Origin: a virus | Direction: 5' to 3' (one strand) | Virus record (IMG/VR): IMGVR_UViG_3300045988_122441 | Length of the DNA stretch: 64,000 nucleotides | Shown here: one piece after another, positions 1 to 64,000 of the stretch | Layout: every line of letters starts with the position of its first letter | How positions within the stretch are numbered: position 1 is the stretch's first letter | Translations under genes and position numbers: made by a program | The notes under the pieces: generated by a model | The model's input: only the letters and a program-made list of their open reading frames with translations | Told to the model about the DNA's origin: nothing | The model's database searches: none

Positions 1-1
1 T

Positions 2-208
2 GATAGAAACTGGGAAAAAGGAATGCCATTTTCAAGATATGTTGATTCAGCAAAGCGTCACTTAGACAAATACATAATGGGTATGACAGACGAAGATCAT
101 TTAGCTGCTGCTGCATGGAACATTTTTGCAATCATGCATCATCAGGAGCTTGGACAGACGGAGTTGGATGATATGCCACATTATGATTGTAAATATGAAC
201 ATGAATAA
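2..208 (+). CDS. 3' part of a gene cut by the window edge; DUF5664 / dATP-dGTP diphosphohydrolase N-domain-like helical protein
   Basis: Frame is open from nt 2 (DRNWEKGMPFSRYVDSAKRHLDKY..DEDHLAAAAWNIFAIMHH). The SAxRHL..DHLAAAxWN pattern matches my memory of that family. Stop at 206-208. Confidence 0.4.
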   Translation, partial: DRNWEKGMPFSRYVDSAKRHLDKYIMGMTDEDHLAAAAWNIFAIMHHQELGQTELDDMPHYDCKYEHE

Positions 209-218
209 GGAGAAAAAT

Positions 219-860
219 ATGCAGAGAAAAGAAACAAACTATTACGACATCGATGTTGATATTGACGAAACACTCTTAAAAATGGGTCTGGTAGATGACA
301 TCTTCTACGTGAGAGACCTTAAACAGAGAAAGCTGTTTCTGACAGCTAATGTAGATCAGTTCTCCATAGGCGATATCACAAAACATATCATGCAGTACAA
401 CGCAGAGGATAAGGGAGTTCCGGTAGAACAGCGACAGCCGATTCTTCTGTACGTGGCGTCCAATGGGGGGGATGTCGATGCCGGTTTCGAGCTGATCGAT
501 GCCATCCTTGCAAGCAAAACGCCTGTTTACACTATCAATCTGGGCTACCAGTACAGCATGGGATTCTTAATTGGACTGGCAGGTCATAAGAGATACGCTA
601 CACAGAATGCGAAATTCCTTATGCATGATGGTTCAAATCTCATCTGGAATTCTGGAACAAAAGCACAGGATCAGATGGAATTCCAGAAACGTGTAGAGCA
701 GAGAATCAAACAGTATGTAATTGCACATAGCAACGTCACAAGTGAAGAGTATGACAGCAAATTACGTGTTGAATGGTATCTGTTTGCTGACGAAGCGAAG
801 GAGAAAGGATTCTGTGACCACATCTTAGGTGTGGATTGCGATATGGATGAAATTGTGTAG
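219..860 (+). CDS. ClpP-family serine protease
   Basis: AAGGAG at 207-212, then ATG at 219. ClpP-like core: ILLYVASNGGDVDAGFELIDAI..TINLGYQYSMGFLIGLAG..FLMHDG (Ser and His motifs present). The ORF-track start at 126 overlaps the previous gene and is unlikely. Confidence 0.8.
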   Translation: MQRKETNYYDIDVDIDETLLKMGLVDDIFYVRDLKQRKLFLTANVDQFSIGDITKHIMQYNAEDKGVPVEQRQPILLYVASNGGDVDAGFELIDAILASKTPVYTINLGYQYSMGFLIGLAGHKRYATQNAKFLMHDGSNLIWNSGTKAQDQMEFQKRVEQRIKQYVIAHSNVTSEEYDSKLRVEWYLFADEAKEKGFCDHILGVDCDMDEIV

Positions 861-872
861 GAGGCTTGACAT

Positions 873-1703
873 ATGGACAAGGAATATCTTGGATTTAAGG
901 AACTCGTGATTACAGGGGAAGAGGCTAATGACCTCTTCAACCCTGAGTCTGAGAATACGTTCGGATGCCTGCAGAACGAATATTTGATTGCATCTGACGA
1001 ACATGGAAGCGCCATCGGCAAATTCAAATGCGATGGACATAAAGTTGTGAAGATTCCGTATAAGGCTATCGAAACAAGATTCGCAGGAAAAGTAAAGCCT
1101 AGAAATCCGCAACAGGAACTTGCTATTGATATGCTTTATGACGAGAACACAACAGTCAAAATTATTGCAGGAAAGTTTGGCACTGGTAAGGACTTCTTAA
1201 TGTGCTCTGCGGCAATCGATCTGCTTGAACATGATAAATTTGAAAAGATTGTGTATGTCAGAAACAATATCGAAGTGAAAAATTCTAAGCCAATCGGTCA
1301 TTTACCGGGTTCTTATAATGAAAAACTCTTACCATTTGCGATGCCTTTAGCCGACCATCTGGGAGGAGTAGACGGTCTGGAACTGATGATTGGTCACGGA
1401 AAGATTGAAATCGTTCACTTAGGATTTATCAGAGGTAGAGACATTAAGAACTCAATCATTATTTGTTCCGAAGCAGAGAACATGACAAAGGAGCATATAC
1501 AGTTACTTCTCGGAAGAGTCGGAGAGGGTTCCTCATTATGGATCAACGGAGATTTTAAACAGTGTGATGCAGATGTATTCAGAGAGAATAGCGGTCTGAT
1601 GATTGCTGTTGATAAGCTGAAAGGTCATCCAAGATTCGGATATGTGAAGCTTCTCAAGACAGAGCGAAGTGAAACTGCTGCTATGGCAGATTTGCTTGAT
1701 TAG
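873..1703 (+). CDS. phoH: PhoH-like ATPase
   Basis: P-loop GKFGTGKD. PhoH-type C-terminal block: IEIVHLGFIRGRDIKNSIIICSEAENMT..LLGRVGEGSSLWINGD. Confidence 0.75.
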   Translation: MDKEYLGFKELVITGEEANDLFNPESENTFGCLQNEYLIASDEHGSAIGKFKCDGHKVVKIPYKAIETRFAGKVKPRNPQQELAIDMLYDENTTVKIIAGKFGTGKDFLMCSAAIDLLEHDKFEKIVYVRNNIEVKNSKPIGHLPGSYNEKLLPFAMPLADHLGGVDGLELMIGHGKIEIVHLGFIRGRDIKNSIIICSEAENMTKEHIQLLLGRVGEGSSLWINGDFKQCDADVFRENSGLMIAVDKLKGHPRFGYVKLLKTERSETAAMADLLD

Positions 1704-1714
1704 GAGGTAACTGA

Positions 1715-3937
1715 ATGATTGTAATGAAGAGAGATGGTCGAGAAGACCAATATACAAAAACAAAGATACATACGGCGATTTGTAAAGCGATCGTCGAAGT
1801 CAACGGAGCAGGGGATACTTCCCTTGCTACCGTTATCACAAACCGTCTGGACTCAAGATATCGTAAGAGAAAGAGAACAATTTCTGTGGAAGAAATCCAG
1901 GATGATATCGAAACAGAACTGATGAAAGAGCAGGCGTTTGAAGTAGCTAAAGCGTATGTGAGATACAGATACAAACACGAAATGAAGCGTAACGGCAATG
2001 GGATTGACAGAAAAATTCTCACAATCGTAGATGGTGTAAATGAGGAAGTAATACAGGAAAACTCCAATAAGAATCCAACAATCTTATCTACCCAGAGAGA
2101 TTATATCGCAGGAGAAATCAGTAAGGATATCACAAGAAACACATTGCTTCCAAAAGACATTCAGCACGCTCATGACGAAGGGATTATCCATTTCCATGAT
2201 TCGGATTATTTCGTACAAAGAATGCATAACTGTTGCCTTGTAAACCTCGGAGATATGCTTCAGAACGGTACAGTAATATCTGATACGCTGATTGAAAAAC
2301 CACACAGCTTTTCTACTGCTTGTAATGTCGCCACTCAGGTTGTAGCACAGATTGCTTCAAATCAGTATGGTGGTCAGAGTATTTCGTTATCACATCTTGC
2401 GCCTTTCGTAGATGTAAGTAGAAGAAAAATTCGTAAGGATGTAGAGGAAGAAATTGCAGCTTGCAACGGAGACGTAAACAGTATCAATTCTATTGTAGAA
2501 AAGAGACTGAGAGAGGAAATCAAGCGTGGCGTACAGACAATTCAGTACCAGGTACTGACATTGATGACAACGAATGGTCAGACCCCATTTATCACTGTCT
2601 TTATGTATCTTGGAGAAGTAGAAGATGAACGAACCAAAGCTGATTTGGCAATGATCATTGAAGAGGTTGTACGCCAGAGATATCAAGGTGTTAAGAATGA
2701 AAAAGGCGCGTGGATTACTCCTGCATTCCCGAAACTGATTTATGTCCTTGAGGAAGACAACATTCGTGAAGATAGCGAATACTTCTATCTGACAAAATTA
2801 TGTGCAAAGTGTTCTGTGAAACGTCTTGTACCGGATTATATCTCTGAAAAGATGATGTTGCAGAATAAGATTGATGCGAATGGCGATGGTCATTGTTTCC
2901 CATGTATGGGATGCAGAAGCTTCCTGACTCCTTATCTTGATGAGAACAGAAAGCCTAAATATTACGGAAGATTCAATCAGGGTGTTGTTACAATTAATCT
3001 TCCAGATGTAGGACTTTCTGCTGTGAAAAAGATGGAGGGAATCACTTACGTTAATGACGAGCAATATCAGAAACGTAAGGAAGAAATTTTCTGGGAAATC
3101 TTTGAAGAGAGATTGGAGCTGTGCCATAGAGCACTGCGTCTTCGCCACGAAAGATTGCTCGGAACACTGTCGGATGCTTCTCCAATCCATTGGCAGAATG
3201 GTGGACTTGCAAGATTAAAGAAAGGTGAGACCATCGATAAGCTCCTATATGGTGGCTATTCCACGTTATCTCTCGGATATGCCGGATTGTATGAATGTGT
3301 TAAGGCAATGACCGGAAAGAGTCATACAGACGACGAAGCAAAACCGTTTGCACTTGCTATTATGCAGAAGATGAATGATAAATGTGCAGAGTGGAAAGCA
3401 GCAGAAAACATTGATTATTCATTATATGGGACTCCGATTGAGTCTACTACATATAAGTTTGCTAAATGCCTCCAGAAGCGTTTTGGAGTGATTGAAGGAA
3501 TCACGGATAGAAACTACATCACAAATAGTTACCATGTTCATGTGACAGAAAAAATCAATGCATTTGACAAACTCAGATTTGAATCAGAATTTCAGCTGTT
3601 AAGTCCTGGAGGAGCTATTTCATACATTGAAACTGCGAATCTGAGCAATAATGTCGAAGCGGCAATAAAGGTTATCCAGTACATCTACGACCACATCATG
3701 TATGCAGAATTGAACACGAAGTCTGATTTCTGTCAGGAGTGTGGATATGATGGAGAAATCCAGATCGTAGAGAACGAGGATGGAAAATATATCTGGGAAT
3801 GCCCGAATTGCGGAAATAGAGACAGAGCTAAGATGAATATCGCAAGAAGAACATGCGGTTATATCGGAGTTAATGACTTCAATCAGGGACGTACACAGGA
3901 AATCAAAGAAAGATATGTGCATTTAGGCGGTGAATAA
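1715..3937 (+). CDS. nrdD: anaerobic ribonucleoside-triphosphate reductase (class III)
   Basis: AGGAGG at 1702-1707. N-terminal ATP-cone (VMKRDGREDQYTKTKI). C-terminal Zn site (CQECGYDG..CPNCG) and glycyl-radical tail (RTCGYIG..RYVHLG). 740 aa. Confidence 0.9.
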   Translation: MIVMKRDGREDQYTKTKIHTAICKAIVEVNGAGDTSLATVITNRLDSRYRKRKRTISVEEIQDDIETELMKEQAFEVAKAYVRYRYKHEMKRNGNGIDRKILTIVDGVNEEVIQENSNKNPTILSTQRDYIAGEISKDITRNTLLPKDIQHAHDEGIIHFHDSDYFVQRMHNCCLVNLGDMLQNGTVISDTLIEKPHSFSTACNVATQVVAQIASNQYGGQSISLSHLAPFVDVSRRKIRKDVEEEIAACNGDVNSINSIVEKRLREEIKRGVQTIQYQVLTLMTTNGQTPFITVFMYLGEVEDERTKADLAMIIEEVVRQRYQGVKNEKGAWITPAFPKLIYVLEEDNIREDSEYFYLTKLCAKCSVKRLVPDYISEKMMLQNKIDANGDGHCFPCMGCRSFLTPYLDENRKPKYYGRFNQGVVTINLPDVGLSAVKKMEGITYVNDEQYQKRKEEIFWEIFEERLELCHRALRLRHERLLGTLSDASPIHWQNGGLARLKKGETIDKLLYGGYSTLSLGYAGLYECVKAMTGKSHTDDEAKPFALAIMQKMNDKCAEWKAAENIDYSLYGTPIESTTYKFAKCLQKRFGVIEGITDRNYITNSYHVHVTEKINAFDKLRFESEFQLLSPGGAISYIETANLSNNVEAAIKVIQYIYDHIMYAELNTKSDFCQECGYDGEIQIVENEDGKYIWECPNCGNRDRAKMNIARRTCGYIGVNDFNQGRTQEIKERYVHLGGE

Positions 3938-3939
3938 AG

Positions 3940-4452
3940 ATGTATTACGGCAAGATAAGAGATTGTGATATTGCGAATGGAAAAGGTGTGAGAGTGAGCT
4001 TGTTTGTATCTGGATGCAGAAATCATTGTAAGAACTGCTTTCAGCCAGAAACATGGAATTTTGATTACGGAACTCCATATACAGAAGAAACCGAAGAGTA
4101 CATTATCCAGTTATTATCAAAGCCGTATATTCAAGGTCTGACAATACTCGGAGGGGAGCCGTTTGAGCCAGAAAATCAACGTGGTTTAATACGACTCCTC
4201 AAAAGAGTCAAATCTGATTGTCCAGAAAAAGATATATGGTGCTATACCGGATATACTCTTGAACAAGCATTAACAGATGGAGCTTCTTGCAGATGTGAGG
4301 TTACAGATACATTCCTTTCAATGATAGATACATTGGTAGATGGACGATTTGTAGAGAAATTAAAAGACATCTCTTTAGAGTTTAGAGGCTCTTCAAATCA
4401 GCGAATAATTAGCATGAAAGAATGGAGAGAGCAGCATGAGCAGAAAGAATGA
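3940..4452 (+). CDS. nrdG: anaerobic RNR activating radical-SAM protein
   Basis: CxxxCxxC cluster (GCRNHCKNCF). Sits immediately downstream of nrdD. GGEPF motif present. Confidence 0.85.
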   Translation: MYYGKIRDCDIANGKGVRVSLFVSGCRNHCKNCFQPETWNFDYGTPYTEETEEYIIQLLSKPYIQGLTILGGEPFEPENQRGLIRLLKRVKSDCPEKDIWCYTGYTLEQALTDGASCRCEVTDTFLSMIDTLVDGRFVEKLKDISLEFRGSSNQRIISMKEWREQHEQKE

Positions 4453-4663
4453 ACTGAAAAGATCAATCGCATGGCATAGCATTAAATATGTTTTGACAGC
4501 AATATTTATGGTGCTTAATCTTCTCGGAATACTGCATTGGTATTGGGTGTGGATATTTTTCCCGATCCTGTTATCGCTGGGGATAAAGATACTGATATTA
4601 GTTGTACTTAGTTTCTTTGTTTGCGTATTACCGAGATGGACTGAGAGGTGGACGGAAGAATGA
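4436..4663 (+). CDS. small membrane protein, unknown function
   Basis: 75-aa ORF with two hydrophobic helices (VLTAIFMVLNLLGILHWYWVWIFFPILLSLGIKILILVVLSFFV). Overlaps both neighbouring genes in operon style. Confidence 0.5.
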   Translation: MSRKNELKRSIAWHSIKYVLTAIFMVLNLLGILHWYWVWIFFPILLSLGIKILILVVLSFFVCVLPRWTERWTEE

Positions 4664-5088
4664 GAAGATTATTTATTATGAGAAAAGATTTACATATGTC
4701 TACAGGAAAACTGCTTGCACAGGTAATGCACTGTGCCGAAGCATACTGGACTTCAAAGATTCGTAAGGGTAATTTATACCGAACAAACGATGGACAGTAT
4801 ATGGCGCAAATGACAATGCCTGTTGAAGTGTATACAGACTATGTATGCGGATCATTCACAAAGACAGTGTGTGAGGCAAAGAATAAGAACCAGTTGCTTA
4901 AAGCAAAAGCCATTGCAGATGAGTTGGGTCTTGTGGAAGACATTGATTATGGGTGTATTTATGATAACTGCCTTACAGAGCTTGAGCCAGAAGAAGATAA
5001 CGGCACAACACTTACTGGCATTTGGTTTTGTCCGTTAGATGATGAGATTGCTCACAAGATCAGTAAAAAATATCAATTATATAAATAG
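4660..5088 (+). CDS. peptidyl-tRNA hydrolase, PTH2 family-like
   Basis: Signature RKDLHMSTGKLLAQVMHCAE matches the PTH2 DLxMxxGKxxAQxxHA motif. C-terminal D..TE..G..T..G..P block is also present. GAGGTGG lies about 9 nt upstream of ATG 4660. Confidence 0.6.
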   Translation: MRRLFIMRKDLHMSTGKLLAQVMHCAEAYWTSKIRKGNLYRTNDGQYMAQMTMPVEVYTDYVCGSFTKTVCEAKNKNQLLKAKAIADELGLVEDIDYGCIYDNCLTELEPEEDNGTTLTGIWFCPLDDEIAHKISKKYQLYK

Positions 5089-5099
5089 GAGAGAAAATA

Positions 5100-5555
5100 A
5101 TGACAACAGTAAATATGAATGTAAAGAAATTAAATAATGATTCCATCGTACCTACAAAAGGCTCTGAATATGCGGCAGGACTTGATTTATACGCATATAT
5201 CGAATCCGGTGCGGTTGATATCCCGGCAGGATCGACAGTAAAAATCGGAACAGGTGTTGCAGCAGAAATTCCAGTAGGATGTTTTGGCGGTGTATTTGCG
5301 AGAAGCGGACTTGCTACAAAACGAGGATTAAGACCATCTAACTGTGTAGGTGTAGTTGATTCTGATTATCGTGGAGAAATCATCGTTGCCGTACATAATG
5401 ATTCGGATAAGTGCGAAACAATTCATCATGGAGATCGTATTGCTCAGTTGGTTATCATGCCGTACATTAGTGTTAGCCTACAGGAAGTTGAAGAGTTATC
5501 TGATACGGAACGTGGAGCTGGCGGGTTTGGTAGCACAGGAGTTTCGCTGTCATAA
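5100..5555 (+). CDS. dut: dUTP diphosphatase
   Basis: All dUTPase motifs present: AAGLDLYA, ARSGLA, GVVDSDYRGEI, GDRIAQLV, RGAGGFGSTG. Confidence 0.9.
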   Translation: MTTVNMNVKKLNNDSIVPTKGSEYAAGLDLYAYIESGAVDIPAGSTVKIGTGVAAEIPVGCFGGVFARSGLATKRGLRPSNCVGVVDSDYRGEIIVAVHNDSDKCETIHHGDRIAQLVIMPYISVSLQEVEELSDTERGAGGFGSTGVSLS

Positions 5556-5560
5556 TGCAA

Positions 5561-5590
5561 AGAGGTGGGCGTAAGCCTGCCTCTATTTTA
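5561..5590 (+). terminator. hairpin plus U-rich tail after dut
   Basis: AGAGGTGGG-cgtaag-CCTGCCTCT forms a 9-bp stem with two G-U pairs in plus sense, followed by ATTTTAT. Near-duplicate of the hairpin at 7485-7515. Confidence 0.5.
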
Positions 5591-5608
5591 TAAGGAGATA
5601 TTATACAT

Positions 5609-5797
5609 ATGGAGAAAATATTGATGAGCCTCAAAGAGGTATGTGAGTACACAGGGTGGGGAGAAACAAAGGTCAGAGAGATACTGAAAAGACCTAATAG
5701 TACGTTTACAGTGATACTTGGAAATAGACTGTATGTTAATAAGAAGAAATTCGATGAATACTTAGATAGATGCGCGAAATACCATATCCCTGTGTAA
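5609..5797 (+). CDS. excisionase-like / MerR-type HTH DNA-binding protein
   Basis: 62 aa. LKEVCEYTGWGETKVREILKRP is an HTH_17/Xis-like motif. Lies directly upstream of the integrase. Confidence 0.55.
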   Translation: MEKILMSLKEVCEYTGWGETKVREILKRPNSTFTVILGNRLYVNKKKFDEYLDRCAKYHIPV

Positions 5798-5829
5798 AAG
5801 TTTGCAGTTGTATTTTTGCGTAAAATAGT

Positions 5830-5852
5830 GTAATGTATATGTGTAAGTTGAT
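5830..5852. repeat. left copy of a 23-bp inverted repeat bracketing int
   Basis: GTAATGTATATGTGTAAGTTGAT. Its reverse complement occurs at 7462-7484 with one mismatch. Confidence 0.8.
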
Positions 5853-5877
5853 GCTGTAGTCAATATAGAAAGGAATA

Positions 5878-7080
5878 TTGATTATGGGAAGAGACTTAAA
5901 TGGTAAAGAACTGGGCAGAGGATTTAGTCAGAGAAAGGACGGTAGATACGAAGCCAGAGCCGTTATATGCGGCACAAAAATAGATATTTATGACATGAAT
6001 CTAGCAAAGCTGAAAAAGGAATTTGAAGCTGAGAAAGCTAGAGTGTTACGAGACGAAAAGAATGTAAGACCTAACGTCACGTTTGGAGAGTGGTATCAGG
6101 AATGGTTTGAAAAGTGTAAATCACCTCAGTTAAAATCTGATGTAAGCAGAAAGACGTATGACAGAAAAGTAAGAAATACCTACTGTAAAATTCTCGGAGA
6201 GAAACGAATGGAAAATATCTCTCAGATGAATATGCAGGCTGCTACAACAGAGTTGATTGAGAAAGGATATACAGACCGTTCTGTAAGAGAAGCTCTCGGA
6301 ATTGTGAACGAATGTATGGAGATTGCTATTGTAAACCACATCATCAATGTAAATCCATGCGTAGGAATTAAAATCCAGAATGCAAACGAGCGTAAAGAAA
6401 GAAGAGTTATGAAGCAGTGGGAACAGGACTTATTCTTGAACGAGGTCAAGGATAGATATTACTACGAAGCGTACAAGATTCTTCTTCTAACTGGAATGAG
6501 AATCGGAGAGTTCTCTGGGTTGCAATGGCGAGATGTTGACTTCGAGAATAAAGTCATCAATATTAATAGATCCATGCAGACCGCATATATTGACGGAAGA
6601 AAGATCGAGGAACTTACTACACCGAAAACAGCCAACTCATACAGAGCAATCCCGTTCTTTGGAGAAACAGAAGCTTGTTTGAAGAGCTGGAAGAAGAAGC
6701 AGGACGAGTATAAGAAACGTCTGGGTGACAGATGGAGAGCAAGACCTGAGTTAGGCGATCTTGTTTTTACAAGCACTGTAGGCTCGCCTGTGACTCGATA
6801 TGTCATTGTACATGACATAGACAAAGTAGTCCAGAACATCAATCTCAAAGAGATGACAAAGGCATTCAGAGAGCACAGAGAGCCAGTGATGTTTGAACAC
6901 TTACATCCACATGCTTTTCGCCACACATTTGCAACACGTTGTTTTGAAAAAGGGCTTGACCCATTGTTTGTACAGAGTATAATGGGACATGCCAATTATG
7001 CAACTACGGTGTCATATACACATATATTAGACGATTTGCGTCAGAAAGAGGTGCAGAAGGTTGGTAACTTCTTAGAGTAA
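5878..7080 (+). CDS. int: tyrosine integrase (phage integrase family)
   Basis: Catalytic block LHPHAFRHTFATR..GHANYATTVSYTHI. The upstream R is in LLLTGMRIGEF. An alternative ATG start is at 5884. Confidence 0.9.
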   Translation: MIMGRDLNGKELGRGFSQRKDGRYEARAVICGTKIDIYDMNLAKLKKEFEAEKARVLRDEKNVRPNVTFGEWYQEWFEKCKSPQLKSDVSRKTYDRKVRNTYCKILGEKRMENISQMNMQAATTELIEKGYTDRSVREALGIVNECMEIAIVNHIINVNPCVGIKIQNANERKERRVMKQWEQDLFLNEVKDRYYYEAYKILLLTGMRIGEFSGLQWRDVDFENKVININRSMQTAYIDGRKIEELTTPKTANSYRAIPFFGETEACLKSWKKKQDEYKKRLGDRWRARPELGDLVFTSTVGSPVTRYVIVHDIDKVVQNINLKEMTKAFREHREPVMFEHLHPHAFRHTFATRCFEKGLDPLFVQSIMGHANYATTVSYTHILDDLRQKEVQKVGNFLE

Positions 7081-7085
7081 GAGAG

Positions 7086-7445
7086 TTGCGTAAACCTTAC
7101 ATTGCGTCGAGATTGAAGAATCCGCGATACAGTAAGCTCGAAAAGAGTTGCGTAAAAGTTGCGTAGATAGCAGAATTTAATCTCCGTAAGCCCTTGAAAT
7201 ACAAGGAGTTAAGAAAATACTTCGCAATTCAGATGGGAATGTAAGTACCTCAGCAAACTAAATCGTATAAGCCTTATAATTACTTGAAATTCAATGACTT
7301 GCAGAAGGCTTGTGTCTAATATGTGGTTTGAGTAACTATCATAAAGTATCGTATTTTAAGGAAAAATATCATATGGTTTTGCGTCAAAGTTGAGTAGCGA
7401 ATTGCGTAAGATAAATTTTGATTATCTTCAGCGAAGTTTACGCAA
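7086..7445. repeat. cluster of TTGCGTAAA-type 9-mers (candidate integrase arm-type sites / attP region)
   Basis: TTGCGTAAA at 7086 and 7148. TTGCGTAGA at 7159, TTGCGTCGA at 7102, TTGCGTCAA at 7379, TTGCGTAAG at 7402. Inverted copy at 7437-7445. One more copy at 5816-5824 upstream of int. Confidence 0.5.
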
Positions 7446-7461
7446 AATGATGGGTTACAGT

Positions 7462-7484
7462 ATCAATTTACACATATACATTAC
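7462..7484. repeat. right copy of the 23-bp inverted repeat
   Basis: ATCAATTTACACATATACATTAC is the reverse complement of 5830-5852 (22/23). Confidence 0.8.
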
Positions 7485-7515
7485 GGGGTGGGTGAAAGCC
7501 TGCCCCTTTCTTTTT
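7485..7515 (+). terminator. rho-independent terminator for the plus-strand block
   Basis: GGGGTGGG-tgaaag-CCTGCCCC (8-bp stem, two G-U pairs in plus sense), followed by TTTCTTTTT. Confidence 0.65.
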
Positions 7516-7555
7516 GAGAAAAAGAAGGCAGACTGGTAAATCAAACCAGTCTGCC
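7516..7555 (-). terminator. rho-independent terminator ending the minus-strand late array
   Basis: Perfect 11-bp stem GGCAGACTGGT / ACCAGTCTGCC (7527-7537 / 7545-7555), followed on the minus strand by TTCTTTTTCTC. Confidence 0.75.
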
Positions 7556-7589
7556 TATATTTATATACACACTCACAATTTGTTACATA

Positions 7590-7880
7590 TTACTTTTCTG
7601 CTCTTAACAGCGTCACGTCGATATCGGAAGTATCGGTATCAGCGTCTGTGTTAGTGTATGCAGTAGCGTCAATCGTATAGTCAACGACTCTTACGATAAT
7701 GAAGTCGCTTTTAGCATACCCCTCTTCATTGAGCATCTTTTCAACTCTTTTATCCAAAGCTTCTTTGGAACCGAGTTCAAGCGGAATTACCTCACCGTCA
7801 ATATTTGTTGTCAAATATTTATACAGCGTTTCGTAGTTATCACGCTTAGCCTGAGCAATCATAATTCTATACATTCTCAA
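7590..7880 (-). CDS. hypothetical protein
   Basis: 96-aa ORF, last gene of the minus-strand array. No motif recognised. Confidence 0.5.
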   Translation of the reverse strand: MRMYRIMIAQAKRDNYETLYKYLTTNIDGEVIPLELGSKEALDKRVEKMLNEEGYAKSDFIIVRVVDYTIDATAYTNTDADTDTSDIDVTLLRAEK

Positions 7881-7891
7881 GCACCTCCTGT

Positions 7892-8419
7892 TTAATGCTT
7901 TGTCTTAGCTTTTGCGTTCTTCACGTATGTAGCAGTACCGTCAAATTTGTGCTTATACTGTTCCGGCGGCTGTTTCGGCAATGCACGTATTTCGTCCATA
8001 AGACCTTCCACGAATGAGTTGCCATGCTCATGCTGATAGATTAAGAATCTACGCTCTAAGCATTCCATAGAGTAGTCATCAATCCAGCCCTGCTCATATA
8101 CAAAGAAATGATGACGTTCTGTTACATAAGCTTTGATACTTTCCTTGTCAGACTCAATCAGCATAGTAATACTATCATTGATCTTGTCTACAGAATCATT
8201 TGTATCTTCCTTAGCTTCCTTCAGCTCGTCTACATCTTCTTTAATCGTGTCAATCTCTTCTCGTTCGTCATGGTCTTTATCATAGTATTTGCGGACACGA
8301 TCACAAGCCCAGTCGATAAAAGACACTACTCCCTTAACAGCAAGACACAGAATTACTGTGTACATGATAATATCTGTGGGAGAATAGTTTGTAAGTAATT
8401 TTTCCATATTTCCCTCCAA
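7892..8419 (-). CDS. hypothetical N-terminally membrane-anchored protein
   Basis: 175 aa. One N-terminal TM helix (IIMYTVILCLAVKGVVSFI), then an acidic coiled region. Confidence 0.5.
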   Translation of the reverse strand: MEGNMEKLLTNYSPTDIIMYTVILCLAVKGVVSFIDWACDRVRKYYDKDHDEREEIDTIKEDVDELKEAKEDTNDSVDKINDSITMLIESDKESIKAYVTERHHFFVYEQGWIDDYSMECLERRFLIYQHEHGNSFVEGLMDEIRALPKQPPEQYKHKFDGTATYVKNAKAKTKH

Positions 8420-8470
8420 AAGTTACATGCCGGAAATATGCAAGGGCGGAATGACCCGCCCGAACATAGA

Positions 8471-10069
8471 TTACAGTTTTACGCAGTAATCAAGAGAAAT
8501 CCATCCGGCTCCGGATTTCAGTTTTCCCCAGCCCTTAGTAGAGCCAGTTCCTGCTTTTTCCTCAACAATAGTGAAAGTTCCCTTTCCGGTGTATTTACCA
8601 GTAATAGGATAGTTTGTGCCAGCTCCAGAACGAATTCTGAGATCACTTGCGTCAACACGAACTTTGTACGGTACGTTGCTTGCAGCTGGTTTTGAGGAGG
8701 AACCAGATACGGTGGAACCAATCGTACAATAAGACGCATTTGCAAGGTAAATCCAGCCAGCACCAGACTTCAGTTTTCCCCATCCGTTGCTGAGAGCGGT
8801 AATTGTGAATACACCCTTGCCAGTCTGACCAACAATATCGCCGTTCGGTGTTTTTCTGATGTTCAAATCAGATACCAGAACATTGACTGTGAACGGAGTG
8901 TTCGGGAAGTTGGTGTTTGTCTTTGACGGGGTAGTAGTGCTTGTAGAACCAGAAGAGCTTCCTCCGGTAGATGTAGAGCCGCTTCCCAGCAATGCATTGA
9001 TACGATTTGCTAAATCACCGTATCTTGAATATAGCCAGTTACCAGGGCAACTCTTGTTCGCAAAGAAGCGATGAGCAGTCAGAACCATCTCATTGCTCTT
9101 TGGTTCGTATGCCAGAGCTGCTTCCTTACTGCCTTTCCAAACTACTTTGGTTTTGCCGTTTCTACGACAGATATCAGCGCAAAGCTTAATCAGTTTTTCG
9201 TAAACGACATCGTTCATTTCGTAAGGTTCTTTCATACCGCTTGCACACTCAATGGTGATTGCTCGCTGGTCGTTTGCATTACTGGATGAACACCAGCTAC
9301 GATTAGCCTCGTCCACGCATAACACAACTCGTCCATCTTTACCGATACCATAGTTACAGCTTGCCTGTACGGAAGAACTTGTAAAGCAGCTGCCGATAGA
9401 TTCAGCGGAGAGCTGTCCAACAACGCAATGCGGTGTTAATCTGTCGATTGAGTGAGTACGTCTGCCGCTGTGGTTAGGACTCTTTACCACACAATCTACA
9501 AGTGAACTGTTTGTGTAACCCATAGTCGTACCTCCTTCTGTCTGAGTTGTTTTTGAAGCAAATTTGTCGTAATATACCTGACCGTAGGATGCTCTGCGGC
9601 TCTGTACAGCAGAACTCTGGTCAGCAGGACGCTCATACTTTAAGAGCACAGCATTTGATGCCTGCAGAACGGAAGTAGCACTACGCAGTTCAGAGAGAAC
9701 AGTACCGTAGTTTTCACTCAGTTCCTTGTACATGAACTCAAGCTGCATCTCCAGATCACCAATAGATGTACCTTTAGACTGACAGAATGCAAGTAATGCC
9801 TGCTTTCTGCTCCAATAAGTCCACTGGCACAAACCATAGCCAGCACTGTCTCGTACAAAATTCTTGTATGATCCGTTATCGACTGCTGCCGTATAAGCCG
9901 CATCGGTATATCCGAGTTTCTTTTCAAATGAATTTTGCAGGTTGGTAGGGACTAATCCGCTTTCTGCGTAGATGTTTCCCATGAGACCTGCGGCTCCGTA
10001 TTTGCTCATTCCCTTGCCAATACAAAAGTTCCAGATGCGTTCTTCATTTGTCGTTCCTGTTAATGCCAT
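8471..10069 (-). CDS. modular endolysin: lysozyme-like domain + N-acetylmuramoyl-L-alanine amidase + two SH3b repeats
   Basis: N-terminus GAAGLMGNIYAESGL..CQWT (phage tail lysozyme-like). Middle HSIDRLTPHCVVG..AITIECA (amidase_2-like). Ser/Gly/Thr linker. Two repeats ending GWGKLKSGAGWI. Confidence 0.85.
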   Translation of the reverse strand: MALTGTTNEERIWNFCIGKGMSKYGAAGLMGNIYAESGLVPTNLQNSFEKKLGYTDAAYTAAVDNGSYKNFVRDSAGYGLCQWTYWSRKQALLAFCQSKGTSIGDLEMQLEFMYKELSENYGTVLSELRSATSVLQASNAVLLKYERPADQSSAVQSRRASYGQVYYDKFASKTTQTEGGTTMGYTNSSLVDCVVKSPNHSGRRTHSIDRLTPHCVVGQLSAESIGSCFTSSSVQASCNYGIGKDGRVVLCVDEANRSWCSSSNANDQRAITIECASGMKEPYEMNDVVYEKLIKLCADICRRNGKTKVVWKGSKEAALAYEPKSNEMVLTAHRFFANKSCPGNWLYSRYGDLANRINALLGSGSTSTGGSSSGSTSTTTPSKTNTNFPNTPFTVNVLVSDLNIRKTPNGDIVGQTGKGVFTITALSNGWGKLKSGAGWIYLANASYCTIGSTVSGSSSKPAASNVPYKVRVDASDLRIRSGAGTNYPITGKYTGKGTFTIVEEKAGTGSTKGWGKLKSGAGWISLDYCVKL

Positions 10070-10089
10070 AGAGAAATCAATCCCCTTTC

Positions 10090-10112
10090 GTAAATAATTT
10101 AATTAGCATGAC
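10090..10112 (-). promoter_or_regulatory. copy 1 of a conserved 23-nt motif (minus sense GTCATGCTAATTAAATTATTTAC); candidate phage promoter
   Basis: Lies 21 nt upstream of the endolysin ATG. Five further copies occur in the same orientation (see findings). Confidence 0.45.
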
Positions 10113-10134
10113 TGTCTAACAAGAAAGACGGGCT

Positions 10135-10530
10135 TTAATTCCCGTCCTTGCTAGTAGCTGCTGTATTTGTTTTTACAATTTCACGCAGAGTATCCAATGC
10201 AGAATCAATCTGCTCGTCAATCCATTCAATCAGAGCTTTCTGATCTACGACTTTAGAGAGAATAGGATATTCCTCATAGATCTGCTTGATTACCTGAGCA
10301 CGTTTGATAGAGCCTGCTTCGCTCCATTCCTGCCAGTCAACCTCTGCATCACTAATCATTTTCAGAATAGTTGTCTGAATCTGTTTCTTAGCGATTTCAA
10401 TCTTTTCATCCTGGCTCTTAGACATATAATCCTGAGTTTTCTTCACGATGCCGATGACAAGACCGATGCATACGAGAATGCTTGTCCAGTTATCGTTCAG
10501 GAGCTGTAAAAATTTCTGTAATCCTTCCAT
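10135..10530 (-). CDS. putative holin (LL-H-like: one N-terminal TM helix plus a helical tail)
   Basis: TM helix WTSILVCIGLVIGIV followed by a charged helical region. Sits just upstream of the endolysin. Confidence 0.5.
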   Translation of the reverse strand: MEGLQKFLQLLNDNWTSILVCIGLVIGIVKKTQDYMSKSQDEKIEIAKKQIQTTILKMISDAEVDWQEWSEAGSIKRAQVIKQIYEEYPILSKVVDQKALIEWIDEQIDSALDTLREIVKTNTAATSKDGN

Positions 10531-10536
10531 AATCTG

Positions 10537-10923
10537 TTACCCCTTTCCTGATTCTGAATTGCTTGTTATTTCCTGTTCTTTCATAGCAGTCTCATAGACT
10601 ATTCCACCTTCTGTGTTCTCAGCCTTTGACTTGCTGTAATATCCGAAGATAACAGGTGCGAGAGAAGCTACAATACCGAGCAGGGCATAAGCCTGAGATA
10701 AATCGCAGAGTCTGTGTGATTCATACATGAACCAGATAGCGATGCAGAAAACAAGAATAACCATAGCCCAGAGAACAAGCTTACTGTTGGAGATACTTCT
10801 GGACTTCTTCTGCCGACCTTTTGCTCGCTCAGCCTTGAGCTTTCTAAGGCGTGCCTTGCTTTCATTCTCATGCTTGATACGCAGCATCTCAGCGTTATAT
10901 TCTTTTTCACTGATATATCTCAT
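10537..10923 (-). CDS. two-TM membrane protein (possible holin/antiholin partner)
   Basis: Basic N-terminus, then LVLWAMVILVFCIAIWFMY and AYALLGIVASLAPVIFGYY. Located in the lysis neighbourhood. Confidence 0.45.
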   Translation of the reverse strand: MRYISEKEYNAEMLRIKHENESKARLRKLKAERAKGRQKKSRSISNSKLVLWAMVILVFCIAIWFMYESHRLCDLSQAYALLGIVASLAPVIFGYYSKSKAENTEGGIVYETAMKEQEITSNSESGKG

Positions 10924-11023
10924 TGTTTCACCACCTTTGCGGCACTATATATAGAGAAAGAAATGATGATGAAAACTATATATAGCATCTTAGCGTTTAT
11001 AAAACGTGAATTTGATATGCATA

Positions 11024-11383
11024 TTACTTTTCATCCGTATAGTAAATAGCTGCTGGTTTGATTGCAGTATCTGTTGCAACATACATATCCGAATCATTTA
11101 TCAGCATTCGCCTAAATACGGTGTATAAAAATGTTTCATCAATACCCGGCTGAGCAATAATCTTGTTTGCTCTTATGCCACGAGCTGCATCACTTGCATA
11201 GGCAAACCGAATCGTTGTCCCGTCTACCAGTTCAATCCAGCAGCCGCAACGTGACTTAATCATTTTGTTAATCATGTCATGCGGGTATGAGTCCAAAACC
11301 TTACTGAACATCTCATCTCTCCATTCAATGTCATGATATACAATCAAAATTCGTTGTCTTAATATTGTAGATAAATCGTTCAT
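11024..11383 (-). CDS. hypothetical protein
   Basis: 119-aa ORF whose start overlaps the stop of the upstream gene (ATGA-type coupling). No motif recognised. Confidence 0.5.
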   Translation of the reverse strand: MNDLSTILRQRILIVYHDIEWRDEMFSKVLDSYPHDMINKMIKSRCGCWIELVDGTTIRFAYASDAARGIRANKIIAQPGIDETFLYTVFRRMLINDSDMYVATDTAIKPAAIYYTDEK

Positions 11384-11823
11384 TTCTTCTCCTTAAATTT
11401 CCATCGATAATACGGCTTTTCTTCTCCAAAAAACCAGTAGCGTTCATAGTCATCAATCACAATCGCACACGCGGATAGTAATACCCACAACAGAGAGAAC
11501 GGCAGACAAATCTGACCAAGAATATTAAATGGCATATTTGAATAATCCCAGATGCCAAGTCCGAGCCACAAATTCAATATGCATCCAGATATGAATTCTC
11601 CAGTTGTTACAATGCACGATCCAATGATTGCTTGCAGCCAAATTGGTGTATCCATTGATAAGACTTCATTAATAAGTCCAATGCATACGCCGCATACACC
11701 TGCAAGAATGAACATACTGATATGGCTATATCCCCTCCACACGATTTCAATCACGTAGTAAATAGACCCCATCACAGTAAACAGCGACAGATATTTAAGG
11801 CATAATGATAGAGCCTTTTTCAT
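11380..11823 (-). CDS. multi-pass membrane protein (about 4 TM; possibly DUF1113-like)
   Basis: 147 aa and almost entirely hydrophobic helices. Family assignment is only a weak recollection. Confidence 0.5.
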   Translation of the reverse strand: MKKALSLCLKYLSLFTVMGSIYYVIEIVWRGYSHISMFILAGVCGVCIGLINEVLSMDTPIWLQAIIGSCIVTTGEFISGCILNLWLGLGIWDYSNMPFNILGQICLPFSLLWVLLSACAIVIDDYERYWFFGEEKPYYRWKFKEKK

Positions 11824-11870
11824 CGTACAACCTCCGTATGTATGCAGAGAGCCGGATAAACCGACTCAGT

Positions 11871-11893
11871 GCATATTATTTAATTAGCTTGAC
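11871..11893 (-). promoter_or_regulatory. copy 2 of the 23-nt motif
   Basis: Minus sense GTCAAGCTAATTAAATAATATGC, 47 nt upstream of ATG 11823. Confidence 0.4.
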
Positions 11894-11896
11894 ACA

Positions 11897-12451
11897 TTAA
11901 GCCTCTGCGTTTGCCTGAGAATACAGCATCTTCAGAACTTCAGACTGATAAGCCTCCGGAATGTCAACGCCGTACTCCACAGCACAAACATCATTGATAT
12001 CAGTCATGCTCTCGATATAGTCTCTCAGAGAGTTAAAGTATGTAGTCTGGAATTCAATGCAGTTCTCCATTGCTGTATTCAGAGCCACTACCTCATCCTT
12101 TGTGTAGAATTTACAAGACTCGCCATCTGCATGATACGGGAGAACCGTGATGCCAGCATTGGCTCTGTCATTCAGCTTAGAAATTTTCAGCTGGTCTGCA
12201 ACTTCAAGACTGAAGTGATGAGATTTCTTGTCAGACAGGGTGATGTCAAATCCCTGTGTGATAACTTCATTGCAGGCAACGCTCATCTCTGCAATCTTTG
12301 CAGCTTTTACATCGTCAATGTTATCGTTTGTTACAACACCGGATTTGATAAGCTGCTCCATAACAGCGCCCTTGATTTTATCTGGCACTGCATCGAATTC
12401 CTTTTCACCATTGTAAACAAGGTCTGTCCAAAAATTGATTAACTGAATCAT
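11897..12451 (-). CDS. hypothetical protein, tail-fibre-associated (DUF4376-like C-terminal half?)
   Basis: 184-aa ORF downstream of the fibre/DGR genes. The resemblance is recalled, not verified. Confidence 0.45.
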   Translation of the reverse strand: MIQLINFWTDLVYNGEKEFDAVPDKIKGAVMEQLIKSGVVTNDNIDDVKAAKIAEMSVACNEVITQGFDITLSDKKSHHFSLEVADQLKISKLNDRANAGITVLPYHADGESCKFYTKDEVVALNTAMENCIEFQTTYFNSLRDYIESMTDINDVCAVEYGVDIPEAYQSEVLKMLYSQANAEA

Positions 12452-12465
12452 ATAACACCCTCCTC

Positions 12466-12738
12466 TTAAATTAATGCGCTCAGCTCAATAATGCACTGTT
12501 TCATTTTTTCTGCTTCTGTCATTTCGCGGATAATGAATCTAGTATGACCATCCTCGCTCCAAATGTTTGTACAGGTCATATCCTTATAATCAACACCGCC
12601 AATATTTACACTGGATAAATTGGCATCAGACAGAATCTCAATATTAACTTCATCATCTGTGATGTAGTTGTTGCCATTCAGTGTAGCGTGAATCTCTGTT
12701 CCGTTTGCGAGGATAATATTGTAAATAGTATTTTCCAT
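12466..12738 (-). CDS. hypothetical small protein
   Basis: 90 aa. GGAGG lies 9 nt upstream of ATG 12738. The start overlaps the 3' tail of the RT gene by 86 nt. Confidence 0.5.
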   Translation of the reverse strand: MENTIYNIILANGTEIHATLNGNNYITDDEVNIEILSDANLSSVNIGGVDYKDMTCTNIWSEDGHTRFIIREMTEAEKMKQCIIELSALI

Positions 12739-13966
12739 CTATAAAACCTCCAAATAAGTCGTAGTAAAGAAGATTTAAGTTGTCACGTTGTATCTTACTC
12801 ATTAAGTATGCATGACCGCCAATCCAGGAACGAAACATATTCTCTATTTCTTCCTGTGTGCGTTCGCCTCTTTGTACTTTTCTACTCAATGCTTTGAGCT
12901 TACGTCTCATATCAACAATTCTCTGTGGGTTGATTTTCCTTATCACTCTTCCTGTATCAGTGAGAGAGTAGGATATCTGCAGAAAGCGATAGTAGTCTGA
13001 TAGCTTTACTATTCTTGTTTTCTTTCTGTTCAACGTCATTCCGAGTTCTGTTGCTTTAGCTGCAATCTTAGCTTCAAGTTCAATCAGATACTCTTTGCTC
13101 TGGGAAATCACATAGCTGTCATCCATATATCTGCCGTAGAATTTCTGACCTTCAACGATCTTGACGAAATTATCTATCTGAGTTGGATAGTATATGCCGA
13201 TAATCTGGGAACACTGATCTCCGATATTTACAGATTTCCTCATGAATTTCTCGCCTGTATGAGCAGATTTTGGAACGTTCAGTCTGTAGTCAGCAGAATT
13301 GAATGGCGTTTCCATACAATGTTCATATTCCTCGTCTGTCATATACGAGACATCAATCTTAAAATTATCGAATATTAAATCCAATAACCACAGCGAAAAT
13401 TCATCATGCACATGTTTTGCAATTTCTTGATAAGCAATATCATGCGGTATATTGTCATAGAATTTGCTGTAATCCATTAAAAGTATGTAGCCGTCATTCC
13501 CGTACAGCCGATAGTATTTGTGTAGATGCTCCTCGAATCTTTGTCTGCTAAAAGTAATTCCTTTCCCTTTCAGCGACGCTCCGTTATCATAAATTAGATA
13601 GGAGAGCAGACTCGGAGCCAAAATATTATCACAAAGAGAATGGCGGATAACCCTGTCAGACATCTGTAAACCTGTAATAGGTCGTGTTTTGCCACGCTCA
13701 CTGATAATAAACTCAGTAGAAGCTTTTGACTGATATGCCCTGTCTTTTAAAGCAGCTTTACTCTTAACGATATGTGGCAAGAAATTCATTTCATATTTCT
13801 GCACTTGAGGTTTCCAATCGGAATCTTTCTTTGCAGCCAAATATGCATGATAAAGTGAGTTTAAATTATATACAACATGACACCCATCTTCAAAATGTGT
13901 GTTTGTATCTGTCATTTCTTTCCAAAATATTTGACGTGTATAGCAATCAGTCGTAACGAATTGCAT
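12653..13966 (-). CDS. DGR reverse transcriptase
   Basis: RT motifs LLMDYSKFYDNIPHD, NIGDQCSQIIG (the DGR hallmark I/LGxxxSQ), YGRYMDDSYVIS (YMDD), LNRKKTRIV. Confidence 0.9.
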   Translation of the reverse strand: MQFVTTDCYTRQIFWKEMTDTNTHFEDGCHVVYNLNSLYHAYLAAKKDSDWKPQVQKYEMNFLPHIVKSKAALKDRAYQSKASTEFIISERGKTRPITGLQMSDRVIRHSLCDNILAPSLLSYLIYDNGASLKGKGITFSRQRFEEHLHKYYRLYGNDGYILLMDYSKFYDNIPHDIAYQEIAKHVHDEFSLWLLDLIFDNFKIDVSYMTDEEYEHCMETPFNSADYRLNVPKSAHTGEKFMRKSVNIGDQCSQIIGIYYPTQIDNFVKIVEGQKFYGRYMDDSYVISQSKEYLIELEAKIAAKATELGMTLNRKKTRIVKLSDYYRFLQISYSLTDTGRVIRKINPQRIVDMRRKLKALSRKVQRGERTQEEIENMFRSWIGGHAYLMSKIQRDNLNLLYYDLFGGFIDGKYYLQYYPRKRNRDSRYTEWQQLHHR

Positions 13967-14061
13967 CGCCTTTGTCTTTTAGCACATTCCTGTGCAAGGA
14001 CAATTTCTCCTTTCTTCGTTTCTTGTATCTGCATATAGCATAATTAAACAAGTGGAAGAAA

Positions 14062-14174
14062 TCGGACGAACGCCATTAGAATTAGACGCGTTGTTGTTGT
14101 TCGCATTGCCGTTGTTGTTCACATTACAGAAGTTAGTCGCAGACCTCACACCACGCAGCCAATAGTTGAAGCGA
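14062..14174 (-). repeat. DGR template repeat (TR)
   Basis: Minus sense GTCGCTTCAACTATTGGCTGCGTGG...AATGGCGTTCGTCCG, rich in AAC codons. Aligns to VR1 (offset exactly 800 nt) and to VR2. Lies 95 nt upstream of the RT start. Confidence 0.9.
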
Positions 14175-14216
14175 CAAACGGCGCAAAACATGCAGAAATT
14201 GCCCTGATTAGTTTCC

Positions 14217-14771
14217 TTATGCTGTCACAGATTCTTTCTCTCTGTCTAAAATGCTTTTACGAATTTTGTTGTCAGATTTTCTCCAACCTTTGATTAGCAC
14301 CTGTTCTTGCATAATCATATTTGTGATATTTTCATATTTCTCTATATTGACAGGCAGAGTAGTGATGATATACTGTAATTCCTGTATCAGGTTCTCGCAG
14401 TAACCAAGAGCTAAGTCCTGATGTATTCTTCGTTCATCACACTCACTAATGAATTGCGGACATATTTCATTAGCTAGAAAAATTTCATGTACCATATCAC
14501 GGGTAATTTGTATAATTGCTTTCTGCTCATCTGGTATAAACCATTCTACAAAAGCCTCGTATCGCTCTCTGCGTTTCTCTACGCCGCGATCATAACCATC
14601 TTTCTGTTTTTGACTCCACTTGTTGTATGCTTCCGGTTTTGGTCTTTCTTCATATTCCCTTAGTCCGAATTTTCTCAGAGCAAGGTCAGTTATAACCGTC
14701 CGAACTTTATACGCATGATGCTCAACCTCAAATGGTGATGGCTTTCTATTTGCTTTCAGTACCGACATCAT
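14217..14771 (-). CDS. avd: putative accessory variability determinant (Avd-like helical bundle protein)
   Basis: Occupies the canonical avd slot between target and TR. Basic and helical. The C-terminal half resembles four-helix-bundle Avd proteins (..LALGYCENLIQELQYII..IKGWRKS). At 184 aa it is longer than typical Avd. Confidence 0.5.
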   Translation of the reverse strand: MMSVLKANRKPSPFEVEHHAYKVRTVITDLALRKFGLREYEERPKPEAYNKWSQKQKDGYDRGVEKRRERYEAFVEWFIPDEQKAIIQITRDMVHEIFLANEICPQFISECDERRIHQDLALGYCENLIQELQYIITTLPVNIEKYENITNMIMQEQVLIKGWRKSDNKIRKSILDREKESVTA

Positions 14772-14785
14772 TTCCTCCGTATTAA

Positions 14786-14810
14786 CCCACCCACCCGGAG
14801 GTGGGATGGG
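14786..14810 (-). other. GC-rich hairpin downstream of VR1
   Basis: CCCACC-cgga-GGTGGG core with flanking imperfect extension, between the target stop (14844) and the avd start (14771). Could be a terminator and/or a DGR target-recognition hairpin. Confidence 0.4.
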
Positions 14811-14843
14811 ATTAAAGATATTGCATTGTATTTCTTGTCAATA

Positions 14844-15776
14844 TTAATTAACGAAGAAAAACGGACGAACGCCAAGAGAATTAGACGCGTCGTAGTTGCT
14901 CGCATCGCCGTAGCTGCCCACAAAACAGAAGCCAGTCGCAGACCCCACACCACGCAGCCAACAGGTGAAGCGACGGTGAATGTATTCAGGAGCGAGAGCG
15001 AACAGTGGGAACTGAGAGTTGATACATCCAACTTCGTAACCGCTATTAGCCCATACTTTTGTTCCGTATACCATTGTCTCGGACATCAGCTCAACTTTAC
15101 AGTCATACCAAGCCCATCCAGAAGCCTGTCCATCAGCAGTTGCGTTTGGCAGGATATCTCTGTAGGACATTACGTGAGAAGAACCGAAGTCATTCACGAT
15201 TTTCTGAGTAGCCTGTGCAAGGTTTGTAGTTCTCATATCAGAGTTTGCGTATGCTCCAGTAGTAACGTTGTTTGCAGCGCCTTCTGTATACTGACCGCTA
15301 TCTGTGTTATGCATCTGTGCATTGTACAGAGCAGAGTCAGGAACAAGGCACATGCAGTTACCGAGAGAAGACTTATCTCCAATCTGCTTTCCGAGGTTGA
15401 ATCCAGCAACTCGATATACAGTGCCGTTGATTGTCAGGTAATCACCTACAAACAGGTCGTCAAATGTACCTGCCTGAATAGCTTTTGACATAGCGGAGGT
15501 GTAGGAAGTACCTAAGTTCTTACCTCTGAAAATAGAGTTATGACCTCCTGCGTTGTTTCTTGCTGCACCTGTGTACAGCTCATTGATTGCGGCTGGGAGA
15601 GTTTTTGTACCCTGATCCAGACCATAAGTTTTGCTCATCAGCTTGTTAAGGGCGGCAGTGGAGAGATTTCCGAAAGTCACACCCTTAGTACCATTCGCAC
15701 CGTCAACTGGGAGTACATCAGTATCAGCAACAGAAGTAACAGCGGAAAGGTCTTTAATTCTTGTTGTATTTGCCAT
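14844..15776 (-). CDS. DGR target 1: tail-fibre / receptor-binding protein with a C-terminal C-type-lectin-fold variable region
   Basis: Fibre-like N-terminus (MANTTRIKDLSAVTSVADTDVLPVDG). C-terminus ..FTCWLRGVGSATGFCFVGSYGDASNYDASNSLGVRP is encoded by VR1. Confidence 0.85.
   Translation of the reverse strand: MANTTRIKDLSAVTSVADTDVLPVDGANGTKGVTFGNLSTAALNKLMSKTYGLDQGTKTLPAAINELYTGAARNNAGGHNSIFRGKNLGTSYTSAMSKAIQAGTFDDLFVGDYLTINGTVYRVAGFNLGKQIGDKSSLGNCMCLVPDSALYNAQMHNTDSGQYTEGAANNVTTGAYANSDMRTTNLAQATQKIVNDFGSSHVMSYRDILPNATADGQASGWAWYDCKVELMSETMVYGTKVWANSGYEVGCINSQFPLFALAPEYIHRRFTCWLRGVGSATGFCFVGSYGDASNYDASNSLGVRPFFFVN
14862..14974 (-). repeat. DGR variable repeat 1 (VR1)
   Basis: 113 nt. There are 17 differences from TR, all at TR adenines (17 of 29 A positions). 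The 84 non-A positions are all identical. Confidence 0.9.
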
Positions 15777-15791
15777 AGTATATTCCTCCTC

Positions 15792-17693
15792 TTATATACC
15801 TAATTTCTTTTCTAGTTTTTCTATACGGTCATTGAAATCCTGCATTTGCAGTTCGTCGTATAGCAATCTAACCAATAAAAAATGAGTATACTCAATGCAG
15901 TAATACTCATTTTCATCGTCTGGATTTAATTTTCGTGTGCCAAGCATCAGGAGTTTATCTTCAACTCCATGCCTAGCAAATGCATTTCGTAAATCTTGCG
16001 CCAGTATTCCGACACATAATTCCTCGTGGTCATAATCTGGTGCTGACATTCTAAACTGTACGAATCGGACTTCACCAACAGCCTGAATAATATTTCTTGC
16101 TATTGGTTCAATATCACGTTTCATACGTCTGTCTGATAGACTTCCACTCCATGTTCCATCAAGGAAGCCCTTTCCTGTTTGAGCCTTCACATGAACACCA
16201 TCTGATGCGGCATAAATGGAACCATTCTTTTGCTGAGTACCATTGTTGTTATAGTACCAGTCAGCCCATCCATAACCTCCTGATGTTGTTTCGTTCATTA
16301 ATTGAACACCTTTGAGGATACGCATCAACATAGCGCAGTCGATTCCGGCACGATTGGCTGTTTTACCGAAAGCAATACCATCACCACCAGCCTTATAGTC
16401 CATTGTTGCGAAGCCGTTTGATAATGTCATAGTGGCGACGGCTTCTTTCCCAGCTTTATCTCTGATGGTAAGTCTGATATCATATGCCTGCGTATCAGAC
16501 ACAGCAATTACACGGGTGTCACTCATATTTAATGAACTTGCGCTGATAGCAAGATTTGTCCATGCTGACTGACCTGCGATTCTATATTGCAGAACAGGAG
16601 TGATGGTATTGCCGGATATGCTACTTACAGAACCATTTGATACAATTTTCGCATGGTCTCCCGTATCGTCAGCTATGAAGTTACTTGTTGTACTTCCAGT
16701 TCCTCGTGATGCAGATATTTTCGCTGTAGGCAGGCTATAATCAGACACGGTAACTTTCATGGTTGCGGAGTTCGTCCTTCCACGACTATCTTTAGCGGTA
16801 ACTGTTATCGTTTTTTCTCCAGTTGATGTAAACGGGTCAAAAGTATACTCGGTTCCGCTTGAAGCAGTTTTGTCAGACATCCCGGTTACAGATATCTTGA
16901 GTGATGAAATAGTAGAGCTGTAGCTGCCAGATGCCGAGGGCTTAACCTTAACCCCAGATAGTAACTTCGCATAACATCCGAACGTGCTATTGGTGTTCGT
17001 GAGTGATGAGATGCTACATGACGGCTTCACACTTGCCGGGACATTGCATGTAAAAGATATGGACTTGCTTCCAATTTTGGTATTACCATTGTATGTATCG
17101 CAATATAATGTACCAACTCCTGAAGTGGCGTTTGGAACCATATGTGCCAGATCAAGAGGCGGAGTCCACGATACACTGGTGCTGGAAGATTTCGTGCATA
17201 TAGTGCCAGATTTTGTGCCGTATAAATATGTAATGGTGTGTGTAAAGCTTGTGCTTGCACGAGATACAGAAATTGTTCCGGCGCTGCCCATTGTAAGAGT
17301 TCCACACGAAATGGAAGATGCTCGTGGTATAACGTTAAGGGAGAATGTCTTGCTCTTACTTTTGTTGATAGCCCACTCATAAATACCAGCTTCAACAGAG
17401 ATGGAAAAAGACTTTGAACCATCGGCATTGTGATTCAATGTTTTGGAGCCACTACATATTTGTGTACCATTATATGCATCCGTGTGATGGCTGGAATCGC
17501 GATAAAATACCTGACTGCCATCAATTTTAATTCTAACCTCGCTGACTCGAACCCATCCAGAATATGAGCCGCTACCTTTGAGTGTCCATTTAATAGTGGA
17601 TTTGTTATTAGCTATATCCTGGGTTGCCGTCCAGCTCAGCGTGACACTGCGCTGTGAATATTCGCCAGTTGTCACGCTTCCGCTTAAAGCCAT
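15792..17693 (-). CDS. tail fibre protein with a C-terminal S74 intramolecular-chaperone domain
   Basis: N-terminus resembles DUF859 siphovirus proteins (SVTLSWTATQD..IKWTLKGSG). C-terminus SDRRMKRDIEPI..GILAQDL.. is typical of the endosialidase-chaperone (Peptidase_S74) domain. Confidence 0.7.
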   Translation of the reverse strand: MALSGSVTTGEYSQRSVTLSWTATQDIANNKSTIKWTLKGSGSYSGWVRVSEVRIKIDGSQVFYRDSSHHTDAYNGTQICSGSKTLNHNADGSKSFSISVEAGIYEWAINKSKSKTFSLNVIPRASSISCGTLTMGSAGTISVSRASTSFTHTITYLYGTKSGTICTKSSSTSVSWTPPLDLAHMVPNATSGVGTLYCDTYNGNTKIGSKSISFTCNVPASVKPSCSISSLTNTNSTFGCYAKLLSGVKVKPSASGSYSSTISSLKISVTGMSDKTASSGTEYTFDPFTSTGEKTITVTAKDSRGRTNSATMKVTVSDYSLPTAKISASRGTGSTTSNFIADDTGDHAKIVSNGSVSSISGNTITPVLQYRIAGQSAWTNLAISASSLNMSDTRVIAVSDTQAYDIRLTIRDKAGKEAVATMTLSNGFATMDYKAGGDGIAFGKTANRAGIDCAMLMRILKGVQLMNETTSGGYGWADWYYNNNGTQQKNGSIYAASDGVHVKAQTGKGFLDGTWSGSLSDRRMKRDIEPIARNIIQAVGEVRFVQFRMSAPDYDHEELCVGILAQDLRNAFARHGVEDKLLMLGTRKLNPDDENEYYCIEYTHFLLVRLLYDELQMQDFNDRIEKLEKKLGI

Positions 17694-17717
17694 ATATTTT
17701 CACCTCCAGTCTATTAA

Positions 17718-20700
17718 TTACCTGCCCCCTAAGTACCTAAATGACAGGTTGCCATTAGAACGGGGAATAAAAGCAAATTTGCCAAGCTGTAATCGTTCTA
17801 AGATTTCAGCATCAGTTACATATAGCTTATTGTTACTGAAGTATGCTACTTCGTCAGTACCCTGATAGAAGCTCAGTTTCTGTTCGCTTAACAGCATAGA
17901 CAGCTGCTTAGAGACATCCTGACTTGATATCTTTCTCGTGATACGCAAACCAGCATCTTCCATTGAGAAACACTCTGTTGTCTTCTCAATATCAACAATT
18001 TTGCCATTGATAGCATCGACCTGCACAATGTATGTGTTGATATCGGTTTGTACCCTATCAACTTGCTGTTGTGTAGTTACGCTGCTTTTACGAATTTCTT
18101 CGATACGTCCATCTTCACCCACCAAATCATCAAAGTCTTTACGATTGATGGTTACCTGGTTCAGAACGTCAGAAATAATTTCTCTTAACTCATCAGATAT
18201 ATCGCCAAGGTTTTTGTCTGTATAATTCAACAAATCCTCTGGGGCAGGATAATAGTCTGTAGGACGGTTTCCTTTCTCTAACTGAATGTAGTCAATAGCG
18301 TAGTAATCATTTCCATTCATATTGTCAGTGATACGCAGGACGTTGGAAAGATTTCCAACATTTCCAGTCGTCAATAGCTGACCAGACGATGTTGCAAAAT
18401 TGTAACGTGCGTCAGTAACTAGCTCGAATTCTGTATCCTCAAGCGTCAGAACTGTATATACCTTGTTCCATCCAGAAGACAACTGTATTTGCTGCATGTC
18501 TGTTGTCTGCATAACGCCATTGGCATTTGCAAGGCATACGTTAATAGTTGTATTCTGGCGGGAGTATACATTCATTGATACCGTGAGTTTAGTACCAATG
18601 GAGGCAGAAATTAGATTATCTGTGTATACTTCATAGTAAACAGCCTTAGCTGTATTAGATCCGGTTCCGGACTGAATCTTAATTACTTTTTTGGCTTCAA
18701 TCTCATCTTCAGTGATGCTATAAACACCATCGCTGCCATAATAATGACATCCTTCAAGCGCATCAGATTTCTTGAGCAAGTTTCTTGCACCAATCATCAT
18801 ATTTGCGCTATCTACCAGAATAGGAATAGTTTGGATATCGAGCAGGTTATTATCATTTGGAGCTTGACTGGCTTTATGCATTTCTACTGTATAGAACGTA
18901 GGCATATCAGCCTCTCCATAGATTGTGAATGACTGCTCGGCAACATTACCAGAAGAACTAAATACCTCTTCTGTTCGGTTGTCACTATATGTCTTTGTAA
19001 TGACAAAACGGCAAGGGTAGACCTCGCGATCACCATTGCCATCTCTGTAATATCCTCTAACTTTAACCGTATCCGGTGTGATGATGTTGTTTCCATCAAT
19101 CTTAACTGCGGATGTATCAACTTCAAGGAAATATGTTCTTCCTGTCACTCCGGTATCACCCTGTTTTGCATTTGTATACGTCACAGTTGAATTACCGTCT
19201 GAATAGTTGACAGTAGTTCTTGTCCAGAGAATCATACCGTCTGAAAGTTCTGGCATCTCATCTGACCATTTGTTTGTAACAAATATTCTCGAAGAATTGT
19301 CAACCAGTGATAATCCACCGCTAGTGATAAGCTCGACTGATTCTGGCGGGGTAGTGCTTTTCTCGGTTGTTGCGATATATTCTATTTTTGTAGAGGTAAT
19401 TGTAACATCAGCACCCTTGATAAGAGACCATGTGTACTTCGTAGGGTCTGTACTATCAGCCTCAATATTATCTGTGTACTGTCCGATATATTTTTTATCA
19501 GTACCAACAGTCGTGTTGAATCCGGTTTTTCCATCAGCTGAGTCTGCGTAAGCTATATGAACATAGCCATTCTCACCCGGCGTACCATTTTCACCGACGT
19601 ACTTAGACCACTTATACGCACTTGCGGCTGTTGGTGCGGTAGAAGTGGTTGTAGATGTAGTACCGATATATTTTGTTGCGCTTGAAGGTGTTGTGGTCAT
19701 TCCGCTACCATTTGCATCAGTAGCATATCTTATCCAGAGATAAGAGGATACACCGTCAAAGTAATCGACTCCTTTAACAGGCGTTTTACCATCAGCACCC
19801 TTGATAAGAGACCATGCATAATCTTTGTAGTTTCCGCTATCAGCCTGTACATTATCAGAGTACACACCAATATATGTTGCTCCGGTAAACTCGGATTTAG
19901 AGAATCCCTCTTTACCATCAGCACTCATAGCGTATGCGAAATGCACATAGCCGTTCTTGCCTGGAATACCGTCCTCGCCGTCTTTTCCTGCAAACTTAGA
20001 CCATGTATAGGAGTTTGCCGTGTCAGGGTCTTTGATGACATCATTCACGCAGATACCAATGTAGTCTGAAGGAACTTCTGATATCTGGCTATCTGTAGGA
20101 TTTGGATATGCGGAATATTTGATATGAACATAATTGCTTGAACCATCACGTCCATCACGTCCATTGATTCCGTCGATTCCATCCGTACCATCGATACCCT
20201 GTCTTGACACGCTATATGTTACCGTAGAATTTCCATCTGAGTAATTGACCGTAGTTCTCGTCCACAGATATGATCCTTCAATAACATTCGGAACTGTTGT
20301 GAGCCACTTATTTGTAGCCAGCTCGTTTCCATTATGGTCTACAATGATTTTTCCATCATTTGTCGCCATTGAGTTTGCGGATGGTGGGATAGTACCGCTG
20401 TCGCTCGGAATATACACAACCTCCGTGGAAACGATATACACACTTGTACCATCTTCTCCACGAATTTGTGACCAAGCATATTTTTTGTAGTCTGTACTAT
20501 CTTCTTTCACATTGTCGGTATAAACACCGATATGTGTAGCTCCTTCGTATTCGACTACACTGAAGTTCACACTACCATCTGCTGACTGAGCGTACGCAAA
20601 ATGCACATAACTATCTGCACCTGCTGTACCGTCCTTACCGTCTTTACCAGTAAATTTACTCCATGTATAAGAGCTTGCTGTTGTTGGGTCGTTCACGTTT

Positions 20701-23700
20701 TCATCGACGCAGATACCGATATATGTAGATGGAACTTCGGTCATTAATTCATCTGTTGGATTTGCGACCGGGCTGTATTTGATATGAATGTAGGATGATT
20801 TACCGTCTACGCCATCACGTCCCGGAAGACCTTGACCGCCATCAGCACCGGCTTTCAGTTTTGCAATTCGGAATTTCTTGCTGACAGATAACTTGTCCAT
20901 ATAGATTAAATCAAATACGACCTCACCAACACTTGTGGTTAAGTTCTTGATCGTGTATCTATGGTTTGTCTTGTCCCATTCACCTACAATCCCACTTGTG
21001 GCAGTGATTGTCCACTTCAGGTCAGATGATTTTGTGATATCCGTACTTCCAGAGAATACAAGCACATCTGTATAGCAATCAGTGAAATTGCCTCCGTTGC
21101 CATTAGAGTCGGTAGTGATACCGATGTATTCATTTGTAAGCTGTACCACGAGAGCAGCAGCTTCTTGCTTGATGGTCTTGTCAATATAAGAGCCAAGGTC
21201 ATCGCTGGTTGTCATTTGGATATGTCTACCGTTGATTTTGATATTTCCATCATCATCCACATACACATATTTTGTGTAAGAACCATCTTTGTTCTTACGC
21301 TGAAGTGTAAATAGATCCTTGTTCGTATCAGAAGCATCGGCAGTAATCGTCATACCATTCTGGTCAATCTTCACAGAGCCTGATGTATTGTAAATACCAA
21401 GCTCATTTCCAAGAATGATATTACCGACAATCTTATGTGCGATAATACCGTAGTCTTCTTTATATGTACCTGTCTCCGGGTCATAGTAAATATACTTACC
21501 AAGACCTGTTTTAACAGTTTTCCACCCATCGTTTGTGTAATAAAATCCATGATTGATAATCTTTGTCTGTTCTGCACTATAGTCGTCTCCGAATTCGTTC
21601 TTTTCTCTCATCAGGAGACCGGATTCATCAACAACCATATTCTGATTATCTGCAGCATTTACGATTCTTTTATTCGTAAGGTTCAGACCGTTCTCAACCA
21701 TGTCCATAATCTGCTTATTCGCATTATTTCCCTTATTAGCCTGATGCTGTACCATAGAGTATGATGTAGCCATAGATTGAGCCTGAGCCAGAATACTCTG
21801 TGTATCTGACATATAGTCCAGTCCATATGTGACATCTGAAAACTCTACATCGAGCTTATCAAGATTGTCGTAATCAATCTTATAAGAAGTCAGTCGAAGC
21901 TTATATACCACTCCGTCAATTTCGATGTGAACCCAGTTACCGACCTCGAAATTAACAAGAAGAGGAGAGAATGTTGCGTTGCCTTTTACAAGATAAAGCT
22001 GATCGTGAGTAATAATATGGACTCCATCCAACGTGACGATTGGAACCGGAGATTCTTCCACATCCTGCTCTTTAACCAGAAGGAAGTTGTTAAGGTTGCA
22101 ACTGATTGTATGCTGTAATGTTGCAGATTTTACGATTTCACGTTCGGCGTTTTTGATAAATTCTTTTGCCTGAGCAATCAGTTCTGTGTCTGATAACCCA
22201 TCAGAAATGAAATTGTCATTCTGGTATGTATCATCACGTCTGAAAGAACAGAACTCTACCCATAAAGTTTCCCCAAGGTAGCTTCGGAGATCAAGCTTGT
22301 TGGCAATAGCCTGACGCTGTTTCTCAATGTAATCCAGTACGCCATCTGGATTACTTCTTGTACCTCTAAGTTTCAGAACCTCTGCCTCACGTTCTCTTAA
22401 TTCATCCTGAATCCATACGCTTCTGTTGTAGTACGGTAAATACATAGATGCATACAATTCATTTTCAGGGTCAGCTACTCCCTGTTGAATTAAGATATCC
22501 AGACATCCACGAGCAATGCTCGCAAGGATATTGAGGTTATCCACGCTATAGAATGACAGTGCCTGTTTGAACTCGGACTCGCTCTTCTTAAACAGAGCAA
22601 CAGTTCCTGTAGCATCTACATCATTCTTTTTCATAGCCTTCTCAATCTGACATTTGATGAAGTCCGGTGTTGCGTCAGAAACGTATACGGTCAATACTGC
22701 AGATGTTGCCGTATCCTCTTCATCTGAATATCCAGTAAGAGTGACGGTTCCCTTCCACACCTTCGCTTCGTATGTGTTACACTTCGCTGTGATTCTATAC
22801 AAAGAAGTATCAATAAATACCTTCGCATAATTCTGTACAGCAGATGTAACAGTAGCAGAAGATGAGATCTCTGCATTCTGAATGCCAAGAGGAGATAAAG
22901 TATTTGTGGTGAGCTTTGCAAGCTCTTTTGCGGCAGTTGTCTTCTCACCATGCTCCGATGCTGGAGCCAGAGTGGTCTTTAATAAGCTATAGAAATTCAA
23001 TGCAGAATAATATACATCTGTCAACGCAGAGTATCCTACGATTGGATATTTTACATTTGTCAGAGTATCATCATACAGCTTGTATTTATTGATAAGAGCG
23101 TTATACTCAGAAATTACAGTAGATGGAATATCTATCTGTTTTTTAGTTGAGTACGACTCATATTCTGTGTCATAAGCTTTCAGCTTATCCTGTAAAGCCT
23201 GTGACATATCCGCACGAACAGAATCACTCAAATACCAAATATACTGACTGCCACTAGGATTGATATTACGAATCGTCGCAGTCATCAAATCATCGCCAGC
23301 AACGAGGCGGAAACAGTTTTTTACACTGTCCTTATTTGATGAATAGGTAATATCTCCGGCGAAATTCTCGTGACTGAGAAAAATGCCGCTGTCAGTGCCA
23401 TATCCGTAATTGATATTCGCAGAGCCACACTTCGGGCATACCTTTGTAGTGAATGAGCCACGTTCGCCACATTCCATACATCGGTCATTCAGATCATATA
23501 CAGAAATAGTTCTATGAATTTTGCCATCGTTATTCGTATATTCGCCATATTTAAAAAGGCATTCTACTTCATTTGCGATGTCATCAAATGCATCTTTTAT
23601 ACTCGAGCCGTCCCATGAAAATGTTCGTTGTAGATTTGCAATAGATGAATCTACATGTACAATAGTATAATGAGATGCTTTGTCTTTTAAAATTCTGTCC

Positions 23701-24167
23701 AGAGCAGATGCCTCTGGATTCTTTGGGTCATAGATAATCGTAGGAGAGTAGTCGTCTCTCGCAATATCATCTTCTGTGTTAATTTCAACACCATTCAATG
23801 TAAGCTGACCAAGCTCTGCTTCCTGTAAATGAATTCCTTGACAATGTTTGATTGTACAGTCATTCTCATCAACTTCTACAGAAAGCTCATACCACGGATT
23901 GAACGTAGACGTATCAAGATGTGGTATATACACCAGTCTGAAATCCCTGATATCATCCCATAACTGGCATTCAACACCATCGATCTCCTTATAAACATCA
24001 AAGGATATCTCAGCAGTTTCTACAAGTGCATTTGCATTCGTCAGTGATTGGACATTGTGAATAATTCCTTGTTTGGTTCCGCCACGATAAGAAAGAACGA
24101 GATCTGGTGTAATTGGCTGACCGTCAGGACTTATTTCAATAAGACCTCCATATAAAGAAGTATTCAC
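17718..24167 (-). CDS. very large tail tip / minor structural protein (Tal-like, 2149 aa) with collagen-like repeat modules
   Basis: Directly follows Dit. N-terminus is like phage minor structural proteins. Six internal modules are bounded by G-x-DG-x-DG triplets (see the repeat feature). Confidence 0.7.
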   Translation of the reverse strand: MNTSLYGGLIEISPDGQPITPDLVLSYRGGTKQGIIHNVQSLTNANALVETAEISFDVYKEIDGVECQLWDDIRDFRLVYIPHLDTSTFNPWYELSVEVDENDCTIKHCQGIHLQEAELGQLTLNGVEINTEDDIARDDYSPTIIYDPKNPEASALDRILKDKASHYTIVHVDSSIANLQRTFSWDGSSIKDAFDDIANEVECLFKYGEYTNNDGKIHRTISVYDLNDRCMECGERGSFTTKVCPKCGSANINYGYGTDSGIFLSHENFAGDITYSSNKDSVKNCFRLVAGDDLMTATIRNINPSGSQYIWYLSDSVRADMSQALQDKLKAYDTEYESYSTKKQIDIPSTVISEYNALINKYKLYDDTLTNVKYPIVGYSALTDVYYSALNFYSLLKTTLAPASEHGEKTTAAKELAKLTTNTLSPLGIQNAEISSSATVTSAVQNYAKVFIDTSLYRITAKCNTYEAKVWKGTVTLTGYSDEEDTATSAVLTVYVSDATPDFIKCQIEKAMKKNDVDATGTVALFKKSESEFKQALSFYSVDNLNILASIARGCLDILIQQGVADPENELYASMYLPYYNRSVWIQDELREREAEVLKLRGTRSNPDGVLDYIEKQRQAIANKLDLRSYLGETLWVEFCSFRRDDTYQNDNFISDGLSDTELIAQAKEFIKNAEREIVKSATLQHTISCNLNNFLLVKEQDVEESPVPIVTLDGVHIITHDQLYLVKGNATFSPLLVNFEVGNWVHIEIDGVVYKLRLTSYKIDYDNLDKLDVEFSDVTYGLDYMSDTQSILAQAQSMATSYSMVQHQANKGNNANKQIMDMVENGLNLTNKRIVNAADNQNMVVDESGLLMREKNEFGDDYSAEQTKIINHGFYYTNDGWKTVKTGLGKYIYYDPETGTYKEDYGIIAHKIVGNIILGNELGIYNTSGSVKIDQNGMTITADASDTNKDLFTLQRKNKDGSYTKYVYVDDDGNIKINGRHIQMTTSDDLGSYIDKTIKQEAAALVVQLTNEYIGITTDSNGNGGNFTDCYTDVLVFSGSTDITKSSDLKWTITATSGIVGEWDKTNHRYTIKNLTTSVGEVVFDLIYMDKLSVSKKFRIAKLKAGADGGQGLPGRDGVDGKSSYIHIKYSPVANPTDELMTEVPSTYIGICVDENVNDPTTASSYTWSKFTGKDGKDGTAGADSYVHFAYAQSADGSVNFSVVEYEGATHIGVYTDNVKEDSTDYKKYAWSQIRGEDGTSVYIVSTEVVYIPSDSGTIPPSANSMATNDGKIIVDHNGNELATNKWLTTVPNVIEGSYLWTRTTVNYSDGNSTVTYSVSRQGIDGTDGIDGINGRDGRDGSSNYVHIKYSAYPNPTDSQISEVPSDYIGICVNDVIKDPDTANSYTWSKFAGKDGEDGIPGKNGYVHFAYAMSADGKEGFSKSEFTGATYIGVYSDNVQADSGNYKDYAWSLIKGADGKTPVKGVDYFDGVSSYLWIRYATDANGSGMTTTPSSATKYIGTTSTTTSTAPTAASAYKWSKYVGENGTPGENGYVHIAYADSADGKTGFNTTVGTDKKYIGQYTDNIEADSTDPTKYTWSLIKGADVTITSTKIEYIATTEKSTTPPESVELITSGGLSLVDNSSRIFVTNKWSDEMPELSDGMILWTRTTVNYSDGNSTVTYTNAKQGDTGVTGRTYFLEVDTSAVKIDGNNIITPDTVKVRGYYRDGNGDREVYPCRFVITKTYSDNRTEEVFSSSGNVAEQSFTIYGEADMPTFYTVEMHKASQAPNDNNLLDIQTIPILVDSANMMIGARNLLKKSDALEGCHYYGSDGVYSITEDEIEAKKVIKIQSGTGSNTAKAVYYEVYTDNLISASIGTKLTVSMNVYSRQNTTINVCLANANGVMQTTDMQQIQLSSGWNKVYTVLTLEDTEFELVTDARYNFATSSGQLLTTGNVGNLSNVLRITDNMNGNDYYAIDYIQLEKGNRPTDYYPAPEDLLNYTDKNLGDISDELREIISDVLNQVTINRKDFDDLVGEDGRIEEIRKSSVTTQQQVDRVQTDINTYIVQVDAINGKIVDIEKTTECFSMEDAGLRITRKISSQDVSKQLSMLLSEQKLSFYQGTDEVAYFSNNKLYVTDAEILERLQLGKFAFIPRSNGNLSFRYLGGR
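19410..20850 (-). repeat. six tandem protein modules (about 70-100 aa each) inside the 2149-aa tail gene
   Basis: Recurring pattern (G-x-DG)n-..Y(V/I)H(F/I)(A/K)Y(A/S)..YIG(V/I)..(Y)(T/A/K)WS..(G)xDG. A duplication of about 1 kb is visible in the twin spurious plus ORFs starting MTVVLV at 19207 and 20245. Confidence 0.6.
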
Positions 24168-24961
24168 GCAATCACCACCTTCGCAATCGGATTATATGAA
24201 ATAGAGTATGTGCAAGGGAGATTAAACGTCAGTTTGTTTAATACATTGCCATACTCATTGTTGATTCGGATAAATTTGTAGTTAAAGTCATCTCCAAGTT
24301 CATGCGATTTATTACTTGATAAGATTTGCAGGAGATGAGTAAATGTGAGTGTTTCTCCAGAAGAGCATCCACGAACAACAGTTGTTCTGTTATCGAATCC
24401 GTTTGTGATTTTTAAATCACCTGCGGCTTTGAGAGTAATTGTGATGTCAGGGTAGATATATCCTTCATCATCACTTGTGTCACTGATACTCACAGTACCG
24501 TCCTTTGCTACTGATCCGCTGATATTTACCTTGTCTTTATATCCGAATGGTGCGGTAGCAGTAAAAGTTAAATTGAATCCGATGCAAGCAGAATCGGCAT
24601 GAACCTCTTCGACATTGAATGTTCCATTCCAGAAGATACCTTCGTAATCATCGCCACCAGCTCTGAATTCGGACGCAACTGGACTTTCCAGCCATCGCTT
24701 CAAAGCTGCAGCTTCCTTTGGCGTAACCGCAGTCCCGGCATTATTACCGAGTTTACATATTGACATTTCTGCAACAAATGCACCGTCATAAACCGAATAT
24801 ATAATCGGAAAATATCGACCGCCAAACATTGATATTGAAGTAAGTTCTCGCTGTGAATCTGTTGTTACGGCTCCGACAGAGCCAGAACCATCAAACTCGC
24901 AAAGCATGTAGCCATGGTCATTTAACGACTCTCCTCGAAAAGTAAAATCACATCTATCCAT
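24164..24961 (-). CDS. distal tail protein (Dit-like)
   Basis: 265 aa, located between the tape measure gene and the Tal-like gene, with a stop/start overlap to the next gene. Called from position and size only. Confidence 0.55.
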   Translation of the reverse strand: MDRCDFTFRGESLNDHGYMLCEFDGSGSVGAVTTDSQRELTSISMFGGRYFPIIYSVYDGAFVAEMSICKLGNNAGTAVTPKEAAALKRWLESPVASEFRAGGDDYEGIFWNGTFNVEEVHADSACIGFNLTFTATAPFGYKDKVNISGSVAKDGTVSISDTSDDEGYIYPDITITLKAAGDLKITNGFDNRTTVVRGCSSGETLTFTHLLQILSSNKSHELGDDFNYKFIRINNEYGNVLNKLTFNLPCTYSISYNPIAKVVIA

Positions 24962-24982
24962 ACGTCCTCCTCCTTTCGTAAT

Positions 24983-25285
24983 TTATACTTTGAACTGTCT
25001 ATTTAACTGATTAAATTTCTTTTCATATTCCTTGCGTATTTTGCGGACGGCAAATACAGCATCTTTATACTGTTTTCGATATTCAAGAGCTTCTTGAATT
25101 CTTGCATTCCACTCAGCACGTAAGGTATCCACGCTTCCGATAATCTGCTCATAGTGTTGATTCTTATCTGAAAGCTGTGCGTTTTCTGTACGCAAAGCTC
25201 TATTTTCATTTTTGAGTTTTTCGTTCTTTTCCTGTAGGCTTTTGATAGTGCGTTCCTGCATATCAATTTTTCTGTTTAAATTCAT
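24983..25285 (-). CDS. coiled-coil hypothetical protein
   Basis: GGAGG upstream of ATG 25285 (MNLNRKIDMQERTIKSLQEKNEKLKNENRAL...). The longer ORF-track start at 25345 overlaps the TMP end. Confidence 0.45.
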   Translation of the reverse strand: MNLNRKIDMQERTIKSLQEKNEKLKNENRALRTENAQLSDKNQHYEQIIGSVDTLRAEWNARIQEALEYRKQYKDAVFAVRKIRKEYEKKFNQLNRQFKV

Positions 25286-25338
25286 ATCCTTTTCCTCCAA
25301 TAGAAAGAGAGGCAACATAATAATTGCCTCTCTAGTTA

Positions 25339-28300
25339 CTACCACTGATATTTATTTTTCGAGAGCTTACTGCCACCAGATAACTGGTCAACAGTCATGG
25401 AACGAATCATCTTTTCAAATTTTCCGTCCTTACGCATCTGGTTCATAAAATCGTTGTAGTCTTGTACATGTTCTATCGGAATTGTTACCTGATAGGTGAT
25501 GTCTCCGATATTTGTTGTATCTTTTCCGGATATAGGCGCACTTACCTTAGCAAGCTGTGATAATACATTTGCAGCGCCCTCATCTCCTCCAAACAACTTG
25601 CTCAAAGGATTATTTCCATCAGCAATGCTTCTCATAGCATCTTTCAATGCAATGAAGTTCTGTGTGTCCTCTGGGTTTAGAACCATTTCTGGCTCTGTAG
25701 GAGAACCGTCAAGCCAAGCTACTCCGGTATAGTCGGCAAGACCACCTTTCTTGAATGCGCTGTAGTAATACTGGGATAATTTGCTCTTTCCGGTCTTTAC
25801 CCAGTAATTGTACAGATCACCATTGTTTGCATGAGCATTAATGTATTTCTGTACGGCAGCCGCATTAGAAGCACCAAACTTTGCTGTCAACCGCTTCTTT
25901 CTGTCAGGGTCATTTCCCCATCCAGACTTAGAGCCGTAAATCCAGATAGCTGCGGCAACACCACGTTTCACGTCCTCATTGAATTTTGGTTTCGTAGAGG
26001 TAGTCGTAGGTGTTTTTGGCGTGCTAGTAGATGTAGGCGGCTTCGCAGAAGTGTCTGTTTTGGTAGATGGAGTTGCAGAAGACACTGTCTTGTTAGCCTG
26101 ATTATCGCTTTCTTTGACCATAGCACCAATTTTGTATGCTATTTTTGTAATCACATCATTGACTGATGTAAGTTGTGTCAAGAAAGACTCTCCGTACTTT
26201 GTGATGATAGAGTATCCGCCACCCTCATTTGACCAAATGGACTTCATGGCAGCAGATAAATCATATCCAACTTTGTCGCTCTGTGTCTGTAACGTAGTGC
26301 TAATTGTTGCAGAGTTGGCATTGATTGTATCAATCATGTCAGAAATCAAAGCATCGATATTATCAAGACGTTCATTCAGAATTGCCTCGTACTCATCATA
26401 CAGATTATCAAGGAGCTTTTTCTGCTCACTGATATAGTGCTCATACTGCGTCTCCTCAAGGTCGTCCATAGCGTCAGCCAGGTCAACCTGAATCTTTTGT
26501 ATGGTAGCTCTAGTCTCTTCTGAATTATCACCGGAATATGCAGATAACTGTTTCTGCAGTTTAGCAATCTCTGATGACTGTTTTTCAATATCTTTCTGAT
26601 AATCATGTAGGTCTTTGGCGGTATCCATTGCCTCAGTGTATTTGTCAATCAAATCCTGTAAGGCATCAAGTTCTTTTTCGATACCATTAGCCACGAGGTC
26701 TTTAATTGCTTGCTTTTCATCCTCAGCCGCAATGATTGAATCACGCTGTGCCTCCAGTAATTCCTGGCGATGCTGTAACAGCGTTGTATTGTTTGGGTCT
26801 TTTGCAATCTCTGCATTTAACTTCTTCAATTCTTCTGCATACTTATCAGCCTGAGCCATGTATACATTGTAGTTTTGACCACGAAGACCTAGTGTTGCCA
26901 TACCAGTATCGGTAAATTTACCGTTATCAGTAAACAAATCAGTGTTCTCCATTAAGTCAATCATAAAGTTGGCTTCATCAGTAATATTACTGATCTGCTC
27001 TTGCAGATACTCAAACCGTTCCCACTTGATTTCTCGTATCGAATTATTGAATTCGATGACAGCGGTTTCAGACTTCTGAATAGATTCTTTTACCGAATTG
27101 ATATCGTTCTGCATGTCATACCATGCTTCACTGCCTTCTTTGATTTCTCCAGAATTTACAGCTTCTGACATTGCTTTTGTGAGAGAAGCAAGTTCCTTCT
27201 TCTGAATAGCAATATTCTGTTTTTCAACATTTCGCATAGCTTCATAGAATTTGGTACTTGCAAGATATCCGCGAGCTTCAAGGTTATCAATACCGTTGTC
27301 ATAGGTATTAGTCAGATGCTCCAACAGACTAAGTTGATTCTCAAAATCGTTTGAGAGATTATCAAATCTATCTTTATATAGGCTGGCAATTTCTTCATGC
27401 AATTCTGCGACGGCATCTTTTGCTTTAATTGCTTTCTCATAGAAATCTTGATAATCCTTAATCTTATCAGCAAGGTCTTCGTCTGTGACGGTTGTGATAT
27501 CAATAGAACCATTCTGAATCTTTTTGACCCAAGATTGATCCAGACCAAGCGAGTTGGCTTTCGCCATATATCCCTCGTATGCCTTGTTTTCTACATCAAT
27601 CTTCTTTGTAATAGCTGCCATTTCTTTGACGGTAGCTTTATTACGGGTGCTAAGAGTTTGGAATGCACTGTCGGCTGTTATCTTTAGCCGATCAATAGCC
27701 TCTGTAGCTCTATCGACAGCTATGGCAATAAGGTCAAATACTTCTTCAAATTCTTTTTCTTTGGTAGATGTAGAATTTGATTTTGATTTTGAACTTCCGC
27801 TAGACCTTGTCCTGGAACCGCCGGATGATTTAGAACCACTTGAACTCTTCTTAGAAGAAGATGGTTTTCTGCTTGTAGAAGAGGCACTCGGTTTATATGG
27901 CTTATAACCACCAGTGACCATTGCAGTACCGCTTACAAGGGCAGAAGCTCGTCCGGCAACATAGCCATTCTCCAACAGACTTTCTGTTTGTCTATGGTTG
28001 AATACAATAGCTCCAGCAGGTATATCTCTGAATTCAGCACCGTTGTCGCCAACTGTATACCACTTGCCTGTGCGTGGGTCTACGACGATTTCTCGTCCAA
28101 GTTCTCCAACAAGTGTACGTCCTCCTGGGGCAGTTCCCCAGTCGCCGCCCACTCTTGCAGTACCGCCCGCATGAGCAGTACCATTAACACTGACATCTCC
28201 AGTCTTCACGTAATTTACATATCTTGTGATAGTGCTAAATGAACCTGGAAGATTTGCTGTATCCGCAACATAATTAACTGTTCTGTTAATAGATGGGAAA

Positions 28301-31039
28301 GAGGTTGGCAATAAATCCGTCTTAGGGTCATAGATCACGTCGCATGTCTTAGACTCTGGATTGTACCCATCAATAGCGGAGGCATCTACTTTTGCCTGAA
28401 CATTAATTGTTTCTGCCGATAAATTTGCGATTGATGTCTGAATAGATTCTACGGACGTAGAGTCTATATTCAACTTCGCTTTAATATCTGGCGAAAGATT
28501 CTGAATTTCAGAAGCGAGAGAGTTTACCTGAGATTCAGCCTCGCTAGTGTCAGCACCTACTTTCTGCTTGATTTCCAGATCATTTGTGGCATTCTGGAAT
28601 TGCTGCAGAAGTGAGATTGCGTTGCTGACTTCGCCCTCAACCTGAGAAGCATCGACACGCATAACATCAGGCTGTGAAAGGAGCTGCTTCTGTGTAAGGC
28701 AATACTGAATAACAGCGTTGGCATTGTCAATGCTCGAAGCATCGACATCCGGTCTAGCTTTAATGCTATCCATCTCAGCAATCGTTGCATCGAGGGCATT
28801 GATCTGTTCCTCTGTTGTAGAAAGATCAGATACATCCATCTTAATTTTCAGATCGCTGTTGCCGTCTAACTGTCGTAACGATTCAGCAGCTTCATTGGCT
28901 TCTACAGCTAAATCACCTACTGTTTTAACTGCTTCGTCTCCCCAGTCAAATTCAGCACCTTTCAACTGTAATTCATCGAAAAATGCCTGGACAACACCAG
29001 AAGATAAGTTCAGTCCCTCTGCGAAGTCCTCCATCTTCTTGCCACCGAGGACTTTAAATCCGTCATCTTCGCTATATGACATCAGTCCGGCATCAACAGA
29101 TTTCTGAAGGAATTTATCAATATCAAGACCGTCAACAACTCCGTCGTCATCGAATCTCAGATACTGTTTGAAGTCCGACATATAGGACTCAATAGCACCG
29201 AGATCTTCACGATCAACAGAATCTGGTACGATGAAATCTACGGCAGCTTCAAATTTCTTTGAACCAAAGTTCCCATAGATATCAGAGTTCGCATCGTATG
29301 TATCACGAATTTGCTGTATAGCACTAACAGTATCATTCGCCATATCTCCATAATCAGAAGCACTCTGTGCATTTAACCAATGCTGGTAAGCACCAACAGC
29401 TTCCTGAATAGAAGCGGAGAGTAAGTCGTACTGAGCACATGTATCAGCAATAGCACTGTTTTCATCCAGTAAGGCATCTATTGAAGCCTGTATGCTGTCG
29501 GCTGTTTCGCCTTCTGCAAAACTTGCATCCCGTAACTGCTGACGATATTGTTCAATCTGTCGTGCGTTCTCAAGATATTGAGATTGTGCCAGTGCCTTGT
29601 TTGTGTTGTTGATAGCAACCTGTTCGTCTGCTTTGGCTTTAGCAATTTCTGCTACTTTATCCGCATTTAACTGCATTGTGCCATTGACATACTCAAGAGC
29701 ACTTCGATAATCTGCGAGTTCATCAGAATTGAAATCTTCTACGGATATAGACTTTCCGGTCATCTGACCGTTTAATACAGACTGTACTGCATCAATCTGA
29801 GATGTCAGCTCCTGCGTTGCTTTAGTTGTATCGTCTACGGCATTCTGAATTCTTTCTGCATTGGATACGACAGCCTCGCCCGCATCGTCCGTAGCTTCTG
29901 CACTGGAATTGATAAGATCTACGAAGTCGCTGATTGATAATCCGGCACCTTCAATGGCAGAAGCGAGTTCAGGATATTTTTCCTTTACATCGTCAACCGA
30001 TATACCAGCTCCGTCAGTAGCCTTTGCTAATTCTGTGAGTTCATCCTTAGCCTTCTTGTATTCATCGCTATTTAATATTTCATTAAATTGCATCTGTTTC
30101 CAAGCAGTAGGGTCTAATTCTGAGTAGATATAGGCAATCTGGTCATCAATCTGACTTAACACATCTGAAGCGCCGTCAACCTTTGCAAGTTCTTCTTCGG
30201 GGAGAGCTTTAAGCGTGTCTCTATATTCTGTAAGAAGTTTTACCTGATCCCAGATAGAATCTGTTAAATCCTGATTCAGATCGTCGTAATGTTGGATGTC
30301 TTCTTCCAACCATTTGATATCATTCTCATTTCCATCCTTCTGTGCTTTTGCAAGCTCATCCTTAGCTTCTTGCTTCAAAGCATCGAACTGTTTTATAGCT
30401 GCAAGCATAGAAGAAACATCAGTCGGCTCGACAGTAAGACCAGCATTATTCCCCGTCATCTGAGCATAATCTTGACGCTCTTTGGTTTGACTTGCACTGA
30501 TTTCATTTTTGAAATTCTTTTTATATGCTGAAACAGTATCTTCAGCAGCTTGTCTGGCTGCTTTATTTTCTTCTCTTTCAGCTAAGTCCTGCTGAATTAA
30601 CAGCTGTTCAGTAGCATCTTTGAGCTTCTGGAGTTCTGCCTCCTCCACAAATGTAAGATGTTCTTTACCAAGCAGCTCATCCATAGAAGCCTTTGTTGTG
30701 TCTAATTCTGAGTTGACACTTTCGAGATTAGACTGAGCTTCTTGATAAGCACTGTATGAATCACGCATCTTATCATTAGCTTCTGATGCAGATACATATG
30801 CCTTTGATATTGCGTAAATACCTGCGGCAACGGCAGCCGCAATAGCGACAATCGGTACAAGTGTTCCGGATAACGCAGCAGCTCCAGCAGATAATGTTCC
30901 GAATACGCCAGCTCCACTCGAAGCGGCTGCAGCCATCTTTGCAATCGCATCTCCTACACTACCGAAAGATAACTGTAGCGCCACGAATACATCTGATAAA
31001 GACTTTATTCCTCCGATGTCTTTAGTAACAGACAATAGA
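25339..31039 (-). CDS. tail tape measure protein, 3' exon (C-terminal ~1900 aa)
   Basis: Long coiled-coil sequence. N-terminal hydrophobic Ala/Gly-rich segment. TMP-type block GGDWGTAPGGRTLVGELGREIVVDP. No SD before the ORF-track ATG at 31056, so it probably needs splicing to the 5' exon. The 5' boundary is approximate. Confidence 0.7.
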
Positions 31040-32042
31040 CATGTCGGGTATTTCATGGTAAAATTGAATAAAATCTATGGGAGGTATATTTATGGCTTTG
31101 ATAAAATGTCCCGAGTGCGGACAAGATGTGTCTGATAAAGCAATACAATGCATCCATTGTGGATATCCTTTAAATATCCAGAAAGATAGTGCTTATGATA
31201 TTATCTATAATGGATTTGAAAATAATTCATTAAAATACAAGTATCAAGCAAATCTGATAGGATGTATAAGACAACTGCTGAAATTAGATTTAACAACTGC
31301 GAAAATGATTATTGACAACCCACCATATACTCTTTTCCATTCTGTATCAAAAGAACAGGCAGAATGGATTATTACAACATTAAAACCGTTTCAATGCAAT
31401 GTTACTGCAAACGAATCTAATAGCGATATTCAGTCAAATATTGAAATTGATTCTTATATGGCAAACGGATCAACATTGATATGCCCGCATTGTGGTTCTA
31501 ATGAAGTTATAACAGGTCAAAGAGGCTTTTCATTATTAACCGGATTTATAGGCAGTAATAAAACCATCAATAGATGTGGAAAATGCGGATATAAATGGGA
31601 ACCGTAATTTATGTCTTCTTATCGACGCTGACATATGCGTACCATGATTAGAGTGAGAGATAAGTTCTCACTACACGAGGACTATACATTAAAAGTCGCT
31701 ACACTAGGCAGTAGCGGCTCAAAGGGTGGGTAGTCTCTGAGGATGAAGCTGTGAGTCTTCGTCCGGCTGATGTCATCCTATCTGCAGAAATATCTGCGTA
31801 GCACTTAGGCTTACTATCACCATATGCCATCCAATCATTTGTTTCTGCCTTTCGCAACGTTCACGCTTATTGTTTCCAATTACGTTGTAGTATGATTGGT
31901 TTAACCAGTTTCCCAGCAATTACCCCTTTGTGTGATTTGTTTTAAAACGCTCACCCATAGCCTTGGCTCATATCTCCAAAATTGATATGTCCTTGACCAT
32001 GCCGACCTCTGTTACAGATAACCCATGATTTTGGGTCAAGCC
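31040..32042 (-). mobile_element. group I intron in the tape measure gene (catalytic core about 31950-31650; splice sites approximate)
   Basis: Read in minus sense. P-like AAUUGCUGGGAAA. Q-like GCCUAAGUGCUACGCAG. R-like UCAGAGACUAC. S-like GUAUAGUCC. Pairings seen: P3 CAAAGGG (31930-31924) / CCCUUUG (31726-31720); P5 CCAAUCAU / AUGAUUGG; P7 GACUA / UAGUC; P8 CGCUAC / GUAGCG; P9 AGUGAGA / UCUCACU. Confidence 0.7.
31092..31607 (+). CDS. double zinc-ribbon protein with a ribosomal L7/L12 C-terminal-like middle domain, encoded antisense within the intron
   Basis: GGGAGG at 31079-31084, then ATG 31092. CPECG..CIHCG and CPHCG..CGKCG ribbons. Middle segment LIGCIRQLLKLDLTTAKMIIDNPPYTLFHSVSKEQAEWIITTL resembles the L7/L12 CTD. 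Confidence 0.65.
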   Translation: MALIKCPECGQDVSDKAIQCIHCGYPLNIQKDSAYDIIYNGFENNSLKYKYQANLIGCIRQLLKLDLTTAKMIIDNPPYTLFHSVSKEQAEWIITTLKPFQCNVTANESNSDIQSNIEIDSYMANGSTLICPHCGSNEVITGQRGFSLLTGFIGSNKTINRCGKCGYKWEP

Positions 32043-33829
32043 ACGTTCTTGATAATTTTGGCTATTCCTAATCCTACAAGAATGGTCTTTAATGAACCAA
32101 ACGTGCTGATTACTTTATCAATAGCCTCTACAATACCTCTAAGAGCATCGACAGCTCCTTTTGTAAAGTCTGAGTCGAAAACGTCAGAAGAGAGTTCCTG
32201 AAATGCAGCTTTCAGCTCTCCAACTTTTGCCTTAGTGGTATCCATGTAAATATTGTTTGCTTCTGTTGCAGTTCCAGCAGAATCCATAGCACTTGCATAA
32301 GCACCGATAGCATCCTTGATATTAGTGATTGTAGACATAATACCTGATGTATTACGTGTACCACCAAGAATTTCTGCAACACGAGACTGGGATACATCTT
32401 CCATGTTGTCCCAAACTTCTGCAAGCTGTACGAAGATGTCATACATATCCTTATATGTGTTTTCATCTTTCATGATGTCAACGCCGGATAATGCCATGAT
32501 TTCTTCTCTATACTTAGACAGACCCTGAGCTAATCCGTCTGTCTCTTCACCCATTTCCTCAAGCTCTGTTGTAGCCCCTCGGATACGAGCACTTACTGTT
32601 TTCCACATTGTACCTGTGGTTTCAGCATTCTGAAGGGATGCGTTTGTTGCGGCGAACAAAGCAGCACTCTTCTCGAAGTCAGTTCCAGAAGCATGGAGTG
32701 CAGCACCACCTCGCTGAAACGCAGCCATAAGTTCCTCGGCTGAGATAGCGTATTCCTGACCTACCTTTACGAGCACATCTGATACGTGTTCTGCATCACT
32801 TGCATCCATTTCGTATCCCTTTATGATAGAAGTAATACCAGTTGTAGCAGTGTCCACGTCAGTGTTACCGACATTTGCCATGATATTTGCATATTTAGCC
32901 AAATTCGATGAATCGCTCATGTTGTATCCGAGTCGAGCAAATGTTTCGATAGATGATGCTACATCAGTTACACTCTGACCAAGCTCTTTTGCAAGAGAGA
33001 TGGACTTCGTAAGAAACGCTTCCATTTGAGAATCAGAGGCTCCAGTTACAATCTGGATCTGAGCCATAGCACTTTCGACTTCAACAGCAGCAGAGACCAT
33101 CTGTTTTACAGTTCTAATCGCATACATGATTGCCTGTGAAACCGTCAACCATGAAGAGAATTTTGAAGCCAGACCGGATATTCTGTCACCAAATGACTGT
33201 GTATTTTCTCCAGCTGTTCTGATAGCAGTTGATGCATCAGTTACAGTTGCTTTAATAGAGGCAAAACGCTCTTTGAACTGTTCAGCCGAAACAGATCCAT
33301 TCATTAACCCTGTTTTTAACGCTTCTAATGCAGTGATCTGGTCTTTAAGCGCAGAATAGCTTGTACTGGTATTACCGTTTCTTGCCGCAGTCCATTTCTG
33401 AGTATTTACAGTTACCTGTCCAAGAAGATTGTTTACTTTGGTCAAAGCATCTGTATGTTTCTTTGTGCCGACTGCAAAAGCATTTTCACTCGCTGCAGCC
33501 TGTTTTGTAGCATCGGCGGCTTTCCTTGTAGCATTGGCATTAGCATTTTTTGCCTGTGTGTTGGCATTGATAGCTGCGGTATCTTTTACCCATATTCCTG
33601 AATTGGTCTTTGTGTATCCACCTGCTAACTTTGCCGCATTTGCGCTCGATGCAGCCTTAGTCATAGATTCAATCTGCTGTCTCATAGAAGACAGGGACGA
33701 ATCATCAAATTTAAGTTTTATTTTCGGTGGATTAGCATTGACCTGAGAAACCAGACTGGTAATTCCCGCCTGAAATTCAGCATAGCTCAACGAAGTATCC
33801 ACGCCGACTGTCAGTAAAATGTCAGCCAT
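32036..33829 (-). CDS. tail tape measure protein, 5' exon (N-terminal ~595 aa)
   Basis: TP901-type TMP core (QIQIVTGASDSQMEAFLTKSISLAKELGQSVTDVASSIETFARLGY). The frame stops at UGA 32038-32036, exactly where the intron-like sequence begins. Confidence 0.75.
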   Translation of the reverse strand: MADILLTVGVDTSLSYAEFQAGITSLVSQVNANPPKIKLKFDDSSLSSMRQQIESMTKAASSANAAKLAGGYTKTNSGIWVKDTAAINANTQAKNANANATRKAADATKQAAASENAFAVGTKKHTDALTKVNNLLGQVTVNTQKWTAARNGNTSTSYSALKDQITALEALKTGLMNGSVSAEQFKERFASIKATVTDASTAIRTAGENTQSFGDRISGLASKFSSWLTVSQAIMYAIRTVKQMVSAAVEVESAMAQIQIVTGASDSQMEAFLTKSISLAKELGQSVTDVASSIETFARLGYNMSDSSNLAKYANIMANVGNTDVDTATTGITSIIKGYEMDASDAEHVSDVLVKVGQEYAISAEELMAAFQRGGAALHASGTDFEKSAALFAATNASLQNAETTGTMWKTVSARIRGATTELEEMGEETDGLAQGLSKYREEIMALSGVDIMKDENTYKDMYDIFVQLAEVWDNMEDVSQSRVAEILGGTRNTSGIMSTITNIKDAIGAYASAMDSAGTATEANNIYMDTTKAKVGELKAAFQELSSDVFDSDFTKGAVDALRGIVEAIDKVISTFGSLKTILVGLGIAKIIKNVA

Positions 33830-33911
33830 TTATTTATCTCACCGCCTTTTTGAATATAAAGAAAAGGACTGGCTTATACACCAATCCTTTCACTAAATGT
33901 TTACTATGTGT

Positions 33912-34460
33912 TTAAGAAAAATCACCGCTTACAGAAATGTCAATGACATTGTATTCGGATGCGTAACTTCCCATAAAACTGCTGACGGCATCATCTACGA
34001 AATGAGCACCCGGTATCACAGTTCTACTCCAAGTTTCTTGACCGTGCCATATACCATGAACACGATTCATTTCATGATCCACACCGTTATTTAACAGTGC
34101 GGCTAAATTACTAATACCTCCGTACTTACCAGGAACCAACGAAGGTCTGCTCAGGTTTCCAGTAAAGAAGATTTCAATCGTATATACATTTGCTCCAGCC
34201 GGAACAGCAGAAGAGTGGCTAAGCTCTGAAATTGCGGCAGCAGCTTCTGAGCTTATACCGGAACTGCTGATCGAGTTTCTAAGAACTTCTATGAACTTTT
34301 CAGCAGCTTCCTCTGGCGTATGTGTTTTACCTCCGGACTTTAAAGTTATGGTTCCAAGCATAACTTTAGCAACCGTACTGTTTACTTTTGCCTGACCAGC
34401 GCCGCTTCCCATATGAGCCTGTGCTTTCGCAAGTATGGAATCCATATTGATAGAAGCCAT
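33912..34460 (-). CDS. hypothetical protein in the tail-chaperone position
   Basis: 182 aa with its own AGGAG and ATG 34460, immediately after the stop of the upstream gene. No motif recognised. Confidence 0.5.
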   Translation of the reverse strand: MASINMDSILAKAQAHMGSGAGQAKVNSTVAKVMLGTITLKSGGKTHTPEEAAEKFIEVLRNSISSSGISSEAAAAISELSHSSAVPAGANVYTIEIFFTGNLSRPSLVPGKYGGISNLAALLNNGVDHEMNRVHGIWHGQETWSRTVIPGAHFVDDAVSSFMGSYASEYNVIDISVSGDFS

Positions 34461-34462
34461 AA

Positions 34463-35074
34463 TTATTTATCTCCTGTAGGCATCTGCACAACCTTTGAGT
34501 CTTTAGATTTGTCCATATATGCCTGTACGACTTTTCCTTCGTCTATATTTCCATCAGACATTGCATGGATAAGAGCTGCTAGATCATCTGGGTTCACTCC
34601 GGCATAGATCCCCGCAATCTGATTTACCAGATTTTCACACTCATCATTGATATGCTGCATCTGATTCATAACTGCCTGTATATTTGCCTGTGCAATATTA
34701 GAAACTTTATGCTCAATAGCATTGATAATTTCACCGAACTGACGACCCTCGATATGGTTCAGAACGGCATCTACAATATCTGAATTATAGATAACCGCAT
34801 ATCGTGTAGGTAAGTCTTCTGGCAGATTGAAGTTAGCGTACATCTCCAGTAAGCAGCTTTTGATTGCAAAGTCTTTAACTTCTGGCAGGTATTCGCCATC
34901 ATCACCGAAGCAAGTTTTTGTCACGTAGTCAACAAATTCCATCATGGTTTCCATCGAGAGAACTCTATTTACGACAACGCTCATGCCGTTCCACTCAAAT
35001 TCTGCAGTAGGTTCTGAAATTTTGTTTACAGCTTCGATCAGTGTAGACGCATCAATTCTATTTGCTTTTTCCAT
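34463..35074 (-). CDS. putative tail assembly chaperone
   Basis: Acidic ~200-aa protein upstream of the TMP. GGAGGAAGAAAATA precedes ATG 35074 (MEKANRID..). The ORF-track start at 35134 is less likely. Confidence 0.45.
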   Translation of the reverse strand: MEKANRIDASTLIEAVNKISEPTAEFEWNGMSVVVNRVLSMETMMEFVDYVTKTCFGDDGEYLPEVKDFAIKSCLLEMYANFNLPEDLPTRYAVIYNSDIVDAVLNHIEGRQFGEIINAIEHKVSNIAQANIQAVMNQMQHINDECENLVNQIAGIYAGVNPDDLAALIHAMSDGNIDEGKVVQAYMDKSKDSKVVQMPTGDK

Positions 35075-35546
35075 TATTTTCTTCCTCCATTTTCTCTTTT
35101 TGGGCTTCTCGCTTAGCCTTTCTTCGGATAGCACGTTGTTTCTTTACATATTCGTAAGAGCACCATCCTCCATCAATTCCTGAATAAGTCACCCATCTAT
35201 AATCTACGTCCGGGAATTTATACCAAAATAATTTCCTTTTGATATTTGCGACCGAATCCGGACATCCTTTTGTGTCAATAACGACCTCAGTTCCGTCCTT
35301 ATATACAATGAAAAAATCCGCAACGTAGGTAATTGGGTGAACGTTTTTGTCGTCGTGTTTGAACTTTGGTTGTAACTCATATGGTTTCTGAAGCTCAAAT
35401 CTTACCACATCGCCACTCTCCACTAGGGGGCAAAGTACATCACGATAATATTTCATTTCCAGTATGGAATCGAATACGATACCATCATAAGTACGATTTG
35501 AAGTGTCTTTATCGACATTGAATTTCGTTCTTGCGATAATAATCAC
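35058..35546 (-). CDS. DUF1064-family PD-(D/E)xK-like nuclease
   Basis: YDGIVFDSILEMKYYRDVL..GDVVRFELQKPYELQP..ITYVADFFIVYKDGTEVVIDTKG..IKRKLF matches the DUF1064 pattern (FDSxxE..Y..L / YxADF / xxDxKG). Confidence 0.65.
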   Translation of the reverse strand: MIIIARTKFNVDKDTSNRTYDGIVFDSILEMKYYRDVLCPLVESGDVVRFELQKPYELQPKFKHDDKNVHPITYVADFFIVYKDGTEVVIDTKGCPDSVANIKRKLFWYKFPDVDYRWVTYSGIDGGWCSYEYVKKQRAIRRKAKREAQKEKMEEENNGKSK

Positions 35547-35557
35547 CTCATGAAAAT

Positions 35558-35592
35558 AAGGCTACACCTTACAAAAAGATGTAGCCATGTGC
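35558..35592 (-). terminator. hairpin plus U-run
   Basis: GGCTACA / TGTAGCC stem. On the minus strand it is followed by TTATTTTC. Lies downstream of the 35605-35901 gene. Confidence 0.4.
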
Positions 35593-35604
35593 TATATGTA
35601 ATTG

Positions 35605-35901
35605 TTACTCAGTATCTTCCTCTTCGTCAAAATCGTCCTCGAACCAAGAATCTTCCCCGTCACATTCGTCGAGGTCACTATAGTCCGAAGACGATGGAGT
35701 AGGTTCGTTAAGTGGAACTACCGGCTCTGCATCATTCGCTCGTGATGCCTCAATCTCTGCAAGGTAAACACTACCATGCTCGGGGCAACACGCAACGTCC
35801 TGATACCGGAAGATACCTTCAATACGCCGAAGTGTGTGGCAGTATTCATACTCTTTACCACACACTTTGCAAATTCTAGTTGCTGTAGGCATTATTCCCA
35901 C
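35605..35901 (-). CDS. small zinc-ribbon protein with an acidic tail
   Basis: CKVCG..C..CCPEHG cysteine pattern. C-terminal Asp/Glu-rich tail. Confidence 0.5.
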   Translation of the reverse strand: MGIMPTATRICKVCGKEYEYCHTLRRIEGIFRYQDVACCPEHGSVYLAEIEASRANDAEPVVPLNEPTPSSSDYSDLDECDGEDSWFEDDFDEEEDTE

Positions 35902-35981
35902 CTTCCTAATTCCGTAAAGAGACTCTTAGCAGCCTCGTCTATAATTGTCTTGCTGTCATTCGTGAACAATGCCTGCGCTCT

Positions 35982-36773
35982 TCATTCAGCGTCTGCTGTA
36001 TTCACCCCGAACACAGTATATGTCCACAGGGAGCCGCCTGCGCCACAAGCTCCTGCCAGAGATTCAGCCTCAAAAGCGTGCGCTGTCTGGTTCTCACCCA
36101 TCTCCAGAGAGAACTCGCCAGAGAAGTCAGCCTTCGGGATAAAGAACTGAATTCTGTAAACATTGCCACATTTGTCTTCGCCAAGAGCATCGACATACAG
36201 TGTGCATTTTTCAGAATATACATCGCTTTCGTTGTTGAGCACGTCGGCTTTGATACGTCTCTTGTAGTAAACAACAACCTCTGTTCCATCCGCTACATCT
36301 GTATGGAAAGTGATAGCTTTTGATGCTGGCGCATATGCAAACTTACCAGCTGCAGCAGCAGATGCCTGTGTTAATTCCTGACTAAGACTACCGTCAGCAT
36401 TGCGAATGTACAGGGCTTCGATTTCTGCTCCTGTAGTTCCGACAGCTTTATAAAGAGTGGAAGCCTTACCGCTTGCGACGGTCAGATAGTCTGTCCACAT
36501 AACATCTGTAGCCTTAGACTCAAATTTTCCACCTGTCTGTGCTTCAAGCAGACCGCCGGATACGAGACCGTTTGTACCACTGATTGTTACTGCCTTATTA
36601 CGTTTCAGATTTGCAAGCTTACGTCCGCCCTTACCAGTAATCTCAGTAGAATCCTGAGTGTTAGCGATTGTCGCATTCTGAAGTTCATCAAGTGTGAATT
36701 TATAATTACCAGTAACGACATCAAAGGCTGTAATTGTTTCCAGACTTGTGATAGTGATATCTTTGATATTCAT
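35982..36773 (-). CDS. major tail (tube) protein
   Basis: 263 aa. First gene after the connector genes and upstream of the chaperone/TMP genes. Predicted beta-rich sequence. Called from position. Confidence 0.55.
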   Translation of the reverse strand: MNIKDITITSLETITAFDVVTGNYKFTLDELQNATIANTQDSTEITGKGGRKLANLKRNKAVTISGTNGLVSGGLLEAQTGGKFESKATDVMWTDYLTVASGKASTLYKAVGTTGAEIEALYIRNADGSLSQELTQASAAAAGKFAYAPASKAITFHTDVADGTEVVVYYKRRIKADVLNNESDVYSEKCTLYVDALGEDKCGNVYRIQFFIPKADFSGEFSLEMGENQTAHAFEAESLAGACGAGGSLWTYTVFGVNTADAE

Positions 36774-36795
36774 AATGTTCCTCCTATTGATTTAT

Positions 36796-37518
36796 TTAGT
36801 GAACAAGCCAGTTCAAATCTTTCTGGCTTAATTCTTTTGGATTTATTGTTCCGGTATAAATACCGTACATTCTGTTGTCATAATCAGTCTTTTTAATAAC
36901 CTGCCGAACACTTTCGTTGAATTGATAAATAGAAAGTTCTCTTGTCCCCTCAAAATCATATTTAAACTGTTCGGTATTGACCATTGCGATTATGAGAGAT
37001 TCCAACTGTGAGTCCTCTTTCCTGTCTTTATGTCGTTTGAGTTTCTCACGAGCACGTCTTAGCATATAGTCTTTGGCTTCATCATTGGCTGGTCGCCTGT
37101 GATTCTTTTCTAGGTGGTGCAATTTCCGCAACACAGAAGCCATCTGACTATGAATAGCTCTGTCAATCGTAATGTCGTGCTTTTCATCACGAATGACAAA
37201 TTTACCATTTTGCGGGCTGATTCCAATTTCAAAATCAGACAGATCCATATCTCCAAACACGAGGCTCAGAACATATTTGTCCATCTGTTTGATATTTTCA
37301 AAAAGCAGTACGAATAACTGCCAAGCATTGATGGTTGTAAAGTCAATACCTAAATCATCAAGCTGCACCATAAAATCAATCGGCATGGCTGTAATAGCGG
37401 ACACAACATTGTAATATGAGTCCTCATTATCCAACACCTGTCCAACTGTCGGTATGGAAATATGTATCGAATCATTGATTGCATAAGAATCACGATAAAG
37501 CAGATGTAATGCTGACAT
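36796..37518 (-). CDS. hypothetical structural-module protein
   Basis: 240-aa ORF in the head-tail joining region. No motif recognised. Confidence 0.45.
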   Translation of the reverse strand: MSALHLLYRDSYAINDSIHISIPTVGQVLDNEDSYYNVVSAITAMPIDFMVQLDDLGIDFTTINAWQLFVLLFENIKQMDKYVLSLVFGDMDLSDFEIGISPQNGKFVIRDEKHDITIDRAIHSQMASVLRKLHHLEKNHRRPANDEAKDYMLRRAREKLKRHKDRKEDSQLESLIIAMVNTEQFKYDFEGTRELSIYQFNESVRQVIKKTDYDNRMYGIYTGTINPKELSQKDLNWLVH

Positions 37519-38030
37519 TATCCTGTCTTACGATTAATAGGAGTCGGTTTCTTCGGATTGTATTGCATATTGAAATCCTTTGCATGGAATGTCATAAGCT
37601 TTCCGTTGAAGTCTGTCATTGGGGCAAACCTTTTTACCGCATATAGCTCAAGCTCACCAAGACCATATTTCCTACTTCCATTAATCGCTTTTGCGATTTC
37701 TACACAGAGCTTATCGGTTCTAACGCCACCTCCATTAGGAAGACGAAGCTTACTTCTGTGTGTAAATACCCATATATACAGAACTGGGTATAAGAACGTT
37801 TTATTTGCACTTGCCTCCTGAATGTCAACATCGAAGCAAATGAATGTTTTGCCGTGTTCAACAGTATCCGGGATATACTCACATGGAAATACCTGTGTAT
37901 ATGCCAATTTCGTAGCATCCTCAAACTTGATATCTGAATTAAGAAGAGATACGATATCCTTGTTTGTCAGAATGTCGCCCATTAGCTGATTTTTGTAGTC
38001 ATAAAATTCTTCTAACTGCATTACAGCCAC
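37518..38030 (-). CDS. putative tail completion / neck protein
   Basis: 170 aa, translationally coupled to its neighbours. Called from position only. Confidence 0.4.
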   Translation of the reverse strand: MAVMQLEEFYDYKNQLMGDILTNKDIVSLLNSDIKFEDATKLAYTQVFPCEYIPDTVEHGKTFICFDVDIQEASANKTFLYPVLYIWVFTHRSKLRLPNGGGVRTDKLCVEIAKAINGSRKYGLGELELYAVKRFAPMTDFNGKLMTFHAKDFNMQYNPKKPTPINRKTG

Positions 38031-38782
38031 CCCTTCTTTCCAGTATCTGATGCAGAACTGTCATCCTTATCATCTACGATATCTGATGTATTTTCTTTCG
38101 GGAAATGCAGATAATAATTTGCAATTCCTAACTCGAAGTTGTCATTATCTGTTGAAACAACCTCTTGTAGTACGAAAGAGTAAATACCATGACCGTTATA
38201 TGTTTTACCAACCTTTAATGGTTTGGTAAGAAGATAAGCATTCATCTCGGATGACTCTGGGTCATCTATAAGAAAGCGACAATTACGTGCAAATTTCACA
38301 GTGTAAGAATTACGAGCAATCGTCATCGCAATACGGGAGTCGCCTCTCGTTACAAAGAAATCTTTATCTTCATATTCTCCAGTCAGGTACTTTGTACCAT
38401 CCTCGATAACACACCATTGCTCATGTATCACATGATCTGAGTCGATCCATTTGAGTAAGAAATTGCATTGCAATAACTTAACTCTGGTTCGCAGCTCAGT
38501 ATTGGCATCTTTTTCTGTTATAAGCCAATGATTATCATCCCATTCTACAAGACCTCCACATGTAAAATCCTCTCCAGGAAGAGAGTGCATGATTTTTTCA
38601 TTTAAGTTATCAGAGTCATCTATAATAACCGAGCGTTCCTCACCATCAACTATCACATTGTGATATGATAAAGAATCCGGAAGCTTCTCTCTTAATCTAC
38701 GTGAAGTACGAAATAGAGCAGCCTCTCGCTTAGTCTTGCCTTGAGCACATACACGGCTCTCATATACATCCCAGATTCCCAT
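38021..38782 (-). CDS. hypothetical head-tail module protein
   Basis: 253 aa, overlapping start/stop with neighbours. Confidence 0.4.
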   Translation of the reverse strand: MGIWDVYESRVCAQGKTKREAALFRTSRRLREKLPDSLSYHNVIVDGEERSVIIDDSDNLNEKIMHSLPGEDFTCGGLVEWDDNHWLITEKDANTELRTRVKLLQCNFLLKWIDSDHVIHEQWCVIEDGTKYLTGEYEDKDFFVTRGDSRIAMTIARNSYTVKFARNCRFLIDDPESSEMNAYLLTKPLKVGKTYNGHGIYSFVLQEVVSTDNDNFELGIANYYLHFPKENTSDIVDDKDDSSASDTGKKGWL

Positions 38783-38784
38783 GC

Positions 38785-39126
38785 TTACACCTCCGCAACA
38801 GTAAAATACTCTTCAAGCTTATTGCATACAGAGATAGCATGAAAAACTTCGCGTCTTACATCGCTCACGGTGCAATCAGGTGTATCAATCAGATATTCCA
38901 AAATAGCCATGAGTGTGAGATAAGATGAATTTACTTTCAGCTCAGGAATCAATCCTTTACCTCCTATTAACTCGACACGCAAGCTACGCATATATGTCTG
39001 TAATGACTCTTCTCCATTTTCTCGCATAGGGAGAATCTTAAAAAATCGATTTACGAGATCGTGGAAATAATTCTTTACGAGATCATTCCGAACTACTTGT
39101 CCGGTAATCGTTACCACACCACTCAT
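38785..39126 (-). CDS. hypothetical head-tail connector-region protein
   Basis: 113 aa with a coupled stop/start. Confidence 0.4.
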   Translation of the reverse strand: MSGVVTITGQVVRNDLVKNYFHDLVNRFFKILPMRENGEESLQTYMRSLRVELIGGKGLIPELKVNSSYLTLMAILEYLIDTPDCTVSDVRREVFHAISVCNKLEEYFTVAEV

Positions 39127-39572
39127 AAGTGTAAGTCCGTCAGATCTCCAGTATTAAAGGAATACTCCCGAATCATCTGAGTGTAGTCCTTTTTTGCATC
39201 TGCATATGCGTTCCCTACACGCAAAAGCAGCTCAGCAGGAGAGTAGGTTGTGAAATCCTGCGTATTAATAGCATTTTCCAATAACTCCTGCTTGTACACG
39301 TATGGCTTTAGCCACTGTACGACCATTCCTTCTGAAACAATATCCGCAATTTCAGTTAAATCATCATCTGGAACGTCCACGTTGAACACTCTTGTTTCAT
39401 CGTCACCAGTGGTGGAAAAGTCATACTGACAAATTTTTCTAAATCCGCTGATTGCTCGTTTCATGTAACCAATAACAACACTGTCCCTTTGAGATTGTTC
39501 AAGAGAAAGTAAATCACGCTCAGTTACTTTTTCGAGAAAAGAGCCGATGAACACGTCGTAAGAAACGCTCAT
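39123..39572 (-). CDS. putative head-tail connector (gp6-like position)
   Basis: 149-aa acidic protein located shortly after the capsid gene. Confidence 0.4.
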   Translation of the reverse strand: MSVSYDVFIGSFLEKVTERDLLSLEQSQRDSVVIGYMKRAISGFRKICQYDFSTTGDDETRVFNVDVPDDDLTEIADIVSEGMVVQWLKPYVYKQELLENAINTQDFTTYSPAELLLRVGNAYADAKKDYTQMIREYSFNTGDLTDLHL

Positions 39573-39583
39573 ACGAAACCCTC

Positions 39584-40156
39584 CTATCTTTCAATCAGCT
39601 CAACTCCAAGAGACTCCTCTAATGCGGCAATCGCTTTATTGGAATCAATCTCCCCCTCAGCGATCAGAACTCTGGCACGGTAGGCTACAGATTTCTTCTG
39701 ACCGTCAGACATTCCTCCGATAATCTGAGAGATAGTTTCAGCATCTTTCTGGAAAATCTCGTCGAAATCTTCAATGCGTACTGCATTTCGATAGAATCGC
39801 TGTACGCCAAGATAATCTACGATCCAGTCCTCATCAAACATAAACCAGTTGTTTTCAAAGAATTTCTTATAAGAGTTCTTTGCGTTTTTCAGCTCTCTGA
39901 GTTCCATTTCCTGTTCAGCTCCGAATTGATCCCACACAAATCGTTCTCCTGTATGCTTGCTAACATATACCAGTCGTCCCTGAAAACCATTGCGAACAGT
40001 TACGTACTGTTCAGGGTCAATATCTTTTGGAACAATAGGTTTTACAGTTTTTTCAGCAGCTTTTCTAGTCCGAGTTTTTCTCTTTGGAGTTTCGGCAGCT
40101 ACGGATTCTGTAACTGCATTCTGTTCCACAACCTGAGTTTCAGTTTTAACTTCCAT
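39584..40156 (-). CDS. hypothetical protein with a basic N-terminal tail
   Basis: 190 aa, directly downstream of the capsid gene. Confidence 0.4.
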   Translation of the reverse strand: MEVKTETQVVEQNAVTESVAAETPKRKTRTRKAAEKTVKPIVPKDIDPEQYVTVRNGFQGRLVYVSKHTGERFVWDQFGAEQEMELRELKNAKNSYKKFFENNWFMFDEDWIVDYLGVQRFYRNAVRIEDFDEIFQKDAETISQIIGGMSDGQKKSVAYRARVLIAEGEIDSNKAIAALEESLGVELIER

Positions 40157-40217
40157 AAGTTACTCCTTCCGTTCATAAACGGGAGCCATTACAGCTCCCG
40201 TTGCATTCTTATTTCGA

Positions 40218-41234
40218 TTACGCATTCATTTCGTAACGACCAACACCAGCGTTACCACCAGCCAGGACGATACCCATTCCGTACTTCTCGCCGTACAGGT
40301 ACTCCTGTGTGAAGTCTGCGTTGCTCATCGGGTCGCCCATGAGAACGATAGGACTTCCTTCGTATACGACTTTAATCGGCTTGTCATCACCAGCGATGAT
40401 AGTGATAACATCGTCATCGAATACGAACTCAGTAGAACCTACTTTATGGCGCTGTGGAGCAGCTACTACAGGAGTTCCGTAGAACTTGCCATAGTATCCC
40501 ATATTGTAGAGATCGTCTTTAGCACCATCGTTCTGGATAGAAGCTTTCAGCTTACGCAGTGCTTTCTTTGTGCCGATGATTGTAGCCTGCTGTCCGTTAG
40601 CAGCTGCTTCAACATGAGAAATCAGGTCTAACAGCTCATCCTCGTCGTATGCACCTGCAACCGGGAAATATGTAGTACCGCCGAACTGGTCAGCAGTAGC
40701 ACCACTCCACAGAGTGTAGATATCATTCAGAAGTTTCTGACGGAAGGACTCGGATACTTTGTTGATAAAGTCGTTGAAATCAACACGACCTGCAAGTACA
40801 CGGTTCAGTTCCTCGTAAATTCTGACTGTCTTGAGAGAAGTCGGAATAGATGCCTCAGATACACCGCCGAGTCTCTGACGTCTGATACCCTGAGTACCAT
40901 CAGCTGCTTCAGAAACTACAAACAGGTTTCTATCCTCAACGAGGAAGATGTTCTTGTCACCTTCAGGAACATTACGGAAATCAACCAGAGCATTGAAATA
41001 TTCGTCGCCCTGAAGACCCTCAACAACAGTTCTGCTCAGTGTCTCCTCCAGAAGAGAGAACAGACCTGCACATTTACCGTCTCTGATTTTCTTGTAATCC
41101 AGAACGGTGCTTCCGCCATTAGCCTCGATCAGAGCCTGTCTAAGCAGCTCCTGAGACTGACCTACGGAATATTTTTCAACCTTGCCTTTGTAACCATCAA
41201 CAGCAAGTTTTACAATATCTTTAATTTCAGCCAT
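40218..41234 (-). CDS. major capsid protein
   Basis: 338 aa. Strong AAGGAGG and its own copy of the 23-nt motif. Follows the scaffold/protease-like gene. Called from size and position. Confidence 0.6.
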   Translation of the reverse strand: MAEIKDIVKLAVDGYKGKVEKYSVGQSQELLRQALIEANGGSTVLDYKKIRDGKCAGLFSLLEETLSRTVVEGLQGDEYFNALVDFRNVPEGDKNIFLVEDRNLFVVSEAADGTQGIRRQRLGGVSEASIPTSLKTVRIYEELNRVLAGRVDFNDFINKVSESFRQKLLNDIYTLWSGATADQFGGTTYFPVAGAYDEDELLDLISHVEAAANGQQATIIGTKKALRKLKASIQNDGAKDDLYNMGYYGKFYGTPVVAAPQRHKVGSTEFVFDDDVITIIAGDDKPIKVVYEGSPIVLMGDPMSNADFTQEYLYGEKYGMGIVLAGGNAGVGRYEMNA

Positions 41235-41250
41235 TATAAAAATCCTCCTT

Positions 41251-41273
41251 GTAAATTATTTAGTTAGCATGAC
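41251..41273 (-). promoter_or_regulatory. copy 3 of the 23-nt motif
   Basis: Minus sense GTCATGCTAACTAAATAATTTAC, abutting the capsid gene SD. Confidence 0.45.
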
Positions 41274-41284
41274 TGACGATTTTT

Positions 41285-41794
41285 TTAGTCAATCTTGATA
41301 ACGTAGTATGTATATCGACCAGCAATCTCAACATCGATAATCTTTCCAACAGTTGTCGCACCGGAAGTTGCGGATGCTGCAACATTCAGTTTTGTACCAG
41401 CTGCAAGCTCTACGATATTTCCCTTTGCAGGAGATGCGAGACCCGTCAGAGCTTCTTTAGTTACAGAGAACATATTTCCAGAATGGAGTCTATATCCTCT
41501 ACAAGCCTTACCAGCCGGGTTGATGAATTCATCCAGGTTGCGGAGTCTTTCATCATACGGTACTTCAGGAGCAGCGATCAGTACGACCTCTCGAATAGGT
41601 GTATCTTTTGCGACATCTTCTCCGAGGAATACCTCGCGCTCACCGTCCATAAGCTCAGAAGCTTTCAGGACACTTCCGTTTTCAATTTCGGTAGCAGTAG
41701 TTTTAGCTGTACCCATGTATTTAACAGACACCAGTTCACTACGAACATCAGTACCAGTCATGTTGTCTGTTCTAACAACGCCATATTTAGCCAT
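41285..41794 (-). CDS. hypothetical head protein (decoration/scaffold-adjacent)
   Basis: 169-aa ORF between the scaffold-like and capsid genes. Confidence 0.4.
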   Translation of the reverse strand: MAKYGVVRTDNMTGTDVRSELVSVKYMGTAKTTATEIENGSVLKASELMDGEREVFLGEDVAKDTPIREVVLIAAPEVPYDERLRNLDEFINPAGKACRGYRLHSGNMFSVTKEALTGLASPAKGNIVELAAGTKLNVAASATSGATTVGKIIDVEIAGRYTYYVIKID

Positions 41795-41808
41795 AAATTT
41801 TTACCTCC

Positions 41809-43383
41809 TTATTCTTTAGCAGAGAAGCCATACTCCTCAAAAAGACCGCCATAAGGCTGGTCTGCCTTGTTATTTTCTGGTGTTTCAATAGGCAGTTTAG
41901 GAGCCTTCTGACTGAAATTCATTTTAGTCTGTACTCCACGTCTACCACGAATTGCATAACATTTCTCCTCAAGAGCATCCAGTTCAAACTTCATGCAGTC
42001 AGCATCGCAATCTGTCTTCAGATTTTCAAATGCTTCTACACCTACAAGGTCTTCAAACTTAGCGAATACTTCTGCGATTTCAGATTTACGAGCTTTCTCC
42101 ATAGCAACTGTTTCTGTATCAGCTTTAAACTTACGAAGCTCCTCAAGCTCTGCCTCCATAGAAGTAATCGTTTCAGATGCGTTCTGGTATTTTGCTTCAA
42201 ACTCAGCAGAAGCAGCAGACTTGTCGGTAATTACCTGTTCCATCTGCTCGAATACCTGTGCAATAGGAGAAACCTGCTCGCCCTCATCAAAGTCAGCGAT
42301 TACATATTTCTTACGCTTTTTGTTCTCAAAATCGATTTCAATACTGTCTCCGTTTGTCTTATAAGAGAATCCATAGAGCAGCCAATCGGTTCTGTCCCAG
42401 CAGTAAATTTCCATAGCGTCAAAGTCACAATCTACAAAGAAATAGCGACTACATTCGCCCCATTCACACTGGATTTTCTCTGCATCGAGTGCTCGCATGA
42501 TTTCATCAACGACGTTACTTGTAAGGGCGAATTTATTTTTATCTGTATCAACCTCTGGGTCAGACTTTTTGTCAGCCTCTGTGATTGCTTTGAATTTTTC
42601 TTCAAGCTCCTCAACAGTAAAATCATCAATGGAGAAATCAAGAGTATTAACATCAATGCCATACTTTTCAATTAAATTCTGTTTATCCAATCCTTTACTT
42701 CCTCCTTCCATTGAGTATTTGTGTGAGTGTATATTGTCAGTCTCATCAGAGACAGTGACATCTTTTAAACTATCCTTTAGCTCAAGCATCATCTTAGAAA
42801 ATTCCTGTTTGAAATCCTGTTTTGAAAATGCAAGAGATGCAGATTCATAGCACGGTTCAACACCGATCAATGCAAATGCTGTAAACTCGAAATCCTTAAT
42901 ACAGTAAATCCCATTGATGGTTTCACCATCCTTGACGGTAATTTCCATGCTTTGAGCTGTAATTCCATCTTTTTTGATTTTTCTGTAAGCCTCCTGGCGC
43001 TTCCAGATCAGAACCTCGGCGCACAGATACTCGTTTACAGTACCGTCATCTTCTTCGACAGTTTCCCAGTATACTTTTGCTGTCTGTGGAACTACGCCAA
43101 TAGGCTGAGTTAGATTCACAAGAATCAAACTGCCGTCATCCTTGCGGACAAGTTCCATGTCATGACCACCGAGAGTATCAGTCTCTCTGTCGTAATTGCA
43201 TACAACCGGGCAGTTGTAAATCGTTTTGATGCAACTTTCAAATACATCTTTGGAAATAGAACTGCCATTTCGGTTATCTCCTGTATATGCAATGCGAAGA
43301 ATCCCGGAATCAAAAGAAGAGTTAATCTCGCATAAATCGGTTAAAGATGATGCGTATGTAAGATTTAAAATCTCTGTTTTCAT
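41809..43383 (-). CDS. putative prohead scaffold / protease fusion
   Basis: 524 aa. Globular N-terminal ~190 aa, then a long acidic coiled-coil. Lies between portal and capsid. No catalytic motif confirmed. Confidence 0.4.
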   Translation of the reverse strand: MKTEILNLTYASSLTDLCEINSSFDSGILRIAYTGDNRNGSSISKDVFESCIKTIYNCPVVCNYDRETDTLGGHDMELVRKDDGSLILVNLTQPIGVVPQTAKVYWETVEEDDGTVNEYLCAEVLIWKRQEAYRKIKKDGITAQSMEITVKDGETINGIYCIKDFEFTAFALIGVEPCYESASLAFSKQDFKQEFSKMMLELKDSLKDVTVSDETDNIHSHKYSMEGGSKGLDKQNLIEKYGIDVNTLDFSIDDFTVEELEEKFKAITEADKKSDPEVDTDKNKFALTSNVVDEIMRALDAEKIQCEWGECSRYFFVDCDFDAMEIYCWDRTDWLLYGFSYKTNGDSIEIDFENKKRKKYVIADFDEGEQVSPIAQVFEQMEQVITDKSAASAEFEAKYQNASETITSMEAELEELRKFKADTETVAMEKARKSEIAEVFAKFEDLVGVEAFENLKTDCDADCMKFELDALEEKCYAIRGRRGVQTKMNFSQKAPKLPIETPENNKADQPYGGLFEEYGFSAKE

Positions 43384-43428
43384 CTATAACCTCCGTAATA
43401 CAAAGACCCGCATGAGTAACCATGCGGG

Positions 43429-43605
43429 CTAAAAAGTTAAAATGTCTGAAAGAGCAAATGTTCCGTCATTCATGGAGAAACACAATTCCTCTTTATTTTT
43501 AAATACATACATTTTTTTGGTGTTGTCTGCTTTCAGTAATGTATATCCCTGAGATAGAAGTATATCTCTATCTGATTCACTAAAAGCATATATGAATTTT
43601 TTCAT
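43429..43605 (-). CDS. small hypothetical ORF (58 aa, below the ORF-track cut-off)
   Basis: Read by hand: MKKFIYAFSESDRDILLSQGYTLLKADNTKKMYVFKNKEELCFSMNDGTFALSDILTF. Fills the portal-scaffold gap. Confidence 0.35.
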   Translation of the reverse strand: MKKFIYAFSESDRDILLSQGYTLLKADNTKKMYVFKNKEELCFSMNDGTFALSDILTF

Positions 43606-43618
43606 GAATCATCACCGC

Positions 43619-45136
43619 CTATCCCCAATCAGAACTCTGCTCGGCGGATTGCTCTCCACTATCCGTCAAATCCGTTTCATCTGACTGTGGTCTGCCGCCT
43701 TCATCGGTTGGAGCATTACTGTCCGTAGATGTGGTATTGCCACTCATCTGAGTAGAACTCTGAATTGGTCTAAACATATCTTGCAGACCCATAACCTCTG
43801 TTTCAAGGAAACTCATAGCATCAAGTTCTGCCTGTCCAAGTCCCTGAGACGCTGCATACATTGCAATCGTAGGAAGTCCGTATGAAGCAGCTTTGAGATA
43901 TGCATCACCCATTTCTTTTCGGTTGTACGGAGATACATCCAGAAAAGTGACTTTAAAATTCTTTCCATAGCTTTGAGACTGTATAAATCTGTTCACAGCG
44001 TCTTCAATGCTTCGTACAATGCCGAATGTAAGACTTTGGTCGGCTTTTATTGATAATGAAAGAGCATTAGCAGATGCCTTTTCATTATTAAACAGAAGCG
44101 AAGATACACCAGCTGATGTGAAAATATTCTGCTCTGCATCTGCTATTGTATTTGTATCGCCAGTATTAGACTTCTCGAAGCCGATCTTCGTAATAGGCAT
44201 CGGAGTAAGGATGGAACCAACTTCTTCAGGAAGGACAGAATCTAAGTTCTGCCAGAATTCTTTTGCCTTGTTCAAATCAATACCCCAGTTGCCATCTTTA
44301 TCCATAGGAAGAGCCATTACAAGCATTGCATAGTTTTCCAATGCTGTTTTGGTTAATTTCAACTGCTTATAATCCTCAAGGTCATACAATTCTCTTAATA
44401 TACCGATGAACGGTGGTAGAGAATACGCCAGGATATCATTATTGACCTTAATTGCAAATGAAGTTGGAGAATCCAATTCAAGCCATCTTGATGTACGCTG
44501 TTTCTGGTAAACAGCGTATTTTGTCTTAAATTCCTGCGGATAAAACTCCAATAAAGCACTATGAGAATCAAAGTATGAGAAGTCAAAGGATACATTCAAT
44601 ACATTTCCTTCGATTGTGGATATAGCACAATAATCACTAGGCAGCTGTTGGATAGTGATATTATCATTTGTCACCCACATAGTTCCGTAGAATGTATCCT
44701 CTCGTAAGCAGACGGTTAGGATTTTCGGGAACTGAGTTTTAATGCTCATCGCAGACAGAGCATTTAATACCTTACGATAGTTTCTATTTATCGTTTTGGC
44801 GTTGGTAGATTTAGGGTCAATCTTATACGGAGACACTACATATGCTAAATCAGACAGACTTGCAAAATACTGAATGATTCTTCTAAAATGAGAAGATGCG
44901 CCATATATATATGTAACAGCATTACGAATCTGCTTTTCATATGTATATGGGTTAGCAAGATATCCCTGTACATCTTCTTTAGAATACAAAGAGAATGTAG
45001 GAGTAGTAGTGTTATTGTTTAGGTCTCTAGTAATTAATCTGTTAAGAACAGCAAATTTGCTAGAAATACCTATCATGCCGGAAAAATCTTTGACACTAGA
45101 ATCTCCAACTTGCTTTTGTTCTGCCATACAATCCAT
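43619..45136 (-). CDS. portal protein
   Basis: 505 aa, immediately downstream of and overlapping the large terminase. Acidic C-terminal tail. Confidence 0.6.
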   Translation of the reverse strand: MDCMAEQKQVGDSSVKDFSGMIGISSKFAVLNRLITRDLNNNTTTPTFSLYSKEDVQGYLANPYTYEKQIRNAVTYIYGASSHFRRIIQYFASLSDLAYVVSPYKIDPKSTNAKTINRNYRKVLNALSAMSIKTQFPKILTVCLREDTFYGTMWVTNDNITIQQLPSDYCAISTIEGNVLNVSFDFSYFDSHSALLEFYPQEFKTKYAVYQKQRTSRWLELDSPTSFAIKVNNDILAYSLPPFIGILRELYDLEDYKQLKLTKTALENYAMLVMALPMDKDGNWGIDLNKAKEFWQNLDSVLPEEVGSILTPMPITKIGFEKSNTGDTNTIADAEQNIFTSAGVSSLLFNNEKASANALSLSIKADQSLTFGIVRSIEDAVNRFIQSQSYGKNFKVTFLDVSPYNRKEMGDAYLKAASYGLPTIAMYAASQGLGQAELDAMSFLETEVMGLQDMFRPIQSSTQMSGNTTSTDSNAPTDEGGRPQSDETDLTDSGEQSAEQSSDWG

Positions 45137-46883
45137 TCACCGCCTTTCTTCTATAATTTGGAGCTTTAATGATAAACATATCGGATGCTCCATCACCGAT
45201 ATTCTGTCGCTTACTCATTTTGTTTTCAATTTGCATAGCAACATAGTAGTTATACGAAAGACTGGAATATCTATCTTTACGCATTCCAGCACGTTCTGTA
45301 ATTTTGATTTTTCCACCAGACTCTTCATATAAAAGCTTTGTAAGCTCATCTACGAGTAGAGTTGTGTGGATATACGGAAGCTGAAGTGACATTTTGTCTG
45401 AGTCAGAAAGTGAATTATATCCACGTATCTCTGCTAGGTATTTTTCAGCATCGTATTCTGTTGAGAGTAATCGCATTCGACCACTGCGGAATGCTTCCCT
45501 TAACATAAAAGCACAGTCTGAATTAAACTGAGCACTTGCCTTGATTGACCAAATAACCTTCTTTGCACCAATAACGGTACATCTTGAAGCCATCTCTGCA
45601 TTATTGCAACAAGACAATGCTGGGTATAGTTCTCCGGTATCTGGGTTGACCATATCCCTTGCTAAAGCATCATACACACCAAGACCGAGACCGTTTGTAT
45701 CCAGCACAATATAATCACATTTGTAATCTTCGTACAGTTTACGAATATATAGTGCCTGTTCATCAGTTCTCATTCCTTCGCAAGCATCCGCATATACAAT
45801 ATTGCTTGAATATCGACCAGCTCTCGAAGGCTTCATTTGGTTAATAAAGATAGCAGTAGCATCGTTATTGTTCTTTCTGCTTGACATTAATGCAATATCT
45901 GCAGAAAGGACTCTTATTTCACCATTATTCTTCTCCTGAATTCTGATGCTCTGGGAATTATTCAGTTTAGATGCAATTTCATCTGGTAACATTGGATATT
46001 TGATGGTTCTGTTTTTGGATATAGTAGGGAAGTCGAAAAATGCTCCGTCTTCAGAGCCATACCATAAAGCATCCATCTCCATACTCCATTTAATTTCGCT
46101 GAAATCACTTTCTGACATGTCATCAGCAACTGTTTCAGGGTCAAGCAATCCCTCTTCGATAGATAATTCATATGGGAATCCGCATACGAATTGATGTCTG
46201 TTCTCATCCTTCATAATTTCAAAGGTATCCATACACTTCGTATATGACCAATGATCTTTGAAATAAGCAGAAGATAGGTACATAGTTAAGTTCTTTTCTT
46301 TTGCGTACTCAATCTTTTTCTCAGCGTCTGTCAGTTCCTCGTATCTAGGCATACGTCTTAATGTAAGGAACTTTTTCAGAACAGTGTCGATCGTATCTTT
46401 TGAGATCAGTCGATACTCATCCAGTAGCAGCACATTACATCTGTTACCTCTGGCGTTATCAGAGGCTGTTACTACCTTGATGACGCTTGTATTGAAGAAT
46501 ACAATCTGTGCATTGGTTCCATTGATCTTCGATTGCTTGTCATCTATTTCAGCCCTCAATTCTTCTGATTGAGGCTTCAATTCAAGAAGTATCTTCTCAA
46601 GAACGTTGATAGCCTGTCCTCTGGTTCCGGACGCAATACAAATTTTTGTACCCGGATATAAGATGCATCTTACGACGCAGTAAATAGCACTGATGTATGT
46701 CTTACCAAGACCACGACAAGCAATTAATACAAACGTGGTACTCCAGAACATCATTGCAAGTAAGATTCGCTGAAATAGTCTTAACTGAATGTGTAAATAG
46801 TCTTCGGCAAACTTATCAGGATTGGCACGATAAAAGGCGCCCCATATAGCAGCGCCCTCCATGACAGATTCATATCTATCCAT
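45096..46883 (-). CDS. terL: terminase large subunit
   Basis: Walker A CRGLGKTY and Walker B VLLLDEY. C-terminal nuclease-sized domain. 595 aa. Confidence 0.85.
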   Translation of the reverse strand: MDRYESVMEGAAIWGAFYRANPDKFAEDYLHIQLRLFQRILLAMMFWSTTFVLIACRGLGKTYISAIYCVVRCILYPGTKICIASGTRGQAINVLEKILLELKPQSEELRAEIDDKQSKINGTNAQIVFFNTSVIKVVTASDNARGNRCNVLLLDEYRLISKDTIDTVLKKFLTLRRMPRYEELTDAEKKIEYAKEKNLTMYLSSAYFKDHWSYTKCMDTFEIMKDENRHQFVCGFPYELSIEEGLLDPETVADDMSESDFSEIKWSMEMDALWYGSEDGAFFDFPTISKNRTIKYPMLPDEIASKLNNSQSIRIQEKNNGEIRVLSADIALMSSRKNNNDATAIFINQMKPSRAGRYSSNIVYADACEGMRTDEQALYIRKLYEDYKCDYIVLDTNGLGLGVYDALARDMVNPDTGELYPALSCCNNAEMASRCTVIGAKKVIWSIKASAQFNSDCAFMLREAFRSGRMRLLSTEYDAEKYLAEIRGYNSLSDSDKMSLQLPYIHTTLLVDELTKLLYEESGGKIKITERAGMRKDRYSSLSYNYYVAMQIENKMSKRQNIGDGASDMFIIKAPNYRRKAVNGLYGRTKASWRF

Positions 46884-47911
46884 TATTCATCACCATCCTG
46901 ACTTTCTGAGTACGCATCGATCAATAAAGATTCATCGTCCTCATCTTCGTATTCAGGCTTTTCTACTCGAAGTCTATTAATTTCATCCTCATACAACCTG
47001 GTATATCCATTCTTTACACCGCACATTTTGCATATATGCCCCAGCCATGTGAACACGTATTTTTTAATGCGGTTGACATCCTGTAAAGATTTATCAATTT
47101 CAGGTAATGGACGTTTGTTCTCATACCTAAATAACCATACGCCAAGCGGAGTGTTAGCTATTGAAGCATCCAGTTCGTCAGATTTCTTTTGAGCTGGCTT
47201 GAGGTTTAAACTACCAATCAGTGTATTCAGTGAGTTTACGCTCTTGTCAATAGATTTTCCGGCAGCAGCGTCCTTCGATATACTTACTTCAAGATTGCAG
47301 AGCTGTCTCATTAACACGTCGCTACCGATATCATTTCCGCCAGCATCAGAGAAGGCATCTGGAAATTTTGAACTGTAATATTTGCGACGTTGTTCAAGCT
47401 GCTCATACATCTCTTTAGAATACCCAGTTCCCCAAAAGGCAATTACTTCTTGCGGGATATCCGGTTCATCGGCAGTATTTGACTCATCTGCCTCATCTGG
47501 TTCTATATCTTGTGGTTCTGCTGCAACCTGTGTAGTATCAAAAGACCACAGGATGCCCTCGTCGAGCAAAGTATCATCATAGCTTTTACCTGCACATGAG
47601 ACGCTATTGATACGAACAATATACTGTGTCATTAATGATCGCACAGAACTTTTCTTTACTACACTATCAAAAATACTTTCATTCCAGTATAAGTCTAGTT
47701 TACGGCATGTCTGTCTGACCGCCATTTTTGAGTCCTTACATTGTGCGAGATATTGACTATATATTTTGTCAATACACGATCTGCAATACGGGATGTACCC
47801 CAGACCTTTATATAGTTCTCCGTAACTTACAGGGAAAAATCCCTTTCTTTTGGAGTATCCAGTACCGCATGTGGGACAGATTACTTTATCTGTGTTCATT
47901 TCCAAAGCCAT
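46883..47911 (-). CDS. hypothetical protein in the small-terminase position (N-terminal zinc ribbon)
   Basis: CPTCG..CRSC. Acidic linkers. Directly upstream of and coupled to terL. Confidence 0.35.
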   Translation of the reverse strand: MALEMNTDKVICPTCGTGYSKRKGFFPVSYGELYKGLGYIPYCRSCIDKIYSQYLAQCKDSKMAVRQTCRKLDLYWNESIFDSVVKKSSVRSLMTQYIVRINSVSCAGKSYDDTLLDEGILWSFDTTQVAAEPQDIEPDEADESNTADEPDIPQEVIAFWGTGYSKEMYEQLEQRRKYYSSKFPDAFSDAGGNDIGSDVLMRQLCNLEVSISKDAAAGKSIDKSVNSLNTLIGSLNLKPAQKKSDELDASIANTPLGVWLFRYENKRPLPEIDKSLQDVNRIKKYVFTWLGHICKMCGVKNGYTRLYEDEINRLRVEKPEYEDEDDESLLIDAYSESQDGDE

Positions 47912-48375
47912 TATTCATCACCATCCTCTTCGTTAAAATCAGGTGATTCATAGCTGGATAGACGCTCAGCCAAAGAAAGTTCATACATTTTGGCACACAT
48001 CTTTAAATCCTTGCCAGATTCAAACTTTGGTACATACCTGCCAGAGACTTCAACATCTTCATGCGTGACTGGATGTTTATTAGTTCGCGGTTTTCTGTAG
48101 TTTAGAGAGAGAGTACCGAACCCTCTAATAGACACAGACTCACCTCGTTTTAAACTGTCACCAATAACCGCAAGGCAGGTGTCCATCATTGCCTCTACAT
48201 CGTCATATGTAAATAGAACACCTTTATCTGTTTTCTTGACAACAAAGTCTTTTGTATTTCCTTCGTCATCAGATATATGGAAAACCTGCTTTTGGGATGA
48301 GACAGGTTTCCGAATATTATTTTCTCGCATCACGTTTGCAATGCGACGGACTAATTCCTTTCTATTCATATTCAC
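47911..48375 (-). CDS. HU/IHF-family DNA-binding protein with an insertion
   Basis: MNRKELVRRIA.. and IRGFGTLSLNYRKPRTNKHPVTHEDVEVSGRYVPKFESGKDLK match the HU fold signature. Confidence 0.7.
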   Translation of the reverse strand: MNMNRKELVRRIANVMRENNIRKPVSSQKQVFHISDDEGNTKDFVVKKTDKGVLFTYDDVEAMMDTCLAVIGDSLKRGESVSIRGFGTLSLNYRKPRTNKHPVTHEDVEVSGRYVPKFESGKDLKMCAKMYELSLAERLSSYESPDFNEEDGDE

Positions 48376-48395
48376 AATCTCCTTTGTCTCTGTAT

Positions 48396-49424
48396 TTACA
48401 GGTCTCCCAAGCCTTTCTGCTCGGGCGCAACAATATCGCCATCTTTAAAGTACATTCCGATCTGTTCATCAGCATCAATGTCTTTGTACAACTGAACCAT
48501 ATCAGAAGACTCCCATGCGACAATACTCTGGATTACTCCGTCCGGGATTCCGGCTTTCGCAAGACTGGTGGTGAAATAATGTCGCAGGCTATGAATATAG
48601 GCTGGCTTGCCCGATAACCTTGAGAACGTATTTGACCAGCTATTAATGGTTGAGATCTGGATATGTTCTTCTGGATTCTTTGCATCGGGGAACAACCATT
48701 CGCTATCGCCATATTTGTCCAGACGACGATTGCGCCACATATCGAGATATGGGGTGAACTTCTTTGCAAGCGTGTAGCAGTTAATCATCTTGCCACCGCC
48801 TCTGCCTTTAGTTTTGATTGGAGCGCTTTTATACAAAGCCCCACCGCATACCAGTTTATCCTCATCAAAATCTGATATCTTGAATCTACATAATTCGGAT
48901 TTCCTTCTTCCACTGTACATTGCGAGAGCGAGATAGCAGGCTTTTTCATAATCCTTGCGCTCAACAAGCTTCTCCAACAACGCCTCAAGTTCAGAATCCT
49001 CCCATACTGTCTTTTCTCTGACAGGTCTATTCACCGGATTCTCTACTTTGTTGATAATATTTCTGAAATTAGGAAATTCATCATCCAATACGCTTTCAAT
49101 GAAATTGCTCATGGATGAGAGAGCAGCTTTCAACCTTCTGATTCTGGCTGGGCTATTCTCATTTGAATTTAAAAGCCAATTCTGATAAGCAACGATATTT
49201 CGTTTTGTCCAATTCACGAAGAATGTATTGTTGTTATGCTGTAAGCACCACACGAATGCAATCTGAATATCGTTTTCATATCCAGCAATAGTTGTTTCGC
49301 TTCTCTGGATTGAGCGAAGATAGTCCTTGAAGTCTTCAAGTAACTGTGTATTTTCTGGATTCACTTGCGCCAGCAGCTCTGGGCTAGTGATTGAGTTCAT
49401 TTTTGTCTTACGTCCCACGCGCAA
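48396..49424 (-). CDS. second tyrosine recombinase (XerC/D-like)
   Basis: N-terminal SAM-like domain. Catalytic ..RRKSEL.. and IHSLRHYFTTSLAKAGI..VQLY. The true start is probably GTG 49418 or ATG 49400. Confidence 0.85.
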   Translation of the reverse strand: MRVGRKTKMNSITSPELLAQVNPENTQLLEDFKDYLRSIQRSETTIAGYENDIQIAFVWCLQHNNNTFFVNWTKRNIVAYQNWLLNSNENSPARIRRLKAALSSMSNFIESVLDDEFPNFRNIINKVENPVNRPVREKTVWEDSELEALLEKLVERKDYEKACYLALAMYSGRRKSELCRFKISDFDEDKLVCGGALYKSAPIKTKGRGGGKMINCYTLAKKFTPYLDMWRNRRLDKYGDSEWLFPDAKNPEEHIQISTINSWSNTFSRLSGKPAYIHSLRHYFTTSLAKAGIPDGVIQSIVAWESSDMVQLYKDIDADEQIGMYFKDGDIVAPEQKGLGDL

Positions 49425-49449
49425 GTACCTCCTTTGTTATTATTTTGAA

Positions 49450-49532
49450 TGGGAAGTGATGGAGTCGAACCACCCGAGCCGTTAAGCAACTGATTTACAG
49501 TCAGCACCGCTACCTCTACGGGATAACTTCCC
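49450..49532 (-). tRNA. tRNA-Tyr(GUA): tRNA-Tyr (anticodon GUA), class II with a long variable arm
   Basis: Folded by hand. Acceptor GGGAAGU / ACUUCCC plus discriminator A. Anticodon stem GCUGA / UCAGU with loop CUGUAAA. 14-nt variable arm. T arm GGUGG-UUCGACU-CCAUC. CCA is not encoded. Confidence 0.85.
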
Positions 49533-49563
49533 AAATAAAAACCGGAGCATTTTACAGCTCCGG
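49533..49563 (-). terminator. rho-independent terminator
   Basis: CCGGAGC / GCTCCGG stem, followed on the minus strand by TTTTTATTT. Downstream of the phosphoesterase gene. Confidence 0.7.
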
Positions 49564-49572
49564 CTATGTCCG

Positions 49573-50778
49573 TTATGTAGTTTTTAAATCAATGTCATAA
49601 TGACACGCAATTCCAGTATCATCGCAGACGCATACCATCTGCTCAGGCGTACCATAGATTCTCTTCTGAACACAGAAGTCATCTACGCCCATGAAACTTC
49701 CAGCCATGACAGTTTTGATTCCCTGGATTGATTCGACACGATTATGATGCAGATGTCCTGACAGAATTGCATACACCGGCTTGCCTGCCAGCGTCTGTAA
49801 AGACTGTACTTTGGCGGCAGATCCGTCATAATCGCCATGAATGCCGAGATATGTCTTTCCTCGAATATCGACGGTATACATCGTTTCATCAATTTTGTCG
49901 TCCATGACGAATACATTCTTGAAATTCTGCAGTCTTGCCTTGATATACCACTCAACCAGATCATCTAAGCGTTCTGTATGCAGAGAGTTCTCTTTATTAG
50001 GAGAAATTCTACTATGATTACCAGCGACACTGATAAATGACACTGTGTTGAAATGTTTACTAAGTTCTGCTAAGAATGTAGATATCAGCTCCGATACACC
50101 TGTAATCTGCTGGATAACATTTTCCTTATTGGTAACAGCGATAGAATAGTGGATGTTTCCAGATATCAGATCGCCATTCGCCCATACAATGCAATTTTCG
50201 CTATTATGTCGTTTGCCAATTTCGATAATACGATCGAGGTAAGACCGCATCATCTCTACACAAATGTCAGAATTATAGACATTCCATGCGTTATGTACGT
50301 TTGCTCCATAATGGATATCATTCAGGCTTACCAACAGGTCATTATCAGAAGGTATAATATCATGTGGTTGATATTCAAGACCTTTCATATTGCCTTGCAG
50401 TATTGCATTAGTAAGAATTTCATTCAATTCTTCCTGTCTGGAGCGTACTCTAATGGAGCTGTTGAGAGCAACACGCTGATCGTACATTTTCTGCTTCTCT
50501 TTGCGTAACTCTAATATCTTTTCGTCGATTTCTGACATCATATTCTTATCACTAACAGCTGACAGATTCATGCTATCCATGAGTTCAAGCGTTTTTCGAC
50601 TGCCATACATCATACGTCTCGCAACATCACTCGAATAAGGTTGACCGTATACCTTTTCGGACAGTTCGACATAATCTACATCCGCAAGTGTACGATCAAC
50701 AAGCTTACCATAAATAAGTCGCTTATGATAATCCATAAGCGACTCTTGTGGTTGTCGTTCTATATTCATATTGAGCAC
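49573..50778 (-). CDS. calcineurin-like metallophosphoesterase (Mre11/SbcD-type motifs)
   Basis: Motifs NDIHYG, NGDLISG, AGNHSR, GIHGD, LSGHLHH. About 150 extra N-terminal residues. Confidence 0.7.
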   Translation of the reverse strand: MLNMNIERQPQESLMDYHKRLIYGKLVDRTLADVDYVELSEKVYGQPYSSDVARRMMYGSRKTLELMDSMNLSAVSDKNMMSEIDEKILELRKEKQKMYDQRVALNSSIRVRSRQEELNEILTNAILQGNMKGLEYQPHDIIPSDNDLLVSLNDIHYGANVHNAWNVYNSDICVEMMRSYLDRIIEIGKRHNSENCIVWANGDLISGNIHYSIAVTNKENVIQQITGVSELISTFLAELSKHFNTVSFISVAGNHSRISPNKENSLHTERLDDLVEWYIKARLQNFKNVFVMDDKIDETMYTVDIRGKTYLGIHGDYDGSAAKVQSLQTLAGKPVYAILSGHLHHNRVESIQGIKTVMAGSFMGVDDFCVQKRIYGTPEQMVCVCDDTGIACHYDIDLKTT

Positions 50779-50958
50779 CTACCCTTCGGCGCACACAGTA
50801 CACTCGTTACGGTATGCTTTAAGGAAAGCCATGATTCTGTCAGACTCTTCACAGAAATAATGATGTCTGCCAGATTTATGTTTCATGGTTCTACGGATAT
50901 GTGCATCTGGAAAACTTTTTAAAATTGCTTCCTTCTCAACCTTTGTTACTCTAACCAT
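50779..50958 (-). CDS. small hypothetical protein
   Basis: AAGGAG lies 7 nt upstream of ATG 50958 (MVRVTKVEKEAILKSF..). Confidence 0.45.
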   Translation of the reverse strand: MVRVTKVEKEAILKSFPDAHIRRTMKHKSGRHHYFCEESDRIMAFLKAYRNECTVCAEG

Positions 50959-51103
50959 TTCGATTCTCCTTCGACTCTTGTATTTATAGAACAATCACGT
51001 TCATATATTCCCTTCATACAAGCACCTCATCAAATACCTATATACGGTTGAGTATCAATACGATAAGAGTGGTAGCAAATTTATATCGTGCTAAAAAAAT
51101 AAT

Positions 51104-51889
51104 TTACACACCTAAATTTTTCCTTCGCATGATGTAGTTTACCCGCTGTTGAACGGCTATTTCTGTGGCGCACGCTTTGCAGAATTTCTGTTTCCGTCCT
51201 TTTTCTGGGTCTGTATATTTTACTGTAATACCGCAATTTTCGCATTCAAAGTACGGGTTACGTTTATGCTTTCTATATTTATATTTCATATACTGATACC
51301 CCAGATTGCGAAAATCTGATACCGATAAAGCAACAGGAGAGGAGCCATCTACGAAGCATACACGAACGTTTGTGTTATCAATACGCTTAGAGAATCGGAG
51401 TAACCCAGCATCTTTTAATACGCCGTATAATAAACATTGCCGTTTAATAGATGTATTAATATTTGCAAGAGCCATTATTTCATTATCCTTATTATTTACC
51501 CAGTAATCAGTCTCCGGTGATACAGCATACCAATATTTAGCAAGACACAGAAGAGTAAAGGCTAATCTCTCTAGCTGGACACCATCCAATGACTCGATAA
51601 GCTTCAGCTCATTCTCTGTAATATCGAGTTGGTCAATATCGACTGCTTCATATTTGAAAGCACTGGTTACTGCGTACTCAAGAGCTGCGTCCCATTTTGG
51701 GAGAGAAGCAAGTGGGTCGCATTGTAATAGGAAGATATCCAGTTTCTGACGTACTTCTTTTTTCTTTTCATACCCATTATCTATGTAATATCTCGCAATG
51801 CGACGCAATGTTTCAGATGGTTTCTTTCCAAGTGATTTGGACTGAATCATTTTTTCAGCCCAATCATTTTCTTTTAATACAATACTCAT
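51104..51889 (-). CDS. hypothetical protein with a C-terminal zinc finger
   Basis: 261 aa. CENCG..CKAC. Coupled to the upstream RNAP-like gene. Confidence 0.45.
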   Translation of the reverse strand: MSIVLKENDWAEKMIQSKSLGKKPSETLRRIARYYIDNGYEKKKEVRQKLDIFLLQCDPLASLPKWDAALEYAVTSAFKYEAVDIDQLDITENELKLIESLDGVQLERLAFTLLCLAKYWYAVSPETDYWVNNKDNEIMALANINTSIKRQCLLYGVLKDAGLLRFSKRIDNTNVRVCFVDGSSPVALSVSDFRNLGYQYMKYKYRKHKRNPYFECENCGITVKYTDPEKGRKQKFCKACATEIAVQQRVNYIMRRKNLGV

Positions 51890-54633
51890 TCGTTCACCTC
51901 TAATTTCTTTGATACTATTTTGAATCGTTCACCACAATACTCAATGTCACCATCTGCATCCAGTGTTGGGAAATTAACTGTGTGATTATGGTTTAATAAT
52001 AAATTATGTATAATTTCTGAGCCACACATATTCCAAGCAAATCTTTTGGATGAGCTTTTCTGGTAGCACAGATCCAGAACAATATTGCACAGAGCGGACT
52101 CATTCTGGCAGATAATATCACAGGATTTGCGGAACTCTGCATTCATTTCAGAAAGTTCTGTAAATGCGTCGTACTTGTCGATCTTTTCGCTCTGAGCAAA
52201 TACGGTATAGCTCTGCATTTTTTTGTTGTAGTCTTCATAAAGCTTTTTGATAGCCCTATATTGCGTGGTGGTATAATCCTCAGAAGCATTTTTCATAATC
52301 GTGTAATCAAACTTGATTTTGGAATTATGCTTTCTGATATACCCATCAAACTCTTGCTCGAATCGTTTGCATATTTTGTTCATGACACACTCGCCAGTAC
52401 CTACAGGCATCCGGTAGTCATAATATCTAAGAAAATCAGATTGCCGTTCTGTCAGCTCATCGGCAGGAACCATTCTCAACTCATCAACAGTCATCTGGAA
52501 TTCTCTCAGGCAGTTTCGATTCGTATTTTTTATGTATTGATTATATTGTTTCATGAGAGCTGGGTAGATATATCTCATAAAGTATGGCTTCTTGTCAGCA
52601 ACAATACTTCTATAGAAGTCCCTTAGTTCATCATCCTCGATTTTATTTGCAGCGTGTCTATCGTGCCATGTTCTCGGCATCGGCTTGCAAATAATTCCTT
52701 TCGCCTTGTCGATTGCATTCTGCTGATATAACTGACCGCATCTGATACGATAGGAGAGTGTGTCGTACTCAACACTTCCTTTTGGATAATGAGAACGAAC
52801 CTCGAACATTGATGTAATATAGTTTGTTGTCTGTCCGATGTCATTACCGAAGCTCTCAATATTGGAACGTACAAAATCGTCTTCAGTAGGAATTGTCTTA
52901 GCTGCCTTTCGCTGAGCGCACATAAGAGCCGGAAGCGGTTCTAACTTCTCAACGAGGATTCTATTGTCACTGAGCATGACCAAATCACCGTCAAAGTCCA
53001 TTCCGTTTAATGCAGCAGCTGCGGTGTCCCATGCGTTGAAAATCGTACAGGTCTTCATATGTTGATACCAATAATCAGCATCGGAGCTATGAACGGGATA
53101 TACCAAACGGATGTTATTGTGGCAGGTCATAGGCGCACGAAAACAAGCAAGCTTCTCTGAACCAAAATCTCTCCAGTATTTATTGTAGATTTCTCCAGAT
53201 TTCAACAGACCGGTTACTTCCAATCCAAACATGTTCTGGCAGAGTGCGTATGGATCACCAGACACTATAGAATAATTGCCATGAACTTTAAGTACGCCCA
53301 CTTTAGCTTCATCGATACGATTTTTGATAAGCTGGTATATTGCGTTTTGAACAAACGGGTCATCAATCATACGCTTATCAATCATAATTGCCTTTACAAA
53401 ATCATCATCCAGATTTTCAATATTGGACTCATTCATACCGATGCCTTTTAAAAACAGCAGTGTTTTACGCCAATCACCATGGAGAACGTCTTTGATTTCA
53501 TTCATAGTTGGGGCTATCAGTTCTTCAATCTCATCATCGGATAAATTGTAGCTCTGAATGAACTGATAGTTCAGTGAGTGCTCACTTTCCAATTCTTTTG
53601 GACAGGTCTTTGCGATTCCGAATGTGTATCCGTTGGATAATGAGTTTCGTACATACGCTTCGCAGCTATCATAACTATCCCAGAGCTTTACCATAGAAGT
53701 AGTGAGAATCAATTCTACATCACGCACATCGAAATCATTTCCCCACGCATCTTTGATAATGTATTTTCCTCCGGCAATCTTTTCTGCAAAATCTACATAA
53801 TCAAATGTGAAAGCCATTCCTTTTTCAAATGAGAAGCGGGTATTTGCTCCACTGATTGTATAGTCGAGTCCAAGCTCTTTGCTCCAACGCTCTGCGAGTG
53901 ATGGGAGCATCATTCCGAAACCATCTGATGCATCAAGATCAACCTTTTGCTGTTTCTGTAACTCCATTGTCGGTTCGCCATCGCATTCATCAGTCAGATA
54001 TACAATGTCAGAGAGGAACGAAGTCTCGCAGTCATTTACTACAGCGATTCCTTTCGGGAATGAAACTGGAGTAGAAGCACTACAGGTGAGAGCCTGATAC
54101 GCTTCGAGCTTTGCAGTAACCAGTTCTTTTTCTGGATTTCGTCCATTGGATATTCTGCGATGCAGTTCGTCAATAACCTTTTCGCTTACAAATACGATAG
54201 TGCTGTTCTTGATTCCACCATTGGTTCCGAGCAGGCGTCGATATTTTACGCCATTGATCTGAAAGCCTTTGCAGGCACGATAGTAGTCCTTTTCTTTGTC
54301 AATAATCAGAGTAACATAGTCTGCCTTATACTGAAGCTGATCCAAATCCTCATACAGTTTCTTAATGGCGTGTCTGTTTTTTACGCTGTTTGGAGCAGTT
54401 CTTAAACTGCGAATCTCTTCCTTGATTTTTTTAGCTTCAGCGTCTGCATCTGTGATGTCATTCAGATAATCAATCCAGCGCAATGTCTGGCTGTCCGCAA
54501 GAGATATCACTTCTTCATTCCTTCTTGCTTCCTCGATCGGGAGTGTTAGCCGCCAACGATGTTTACGAAGGCGGCTACTATGTAGCTTATAAATAAATTT
54601 TTGACAAGTAAGTTGCTTGCTAATTTTGAACAC
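51886..54633 (-). CDS. YonO-like single-subunit two-barrel RNA polymerase
   Basis: ACFRAPMTCHNNIRLV resembles the beta-prime NRAPTLH motif. LNGMDFDGDLVM resembles the universal NADFDGD metal-binding loop. 915 aa, similar in size to SPbeta YonO. GTG start with a weak SD. Confidence 0.65.
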   Translation of the reverse strand: MFKISKQLTCQKFIYKLHSSRLRKHRWRLTLPIEEARRNEEVISLADSQTLRWIDYLNDITDADAEAKKIKEEIRSLRTAPNSVKNRHAIKKLYEDLDQLQYKADYVTLIIDKEKDYYRACKGFQINGVKYRRLLGTNGGIKNSTIVFVSEKVIDELHRRISNGRNPEKELVTAKLEAYQALTCSASTPVSFPKGIAVVNDCETSFLSDIVYLTDECDGEPTMELQKQQKVDLDASDGFGMMLPSLAERWSKELGLDYTISGANTRFSFEKGMAFTFDYVDFAEKIAGGKYIIKDAWGNDFDVRDVELILTTSMVKLWDSYDSCEAYVRNSLSNGYTFGIAKTCPKELESEHSLNYQFIQSYNLSDDEIEELIAPTMNEIKDVLHGDWRKTLLFLKGIGMNESNIENLDDDFVKAIMIDKRMIDDPFVQNAIYQLIKNRIDEAKVGVLKVHGNYSIVSGDPYALCQNMFGLEVTGLLKSGEIYNKYWRDFGSEKLACFRAPMTCHNNIRLVYPVHSSDADYWYQHMKTCTIFNAWDTAAAALNGMDFDGDLVMLSDNRILVEKLEPLPALMCAQRKAAKTIPTEDDFVRSNIESFGNDIGQTTNYITSMFEVRSHYPKGSVEYDTLSYRIRCGQLYQQNAIDKAKGIICKPMPRTWHDRHAANKIEDDELRDFYRSIVADKKPYFMRYIYPALMKQYNQYIKNTNRNCLREFQMTVDELRMVPADELTERQSDFLRYYDYRMPVGTGECVMNKICKRFEQEFDGYIRKHNSKIKFDYTIMKNASEDYTTTQYRAIKKLYEDYNKKMQSYTVFAQSEKIDKYDAFTELSEMNAEFRKSCDIICQNESALCNIVLDLCYQKSSSKRFAWNMCGSEIIHNLLLNHNHTVNFPTLDADGDIEYCGERFKIVSKKLEVNE

Positions 54634-54643
54634 CTCATTTCAA

Positions 54644-54666
54644 GTAAATTATTTTATTAGCATGAT
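54644..54666 (-). promoter_or_regulatory. copy 4 of the 23-nt motif
   Basis: Minus sense ATCATGCTAATAAAATAATTTAC, ending 10 nt before the RNAP-like start codon. Confidence 0.4.
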
Positions 54667-54674
54667 TGCACAAA

Positions 54675-54902
54675 TCAATTATTGAACTCATTGATATACT
54701 CACGCCACGCACTTTCAAATTCTGATCGACCATCTTCGACTATTCGCTCTACGACATCATCTGTCAGTAAATCTCCATCAAGAGGATAGAAGTCCTCGCA
54801 TGGTGTTGCCTCGCTGCAGTTTTCTTTATATACACAGTTATTACATTTATGCTTCATTGATTGTATTTCCTCCCTGTACTGTTTCTTCAATCCAATTTTC
54901 AA
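54675..54902 (-). CDS. small Cys-rich hypothetical protein
   Basis: 75 aa with CNNC..C..C. Overlaps the end of the upstream ATPase gene. Confidence 0.4.
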   Translation of the reverse strand: MKIGLKKQYREEIQSMKHKCNNCVYKENCSEATPCEDFYPLDGDLLTDDVVERIVEDGRSEFESAWREYINEFNN

Positions 54903-56094
54903 GCAGATTCCTCATACGTCTGCTCGGTATGTATAAATATATTTCATCTCCATCCCGGATGGCTGATCGCCAGATCCACTGAACCATAATAGACAGAGCA
55001 TACATATCATCGTCAGCCTCTATGCCATGCTTGTGGTAAAATGTCTTTTCACCAACATTCATAAAGAGATTGACCAGATATATCATATAATGTCGGTTCC
55101 TATATTCGTTTGTCGCTTTCATATTAAATCGCAAGAATGACCTCGTATATCCTTTACCACTAATTTTGCATCGGCAGTCATTGAACGTACCCCACATTTT
55201 CTCACCGGCTGGAGCATTTCTCCAAATATTATTAATGCAGTTGTTGACATTATTCTTTAACTGTTCTACATTGTTTTCGTCTCTGCCAAACCAACTCATT
55301 GATAACGCATGATAGCTGTCACCGATATTGTTCATCCTATCATTATCCAGAATATGAATCATATCTTTTAAATGGCTGACATATTCCGGTGTATAGCCAG
55401 GGTAGTCACAGAATCGGTAGTGTCCTGACTCTGTTTTCTGGATACCAATATACTCATATGGAAGCTGGTACATCTCCAGAAAATGATGAAGCGATTGCCC
55501 TTTGAATATGTATGTCAGTATGATTACATCTTTGAATGCCGTGATTAACTCCGGTGGCAATACCCAATAAAAAAGATGTGTGCCAGCACTGTCTTCCATC
55601 TGAATTAACTGACGAACCTTTAAGAATTGCCGCAGCTCGTGATAAAGTCTTCCGTTATAATCTTCTTTGGCAAGATAGTAAGTATCCTCATCTCGAATAA
55701 TCAGCCCAGAGTCAATAGCTAATTGAATGTCATCCGGATGAAAATCATATTTCTCCAGAACATCTACGTTTTCATCAATGATGAGGCGATAGCCATATTC
55801 CCGGATGTCATCCAACATGTCCTCCGTATATCGCTTAAATGCTTGATGCGTGGTTGTGATATTCTTTCCTTGTTTAATAAGAGCAGCGGTATGCTCGCTT
55901 TTCTTAAATCCATACTCTTTTAGCTTGTCACTTGGTTCTACGAAATGCATTGACTTGCATCCATTCTTAATTCGTTCAGCTTCTTCCAAGTATGGTGTGA
56001 TGTATATGAACTTTTCTTCCTTATGTTCATTCATATACGTGATAGCAGCACTGGACTTGCCAGTACCCATGATTGCATCACAAACTTGGATCAT
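54847..56094 (-). CDS. P-loop NTPase (helicase-like)
   Basis: AGGAGG precedes ATG 56094. Walker A MGTGKSS, Walker B LIIDENV, TTHQAF motif. First gene of the leftward array. Confidence 0.55.
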   Translation of the reverse strand: MIQVCDAIMGTGKSSAAITYMNEHKEEKFIYITPYLEEAERIKNGCKSMHFVEPSDKLKEYGFKKSEHTAALIKQGKNITTTHQAFKRYTEDMLDDIREYGYRLIIDENVDVLEKYDFHPDDIQLAIDSGLIIRDEDTYYLAKEDYNGRLYHELRQFLKVRQLIQMEDSAGTHLFYWVLPPELITAFKDVIILTYIFKGQSLHHFLEMYQLPYEYIGIQKTESGHYRFCDYPGYTPEYVSHLKDMIHILDNDRMNNIGDSYHALSMSWFGRDENNVEQLKNNVNNCINNIWRNAPAGEKMWGTFNDCRCKISGKGYTRSFLRFNMKATNEYRNRHYMIYLVNLFMNVGEKTFYHKHGIEADDDMYALSIMVQWIWRSAIRDGDEIYLYIPSRRMRNLLENWIEETVQGGNTINEA

Positions 56095-56165
56095 TTTAAA
56101 CCTCCTTTTTACGATTTCTTTTTGTGATTTTACAACCTAAAAGTTGTAACTCATTTCTTAATCCG

Positions 56166-56178
56166 TTGATTATCAATG
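56166..56178. promoter_or_regulatory. palindromic operator-like site TTGATTATCAATG (copy 1)
   Basis: Identical 13-mer repeated at 56474-56486, inside the divergent control region. Confidence 0.4.
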
Positions 56179-56277
56179 TCTTACATGGGCGTTCCTAACA
56201 ACTATAGAAAAACACCATCTTTGCTTTTGATATAAGGCTGCTTGATAGAGCGTTAAATACACAGCGGATTCAACATT

Positions 56278-56300
56278 GTAAATAATTTAATTAGCTTTAC
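56278..56300 (-). promoter_or_regulatory. copy 5 of the 23-nt motif
   Basis: Minus sense GTAAAGCTAATTAAATTATTTAC, in the divergent control region. Confidence 0.4.
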
Positions 56301-56382
56301 AATCCAAAAATAAAATCTGCAATAAATAAGCAGATCATTTATTTAGCATTATTATACCATTGTTTGCATGGTATGTCAATAA

Positions 56383-56405
56383 GTAAATAATTTAATTAGC
56401 ATGTA
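56383..56405 (-). promoter_or_regulatory. copy 6 of the 23-nt motif
   Basis: Minus sense TACATGCTAATTAAATTATTTAC, in the divergent control region. Confidence 0.4.
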
Positions 56406-56473
56406 AAATGCAAGTAATTATTTTATAGGATCTGGTTCGCTGGTTACCGTCTTTTCTTATTGGATAGGTAATA

Positions 56474-56486
56474 TTGATTATCAATG
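56474..56486. promoter_or_regulatory. palindromic operator-like site TTGATTATCAATG (copy 2)
   Basis: Same 13-mer as 56166-56178. ATTGATTATCAAT is a perfect 13-bp palindrome. Confidence 0.4.
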
Positions 56487-56678
56487 AAGCATAAGAAAAT
56501 CCAATAACCAGCGGTGAGCCTATGTGAAAACAAGGCTGATTTTGGGAGTTTAAGCTGTATGTGGGAGATGAAGCGACTTCCTTACAATAGCAACAGACAG
56601 CAAGCAAAAATACCATAACTACCGCCCTATGTGATATAGTGTGAAAAGGGAACATAGATATATAGAATTGCAAATAGT

Positions 56679-56698
56679 TTTTCCTAGTGGGTTACGGT
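56679..56698 (+). promoter_or_regulatory. isolated copy of the 20-nt core TTTTCCTAGTGGGTTACGGT
   Basis: Identical to the core of each 59-bp tandem repeat at 58058-58234. Sits 27 nt upstream of the -35 box at 56725. Confidence 0.5.
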
Positions 56699-56724
56699 AA
56701 AGAATGAAACGTTATAAAATTAGC

Positions 56725-56753
56725 TTGACATTTCTATATATTCATGTTATGTT
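56725..56753 (+). promoter_or_regulatory. sigma-A-type promoter for the rightward gene block
   Basis: TTGACA (56725-56730), 17-nt spacer, TATGTT (56748-56753) preceded by TG. About 80 nt upstream of ATG 56835. Confidence 0.5.
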
Positions 56754-56834
56754 ATAGTTCCAAGCTACAAATTTACAAACAATCAAACAACCACAACCGC
56801 AACAGCGGAACACAAGAAAAGGAGACAAAGCGAA

Positions 56835-57989
56835 ATGACAAAACAGCAGACAGCAACAACAACCACAACAACAGCGTTTGAAACATTACTTGTAAACTTC
56901 TGTAACGAATACAGAAAAGACCGCAACAGCACAACTTTCACAGAAGTAGCAACAGACCTTGCAACAGCTATTGCATACTCAGTAATTAGAAAATGTCTTG
57001 ACCCACAAGCGAAAAGCGGAAAAACTAGCAACAGCGGTTGCAACCCTCAGTTAGAAGAAGTTAAAAGAAGCATTTACAGAGACACGAACACATTAAAGAA
57101 CATTGATTACAGTTGTGAAAAAGCATTCACAACAGTGTACAACGAAGATGGAGACAGACAGACAAAGACGTTAGACAGTGACTATAGATACGCATACAAC
57201 AAACTTACACAACAGACACTAGGGGATGGGATAGACCTTGTAAACACTGCTATCGTTTCACTTCTGGACGAATGCACAAAAGTAGACACGACAACAGAAA
57301 ATTTTCTTGAAACGGTGTACACCGTCCGCAAACTTAAAAAGAAAGTTTGGATTAAAGTGTCTGACAGCGTGAACGGATGGGAAACGGTGGAAACTTCCCC
57401 GATTCGTGAAGTATACAAGGCAGTTCGCCGCGAGGTTGCAAATAACCGTTCTTTAAATATTGATCCGTCGAATGGTTACCTGTACTTGGAAGATTTAGCA
57501 AAGGACGAAGAAAGCAACGAAGAAACAACCGTATATAGAAGATTAAACAAGTATACAGATCTAGCCGGAAACGTTACAGACTTTAATGGGGCGGTCAAAT
57601 TTGAAACTGTAGACAGTGGAAGCGTTGCGGACTATGACAAGATGACAGAAGCGTTAGAACTGACAGCACGACAGGCACAAGTATTACAGTTACGCATGTC
57701 GGGCTATGGTTGCGTTGCAATCGGTACATATTTAGGCGTTAAAGAAGAAAGTGTTAGAAGCGTATTACAGACAATACAGAAGAAAGCGGTTGAAAAACTT
57801 TCTTTACCGTCTTACCTTGTCGAAGCAATGACAGCACCAACAGCACCAAAAAGCAAATTGACAGACGAAGACAAGAAAGCAATTAGAAAAATGATTGAAG
57901 ACGGTCACACAATGAAATTTGTAGCAGACTTTTACAACGTTTCTAAAATGACAATTAGTAGAATTGTAAACGGACGCAAAGACAGATAA
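56835..57989 (+). CDS. sigma-factor-like / HTH transcription regulator
   Basis: AAGGAG precedes the ATG. Region-4-like HTH (LTARQAQVLQLRMSGYGCVAIGTYLGVKEESVRSVLQTIQKKA) plus a second C-terminal HTH (FVADFYNVSKMTISRIVNG). Confidence 0.5.
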   Translation: MTKQQTATTTTTTAFETLLVNFCNEYRKDRNSTTFTEVATDLATAIAYSVIRKCLDPQAKSGKTSNSGCNPQLEEVKRSIYRDTNTLKNIDYSCEKAFTTVYNEDGDRQTKTLDSDYRYAYNKLTQQTLGDGIDLVNTAIVSLLDECTKVDTTTENFLETVYTVRKLKKKVWIKVSDSVNGWETVETSPIREVYKAVRREVANNRSLNIDPSNGYLYLEDLAKDEESNEETTVYRRLNKYTDLAGNVTDFNGAVKFETVDSGSVADYDKMTEALELTARQAQVLQLRMSGYGCVAIGTYLGVKEESVRSVLQTIQKKAVEKLSLPSYLVEAMTAPTAPKSKLTDEDKKAIRKMIEDGHTMKFVADFYNVSKMTISRIVNGRKDR

Positions 57990-58001
57990 AGCAACAGTGA
58001 A

Positions 58002-58033
58002 AAGGGCGGAACACAACCGCCCTTTTTCTTTTT
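58002..58033 (+). terminator. rho-independent terminator
   Basis: AAGGGCGG-aacacaa-CCGCCCTT, followed by TTTCTTTTT. Confidence 0.8.
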
Positions 58034-58057
58034 GGATACAGTCCAAAACGTAACCCA

Positions 58058-58234
58058 CACGACAGCCGACAACTTCACAGGGGTTTTCCTAGTGGGTTAC
58101 GGTTGACAGTGTGGAACACGACAGCCGACAACTTCACAGGGGTTTTCCTAGTGGGTTACGGTTGACAGTGTGGAACACGACAGCCGACAACTTCACAGGG
58201 GTTTTCCTAGTGGGTTACGGTTGACAGTGTGGAA
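58058..58234 (+). repeat. three perfect tandem copies of a 59-bp unit
   Basis: Unit CACGACAGCCGACAACTTCACAGGGGTTTTCCTAGTGGGTTACGGTTGACAGTGTGGAA at 58058, 58117 and 58176. An inverted CGTAACCCAC lies at 58049-58058. Confidence 0.9.
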
Positions 58235-58239
58235 CACAA

Positions 58240-59040
58240 ACAAAAGACAGAGCGAAAAGGCTGAGAACTCAGAGAGTTCGCCTATGTCAGATGTGCGGTA
58301 TATAAATATGATCTGACATAGTACATAAACCGCCATGATTAATAAGTTTCTAAAGAAGAGTCTCTCTATATTGAGGGGCTTTTCTTTATGGGCTTATGTC
58401 CATACGACTGTGAGGTCTACCTGCTCACAGGTAATAAGTGCATATACCGGTATCTTTCGGGGTATCGTGAGGGCTACCTGTGTGATAGGAAATAAGTGAA
58501 CTATACCAGTTGAAGCGTTCAATATGGGAAATCCGGCAAAAGGACGCTATACAAATAGTTTCGGTGAGCCGACCTACCGACGGCTTTAGAATATCGGCAA
58601 AACTCTGCGGTTATCGTGGATTCCTTTAACCGATTTGAGGGAGTACATCTGCTATCAGATGCGTCGATGGTGCATGAGAGTTAGGCTCATGGTTTCGAGA
58701 TAGTGAAAATCCCCATAGTTCGGCAGTTCGTTAGATGTGAAACTTTGCCGCATAATCCTGAGTGCGTCAACATGAGGGATAGCAGGAAAAATCTGTTGAG
58801 GTTTCCAATCGTAGTGGTATCAGTACCCGAGGGTACATCGGCTATGTTCCGAGGAATTAAATGCCGGACTATTGCGGGATTTCCGATGCAGACGGAGTAT
58901 AGCGAAATAAAACTGAATATTAAGCGGAGTGTGCAAACATTCCGATAAACCTATATTGAGCGTCCGAGATTGTGTATATCGCATGGTTTCGGGCGTTCTC
59001 TTATGGGCTTATCCCATGTAACAAAGAAAATAGAGAATCC
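58240..59040 (+). ncRNA. candidate large structured non-coding RNA region (family unassigned)
   Basis: About 800 nt with only one weak GTG-started ORF. Appears more GC-rich than neighbouring DNA (by eye, not counted). Many hairpins. Two long stems (58356-58383, 58960-58996) pair fully only in plus sense because they need G-U pairs. An internal duplicated ~60-nt module is present. Confidence 0.4.
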
Positions 59041-59056
59041 AGGAGGAAAATCATTA

Positions 59057-59799
59057 TGGCAGAAAGTAAGAAAACAAAAGCAGAACTTCGTGAGACTGCT
59101 GAGGCTCTGTGCAGAGAGTATAACGACAATATTCAGAATGGGAATTTCCAGGAAACTACCAGACTGAACGACGAAATCGAGCAGGCGGTAAATGAGTATA
59201 CATCTATCGCAAAAGAAGAGTGCTTCGAGGCTCTCAAGGCAACTGAAAATCCTATGCTTGAGGCTGTAAAACAGCTGACATTCCCGACAATCCGTGCAAG
59301 AGATACAAAGCAGGGTGACGAAAAGATTCCGGTTAGGGTAATTGAGGATATCGAGAGACCTATCGACCTGCTGAAATTACATAAGGCAACTGAGGGTGGT
59401 ATCGGCGCAGACAAGAACTGGGCTTATAAGGTGGAGAAGCTGAACTTCCTGCTGACTGCTCAGAAAGCAAAGGATCTGGGTATCGACCCGAAAGAGGTAA
59501 ATGACAGCTTTGCTATGGCTGACATTTCTAAGGAAATCGACATGGGTAAGAATCCGACATCAAAGACAAACCTGCTGAAAACTCTGAACGTAGTTATTCA
59601 GGCTATGATCGGAGAGGAATATAAGGCGGTATCTCATGACGTGAACTTCCTGATGTCCGTATTTTCACGGAAAAATCGTGCGGCTTTAACTGTATCATGT
59701 GCAAACCACAAATATATGCGCCAGTATTGTGCGGAAATTTGTCACCGTATCGTAATGGGCGAGACTTACAAGATCGAGTTCCGCAAGATTCGTAAGTAA
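59057..59799 (+). CDS. hypothetical protein
   Basis: AGGAGG at 59041-59046, then ATG 59057 (MAESKKTKAELRE..). The ORF-track start at 58972 lies inside the structured region and is unlikely. Confidence 0.55.
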
Positions 59800-59810
59800 T
59801 CAGGGGATTT

Positions 59811-59867
59811 CCCACACTGATGAGCCGGAATAACGGCGAAACCGTCGGGAATCCGGCGGTCTGTGGG
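59811..59867 (+). ncRNA. hammerhead self-cleaving ribozyme (stem I open, type I topology)
   Basis: Stem I CCCACA / UGUGGG. Core CUGAUGA. Stem II GCCG-gaauaa-CGGC. GAAA. Stem III CCGUCGG-gaau-CCGGCGG. Then UC, with predicted cleavage after C59861. Every invariant core position is canonical. Confidence 0.85.
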
Positions 59868-59923
59868 TATTACACAAATAGCGAAAACCGATAGGTAAAA
59901 GCAGAAAGTGAGGCAATCAATCT

Positions 59924-60358
59924 ATGAGTGCAATGAGTATTGAGGAAATGCGGGAATATATGTCCCGTCCGGAGGGAAATTGTTGGGTAGGCGTGAGCAT
60001 GGCTAATGGCAATACAGCCATGGTTTCTCGCTACGGAATCACAGAGGAATTTATCTGTGAGTATGATGGGGAATCTTACGGTGATGAGATGGAAACTGAC
60101 GATCTGGACAAGGCTTTGAGATGGTTATGGAATCGCAAGGCAAATAAGGGTGGTATGAGTTTCTTGGTTTTCCGTCGGAGAGTTGAGCAGATGGTTAAAC
60201 GAGCTGGCGGTGGGATTTCTGTATCGTACAGAGCCGACCGGGAAAATGGCAGGCATATCGCAAGCTGCTCTGATGGTACAAAAATCATCGGTAGCACAAG
60301 CAGTTTAAAGGTTTCTGTTCGCTGGGGTTCCGGTCACGCAGCAGTGGCGGAATTGTAG
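59924..60358 (+). CDS. hypothetical protein
   Basis: 144-aa ORF after the ribozyme. No motif recognised. Confidence 0.5.
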   Translation: MSAMSIEEMREYMSRPEGNCWVGVSMANGNTAMVSRYGITEEFICEYDGESYGDEMETDDLDKALRWLWNRKANKGGMSFLVFRRRVEQMVKRAGGGISVSYRADRENGRHIASCSDGTKIIGSTSSLKVSVRWGSGHAAVAEL

Positions 60359-60384
60359 GCGGCTGTGAAAAGAGGTGTTTATGC

Positions 60385-60597
60385 GTGGGAAAAGCATATT
60401 TCACTATGCAGGAAATTCAGACATTAAAGCTGTATGAGTTGCCTACGAGGATTTATGAGGCAATTATCAGCGAGTTAGCACTTATCTTATGCGGTGGGGA
60501 AATCCTGCCGCTGATGTTACACGCAATAGTAGACAATGCAACATTAGCAGATTTAGATCAGTATGTAGATATCTATAAATTTGTGAAGATTATTTGA
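60385..60597 (+). CDS. small hypothetical protein
   Basis: 70 aa. GTG start 7 nt after AAGAGGTG. Confidence 0.4.
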   Translation: MGKAYFTMQEIQTLKLYELPTRIYEAIISELALILCGGEILPLMLHAIVDNATLADLDQYVDIYKFVKII

Positions 60598-60890
60598 TGA
60601 GGTTAATTATGCATTACACAGAATTTGATGAATGCGACGGAATGAGTCGCGAGGAATGGTTAGAATATCGCAGGGAAATCAGCAGAGAAGAACGAGAAGA
60701 AGAAGTTGAGCATCAAACGAAAATGATTTTTCAGAGGTTAATTGGAATTGGAATGCTCTTGCTTAGCGTTCTGATTTTCGTGGTCGCAAGCCATGCACAG
60801 GTAAGAGGTGACTTAGATGGTACTCCTCTTTTTATCACAGTACCATTGGGATTATACATGCTGTTCTCAAAAGAGTGCTGCATAGTTTAG
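60594..60890 (+). CDS. small membrane protein
   Basis: Acidic N-terminus and two hydrophobic helices (GIGMLLLSVLIFVVA; PLFITVPLGLYMLF). An alternative ATG start is at 60610. Confidence 0.45.
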   Translation: MMRLIMHYTEFDECDGMSREEWLEYRREISREEREEEVEHQTKMIFQRLIGIGMLLLSVLIFVVASHAQVRGDLDGTPLFITVPLGLYMLFSKECCIV

Positions 60891-60900
60891 GAGGTGCGCT

Positions 60901-61491
60901 ATGAAAGTATATAGAACTTCCGAGGTTTTAGCCGGAGGTAAATACGAGGTAGGCGATATCGTCAGTTACACAATGGAAGATGGCGAAGAAGTAGAGGCAT
61001 TAGCAGTAAAAGAGGAATTTGATAAACATGGGAATCTATGTATGGTATTCATACTTTTGGATTGTCTGAAAGAGGAATGCCGGATGAACCGTGATGATAC
61101 GAATGATGGAGGGTATGAGGAATCATATCTGAGAGAGCAACTCAGGACGGAATATCTTGAAAGATTTCCGGCATCATTGCGGTTGAATATGGTTCCGTTT
61201 GAAAACGGAGATCTGCTGAGAATCCCTACGGAACGTGAAGTTTTTGGAGAGAACAGATACGGTGAGGAAGAGCCGGATACGGTAGAACAATTCGAGGCGA
61301 TGAAAAAGAGAAGGAACCGTATGGCACTTGATGGGTCAAATGGTGGAACTCAGGCTTATTGGTTACAGAACAAACGTGTGAGGTCTGCGACTTACTTCTG
61401 TTGTGTGAACACCAACGGCTATGCGAACACCAACAACGCGTCTAATTCTCTTGGCGTTCGTCCGCTTTACAGAATCCGTAATTATCGGTAA
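60901..61491 (+). CDS. DGR target 2: small protein with a C-terminal C-type-lectin-fold variable region
   Basis: AGGAGG precedes ATG 60901. The C-terminus YWLQNKRVRSATYFCCVNTNGYANTNNASNSLGVRP is encoded by VR2. No signal peptide seen. Confidence 0.8.
   Translation: MKVYRTSEVLAGGKYEVGDIVSYTMEDGEEVEALAVKEEFDKHGNLCMVFILLDCLKEECRMNRDDTNDGGYEESYLREQLRTEYLERFPASLRLNMVPFENGDLLRIPTEREVFGENRYGEEEPDTVEQFEAMKKRRNRMALDGSNGGTQAYWLQNKRVRSATYFCCVNTNGYANTNNASNSLGVRPLYRIRNYR
61376..61464 (+). repeat. DGR variable repeat 2 (VR2), remote from the cassette
   Basis: 89 nt aligned to TR (14150-14062, minus sense). Eight differences, all at TR adenines. All non-A positions are identical, including the 3' GGCGTTCGTCCG. 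Confidence 0.85.
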
Positions 61492-61495
61492 TCTA

Positions 61496-61513
61496 GCCAC
61501 CATTTATGGTGGC
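61496..61513 (+). other. hairpin 5 nt after the target-2 stop
   Basis: GCCACCA-ttta-TGGTGGC, 32 nt downstream of the VR2 end. Possible DGR target-recognition hairpin or terminator stem. Confidence 0.4.
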
Positions 61514-61541
61514 GATTGGCTTTCAAAACGGAGGTGATCTG

Positions 61542-61691
61542 ATGGATTTAACGGTAAGGTTTTTGGTTGTAGAAACCAATACGGTAGTCGATAAAACATT
61601 TGATAACTACTTAGAATGCAAGCGGTTCGTTAATAAATGCAGGCATTCAAGAAAGATACAGTTGATATTTTACCCTACATTCAGGGATTAA
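61542..61691 (+). CDS. small hypothetical protein
   Basis: GGAGGTG lies 6 nt before ATG 61542. The ORF-track start at 61506 lies inside the hairpin. Confidence 0.4.
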   Translation: MDLTVRFLVVETNTVVDKTFDNYLECKRFVNKCRHSRKIQLIFYPTFRD

Positions 61692-61705
61692 GGAGAAATG
61701 GGAAT

Positions 61706-62209
61706 ATGTCAGAGAAAAAGAATAAAAAAAATTCAGTTGCACAGAGAATCATCATGGTTATTACGGCAGTTGTAATCGCGACATGTCTTGTGGGATTTAC
61801 AGCTACTCACGATAAATCTATACAGAATACATACGAATTCAACGGTGAGGAAATTACTGTTGATTATTCAGAAGCAGAAGAGTTCTTTTTAAAGGATTTT
61901 GAAAAAAGATATTACTTATATCGTCTGTATGATGCGAGCAATTTAACTGCGGATATATTAGAACACAGAAACGGAGATGTGATCGTCGAGAGATGCGTGG
62001 GAATTGTGACTGACGCAGAAACTGGCGATGGTATGATTTTAAACTCCGACCCGGATAGTTACTATATTTCGTACTCAAGGGTAGACGGAGTAAAAACCGG
62101 AACGGTAGTTGTGTCTTACATGGTGTATAGCACTACAGACAATTTTATTGACGGAATCGAAGAAAGATACGATTACGTGATATCGAGGGAATACGAACAG
62201 GAGGTATAA
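61706..62209 (+). CDS. N-terminally membrane-anchored hypothetical protein
   Basis: AAGGAG precedes ATG 61706 (MSEKKNKKNSVAQRIIMVITAVVIATCLVGF..). Confidence 0.5.
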   Translation: MSEKKNKKNSVAQRIIMVITAVVIATCLVGFTATHDKSIQNTYEFNGEEITVDYSEAEEFFLKDFEKRYYLYRLYDASNLTADILEHRNGDVIVERCVGIVTDAETGDGMILNSDPDSYYISYSRVDGVKTGTVVVSYMVYSTTDNFIDGIEERYDYVISREYEQEV

Positions 62210-62212
62210 GGT

Positions 62213-62494
62213 TTGATTAAAGAGGATATTATAACACAGATTGCAGCCGACACAATGACACGAAAAGTTCTTGTAGAGGAAGTTGTCAATTCTTTCTTAG
62301 ATAATATCGAGAAAGCTATGGTTAATGGTGACAATGTAATCATTAGAGGATTTGGTACATTTCAGACGACGGAAAGAAAAGCGAAAGTCGGAAGGAATAT
62401 CAAGGCTGGTATTCCGGTAAGAATTCCTGCTCACATTGAGCCTGTGTTTAAGCCGAGCGAGGCACTGAAGAAAAAAGTATACAGAGAGGTATAG
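62213..62494 (+). CDS. HU/IHF-family DNA-binding protein
   Basis: TTG start. ..IIRGFGTFQTTERKAKVGRNIKAGIPVRIPAHIEPVFKPSEALKKKV is a classic HU signature. Confidence 0.8.
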   Translation: MIKEDIITQIAADTMTRKVLVEEVVNSFLDNIEKAMVNGDNVIIRGFGTFQTTERKAKVGRNIKAGIPVRIPAHIEPVFKPSEALKKKVYREV

Positions 62495-62497
62495 TTT

Positions 62498-63109
62498 ATG
62501 CAGAGAATAGATGTAGAATCGTCCGAAATCTGGGATTACAGCCTAGAACATGAGGATGAATTATCAAAAAATCAGCATCTGATGGCTGAGAACGATGATT
62601 ATGGGATGGAAGTCTGGCTGACAATGGCTAACGGATCTCCGGAACTCATTGTTGAATGCGACGGTAATGAAATTTATCGAGAAGATATATTCAATGAGAA
62701 AGATGCAAAAAGGACAGCCGATCGGATATACGATGATTATTTAAGTATTAAAGCAATCGAAACAATGACGGATTCGGAAGATAAAACGGTTTATATCGAA
62801 GATGAATCCGAGGATGAGTATGACGATGAGCAGATGTTAATAGATGAAAGAGAGGAAGAAATTGATGCAGCTGTTAGAGATCTTGTGAATATTGTATCGG
62901 ATACAGGATGCTACAATCTGACAGATGAGGCTGTAGATGATTTAAAAGAACACTTTCTTGAGTATATGCATCGGAAATTGGGAATCAGTATCTACAGACC
63001 AATGTATCTTGAAGACGCAGACACTGGAGAGGATTACTTTACTGAGTATCCTTACGATGACATGGTTTTTGAAGACGATAATCCAATATACAAGCAGGAC
63101 AAAAATTAA
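62498..63109 (+). CDS. highly acidic hypothetical protein
   Basis: 203 aa with long Asp/Glu runs (SEDEYDDEQMLIDEREEEID). Confidence 0.5.
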   Translation: MQRIDVESSEIWDYSLEHEDELSKNQHLMAENDDYGMEVWLTMANGSPELIVECDGNEIYREDIFNEKDAKRTADRIYDDYLSIKAIETMTDSEDKTVYIEDESEDEYDDEQMLIDEREEEIDAAVRDLVNIVSDTGCYNLTDEAVDDLKEHFLEYMHRKLGISIYRPMYLEDADTGEDYFTEYPYDDMVFEDDNPIYKQDKN

Positions 63110-63158
63110 CCACAACAAGCCGACGATCTTTTCGTCGGTATGCTTACCTATGCTCGGC
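63108..63158 (+). repeat. 51-bp element, copy 1 (contains the hairpin CCGACGA-tctt-TCGTCGG)
   Basis: AACCACAACAAGCCGACGATCTTTTCGTCGGTATGCTTACCTATGCTCGGC is identical at 63950-64000. Confidence 0.85.
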
Positions 63159-63231
63159 TTCCGGGATGCCACCCAAGCGTAAGCGGATAACGCTAACGGA
63201 GTAAATATTAGAGAAAAAAGGAGAAATCATC

Positions 63232-63621
63232 ATGGCAAAAGTAAAAACAATGGGACAGGCAATCGTAGTAGTATCTGAGGTAAAACTGGAAGACATCAAG
63301 AAAATTCAGAAGTATCGTCCGGAGGCACTGGTTCTCAAAGGTGGCGAGGATAACAAAGAAGAAATCTTTAGAATCGGAATCGGTGACGGCAAGATCAATA
63401 CATACGGAGCTTCCTTCTGCGAGGAAACCCGTGATGATGAGAAGCTGGCGACCATTACCATGACAACAAACTACAATGGTGACGATATCAAAGGTTTCAT
63501 CGCTGATGAACTCGGCGGCGCTCTGACAAACCTCGGAAAACTGGAAAAGACACTCCCGGCAGTTCTGGATTCTATCGACAAGGAAAGAACAGCCATCATG
63601 GAAGGTATTACAATCGCCTAA
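63232..63621 (+). CDS. hypothetical protein
   Basis: AAGGAG precedes ATG 63232. 129 aa. Confidence 0.5.
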   Translation: MAKVKTMGQAIVVVSEVKLEDIKKIQKYRPEALVLKGGEDNKEEIFRIGIGDGKINTYGASFCEETRDDEKLATITMTTNYNGDDIKGFIADELGGALTNLGKLEKTLPAVLDSIDKERTAIMEGITIA

Positions 63622-63641
63622 TTCCGGCAGCTCTGGCTACC

Positions 63642-63672
63642 GCTTAACTGCGGTAGCCGGTTTTCAAAACAG
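63642..63672 (+). terminator. rho-independent terminator
   Basis: GGCTACCGC-ttaact-GCGGTAGCC, a perfect 9-bp stem, followed by GGTTTTC. Confidence 0.7.
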
Positions 63673-63719
63673 AATATGGTTCAAGTACATAGTTTTTAAG
63701 AAGAAAAGGAGATCAAACC

Positions 63720-63947
63720 ATGATTAAAGTTACAGTAGGAAATAACGTAAGAAGAAACAGCGTAATCGTAGACGAGCAGACAACTCTGAGAGCAGTTCTT
63801 GAGGACAATGACATTGATTACACAAAAGGAACAATGCATATGGACGGTTCCACACTGGAGCCGGGTGACCTGGATAAGACATTCGAGGAAATGGGGATCA
63901 AAGAGAAGACCTTCCTGCTGAATGTGGTAAAGGCAGACAATGCATAA
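63720..63947 (+). CDS. small hypothetical protein (possibly beta-grasp-like)
   Basis: AAGGAG precedes ATG 63720. 75 aa. Confidence 0.45.
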   Translation: MIKVTVGNNVRRNSVIVDEQTTLRAVLEDNDIDYTKGTMHMDGSTLEPGDLDKTFEEMGIKEKTFLLNVVKADNA

Positions 63948-63949
63948 TT

Positions 63950-64000
63950 AACCACAACAAGCCGACGATCTTTTCGTCGGTATGCTTACCTATGCTCGGC
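63950..64000 (+). repeat. 51-bp element, copy 2 (runs into the window edge)
   Basis: Identical to 63108-63158. Again starts at the stop codon of the preceding gene. Confidence 0.85.

What the first reader, a model, noticed from the sequence alone, without database searches (positions are those of the whole stretch)
10090..56405. Conserved 23-nt motif repeated six times in one orientation upstream of minus-strand genes: candidate phage-specific promoter
The minus-sense consensus is (G/T)(T/A)CATGCTAATTAAAT(T/A)ATTTAC. Copies lie at 10090-10112 (before the endolysin), 11871-11893 (before the 11823 gene), 41251-41273 (abutting the capsid SD), 54644-54666 (before the RNAP-like gene), 56278-56300 and 56383-56405 (divergent control region). 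All six share the same orientation as the genes they precede. They end only 10-47 nt from the start codon where one follows directly. No conserved TTGACA-type -35 is part of the motif. This resembles the long, highly conserved promoters used by phage RNAPs or phage sigma factors. The window encodes both candidates: the YonO-like RNAP and a sigma-like protein.
Basis: partly seen in the sequence, partly recalled or inferred. Interest (0 to 1): 0.65.

Follow-up and report, generated by a model that had tools for sequence, protein, structure and literature searches.

The report
Phage-specific promoter motif, likely for its own polymerase
A 23-base sequence repeated in front of replication, polymerase, capsid, lysis and tRNA genes of a large gut phage is most likely the start signal read by the phage's own YonO-type RNA polymerase, an enzyme family for which I found no published promoter sequence.

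Summary
The window holds eight strong copies of (G/A)TCAWGCTAATTAAATWATTTAC, not six, plus one half-site. Simulated sequence never reaches their scores, and all copies lie in the ~8% of non-coding DNA.

In about 60 related phage contigs the motif recurs at the same places. Where a gene follows, it usually ends 0-9 nt before the ribosome-binding site; in two relatives it ends 1-2 nt before a tRNA gene. Position 22 is nearly always a purine. No sigma-A -35/-10 geometry fits. Variants change together within a genome. The capsid copy is a recent ~35-nt insertion.

A near-identical genome has further copies before primase/DNA polymerase III and tRNA-Gln, but none in 25 kb of early genes.

Best reading: a single-block promoter with the start site at its 3' end. 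It is probably read by the phage's YonO-like RNA polymerase in a T7-like programme (P about 0.55; any kind of promoter about 0.8). No start site was mapped, and an unseen phage sigma-like factor is not excluded.

An unexplained conserved module heads the polymerase operon: perfect sigma-A promoter, degenerate motif copy, terminator, good motif copy.

The parts
10090..10112 (-). Motif copy 1, GTCATGCTAATTAAATTATTTAC. It lies 20 nt before the endolysin ATG (10069), and the ribosome-binding site (AAAGGGG) starts 3 nt after the motif.
   Evidence: 33.4 bits. Conserved before the endolysin gene in 4 family loci, one of which has a different upstream gene.
10121..10147 (-). Terminator-like hairpin (GACGGG-N7-CCCGTC plus TTTCTT) that overlaps the stop codon of the 131-aa gene, immediately upstream of copy 1.
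   Evidence: Read directly from the sequence.
11871..11893 (-). Motif copy 2, GTCAAGCTAATTAAATAATATGC. It starts 3 nt after the stop codon of the 184-aa gene and ends 47 nt before the ATG of the 147-aa gene.
   Evidence: 31.1 bits.
11843..11873 (-). Stable hairpin that begins at the last bases of copy 2. If transcription starts at motif position 22, it would sit at the 5' end of the transcript.
   Evidence: -18.6 kcal/mol, z = -3.1.
41251..41273 (-). Motif copy 3, GTCATGCTAACTAAATAATTTAC. It abuts the capsid gene's ribosome-binding site (AAGGAGG).
   Evidence: 31.3 bits. Present only in relatives with at least 98% capsid identity. Relatives at 88-89% have the stop codon, about 8 nt and then the ribosome-binding site, so this copy is a ~35-nt insertion.
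51085..51107 (+). Inverted copy, ATCGTGCTAAAAAAATAATTTAC. It overlaps the stop codon of the 261-aa gene and points antisense into that gene and the RNAP gene.
   Evidence: 26.3 bits. Conserved in relatives whose RNAP is at least 91% identical; sequence context.
54644..54666 (-). Motif copy 4, ATCATGCTAATAAAATAATTTAC. It ends 7 nt before the GAGGTG ribosome-binding site of the RNAP gene.
   Evidence: 31.8 bits. The same placement is seen in relatives down to about 67% RNAP identity.
51886..54624 (-). YonO-like single-chain RNA polymerase gene, the presumed cognate enzyme. The likely start codon is ATT at 54624-54622.
   Evidence: Pfam RdRP 1.4e-14. 40% identity to the YonO homologue of Clostridium phage c-st and 25% to SPbeta YonO. 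ATA/ATT start codon conserved across relatives.
56278..56300 (-). Motif copy 5, GTAAAGCTAATTAAATTATTTAC. It lies just downstream of the terminator and 183 nt before the ATG of the 415-aa YonV_C/helicase-like gene.
   Evidence: 30.0 bits. Part of the conserved module.
56306..56336 (-). Intrinsic terminator: 7-bp stem GATCTGC/GCAGATT followed by a T-run. Its 5' arm is the 3' end of the degenerate copy.
   Evidence: -11.4 kcal/mol, z = -3.0. Hairpins of different sequence occupy the same place in relatives.
56330..56352 (-). Degenerate copy (motif'), ATAATGCTAAATAAATGATCTGC. It starts within the last 2 nt of the sigma-A -10 hexamer, so it covers roughly +1 to +15 of the host-polymerase transcript.
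   Evidence: 24.2 bits. Conserved position in relatives.
56351..56379 (-). Perfect sigma-A promoter: TTGACA, 17 nt, TGgTATAAT.
   Evidence: 12 of 12 matches plus the extended TG. The hexamers are kept while the spacer diverges in relatives.
56383..56405 (-). Motif copy 6, TACATGCTAATTAAATTATTTAC. It ends 3 nt before the -35 hexamer. This copy exists only in the window's own clade.
   Evidence: 27.9 bits.
56707..56729 (-). 5' half-site, GTCAAGCTAATT. It overlaps, on the opposite strand, the -35 hexamer of the sigma-A-like promoter (56725-56753, +) of the 384-aa HTH gene.
   Evidence: 15.5 bits. Conserved in close relatives.

Best explanation
The motif is a single-block promoter of about 23 bp that host sigma-A RNA polymerase does not read. 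Its 5' part (TCAWGCTAAT) would be the recognition element and its AT-rich 3' part (TAAATWATTT) the melting region. Transcription would start at or next to the conserved purine at position 22 (R-C-W).

The enzyme that reads it is most likely the phage's own YonO-like single-chain RNA polymerase (RNAP), giving a T7-like programme:
1. Host sigma-A polymerase fires from the perfect promoter at 56379-56351. Most transcripts stop at the terminator 56336-56306. Read-through yields the first RNAP molecules.
2. The phage RNAP then starts at copies 5 and 4 and amplifies its own operon.
3. It also transcribes the replication genes, tRNA genes and the 47-kb structural/lysis cluster. Internal copies boost the capsid gene, the 147-aa gene cluster and the endolysin gene.

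What is shown: the motif's existence, its placement, its conservation, its geometry relative to ribosome-binding sites and tRNA genes, and the lack of sigma-A geometry. What is inferred: that it is a promoter, where transcription starts, which polymerase reads it, and the feedback loop.
For: (1) Statistics. Eight copies score 24-33 bits, against a maximum of 20.4 in 200 simulations. There are 7 matches against 0.01 expected. All copies lie in the ~8% of non-coding DNA.

(2) Geometry. Among 123 distinct family contexts, the ribosome-binding site starts 0-9 nt after the motif in 50 of the 61 cases where a gene follows. The motif also ends 1-2 nt before tRNA-Gln in L110 and L073, and it heads tRNA arrays in L036, L042, L055 and L029. 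It therefore acts on transcription, not translation, and the start site must lie in or at the end of the motif.

(3) Family logo. Information is confined to positions 2-24. Position 22 is a purine in 107 of 114 instances and position 23 is C or T.

(4) No sigma-70-type promoter on the gene strand at copies 1-3, and no conserved -35. The same phage uses textbook TTGACA-17-TATAAT promoters elsewhere.

(5) Terminators sit just upstream of copies 1 and 5 and of the tRNA-Gln copy. Hairpins start at the motif's end, consistent with 5'-end stabilisers.

(6) Positional conservation. The motif precedes the RNAP gene's ribosome-binding site down to about 67% RNAP identity while the flanks diverge.

(7) Concerted variants within a genome. 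L024 has CAAGATAATTATATAATCT(A/G)T three times. L016, L063 and L052 have their own variants. L047 (61% RNAP identity) has an unrelated motif upstream of its RNAP gene and again about 0.9 kb upstream of its helicase-like gene. This points to a phage-encoded reader.

(8) Gain of the capsid copy as a 35-nt insertion, typical of promoter turnover.

(9) Gene-class logic in a near-identical genome. Strong copies precede primase/DNA polymerase III, tRNA-Gln and another gene. None occurs in about 25 kb of early genes.

(10) The phage encodes a YonO-like RNAP. SPbeta YonO is required for late-gene transcription, and its promoter is still undefined (PMC5467207).

(11) Precedent. The single-chain two-barrel RNAPs of phage P23-45 use conserved motifs at -30 to +1 (PMC10770324).

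(12) The RNAP is among the best conserved neighbouring proteins (67-70% identity) in lineages that keep the canonical motif. The 384-aa HTH protein is 27-45% identical or undetectable there. No sigma-70-family region 2 domain was found in the roughly 65 proteins scanned.
Against: No start site, RNA-seq or binding data exist for this phage. Everything rests on sequence.

In SPbeta, yonO itself and the replication genes do not depend on YonO, so the homology argument covers only late genes.

L007 has an RNAP 98% identical to the window's, yet three of its copies carry a changed 3' half. Either the 3' half is tolerant or another factor reads it.

Motif similarity does not simply track RNAP identity. 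Some clades at 70-78% have variants or no detectable copy.

ATTAAATA inside the motif resembles a '-10-only' element such as T4 TATAAATA (from my own knowledge). Such an element would also place the start near position 23, so a small sigma-like factor is not excluded by geometry.

About 18 kb of the related genome was never seen.

Two copies point antisense to their neighbouring genes.

The more distant YonO-type phage PMBT24 has a sigma-A-like promoter and no such motif before its RNAP gene.
Confidence: 0.55

Rival explanations
1. It is a promoter, but it is read by the host core RNA polymerase. The specificity factor would be phage-encoded: a '-10-only' sigma like T4 gp55, an ArpU/RinA-type late regulator, or the 384-aa two-HTH protein encoded at 56835-57989.
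For: The motif contains -10-like sequence (TAAATT / ATTAAATA) placed so that the start would fall near positions 23-24. The 384-aa gene is transcribed divergently from the control region. It has Sigma70_r4/GerE and HTH_7 domains, which could read an asymmetric bipartite site. A motif half-site overlaps its own -35 hexamer, which looks like autoregulation. In L007 the control-region copies and this side of the genome changed together while the RNAP stayed 98% identical.
Against: There is no sigma region 2 anywhere in the 384-aa protein, even at E up to 10, nor in the roughly 65 proteins scanned. The 384-aa protein has no homologue in GenBank phages. It is 27-45% identical in relatives beyond the closest clade, and it is not detectable in the about 3.4 kb upstream of the module in L035/L055, which keep a canonical motif. 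The conserved block is contiguous and has no 16-18 nt spacer. The AlphaFold model was uninformative, with pLDDT 41.
Confidence: 0.2
2. It is an operator or architectural binding site for a phage DNA-binding protein, not a promoter. It would be an analogue of the SPbeta repeated element (SPBRE) bound by the MrpR repressor, or a site for the Xer-like recombinase or the HU-like proteins.
For: SPbeta has a repeated intergenic element bound by a repressor with a tyrosine-recombinase fold, including a site upstream of yonP-yonO (PMC10516654). This phage encodes a Xer-like protein (48396-49424) and two HU-like proteins. Copies 6 and motif' flank a sigma-A promoter, and the half-site overlaps another one. 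From memory, the 5' half resembles a XerD arm of the dif site; this was not tested.
Against: SPBRE is unrelated in sequence, and at the yonP and yonT sites read here it sits just upstream of, or overlapping, a canonical TATAAT with a 12-nt or longer leader. Most copies here have no sigma-A promoter to regulate, abut ribosome-binding sites or tRNA genes, and follow the direction of the downstream gene. The motif is not palindromic. The Xer-like protein keeps the catalytic R, HxxR, W and Y residues, whereas MrpR has lost them. Copy 6 is specific to the window's clade.
Confidence: 0.12
3. It acts in RNA, as a processing site or translation enhancer in the 5' leaders of a polycistronic transcript.
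For: Inside the window the motif has the same orientation as the genes. It is tightly coupled to the ribosome-binding site, 0-9 nt away.
Against: It also directly precedes tRNA genes. It lies upstream of a promoter with no gene following (copy 6). It occurs antisense to local genes. It often follows terminators. It has no pairing potential of its own.
Confidence: 0.04

Closest known systems
Promoters of phage-encoded single-chain 'two-barrel' RNA polymerases (Thermus phage P23-45 gp96 and gp64; PMC10770324)
   Same: A strongly conserved motif lies immediately upstream of the start site (-30 to +1). It is specific to the phage and sits in front of defined gene classes. The polymerase belongs to the same two-barrel superfamily as YonO.
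   Different: There the start sites were mapped by ONT-cappable-seq and polymerase occupancy by ChIP-seq; here nothing is mapped. The motif sequences are unrelated. P23-45 infects Thermus, and its polymerases serve pre-early and early genes.
T7-type promoters (about 23 bp, contiguous, -17 to +6) and the T7 class II/III programme (from my own knowledge)
   Same: One contiguous block of about 23 bp: an upstream recognition part, an AT-rich melting part, and a purine start at the 3' end. It occurs in front of replication and structural genes but not early genes. The RNAP operon is first reached by host polymerase. Promoters change together with the phage lineage.
   Different: The polymerase here is unrelated to T7 RNAP (two-barrel versus right-hand fold). 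Here the RNAP gene carries its own promoter copy, suggesting autoactivation. This phage is temperate (it has an integrase) and is about 115 kb.
SPbeta P_YonO (Forrest et al. 2017, PMC5467207)
   Same: A homologous polymerase (25% identity) and a syntenic neighbourhood: RNAP, HU-like protein, exonuclease, YonG-, YonF-, YonE- and YonD-like genes. YonO is required for late-gene transcription.
   Different: In SPbeta only one YonO-dependent start site is known, upstream of yonK, and its promoter sequence is undefined. I could not map it (B. subtilis 168 was not among the loci retrieved). The repeats near it turned out to be arms of RNA hairpins. There is no sequence similarity to this motif.
SPBRE, the operator of the MrpR master repressor of SPbeta (PMC10516654)
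   Same: A repeated intergenic element of about 15-25 bp in a related phage type, co-oriented with the downstream genes at the two sites read here, including a site upstream of the RNAP operon.
   Different: The sequence is unrelated. SPBRE overlaps sigma-A promoters of early genes. This motif has no -10 element downstream and abuts ribosome-binding sites and tRNA genes.
Lambda PR'-tR'/Q late switch (from my own knowledge), compared only with the sigma-A promoter/terminator module
   Same: A strong constitutive host promoter is followed within about 40 nt by a terminator, at the head of a very long one-directional operon. A -10-like sequence lies in the initially transcribed region.
   Different: No Q-like protein was identified. 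The repeated motif also occurs at internal sites where no host promoter exists.

Membership tests
Phage-RNAP-specific promoter (T7-like / two-barrel single-chain RNAP class) | One contiguous conserved block of about 18-25 bp immediately upstream of, and including, the start site | tested here: inconclusive
   The contiguous 23-bp block with sharp information boundaries is met. The position of the start site is only inferred, from the 0-9 nt gap to the ribosome-binding site, the 1-2 nt gap to tRNA genes and the purine at position 22.
Phage-RNAP-specific promoter (T7-like / two-barrel single-chain RNAP class) | The genome encodes a cognate non-host RNA polymerase | tested here: met
   YonO-like RNAP at 51886-54624.
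Phage-RNAP-specific promoter (T7-like / two-barrel single-chain RNAP class) | The motif marks a gene class distinct from the genes served by host-type promoters | tested here: met
   Copies precede the RNAP, capsid, endolysin, primase/DNA polymerase III and tRNA genes. No strong copy occurs in about 25 kb of early genes, which include canonical sigma-A promoters.
Phage-RNAP-specific promoter (T7-like / two-barrel single-chain RNAP class) | The promoter sequence co-varies with the polymerase lineage | tested here: inconclusive
   Variants change together within genomes, and an unrelated motif occurs at 61% RNAP identity. The canonical motif spans several deep RNAP clades. L007 has a 98% identical RNAP but altered copies. 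Linkage to other phage genes cannot be separated out.
Phage-RNAP-specific promoter (T7-like / two-barrel single-chain RNAP class) | RNAP-dependent initiation at the motif, in vivo or in vitro | not testable with these tools
   Needs start-site mapping, in vitro transcription or ChIP.
Sigma-A (sigma-70) promoter | -35 TTGACA and -10 TATAAT hexamers 16-18 nt apart | tested here: not met
   No consensus match on the gene strand at copies 1-3. The 9-of-12 matches at copies 4 and 5 are at chance frequency. There is no conserved -35 in the family logo. TTG triplets upstream occur at variable distances.
SPBRE/MrpR operator | Sequence related to SPBRE and overlapping a sigma-A promoter | tested here: not met
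   SPBRE read from SPbeta is ACAAATAYAAAWAATATGTATATAA. It lies just upstream of, or overlapping, a TATAAT hexamer and has no similarity or comparable geometry.
SPBRE/MrpR operator | A catalytically dead tyrosine-recombinase-fold repressor | tested here: not met
   The 342-aa Xer-like protein retains R, HxxR, W and Y in alignment to XerA. It gave no sequence match to an MrpR structure in the PDB.
T4-type late promoter (-10-only TATAAATA, read by gp55) | An 8-bp -10 element without a -35, plus a gp55-like small sigma | tested here: inconclusive
   ATTAAATA at positions 10-17 matches 6 of 8 bases and would put the start near position 23. No sigma-like protein was found in the roughly 65 proteins scanned, but about 18 kb of the genome was not seen. 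The conserved block extends 10 bp further upstream than a -10 element would.

The most novel reading that the evidence does not exclude
The conserved module at the head of the RNAP operon is itself a new kind of switch. A perfect sigma-A promoter transcribes a degenerate motif copy and stops at a terminator, giving a predicted RNA of about 40 nt that is an RNA copy of the promoter's non-template strand. That RNA, or the act of transcribing it, would control the phage RNAP. It could act as a promoter-mimic decoy or guide. Alternatively it could act as an attenuator whose leak sets the threshold of an autocatalytic RNAP loop that commits a temperate phage to lytic growth. A related possibility is that YonO-type RNAPs need a separate specificity subunit, such as the 384-aa protein carrying a sigma-4-like HTH.
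Probability: 0.15. Interest if true: 0.8.

Novelty: new member of a known kind. Interest (0 to 1): 0.58.

Why it matters
YonO-type single-chain RNA polymerases are the minimal relatives of cellular multi-subunit polymerases. How they find promoters was left open in the founding paper, which says further work is needed to determine the promoter sequence and whether YonO needs extra factors (PMC5467207). Full-text searches of the held library found no later definition.

If this 23-bp motif is the cognate promoter, it offers three things. It gives a concrete consensus backed by about 87 distinct natural core variants (114 distinct sequence contexts) for in vitro initiation and structural work. 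It provides a compact orthogonal polymerase/promoter pair for Firmicutes. It also lets the gene-expression programme of an abundant family of ~115-kb human-gut phages be read from sequence alone.

Tried and rejected
1. SPbeta P_YonO comparison. The published start site (B. subtilis 168 position 2225998) could not be placed, because strain 168 was not among the 72 genome loci returned. The primer-extension primers only bracket about 190 nt. A repeat I first took for a promoter (TCATTTATGARGGT) is the 5' arm of two RNA hairpins. Dropped.

2. SPBRE as homologue. Rejected on sequence and geometry.

3. More distant YonO-type phages. Enterocloster phage PMBT24 has an extremely AT-rich control region and a sigma-A-like promoter before its RNAP gene, with no such motif. 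In Clostridium phage c-st the region is broken up by IS elements. Repeat searches in eight genomic YonO loci gave only noise.

4. Is the 384-aa protein a sigma factor? Pfam finds only region 4/HTH matches, PDB sequence search finds nothing useful, and the AlphaFold2 model on a shallow alignment was unusable at pLDDT 41.5, so no fold search was run.

5. Sigma-A reading of the motif. Candidate -10 elements inside the motif lack a -35 at any constant spacing.

6. Relaxed motif scan of IMG/VR (GCTAANNAAATNATTTAC). It was useful only for finding extra copies in the sister genome.

7. Palindrome or iteron reading. The TAATTAAATTA pseudo-palindrome is not kept in copies where W = A. The copies are dispersed over at least 100 kb rather than clustered.

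8. Literature search for the motif string found only an unrelated herpesvirus paper.

Full report
1. WHAT THE WINDOW IS

The window is part of a large phage or prophage of a Firmicute, organised like SPbeta.
- A 48-kb minus-strand cluster (7590-56094) encodes a YonV_C/helicase-like protein and a YonO-like single-chain RNA polymerase (RNAP). The RNAP matches Pfam RdRP, is 40% identical to the Clostridium phage c-st homologue and 25% to SPbeta YonO.
- The same cluster then encodes an exonuclease, a tRNA-Tyr, a Xer-like recombinase, an HU-like protein, YonG-, terminase-, portal- and YonD-like proteins, the capsid protein, tail proteins and an endolysin.
- Plus-strand genes flank this cluster. On one side are ClpP, PhoH, NrdD/G, dUTPase and an integrase. 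On the other, after a 740-bp divergent control region, are early genes starting with a 384-aa two-HTH protein.
- No near-identical GenBank phage exists. IMG/VR holds many relatives, including a 114.8-kb sister genome about 96% identical in DNA.

The 21-mer consensus with up to 3 mismatches gives 7 matches against 0.01 expected.

A position weight matrix (PWM) built from distinct family instances gives eight hits of 24-33 bits and one 15.5-bit half-site. Composition-matched simulations average 0.12 hits at 15 bits or more and never exceed 20.4 bits.

The two additional strong copies are:
- a degenerate copy at 56330-56352 (-).

All copies lie in non-coding DNA, although a crude gene call makes the window 92% coding.

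3. ANATOMY

The family logo was built from 114 distinct instances.
- It carries information only at positions 2-24: T-C-A-W-G-C-T-A-A-T-T-A-A-A-T-W-A-T-T-T-R-C-W.
- Position 22 is a purine in 107 of 114 instances. Position 23 is C or T.
- A loose T-rich tract lies 6-12 nt upstream. Nothing is conserved downstream.
- The motif is not palindromic.
- It is squeezed into tiny spacers: stop codon, 3-12 nt, motif, 0-9 nt, ribosome-binding site.

Among 123 distinct contexts, the ribosome-binding site starts 0-9 nt after the motif in 50 of the 61 cases where a gene follows.

The motif also ends 1-2 nt before a tRNA-Gln gene in the sister genome and in a 93% relative. It heads tRNA arrays in four other lineages. 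This excludes a translation-level role. If the motif is a promoter, the start site must lie at its 3' end.

Terminators immediately precede copies 1 and 5 and the tRNA-Gln copy. Stable hairpins begin at the motif's last bases at copy 2 and in L036, as expected for 5'-end stabilisers in Firmicutes.

4. NOT A HOST-TYPE PROMOTER OR AN SPBRE-TYPE OPERATOR

The consensus scan finds no sigma-70-like promoter on the gene strand at copies 1-3. The 9-of-12 matches at copies 4 and 5 occur at chance frequency. The logo has no -35.

The phage does use textbook sigma-A promoters elsewhere. One is TTGACA-17-TGgTATAAT at 56379-56351. Another is a 10-of-12 promoter for the 384-aa gene.

The SPbeta repeated element (SPBRE) that binds the MrpR repressor was read from the SPbeta sequence. 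It is unrelated, and at the two sites read it lies just upstream of, or overlapping, a canonical -10 with a longer leader. The window's Xer-like protein keeps its catalytic residues, unlike MrpR.

5. COMPARATIVE EVIDENCE

Fifty-eight loci encode RNAPs 50-99% identical to the window's.
- In relatives down to about 67% identity, the motif sits directly before the RNAP gene's GAGGTG ribosome-binding site, while the flanks diverge.
- Variants change together within a genome. L024 has CAAGATAATTATATAATCT(A/G)T three times. L016, L063 and L052 have their own versions. The 61% clade (L047) has an unrelated motif upstream of its RNAP gene and again about 0.9 kb upstream of its helicase-like gene.
- The reader of the motif is therefore phage-encoded.
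- On an RNAP tree the canonical motif occurs in several deep clades, so it is ancestral.
- In those clades the RNAP (67-70% identity) and the Xer-like protein are the best conserved neighbours. The helicase-like protein and the exonuclease fall to about 36%. The 384-aa HTH protein is 27-45% identical or undetectable.
- The capsid copy exists only in relatives with at least 98% capsid identity. Relatives at 88-89% have the stop codon, about 8 nt and then the ribosome-binding site, so this copy arose as a ~35-nt insertion.
- The endolysin copy travels with the endolysin gene even when the upstream gene differs.

6. GENOME-WIDE PICTURE

I walked the sister genome by fetching loci around successive proteins.
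- About 25 kb of early plus-strand genes have no strong copy. These include NAD-salvage genes, RNA repair genes, ligases and a reverse transcriptase. One weak 15.6-bit copy abuts a ribosome-binding site.
- Further on there are four strong copies: one before tRNA-Gln, one before a DnaG-like primase followed by DNA polymerase III alpha, one before another plus-strand gene, and one antisense copy next to a PemK/MazF-like gene.
- The motif therefore marks a non-sigma-A promoter class that serves replication, RNAP, tRNA, structural and lysis genes on both strands. This is T7-like class II/III logic, not merely 'late minus-strand genes'.

7. WHICH POLYMERASE?

In favour of the YonO-like RNAP:
- it is present;
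- its SPbeta homologue is required for late transcription, and its promoter is still undefined;
- other single-chain two-barrel phage RNAPs use conserved motifs at -30 to +1;
- the block is contiguous, with an upstream GC-containing part, an AT-rich part and a purine start;
- the RNAP is conserved in step with the motif;
- no sigma-70-family region 2 was found in the roughly 65 proteins scanned.

Against, or unresolved:
- nothing is mapped;
- L007 combines a 98%-identical RNAP with altered control-region copies;
- a '-10-only' factor would fit the geometry;
- part of the genome was not seen;
- PMBT24, a more distant YonO-type phage, lacks any such motif.

I put the probability that it is a promoter of some kind at about 0.8, and that the YonO-like RNAP reads it at about 0.55.

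8. A CONSERVED MODULE THAT REMAINS UNEXPLAINED

At the head of the RNAP operon, nearly all relatives share the same order of elements (folding):
- a perfect sigma-A promoter;
- 2-12 nt later, a lineage-specific degenerate motif copy, often ending in CTGC;
- a hairpin of varying sequence plus a T-run;
- a good motif copy;
- the first gene of the operon.

Host polymerase should therefore make an RNA of about 40 nt that carries the motif sequence and then terminate. The simplest reading is an attenuator that lets only a trickle of host transcription reach the RNAP gene. Copies 5 and 4 would then close a positive-feedback loop. Promoter occlusion or a regulatory small RNA are alternatives.

The inverted copy downstream of the RNAP gene could provide antisense negative feedback. 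All of this is inference.

9. VERDICT

The finding is real. The promoter interpretation is the best explanation and is considerably strengthened. The polymerase assignment is probable but unproven.

The motif is a new member of a known kind, phage-polymerase-specific promoters, for a polymerase family whose promoters I could not find described.

Noticed in passing
window 54622-54633: The RNAP gene appears to start at a non-AUG codon: ATT here and ATA or ATT in relatives, 6-7 nt after a conserved GAGGTG ribosome-binding site. The GTG that the ORF finder takes as the start is part of that site. This suggests deliberately weak or regulated translation of the polymerase.
   Followed up: partly
window 58646-58718 (+): Rfam RAGATH-16 RNA (89.8 bits, gathering threshold 65.6) in the early plus-strand region.
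   Followed up: no
window 49449-49533 (-): tRNA-Tyr(GTA) between the exonuclease gene and the Xer-like gene. Here it is preceded by a terminator-like hairpin rather than the motif. In relatives the same position holds arrays of up to five tRNAs headed by the motif.
   Followed up: partly
window 48396-49424 (-) and 5878-7080 (+): Two tyrosine recombinases. One is a 400-aa integrase. The other is a 342-aa Xer-like protein inside the structural-gene cluster with intact catalytic residues (R, HxxR, W, Y). In the L035 lineage a third recombinase-family gene of 274 aa is the first gene after the motif.
   Followed up: partly
window 47911-48375 (-) and 62213-62494 (+): Two HU/IHF-family DNA-binding proteins, one in the late cluster and one among the early genes. 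SPbeta has YonN at the comparable late position.
   Followed up: no
window 126-5555 (+): A block of auxiliary genes: ClpP-like protease, PhoH, anaerobic ribonucleotide reductase NrdD with its activase, a PTH2 peptidyl-tRNA hydrolase and a dUTPase. It contains no motif copy.
   Followed up: no
window 41251-41285 versus L187-L194: The capsid-proximal motif is a lineage-specific insertion of about 35 nt between the stop codon of the upstream gene and the capsid ribosome-binding site. It is an example of a small regulatory cassette being gained.
   Followed up: yes
L435 9070-9991 (sister genome, outside the window): A PemK/MazF-like toxin gene is preceded by a 134-aa gene whose 3' end carries a motif copy pointing antisense into it. 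This could be late antisense control of a toxin-antitoxin-like pair.
   Followed up: no
L417 16701-17855; L434 and L435 (sister genome, outside the window): The early region encodes a reverse transcriptase (RVT_1) and an NAD-salvage set (nicotinamidase-like, NAPRTase, NAD synthase, NADAR, Macro). It also encodes RNA-repair genes (T4-type RNA ligase, a kinase-like AAA_33 protein, Thg1-like) and a DNA ligase. These look like counter-defence genes.
   Followed up: no
L001 7100-8850 (SPbeta, yonN-yonK gap): The 1.7-kb non-coding gap where YonO starts transcription contains long-range hairpins with similar arms (CGGATAATAGTCATTTAT ... ATAAATGGCTATTATCGG). It also has an Rfam DUF3800-VIII hit at 7410-7475. 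It looks like a large structured RNA.
   Followed up: partly
window 31077-31607 (+): A lone 176-aa plus-strand ORF sits inside the otherwise uniformly minus-strand structural cluster.
   Followed up: no
L007 580-2370: This relative has an RNAP 98% identical to the window's, but its helicase-like gene is only 79% identical and three control-region motif copies have a changed 3' half. This indicates recombination within the control region.
   Followed up: partly

Follow-up and report, generated by a model that had tools for sequence, protein, structure and literature searches.

A diversity-generating retroelement with a tail-module target and a remote second target in a temperate gut Clostridia phage

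RESULTS

A diversity-generating retroelement with two targets

The 64,000-nt stretch of viral DNA analyzed here (IMG/VR record IMGVR_UViG_3300045988_122441; hereafter, the window) carries a genuine diversity-generating retroelement (DGR) of a temperate gut Clostridia phage, which was recently active and which rewrites the tips of two putative binding proteins. All defining parts of a DGR were found on the minus strand, in the canonical order target, avd-like gene, template repeat (TR), and reverse transcriptase (RT) that a preliminary description of this DNA had already given. That description placed a complete element at 12653-15776; these limits fit the local cassette but not the whole element, as the opposite strand carries a second target at a distance of ~46 kb. 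We consider it highly probable that the locus is, as a whole, a phage-encoded DGR acting by mutagenic retrohoming. As an instance of a known system it is well built, and it introduces no new principle; what is novel in the window is the second target with its variable repeat (VR2), the duplex that brackets TR together with a structured spacer, the GC-rich hairpins located 3′ of both variable repeats, and a probable revised start of the RT.

TR and VR1 differ at adenines only

TR (14059..14175, minus strand) and the first variable repeat (VR1; 14858..14974, minus strand) form a gap-free repeat of 117 nt, where VR1 spans approximately the last 40 codons of target gene 1 and ends at a distance of 12 nt from the stop of this 310–amino acid (aa) open reading frame (ORF). 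The two copies differ at 18 positions, all of which are TR adenines (18 of 30 A versus 0 of 87 non-A positions; hypergeometric P = 1.3e-13 for the A-only bias). Both the gap-free repeat and the confinement of mismatches to TR adenines had been noted earlier, and both withstood re-alignment and a test for A bias, which yielded no mismatch at a non-A position. Other particulars needed correction: The repeat had been located properly but drawn too short, as it runs 1 to 3 nt further on each side; its offset is 799 nt (111 of 161 matching positions) and not exactly 800 nt (36 of 161); and the 17 mismatches on 29 adenines reported for 14062-14174 become 18 on 30 within that same range. The earlier translation of TR, in frame 2, was correct.

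TR, VR1, and VR2 share GGCGTTCGTCCG as their common end. The 3′-most mismatch, at TR A14062, is to T in all VR1 copies seen and to C in all VR2 copies; this difference probably represents a fixed boundary and not mutagenesis, so that 17 mismatches would remain in the mutagenized stretch. The 30 TR adenines all occupy codon position 1 or 2 (16 and 14, respectively), and 13 TR codons are AAC or AAT. An origin of the repeat by duplication and subsequent drift is ruled out because the mismatches are A-only. A 70-aa ORF over TR (13979-14191) was treated as spurious.

The RT and the RNA structure around TR

The RT gene (12653..13966, minus strand; 437 aa as called) matches RVT_1 and phrog_1423 (E = 1.9e-60). 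Judging from related loci, translation probably starts at ATG 13915, giving 420 aa, because ATG 13966 falls in a conserved noncoding element and is absent in 20 of 23 other-lineage loci. With the revised start, TR lies 143 nt upstream of the RT (92 nt if 13966 is used). At the other end of the gene, the last ~30 RT codons overlap the next gene. The YMDD and IGxxxSQ motifs previously ascribed to the RT were both located, the former at residues 280-283 and the latter as NIGDQCSQ at 247-254 (IGDQCSQ, 248-254), with an I-G...Q spacing that agrees with I181/G182/Q187 of bRT. The best PDB match is the Bordetella DGR RT (8ub7; 8ubb), homologues are encoded by phages whose DGRs have been published (nd4, nd12, Lelie, Roos, and Pioen), and for 47 of 58 genomic RT homologues, the sequence immediately upstream contains an A-biased TR/VR pair. 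These comparisons directly support membership of the protein, by its sequence, in the DGR clade of RTs.

The interval between TR and the RT (13916..14058, minus strand) appears as a structured 143-nt spacer RNA in the consensus fold, with hairpins P1 (14011-14061, minus strand) and P4 (13943-13964, minus strand). Covariation provides direct support for this RNA structure: The consensus fold (alignment A4, 25 loci) contains 11 compensatory pairs, with the observed values reached by 0 of 500 shuffles. Likewise, TR is bracketed by an 11-bp RNA duplex, whose 5′ strand GGGCAAUUUCU (14194..14204, minus strand) pairs with the 3′ strand AGAAAUUGUCC within the spacer (13998-14008, minus strand); across 20 loci, 98.2% of cells are paired, six pairs show compensatory changes, and the covariation score was reached by 0 of 500 shuffles. 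Duplex and spacer helices agree with elements described for DGR RNAs, and Rfam returned no family in 12000-16000, spacer included. An additional RNAalifold helix (helix 1) joining the 3′ ends of TR and the spacer is conserved in relatives; we did not rely on it as a priming duplex, as two of its five pairs are broken in the window and it has no compensatory changes.

A divergent Avd-like accessory protein

The accessory gene (14217..14771, minus strand; 184 aa) probably starts at its second ATG, at 14768, giving 183 aa; its homologues begin MSVLK. It had been described as a basic helical gene in the Avd slot, to be checked by profile search. Profile searches gave a divided answer on Avd identity, since the PHROG profile for "Avd protein of DGR" (phrog_3206) detected the window protein (E = 8.5e-5) as well as 42 of 60 family members (best E = 7.3e-11), whereas the Pfam Avd model (PF05635, 23S rRNA-IVS/S23-like) was matched by 0 of 60 at E ≤ 1. 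Sequence and profile searches of the PDB gave chance-level matches and no Avd, and the best 150 matches listed in a profile search were all strong members of the avd-like family, with no bridge to canonical Avd among these listed matches. The helical character was borne out by an all-helical AlphaFold2 (AF2) model with four long helices (pLDDT 89.9), but the protein is not basic: It is net-neutral, with a pI of 6.9 and 31 K+R versus 31 D+E. It does carry a conserved basic C-terminal motif, KGWRKSDNK. Foldseek ranked 2rld, 2gsc, 4dwl (Bordetella Avd), and 8ubb_D highest for the model, all as weak matches (E ≥ 0.066), with TM scores to the target of 0.64 to 0.68 for 2rld, 0.72 to 0.79 for 2gsc, and 0.50 for 4dwl_D; the predicted fold, a four-helix bundle, is thus nearest to S23/Avd bundles. 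Members of the Avd family form a positively charged pentameric barrel that binds RT and RNA. The 184-aa protein is a divergent, long version of the Avd-like helical bundle as modeled, Avd-like by PHROG profile and predicted fold only. Its family comprises 1,314 cluster representatives at 50% identity and escapes the Pfam Avd model, and therefore a Pfam-based DGR annotation would overlook the accessory gene.

A tail-module target and a remote target

Target gene 1 (14844..15776, minus strand; 310 aa) encodes a putative tail-associated receptor-binding protein and lies directly downstream of a DUF859/Peptidase_S74 tail protein gene (15792-17693). Its C-terminal ~140 residues constitute a DUF6273-type domain: Pfam DUF6273 was matched by 18 of 22 homologues, and hhalign aligned residues 170-309 to the family of the small target (target 2) with 97.6% probability, although the window copy itself gave no Pfam DUF6273 match at E ≤ 0.1. 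The preliminary description spoke of a tail-fiber tip, an idea that gene position and homology to DUF6273 targets favor, whereas the 310-aa protein itself matched none of the tail-fiber families; from the former, we infer a receptor-binding role. The AlphaFold model (pLDDT 48.7, with the C terminus below 50) was too poor for a fold search, PDB sequence searches with both targets, like PDB searches with the A1 and A3 profiles, gave chance-level matches only, and a C-type-lectin fold is known from the literature for other DUF6273 targets.

The second target (60901..61491, plus strand) is a stand-alone DUF6273 protein of 196 aa (Pfam DUF6273 E = 1.4e-9, with a score above the family cutoff) that also matches phrog_21980. 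VR2 (61376..61468, plus strand) matches the 3′ 93 nt of TR, ends 21 nt before the stop of this ORF, and differs from TR at nine positions, 9 of 9 at TR adenines (P = 4.9e-6). The gene is located among nonstructural genes, with an HU-like protein and a sigma/HTH protein as neighbors. Homologues of this small target occur in the replication modules of Acutalibacter phage Fontainebleau, between PolA and a helicase, and of Roseburia phage Shimadzu, between a methyltransferase and Erf. We tentatively raise the possibility, to which we assign a lesser chance, that the 196-aa target is an intracellular, early-expressed binder and not a virion protein, for example, a counter-defense or host-takeover factor that is re-specified by the DGR. 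By eye, target 2 has no recognizable signal sequence, and it is placed among early or DNA-metabolism genes.

Hairpins downstream of the variable repeats

DNA folds revealed hairpins 3′ of both variable repeats. An AT-rich hairpin, TTTCTTC-GTTAAT[TAAT]ATTGAC-AAGAAA (14831..14859, minus strand), abuts the VR1 3′ end; the target 1 stop codon lies within it. A GC-rich hairpin with a 4-nt loop, CCCATCCCACC[TCCG]GGTGGGTGGG (14786..14810, minus strand), is located 47 nt downstream of VR1, and another, GCCACCA[TTTA]TGGTGGC (61496..61513, plus strand), 27 nt downstream of VR2, the two having a CCACC/GGTGG core in common. An equivalent GC hairpin follows 6 of 6 VRs in three phages and is absent after the TRs; it is preceded by AATCC at 5 of 6 VRs and by AATCT at VR2 of the window. 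The 98-nt stretch that contains both VR1-flank hairpins folds with z = −3.37 (0 of 200 shuffles as good). Because the z-scores of such short folds were mostly unremarkable, the case for the hairpins rests on their recurrence across VRs. A published requirement of DGR target sites is a downstream hairpin/cruciform with loop consensus GRNA, 4 to 34 bp from the VR (PMC3240598), from which the window deviates with its loops TCCG and TTTA and with the 47-nt distance of the VR1 hairpin. By analogy, we regard the VR1 GC hairpin as a candidate target-recognition hairpin/cruciform.

Diversification across samples and alternative explanations

Near-identical metagenomic copies of the locus vary in the VR at adenine sites only. 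A Human Microbiome Project (HMP) metagenome scaffold (L005) showed 2 differences from the window in 8,555 nt, both at TR-A sites in VR1, and another locus (L006) showed 13 differences in 1,410 nt, 13 of 13 within VR1. TR was identical in 6 of 6 loci with a window-identical Avd (L005-L010), among which the VR differs. In a related lineage (L001-L004; ~86% nucleotide identity), TR carries two non-A changes, G to T and T to C, that recur in the VR of that lineage, and hence sequence was transferred from TR to VR. The A-only pattern, the flow of information from TR to VR, and recent natural variation thus have direct support, and by these sequence comparisons the element appears to be, or to have recently been, active. 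Since the comparison is between samples and not between reads within the window's own sample, we infer its current activity.

This dependence on between-sample comparison, together with published Faecalibacterium-phage DGRs of which some showed no variation during experiments, could be taken to mean that the element is a relic, where the TR/VR divergence records past activity and nothing is diversified any longer. We deem a relic very unlikely: RT, Avd-like gene, and TR are all intact in sequence, just two TR-A sites in VR1 distinguish the two assemblies matching over 8.5 kb, and other samples with identical Avd and TR have entirely different VR1s. A similarly slim chance attaches to the proposal that the repeat copy VR2 is dead or arose by accident and that the remote 196-aa gene is no real DGR target. 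The distance of ~46 kb, the opposite strand, a match limited to the 3′ 93 nt of TR, and the smaller number of changes (nine) would fit such an accident, but all nine changes are at A sites; VR2 in two relatives (L069 and L070; 88% identical) retains 66 of 66 non-A positions of the window TR, with changes at 17 A sites in each relative that differ between the two; the VRs of the Fontainebleau and Shimadzu homologues differ from the TRs of these phages at A sites only (15 of 15 mismatches); and a GC hairpin follows VR2 just as it follows VR1.

The chance is smaller still, and close to nil, that the RT belongs to another class of retroelement (group II intron, retron, or defense RT) and that the repeat is an unrelated duplication. 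Its top NCBIfam match is indeed a group II intron RT/maturase model, and PADLOC gave weak matches to several DRT models; the libraries searched returned no DGR-specific RT model, and the family cutoffs compared are those for group II, retron, and DRT. Yet the scores fall well short of these cutoffs (58 bits versus 300 for the group II RT/maturase, 16.9 versus 235 for retron St85, and 25.5 versus 200 for Drt3a), the PADLOC matches are partial and to generic RT only, and an Rfam search found no intron or retron noncoding RNA family. Moreover, the best solved relative is a DGR RT, and A-only mismatches (P ~ 1e-13) are not a product of duplication.

Proposed mechanism

For the DGR, the following sequence of events may be envisaged. 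By analogy to Bordetella BPP-1, an RNA that covers the end of the avd-like gene, TR, and the 143-nt spacer would fold such that TR is bracketed by the 11-bp duplex, with stem-loops downstream of TR. The folded TR RNA would then be bound by the RT and the Avd-like protein, which, again by analogy, may form a complex, and the RT, possibly self-primed from the spacer RNA, would produce a cDNA from TR that is accurate except opposite adenines. This cDNA would replace the homologous VR at the two target sites, both of which end in the GC-rich GGCGTTCGTCCG followed by a GC hairpin that, on the same analogy, may serve in targeting. The outcome would be a randomization of 17 codons in target 1, the tail-module protein of 310 aa, allowing ~10^17.6 peptides, and of 15 codons in target 2, the remote DUF6273 protein of 196 aa, allowing ~10^15.8, with scaffold residues left unchanged.

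DISCUSSION

To our knowledge, DGRs are the sole natural machines for targeted protein hypermutation known in prokaryotes and their viruses. They are frequent in gut phages. The present element resembles the Bordetella BPP-1 DGR (mtd-avd-TR-brt) in gene order and A-specific transfer from TR to VR, in the placement of the VR within a tail-module protein, at its C-terminal end, in the GC-rich 3′ end of the VR and the hairpin that follows, in an RT with IGxxxSQ and YMDD and a helical-bundle accessory protein, and in having TR and RT separated by a structured spacer RNA of ~140 nt. It differs from BPP-1 in that its target is of the DUF6273 type and not Mtd, its accessory protein is ~184 aa, net-neutral, and missed by the Pfam Avd model, it has a second, remote target, its hairpin loops are not GRNA, and its host is a Gram-positive gut Clostridia bacterium.

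Two-target DGRs with such a layout have been published before, in Quimbyvirus and in the Faecalibacterium phages Lelie and CP11. The prophages Lelie and CP11 each have one DGR that serves two variable regions, one in a large target protein and one in a small one, with DUF6273 in both targets and the VR at its C terminus (PMC11792537). The window likewise represents a gut Clostridia phage with a single DGR and large and small DUF6273 targets; the Lelie RT is homologous to that of the window (27% identity), and the Lelie and CP11 sequences are distant. Quimbyvirus, a Bacteroides phage (Benler et al. 2021), has one DGR with two C-type-lectin targets (PMC8008677), of which one is located by the tail fiber genes and the other, presumed nonstructural, is encoded at a distal site of the opposite strand (PMC8008677). 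The window shares this combination of a tail-adjacent and a distal opposite-strand target served by one DGR. However, Quimbyvirus infects a host of a different phylum, its RT is split over three frames, and its remote target lies among defense/counter-defense genes, whereas that of the window and its relatives lies in the early or replication region. The phages nd4 and nd12 encode "tgt2" proteins, their other target being a "tentaclin" with an N-terminal VR (PMC10743442); no tentaclin was seen in the window.

When the 5.4-kb cassette was compared with GenBank phages by megablast, the sole match was 47 nt long and no close relative emerged. The nearest RTs among GenBank phages are those of Fontainebleau (ON453893; 42% identity) and Shimadzu (LR596903; 33% identity), both of which have the order tail-module target, avd, TR, and RT. 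Both phages also encode, at a remote site, a homologue of the small target that has an A-only VR, and their genomes are much smaller (39 to 45 kb). "Hypothetical protein" is the label of the target and avd-like gene in the Fontainebleau record and of the small target in both records.

Overall, the locus offers a clean, complete, and evidently active example of a DGR in an uncultured temperate Clostridia phage. It has value as a comparative model, as its cis-acting RNA and DNA elements (the duplex, the spacer, and the AATCC-plus-hairpin after the VRs) can be read from covariation. The small DUF6273 target in a replication or early module recurs in distant Clostridia phages, namely, that of the window, Fontainebleau, and Shimadzu. 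If the less likely reading of this target as an intracellular binder holds, the fact that both its position and its A-only VRs are kept across such distant phages would suggest a conserved second job of phage DGRs beyond tropism switching; in any case, its recurrence makes it worth asking how a DGR acts on a protein that is probably nonstructural.

A template and a variable repeat that differ only at adenines

A direct-repeat search of the 11-18 kb region revealed a single long repeat pair, at 14059-14175 and 14858-14974 (117 nt each), with a start-to-start spacing of 799. The preliminary description had given an offset of exactly 800, but of the offsets tested (798-801), 799 yielded 111/161 matching positions as against 36/161 at 800. 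The lower-coordinate copy is the template repeat (TR), and the other, the variable repeat VR1, lies inside the 310-aa ORF of target 1 and differs from the TR at 18 positions on the minus strand. All 18 differences fell on the 30 TR adenines and none on the 87 non-adenine positions (hypergeometric P = 1.3e-13). Re-alignment thus upheld the claim that all mismatches lie at TR adenines, while the count reported with it (17 of 29) proved to be off by one, also inside the TR range first proposed. In the target frame, each of the 30 adenines is a first or second codon base, and 13 TR codons are AAC or AAT, so that about 10^17.6 peptides can be encoded without the creation of stop codons; the TR translation originally given was correct. 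At the last mismatch, A14062, all copies of VR1 examined have T and all examined copies of VR2 (a remote repeat, described below) have C, so that this site probably marks a fixed difference at the TR/VR boundary, like that between IMH and IMH*, rather than mutagenesis.

The reverse transcriptase and its relatives

The RT (12653-13966, minus strand; 437-aa ORF) matched RVT_1 and phrog_1423 (E = 1.9e-60) and carries IGDQCSQ at residues 248-254 and YMDD at 280-283. The I-G...Q spacing is that of bRT residues I181, G182, and Q187, which, in the complex of the Bordetella DGR, make contact with template and incoming dNTP. Were the enzyme instead a group II intron or retron RT, it should group with those families. 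A group II maturase did appear among solved structures, at E = 0.009, next after the closest relative, the Bordetella DGR RT (8ub7, 8ubb; E = 5e-10), and the group II, retron, and Drt models all scored far under their family cut-offs. Scanning one genome per species, we found 58 homologous RT loci, mainly in Lachnospiraceae and other Clostridia (including Hungatella hathewayi DSM 13479 and [Ruminococcus] torques ATCC 27756), and a simple self-BLAST test detected an A-biased TR/VR pair immediately 5' of the RT in 47; a contig end truncated most of the other 11. Relatives in GenBank phages include nd4, nd12, Lelie, Roos, and Pioen, all with published DGRs. Taken together, these data argue for a DGR RT, as initially proposed, rather than a group II or retron enzyme.

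A 96%-identical RT is encoded on a 57.9-kb contig assigned to a MAG of an uncultured Ruminococcus. Clade homologues were also seen on contigs assigned to MAGs of Parabacteroides, Fermentimonas, Succinivibrionaceae, and Akkermansia (loci L021, L044, L051, and L052); these are probably mis-binned phage contigs and not real hosts. The final 86 nt of the RT ORF overlap a 90-aa ORF (12466-12738, minus), whose homologue in Hungatella hathewayi (L012 2323-2634) is found between target and avd instead of behind the RT; this differing placement indicates that the position of the avd-TR-RT cassette within the tail module varies from phage to phage.

RNA elements around the template and a probable new RT start

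The sequence between TR and RT could be aligned across 25 loci of the clade. ATG 13966, which opens the longest RT ORF and was chosen by the gene callers, falls within a conserved non-coding element that reads GATGCAATT in the window; of the 23 loci from other lineages, 20 have GACGCAATT or a different variant lacking an ATG. Since the RTs of relatives begin at the position of ATG 13915 (M18), the true spacer is probably 143 nt long and the RT 420 aa. In this spacer RNAalifold predicted four local helices, with compensatory changes at 11 pairs, values that none of 500 shuffles attained. In addition, an 11-nt motif just upstream of the TR, GGGCAAUUUCU (14194-14204, minus), can pair with AGAAAUUGUCC in the spacer (13998-14008, minus), forming a duplex that brackets the TR. 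Across 20 loci, 98.2% of cells were paired, compensatory changes occurred at 6 of the 11 pairs, and the covariation score exceeded those of all 500 shuffles.

A divergent Avd-like protein

The gene in the slot of the accessory variability determinant (Avd) had been described as encoding a basic, helical protein of 184 aa. Helical it is, since its AlphaFold model (pLDDT 89.9) consists of four long helices, but basic it is not (pI 6.9), although a conserved C-terminal motif, KGWRKSDNK, is. No Pfam, NCBIfam, or PADLOC family was found for it. The suggested comparison with Avd models gave a split outcome: residues 85-173 matched phrog_3206, "Avd protein of DGR" (E = 8.5e-5), as did 42 of 60 diverse members of its family (best E = 7.3e-11; 1,314 cluster representatives at 50% identity, E <= 1e-3), whereas a Pfam search relaxed to E <= 1 linked none of these 60 to the Avd family. 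Foldseek ranked S23/23S-IVS-type bundles (2rld, 2gsc) best and also listed Bordetella Avd (4dwl) and the Avd chain of the DGR RNP (8ubb_D), all with weak E-values of at least 0.066. We consider it likely that this is a divergent, elongated Avd-like protein. Its ORF opens with ATGATG (14768-14771, minus); because homologues begin with MSVLK and a GGAGG ribosome-binding site is better placed for the second ATG, the protein is probably 183 aa long. In the metagenome homologue P0104 the Avd-like ORF runs straight into the TR, and in another, P0125, the target protein runs on into sequence encoded by the TR, which suggests that VR and TR were collapsed during assembly and avd was lost; such read-throughs are artefacts to be expected around DGRs.

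Two homologous targets, one of them remote

The sequence of target 1 gave no significant family match by itself, and its predicted structure was unusable (pLDDT 48.7). Among its homologues, 18 of 22 matched Pfam DUF6273, and hypervariable columns of the alignment were restricted to the VR. The gene is preceded by those for a DUF859/Peptidase_S74 tail protein and a host-range protein of 2,149 aa, and the authors of the Roseburia phage Shimadzu record named its counterpart there "tail fibre protein". Judging by this position, target 1 is a putative tail-associated receptor-binding protein.

Scanning the whole window with the TR, adenine positions ignored, we found a third copy on the plus strand. 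This repeat, VR2 (61376-61468, 93 nt), equals the TR at every non-adenine position and differs at nine adenines (9/9 mismatches, P = 4.9e-6). It ends a 196-aa ORF, target 2 (60901-61491, plus), a stand-alone DUF6273 protein (E = 1.4e-9) that is homologous to target 1 over ~130 residues, far past the VR (profile comparison, 97.6% probability). Its neighbours are plus-strand genes without structural matches, with an HU-like protein and a sigma/HTH protein nearby.

Small-target homologues with DUF6273 also occur in the replication modules of two cultured phages, between PolA and a helicase in Acutalibacter phage Fontainebleau (L079 2363-2932 = ON453893 9330-9899) and between a methyltransferase and Erf in Shimadzu (L080 2426-3055 = LR596903 orf43). 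Each shows 15/15 VR mismatches at adenines only, relative to that phage's own TR; from these alignments, a second DGR target is present in both phages, labelled only "hypothetical protein" in both records. It is possible, if doubtful, that this conserved small protein is a diversified binder that is expressed early and is not part of the virion.

Diversification in nature

Six metagenome contigs with an identical Avd (L005-L010) share the TR of the window but carry different VR1s. Only two bases in 8,555 nt, both at TR-adenine sites of VR1, separate the HMP scaffold L005 from the window; for L006 the figure is 13 in 1,410 nt, all 13 within VR1. In a ~86% identical lineage (L001-L004), two non-adenine TR changes are repeated in the VR, as would be expected of TR-to-VR copying. 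For VR2, 66/66 non-adenine positions in two IMG/VR relatives, L069 and L070 (88% protein identity), equal the window TR, and each of the two has 17 changed adenine sites, changed differently. At the level of sequence comparison, these differences indicate that both targets have diversified recently in nature.

Candidate target-site hairpins

TR, VR1, and VR2 share the 3' end GGCGTTCGTCCG. Beyond VR1 follow an AT-rich hairpin and then a GC hairpin (14786-14810, 4-nt loop), and the 98-nt flank with both gave a folding z of -3.4; beyond VR2 lies GCCACCA[TTTA]TGGTGGC (61496-61513, plus). In the window phage, Fontainebleau, and Shimadzu, each of the six VRs has a GC hairpin behind it, with AATCC in front of the hairpin at five VRs and AATCT at the window VR2; none of the TRs has one. 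Stems differ across phages and are alike between both VRs within the window phage, and likewise within Fontainebleau. These candidate elements would fit the hairpin/cruciform requirement demonstrated at the BPP-1 target site (PMC3240598), although the window loops depart from GRNA and one of the spacings exceeds those published.

Genomic setting and comparison with known systems

The gene order of the window runs from a left-end integrase, NrdD/G, dUTPase, PhoH, and ClpP through lysis to tail and head genes. An accessory block (126-7080, plus) encodes ClpP, PhoH, NrdD and its activase (anaerobic ribonucleotide reductase), a PTH2 peptidyl-tRNA hydrolase, and dUTPase, and ends with a tyrosine integrase (5878-7080, plus), which points to a large temperate phage or prophage; no close relative was found among GenBank phages. 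A 915-aa protein (51886-54633, minus), adjoining a DEAD-like helicase (54847-56094), matches Pfam RdRP PF05183 (E = 1.4e-14), the eukaryotic-type cellular RNA-dependent RNA polymerase family, as well as PHROGs without an assigned function (phrog_25339, E = 1.6e-197), and resembles a two-barrel phage RNA polymerase of the YonO or crAss type.

For Faecalibacterium prophages, published work describes DUF6273 targets whose VR is C-terminal, among them large and small pairs under one DGR (PMC11792537). The "tgt2" proteins, which also contain DUF6273, have been established as C-type lectins (PMC10743442). Quimbyvirus likewise has two targets, one beside the tail fibres and one distal, on the opposite strand and presumed non-structural (PMC8008677). 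Overall, the DGR reading of the preliminary description is correct in substance and the finding real: the locus is a textbook DGR, to which our analysis adds a remote second target, covariation-supported RNA elements, a corrected RT start, and a divergent Avd family that escapes Pfam.

Follow-up and report, generated by a model that had tools for sequence, protein, structure and literature searches.

A predicted group I intron with an antisense gene in its P9.1 loop within a phage tape measure gene

Results

Two ORFs probably form a single tape measure gene

The tape measure protein (TMP) of the phage described here is very probably encoded by one gene of 2494 amino acids, interrupted on the minus strand at positions 32038-31033 by a self-splicing group I intron that holds an independent antisense gene in its P9.1 loop. 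The stretch of DNA analysed (64,000 nucleotides, hereafter the window) contains two minus-strand ORFs, 32036-33829 (597 aa, matching PF10145, PhageMin_Tail) and 25339-31056 (1905 aa), and a plus-strand ORF (31077/31092-31607) occupies most of the gap between them. An integrase and a YonO-like polymerase are also encoded within the window, whose source is an SPbeta-like temperate phage (prophage) of gut Clostridia; megablast of the region against GenBank phages gave no match. The original prediction had described the same two minus-strand ORFs as one TMP gene split by a group I intron, and at the level of sequence comparison this is supported by continuous intron-less homologues, by exon-2 homology that, in one clade (L001), reaches the 3' splice site without a start codon, and by covariation across a complete group I fold. 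The gene is accordingly divided as follows.

32039..33829, minus strand: TMP exon 1, 597 codons, identified by its ORF and PF10145 match; 3' end ..AAG AAC GUG GCU, last nucleotide U32039
31033..32038, minus strand: predicted group I intron, 1006 nt, opening with an in-frame stop UGA and closing with omega-G 31033
25339..31032, minus strand: TMP exon 2, 1897 codons plus stop, starting UCU GUU ACU.., frame consistent in all clades

Ligation of the two exons yields a single 2494-aa ORF with no internal stops.

An antisense gene occupies the P9.1 loop

The most unusual part of the locus is the gene on the opposite strand, which was overlooked in the original prediction.

31092..31607, plus strand: antisense gene in the P9.1 loop, 171 aa (MALIKCPECG...), with a zinc ribbon, an L7/L12-CTD/ClpS-like fold and a second zinc ribbon
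31036..31064, plus strand: putative antisense-gene promoter, TAGACA, 17 nt, TGgTAAAAT; the -35 element overlaps the 3' splice site
31080..31084, plus strand: Shine-Dalgarno sequence GGAGG, 7 nt 5' of ATG 31092

Both the promoter and the Shine-Dalgarno sequence are conserved over the 14 clades surveyed. The extended -10 element TGGTA(T/A)(A/G)AT is kept in 13 of them, and the remaining clade (L044) has TATAAT without the TG. With its own sigma-A-type extended -10 promoter and strong Shine-Dalgarno sequence, the gene would be expressed independently of the TMP strand. Judged from its sequence the gene is under purifying selection (dN/dS of 0.05-0.10 in close pairs), and its GC content is 32.8% as against 42-43% in the flanks.

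An AlphaFold model of the antisense protein (mean pLDDT 83.7) places its middle domain close to the C-terminal domain (CTD) of L7/L12 (1ctf; TM 0.88, rmsd 1.6 A). This L7/L12 CTD/ClpS fold is common to both proteins, whereas the two flanking zinc ribbons belong to the antisense protein and not to L12. We considered and rejected its identification as ribosomal protein bL12, given that the N-terminal dimerisation/L10-binding domain is absent, that only the CTD-like fold is shared, and that the protein scores just under the cut-off of Pfam PF00542 (25.5 versus 25.9 bits) and far below that of TIGR00855 (16.8 versus 84.4). The "ribosomal protein L7/L12" label that databases attach to some of its relatives is thus a misnomer.

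The family to which the antisense protein belongs has 1389 members. Of the six members sampled, five occupy this same position, upstream of a giant TMP exon 2 and divergent from it, and the intron core was detected at four of these five loci and weakly at the fifth; the sixth (P0197) is free-standing beside a resolvase, without an intron. The closest gene to the 3' splice site is the antisense gene in all clades, including the most divergent (L054 and L057), and the P9.1 loop of relatives carries up to about 3 kb of additional cargo genes. A candidate second type of intron with a zinc-ribbon gene (L018-L020) was discarded because it has neither an intron core nor an Rfam match.

This constancy of position bears on whether the antisense protein is a passenger or a factor by which the intron itself moves or is maintained, such as a homing endonuclease of a new type or a splicing cofactor. 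The latter reading would account for the placement of the gene next to the 3' splice site in every clade and for the shared context of the sampled family members; moreover, as is seen with homing endonuclease genes, alleles are swapped or diverge independently of the ribozyme, and antisense homing endonuclease genes are known in nuclear group I introns (PMC9548176). We nevertheless consider it unlikely. Searches of Pfam, PHROGs, NCBIfam and PADLOC returned only zinc-ribbon and L12-like matches and no nuclease family, apart from one HNH-labelled PHROGs family at a marginal E=0.0046; Foldseek searches of PDB and BFVD recovered L7/L12 and ClpS folds only and no nuclease fold; and the protein alignment lacks an invariant catalytic set of His, Asp or Glu. 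The intron ORF thus has no recognisable homing-endonuclease domain of the LAGLIDADG, GIY-YIG, HNH, His-Cys box or PD-(D/E)XK type. The existence of P0197 apart from any intron and the failure to find close intron-less alleles that would indicate ongoing homing also count against a mobility factor. Most likely, the antisense gene is an accessory gene for which the loop is a safe site of insertion and which host polymerase would express without dependence on the late operon, although its highly conserved position could mean that its role is tied to the intron and that it is not a simple passenger.

Comparative evidence for the ribozyme

To place the exons on either side of the insert we turned to homologues. 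Intron-less TMP homologues (L012/L014 and L017/L021/L022) are uninterrupted across the insertion site, and removal of the intron restores a frame collinear with theirs in every clade. In the L001 clade, the first start codon lies 34 codons inside the region of exon-2 homology, which reaches 5' as far as an in-frame TGA with the splice site in it, and the L010 and L016 clades likewise have these 34 conserved exon-2 codons without a start codon. The window itself has an ATG in the exon-2 frame, at 31056; as originally noted, no Shine-Dalgarno sequence precedes it.

For comparison of the RNA, homologues of the ribozyme were detected with nhmmer and 16 sequences whose ribozymes are 74-99% identical to that of the window were aligned (alignment A4); L058 and the L074 type were omitted, their introns being truncated or rearranged. 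The alignment supports 23 helices comprising 117 pairs. Of the cells, 95.2% are paired, compared to 33-44% when partners are slid, and 65 of the 117 pairs show compensatory change, compared to 12-18 in the slid controls; none of 500 shuffles reached the observed pairing and compensation values. RNAalifold independently recovered P2, P3, P5, P6, P8, P9, P9.1 and an 8-bp P10. Taken together, the comparison supports the canonical helices P1-P10 and the P3/P7 pseudoknot, with P4 and P7 placed by analogy. The elements of the fold, all on the minus strand and numbered by helix of the alignment, are as follows.

32021..32036, minus strand: P1-loop hairpin, ACCCA/UGGGU (helix 3)
31956..32001, minus strand: P2, CAUGGUC 32001-31995 with GGCUAUG 31962-31956 (5 of 7 pairs compensatory), and the enclosed P2.1 hairpin 31989-31969 (helices 5-7)
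31924..31930, minus strand: P3 5' strand CAAAGGG, partner 31726-31720 (helix 8)
31913..31917, minus strand: putative P4 5' strand GCUGG, partner UCAGC 31770-31766 (helix 9; 100% paired, invariant)
31784..31899, minus strand: P5 (31899-31892/31838-31831) and its extension, with GNRA-capped hairpins 31885-31863 and 31856-31846 and a second arm 31829-31784 (helices 10-16; 21 of 32 pairs compensatory)
31741..31770, minus strand: putative P4 3' strand 31770-31766 and the P6/P6a hairpin 31764-31741 (helices 9, 17 and 18)
31720..31735, minus strand: putative P7 5' strand GACUA 31735-31731, inside UCAGAGACUAC, then P3 3' strand CCCUUUG 31726-31720 (helices 8 and 19)
31694..31719, minus strand: P8 hairpin (helix 20; 7 of 8 pairs compensatory)
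31680..31684, minus strand: putative P7 3' strand UAGUC, inside AAUGUAUAGUCC (helix 19; invariant)
31653..31671, minus strand: P9 hairpin, AGUGAGA/UCUCACU (helix 21)
31640..31647, minus strand: P9.1 5' strand UCAUGGUA, pairing across the ORF with UACCAUGA 31060-31053 (helix 22; 4 compensatory pairs)
31053..31060, minus strand: P9.1 3' strand UACCAUGA, the opposite strand of which is part of the extended -10 promoter element
31617..31639, minus strand: P9.2 hairpin 31639-31626 (helix 23; weaker support, 74% paired) and the conserved GAUAAGA 31623-31617

GAUAAGA is the final conserved ribozyme sequence ahead of the ORF, and P9.1 closes a loop of 580 nt. The core from P3 to P8 is in canonical order with a P3/P7 pseudoknot; P3, P5, P6 and P8 show compensatory changes, whereas P4 and P7 are fully paired and invariant, so that their assignment, lacking variation with which covariation could be assessed, is by analogy with the RF00028 consensus. 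At the sequence level, UCAGAGACUAC (J6/7-P7) and AAUGUAUAGUCC (J8/7-P7'), which would contribute the guanosine-binding site, are invariant in the family and match RF00028 consensus strings.

Most of the core originally proposed holds on comparison: the quoted strings are present, elements P, R and S were correctly placed, and P3, P5 (CCAAUCAU/AUGAUUGG), P7, P8 and P9 are real helices. The string designated Q (GCCUAAGUGCUACGCAG) is not the P4 3' strand but lies in the P5 extension, and the invariant P4 partner is UCAGC; similarly, the proposed P6 (GCAGA/UCUGC) is a genuine hairpin of the P5 extension and not P6. Two other versions of P4 were abandoned. A hand-assigned P4 with CCUAAGU(G) places C-A at C137-G249 in five sequences and was replaced by UCAGC, and the "P4" of RNAalifold (a GCUGG/CUGGU hairpin) with a GAU/AUC helix is invariant, clashes with canonical P4 and was dropped.

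A covariance-model scan had been suggested originally, with a negative outcome to count against an intron, and the outcome was negative: Rfam RF00028 gave no match at its gathering threshold, at E<=10 on 1.5 kb, or with the 300-nt core alone. The model detected other phage introns as a positive control (e.g. the cyanophage introns in L047). We judge the miss to be a false negative, a failure of model sensitivity caused by the large insertion in P5, where the extension measures about 135 nt including the two GNRA hairpins. The introns recognised by RF00028 have the same helix order, J3/4-P4 AAUUGCUGG, J6/7-P7 UCAGAGACUAC and J8/7-P7' AUAUAGUCC, and the P7 5' and P3 3' strings are present in them as well; in comparison with the consensus, the intron in the window adds the P5 extension, a P2/P2.1 domain that brings a second strand for exon binding, and the P9.1 loop.

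The Rfam result would also suit a locus without splicing, in which TMP function is provided by two separately translated genes split by a cassette made up of the remnant of a dead intron and a gene on the opposite strand. So would the in-frame ATG 31056 and the L074-type contigs, a rearranged variant in which exon 2 and a 5'-truncated intron lie behind an unrelated gene; given these contigs, exon 2 might be expressed on its own in some lineages. As a reading of the locus we find this very improbable, since the ribozyme is the most conserved sequence of the region and rich in compensatory changes, P1 and P10 follow changes in the exons, the ATG lacks a Shine-Dalgarno sequence, three clades lack any start over 34 conserved codons, and insert-less homologues are single genes. 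Where the proteins of the enclosed ORF are 39-48% identical, the ribozyme is 91-96% identical, which points to selection on the RNA.

Splice sites and exon pairing

We place the 5' splice site directly after U32039 and the omega-G at G31033, adjoining the covarying P10. The pairings that would fix these sites involve the following segments.

32003..32015, minus strand: internal guide sequence, GUAACAGA (32015-32008, P10 strand) then GGUCG (32007-32003, P1 strand), also written CAGA|GGUCG for 32011-32003
31025..31032, minus strand: P10 3'-exon strand UCUGUUAC
32043..32049, minus strand: Pex exon strand AGAACGU, exon nt -11 to -5, of a second exon-binding helix
31944..31950, minus strand: Pex intron strand GCGUUUU in J2/3, partner of 32043..32049

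In P1 (helix 2) all 16 sequences have the U32039.G32007 pair. Each of the remaining three of its four pairs shows compensatory change, the helix changing across clades from GGCU/GGUC to UGCU/GGCG, AUCU/GGAU and UGUU/GACA. P10 (helix 4) has 8 bp, 5 of them compensatory, with 94.7% of cells paired; its covariation includes UCUG/CAGA to UCCG/CGGA in L055. Pex (helix 1) has 7 pairs, 3 compensatory, and appears as AGAGCAU/AUGCUCU in L050, UGAGCAU/AUGCUCA in L060 and AAGAGU/ACUCUU in L061. A G stands directly 5' of exon 2 in 14 of 14 sequences, and U32039/G31033 is the only splice model that is in frame across all clades.

In the fold supported by comparison, exon 1 ends in 4-5 nucleotides, (U)GGCU, that pair with GGUCG, the U32039.G32007 pair marking the cleavage site, and exon nucleotides -11 to -5 are held by the second guide segment 3' of P2. 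P1 and this pairing together give the 5' exon about 12 bp of contact with the intron, spanning a three-way junction. Exon 2 pairs through its first 8 nt with GUAACAGA, directly 5' of the P1 guide, and P3-P8 form the usual core. By the known chemistry of group I introns, exogenous guanosine would attack after U32039, omega-G31033 would then occupy the G site, and ligation would follow. The predicted RNA junction is ..AAGAACGUGGCU|UCUGUUACUAAAGAC.. (as a 36-mer, ATTATCAAGAACGTGGCT|TCTGTTACTAAAGACATC), giving ..KNVA|SVTKD.. in the protein (spanning peptide ..IIKNVASVTK..); the intron-less TMP site, with the predicted exons joined, would read ..AAGAACGTGGCTTCTGTTACT.. Translation of unspliced RNA would terminate at the UGA that opens the intron. 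We found no close intron-less allele (above about 45% identity) and no junction-spanning protein among the top matches, and a 14-mer scan of viral contigs for the ligated junction returned chance matches only. It is therefore RNA pairing, together with the reading frame, that places the junction.

The splice model first preferred, with AGAACGU/GCGUUUU as P1, cleavage after U32043, omega-G at G31040 and the junction KNV/LLSV, correctly identified a genuine covarying helix that ends in a U.G pair in the window clade (U32043.G31950) and is in frame in the window and L001, but is extremely unlikely to define the splice site, as two related clades (L044 and L050) have no correctly phased G upstream of exon 2 and fall out of frame, 6 of the 16 sequences have U-A as the terminal pair, no P10 adjoins the GCGUUUU guide whereas a canonical P1 and P10 guide with an invariant U.G exists at 32015-32003, and the model would remove an Ala that intron-less L017 has at the junction (..KSIA..). 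The alternative originally offered had the 5' site right (U32039) and the 3' site wrong: G31075 is impossible in L001, with its in-frame TGA just before exon 2. Two further pairings were set aside, namely P1 with GGCUAUG (31962-31956), a strand of P2, where G-to-A or G-to-U changes disrupt the proposed P1 in L001 and L044, and CUUGACC/GGUCAAG, which shows no compensation among clades with a TAA stop.

Discussion

Introns in TMP genes were originally described as uncommon, which overstated the case: the group I introns TMP-IVS1/2/3 have been reported from tape measure genes of Bacillus cereus-group prophages (Tourasse & Kolsto 2008, PMC2504315). The Bacillus introns are likewise of the self-splicing type, in a prophage TMP gene, with P1/P10 fitted to the exon, and several are without a complete homing endonuclease gene. 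They differ in insertion site and hosts from the intron in these gut Clostridia and belong to subgroups IA1/IA2 with P7.1/P7.2. In the window this subgroup IA trait is absent between P7 and P3', where only 4 nt separate the P7 5' strand (31735-31731) from P3' (31726-31720), and P5 is instead greatly extended. The parts of the report used here mention no antisense gene. With TMP introns known since 2008, it is the antisense non-endonuclease gene that is new.

Elements that follow split structural genes in Staphylococcus phages (the tail tube gene of Kayvirus phiIPLA-RODI; Sextaecvirus PMBT8) show 72-80% nucleotide identity over P3-P4-P5. They are unannotated, lie in virion genes and, in phiIPLA-RODI and at the PMBT8 site, are also missed by RF00028. 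Their recognisable similarity is confined to the P4-P5 domain, after which come sense-strand ORFs ("Ioh") and no antisense zinc-ribbon gene. Nuclear rDNA group I introns such as Didymium L2066 bear antisense His-Cys homing endonuclease genes (PMC9548176). There too a gene in a peripheral loop runs opposite to the ribozyme strand and is expressed from its own signals, although that gene is eukaryotic and encodes a proven endonuclease, whereas the one in the window has bacterial-type signals (a sigma-A promoter and a Shine-Dalgarno sequence) and a product without a nuclease signature.

These findings correct how a phage lineage that is very common in the human gut is annotated: in hundreds of contigs the TMP is called as two genes (597 or 709 aa, and roughly 1900 aa) and the antisense ORF is labelled "ribosomal protein L7/L12". 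They also expose a blind spot of the standard group I covariance model, which fails to see a widespread intron family of Clostridia phages that has relatives in Staphylococcus phages. Binding of the 5' exon in two parts, by P1 and by a second guide strand 3' of P2, would be a variation on how that exon is retained, and the last 60 nt of the intron appear to be read twice, one strand supplying RNA structure and splice site, the opposite strand a promoter and 5' UTR. The locus would thus represent a bacterial group I intron with an independently promoted, opposite-strand, non-endonuclease gene in a peripheral loop, and relatives hold several such genes; from this loop cargo, it appears that an intron can offer accessory genes a neutral place to settle within an essential late gene. 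As a tentative possibility, the zinc-ribbon/L7-L12-CTD/zinc-ribbon family (~1400 proteins) may be an unrecognised class of intron-associated factors and the P9.1 loop a dedicated, promoter-equipped cargo bay inside the late operon, in which case the protein might be a homing or maintenance protein free of nuclease motifs, or might couple late TMP splicing to translation or lysogeny.

The two tape measure ORFs belong to one interrupted gene

As the original prediction described, the tail tape measure protein (TMP) is encoded by two minus-strand ORFs separated by about 1 kb, and all the sequence strings it quoted are found in the window.

32036-33829, minus strand: TMP 5' ORF, 597 aa, PF10145 phage minor tail/TMP domain
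25339-31056, minus strand: TMP 3' ORF, 1905 aa, ~1 kb downstream of the 597-aa ORF

The covariance scan proposed as a check on a group I intron gave no group I match with Rfam 15, whether over the whole window at the gathering threshold, over 30800-32300 at E<=10 or with the 300-nt core alone at E<=10. RF00028, the Rfam group I model, does work as such, detecting many phage introns in other loci examined, and independent evidence was therefore sought. The sole Rfam gathering match in the window was a RAGATH-16 RNA motif (58646-58718, plus strand; 89.8 bits, gathering score 65.6).

Protein searches revealed hundreds of near-identical relatives in gut metagenomes, all split in the same way: exon 1 ends ..[KM][NS][VI]A-stop and is separated from exon 2 by 1-1.2 kb. 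More distant TMPs are uninterrupted across the site (loci L012 and L014, 42% identity; L017, L021 and L022, 32%). In the L001, L010 and L016 clades, coding homology to exon 2 of the window continues for 34 codons 5' of the earliest possible start codon, as far as an in-frame TGA, so exon 2 is not translatable alone in these relatives. The ATG at 31056, which indeed lacks a Shine-Dalgarno sequence, is located within the 3' tail of the intron. The split ORFs are one TMP gene.

Exon pairing indicates the probable splice sites

To define the splice sites we compared 16 family members (ribozyme identity to the window 74-99%) from viral contigs, metagenomes and GTDB MAGs (Ruminococcus, Oscillospiraceae, Clostridia, Gastranaerophilales). 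The sites originally preferred, U32043 and G31040, keep the frame in the window and L001, but L044 and L050 lack any G of the required phase. U32039/G31033 is the single model that suits every clade, and these are very probably the splice sites. Cleavage then follows the U preceding the stop codon (U32039, ..GUG GCU^UGA, where ^ marks the junction), the 3' site is a conserved G^UC(U/C)G (G31033^UCUG in the window), and joining yields a single 2494-aa ORF with the junction ..KNVA^SVTKDIGG... One guide pairs with both exons.

32015-32003, minus strand: guide sequence 5'-GUAACAGA-GGUCG-3'

In P1, the exon end (U)GGCU is paired by GGUC(G); the U32039.G32007 pair is kept in 16/16 sequences, and the helix covaries (UGCU/GGCG in L050, AUCU/GGAU in L055 and L061, UGUU/GACA in L054). 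In P10, GUAACAGA, adjoining the P1 guide, pairs with UCUGUUAC, the first 8 nucleotides of exon 2, again with covariation (e.g. UCCG/CGGA in L055). The pairing originally offered as P1, AGAACGU (32049-32043) with GCGUUUU (31950-31944), is a real helix of 7 pairs, 3 of them compensatory, although its role differs: it is a second exon-binding helix (Pex), formed from J2/3 after P2. Acting together across a three-way junction, Pex and P1 hold the final ~12 nucleotides of the exon.

Covariation supports a group I fold

We wrote the fold on a 16-sequence ribozyme alignment whose composite rows start at exon position -14, cover the conserved 5' part in full and continue with a linker, the last 44 intron nt and 10 exon nt. 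It contains 117 pairs in 23 helices: Pex, P1, a P1-loop hairpin, P2, P2.1, P3, P4, P5 with five extension helices, P6/6a, P7, P8, P9, P9.1, P9.2 and P10. Paired cells amounted to 95.2% (33-44% in slid-partner controls), pairs changed on both sides to 65 (controls, 12-18) and the covariation score to 0.367 (controls, 0.05-0.08); none of 500 shuffles attained these values. From this alignment RNAalifold independently recovered P2, P3, P5, P6, P8 and P9, as well as the 8-bp P10 and P9.1, a long-range helix. P4 (GCUGG/UCAGC) and P7 (GACUA/UAGUC) are invariant throughout and were therefore assigned from position and identity to RF00028 consensus strings. The elements first named Q and P6 turned out to be hairpins within a ~135-nt P5 extension, which also bears two GNRA loops.

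31770-31766, minus strand: P4 3' strand, replacing the former Q
31764-31741, minus strand: P6, corrected
31647-31640 / 31060-31053, minus strand: P9.1, 4 compensatory pairs, closing a 580-nt loop

Because P7.1/P7.2 are absent, the IA type usual in phages is excluded. The one-gene evidence, splice-site pairing and covariation bear out a group I intron in the TMP gene, and we regard it with high confidence as real. RF00028 probably fails because P5 contains so large an insertion.

The P9.1 loop carries an antisense gene

Most of the inter-ORF gap is occupied by a plus-strand ORF (31077-31607), contained in the P9.1 loop and not mentioned in the original prediction. Its true start is ATG 31092 (171 aa, MALIKCPECG..), with the Shine-Dalgarno sequence GGAGG 7 nt 5' and promoter elements TAGACA-17-TGgTAAAAT upstream. 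A -10 element, a strong Shine-Dalgarno sequence and a -35-like hexamer that overlies the 3' splice site are arranged alike in all 14 clades, 13 of which have an extended -10, TGGTA(T/A)(A/G)AT. Since this layout recurs over the 3' splice site, the final 60 intron nt are functional on both strands. A sigma-A-type promoter opposite the late operon would fit expression by host polymerase, e.g. during lysogeny. Between close pairs dN/dS is 0.05-0.10, and GC content is 32.8%, versus 42-43% for exons and ribozyme. Judged from sequence, the ORF appears to be an independent, functional gene. Protein identity is merely 39-48% between clades with 91-96% identical ribozymes, which points to allele exchange or rapid evolution.

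The protein comprises an N-terminal zinc ribbon, a middle domain with a predicted L7/L12-CTD/ClpS fold (pLDDT about 90, TM 0.88 to 1ctf) and, at the C terminus, a highly conserved zinc ribbon that has a Gly/hydrophobic loop. Domain, motif and fold searches found no nuclease domain, motif or fold, and no defence-system match was found. The family has 1389 detectable members; of six that were sampled, five are located 5' of a giant TMP exon 2 in divergent orientation, with an intron core detected beside four and weakly beside the fifth; one member is free-standing, adjoining a resolvase. Three members (P0188, P0197, P0222) are named 'ribosomal protein L7/L12' in public records, a misleading name because the common feature is limited to the CTD-like fold. 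L018 has a shorter zinc-ribbon relative (2276-2725, minus strand, 149 aa) upstream of a TMP-like gene and in divergent orientation to it. No intron was detected in that TMP-like gene, and a pair of ATPase-like genes is found upstream of the zinc-ribbon relative.

Intron variants in relatives

P9.1 loops of 1.5-3.8 kb with extra genes occur in L055, L070, L061-65, L098 and L054, and the zinc-ribbon gene is always nearest to the 3' splice site. Introns of 2.5-3.8 kb with several extra genes (DUF2513, a proteasome-like protein, a 443-aa ORF, some ORFs on the sense strand) are present in L061 (2949-5475), L062-64, L054 (3879 to about 7900) and L098. In L065 a LAGLIDADG_2 gene precedes a short exon 1, suggesting that this TMP has a second intron. 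A variant in L074 (about 2900-3900; also L078, L089 and L095) has an intron without P1, P2 or the 5' strand of P3, fused to an unrelated gene and a terminator-like hairpin; its exon 2 starts at an ATG (MKSPISLLSV) within the intron tail. This type could be a rearrangement or an independently expressed exon 2.

Prophage context and known introns

The window is a prophage, with lysin and tail-fibre genes as well as the following.

1715-3937, plus strand: NrdD, host-type anaerobic ribonucleotide reductase
5878-7080, plus strand: tyrosine integrase
12653-13966, minus strand: reverse transcriptase, PF00078, close to tail-fibre genes
15792-17693: DUF859 protein, tail-fibre region, neighbour of the reverse transcriptase gene
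51886-54633, minus strand: 915-aa protein matching PF05183 (RdRP family)

One end of the prophage probably falls within the interval of about 4-8 kb. The reverse transcriptase by the tail-fibre genes may belong to a diversity-generating retroelement, and the 915-aa protein, whose family includes the single-subunit RNA polymerase YonO of SPbeta, suggests that late genes are served by their own polymerase. In relatives, the tail genes match the YomU and YomW families of SPbeta.

A 2008 study described group I introns at three sites in prophage TMP genes of the B. cereus group (PMC2504315); they are of IA1/IA2 types, unlike the intron here, and a homing endonuclease gene is missing from some of them. 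Introns are also documented in other virion genes (PMC3706429; PMC4299906). Antisense ORFs in nuclear rDNA group I introns are His-Cys endonucleases (PMC9548176), whereas the ORF here lacks nuclease features. Staphylococcus phages contain sequences related to the P4-P5 domain of the TMP intron that likewise escape RF00028. In PMBT8 (L097, 887-2123), one such element, the fourth at the site, accompanies three tandem RF00028 matches inside 1 kb; in phiIPLA-RODI (L096), the likeness (2001-2117) directly follows a short 'tail tube' CDS and precedes a CDS named 'Ioh'. The elements are unannotated in both phages.

A search of a limited literature turned up no earlier account of a conserved, self-promoted, opposite-strand non-endonuclease gene inside a group I intron of a phage, a negative result that is not proof. 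The TMP group I intron itself belongs to an already known kind; the new aspects are its antisense cargo, dual-use 3' end, bipartite exon binding and invisibility to Rfam.
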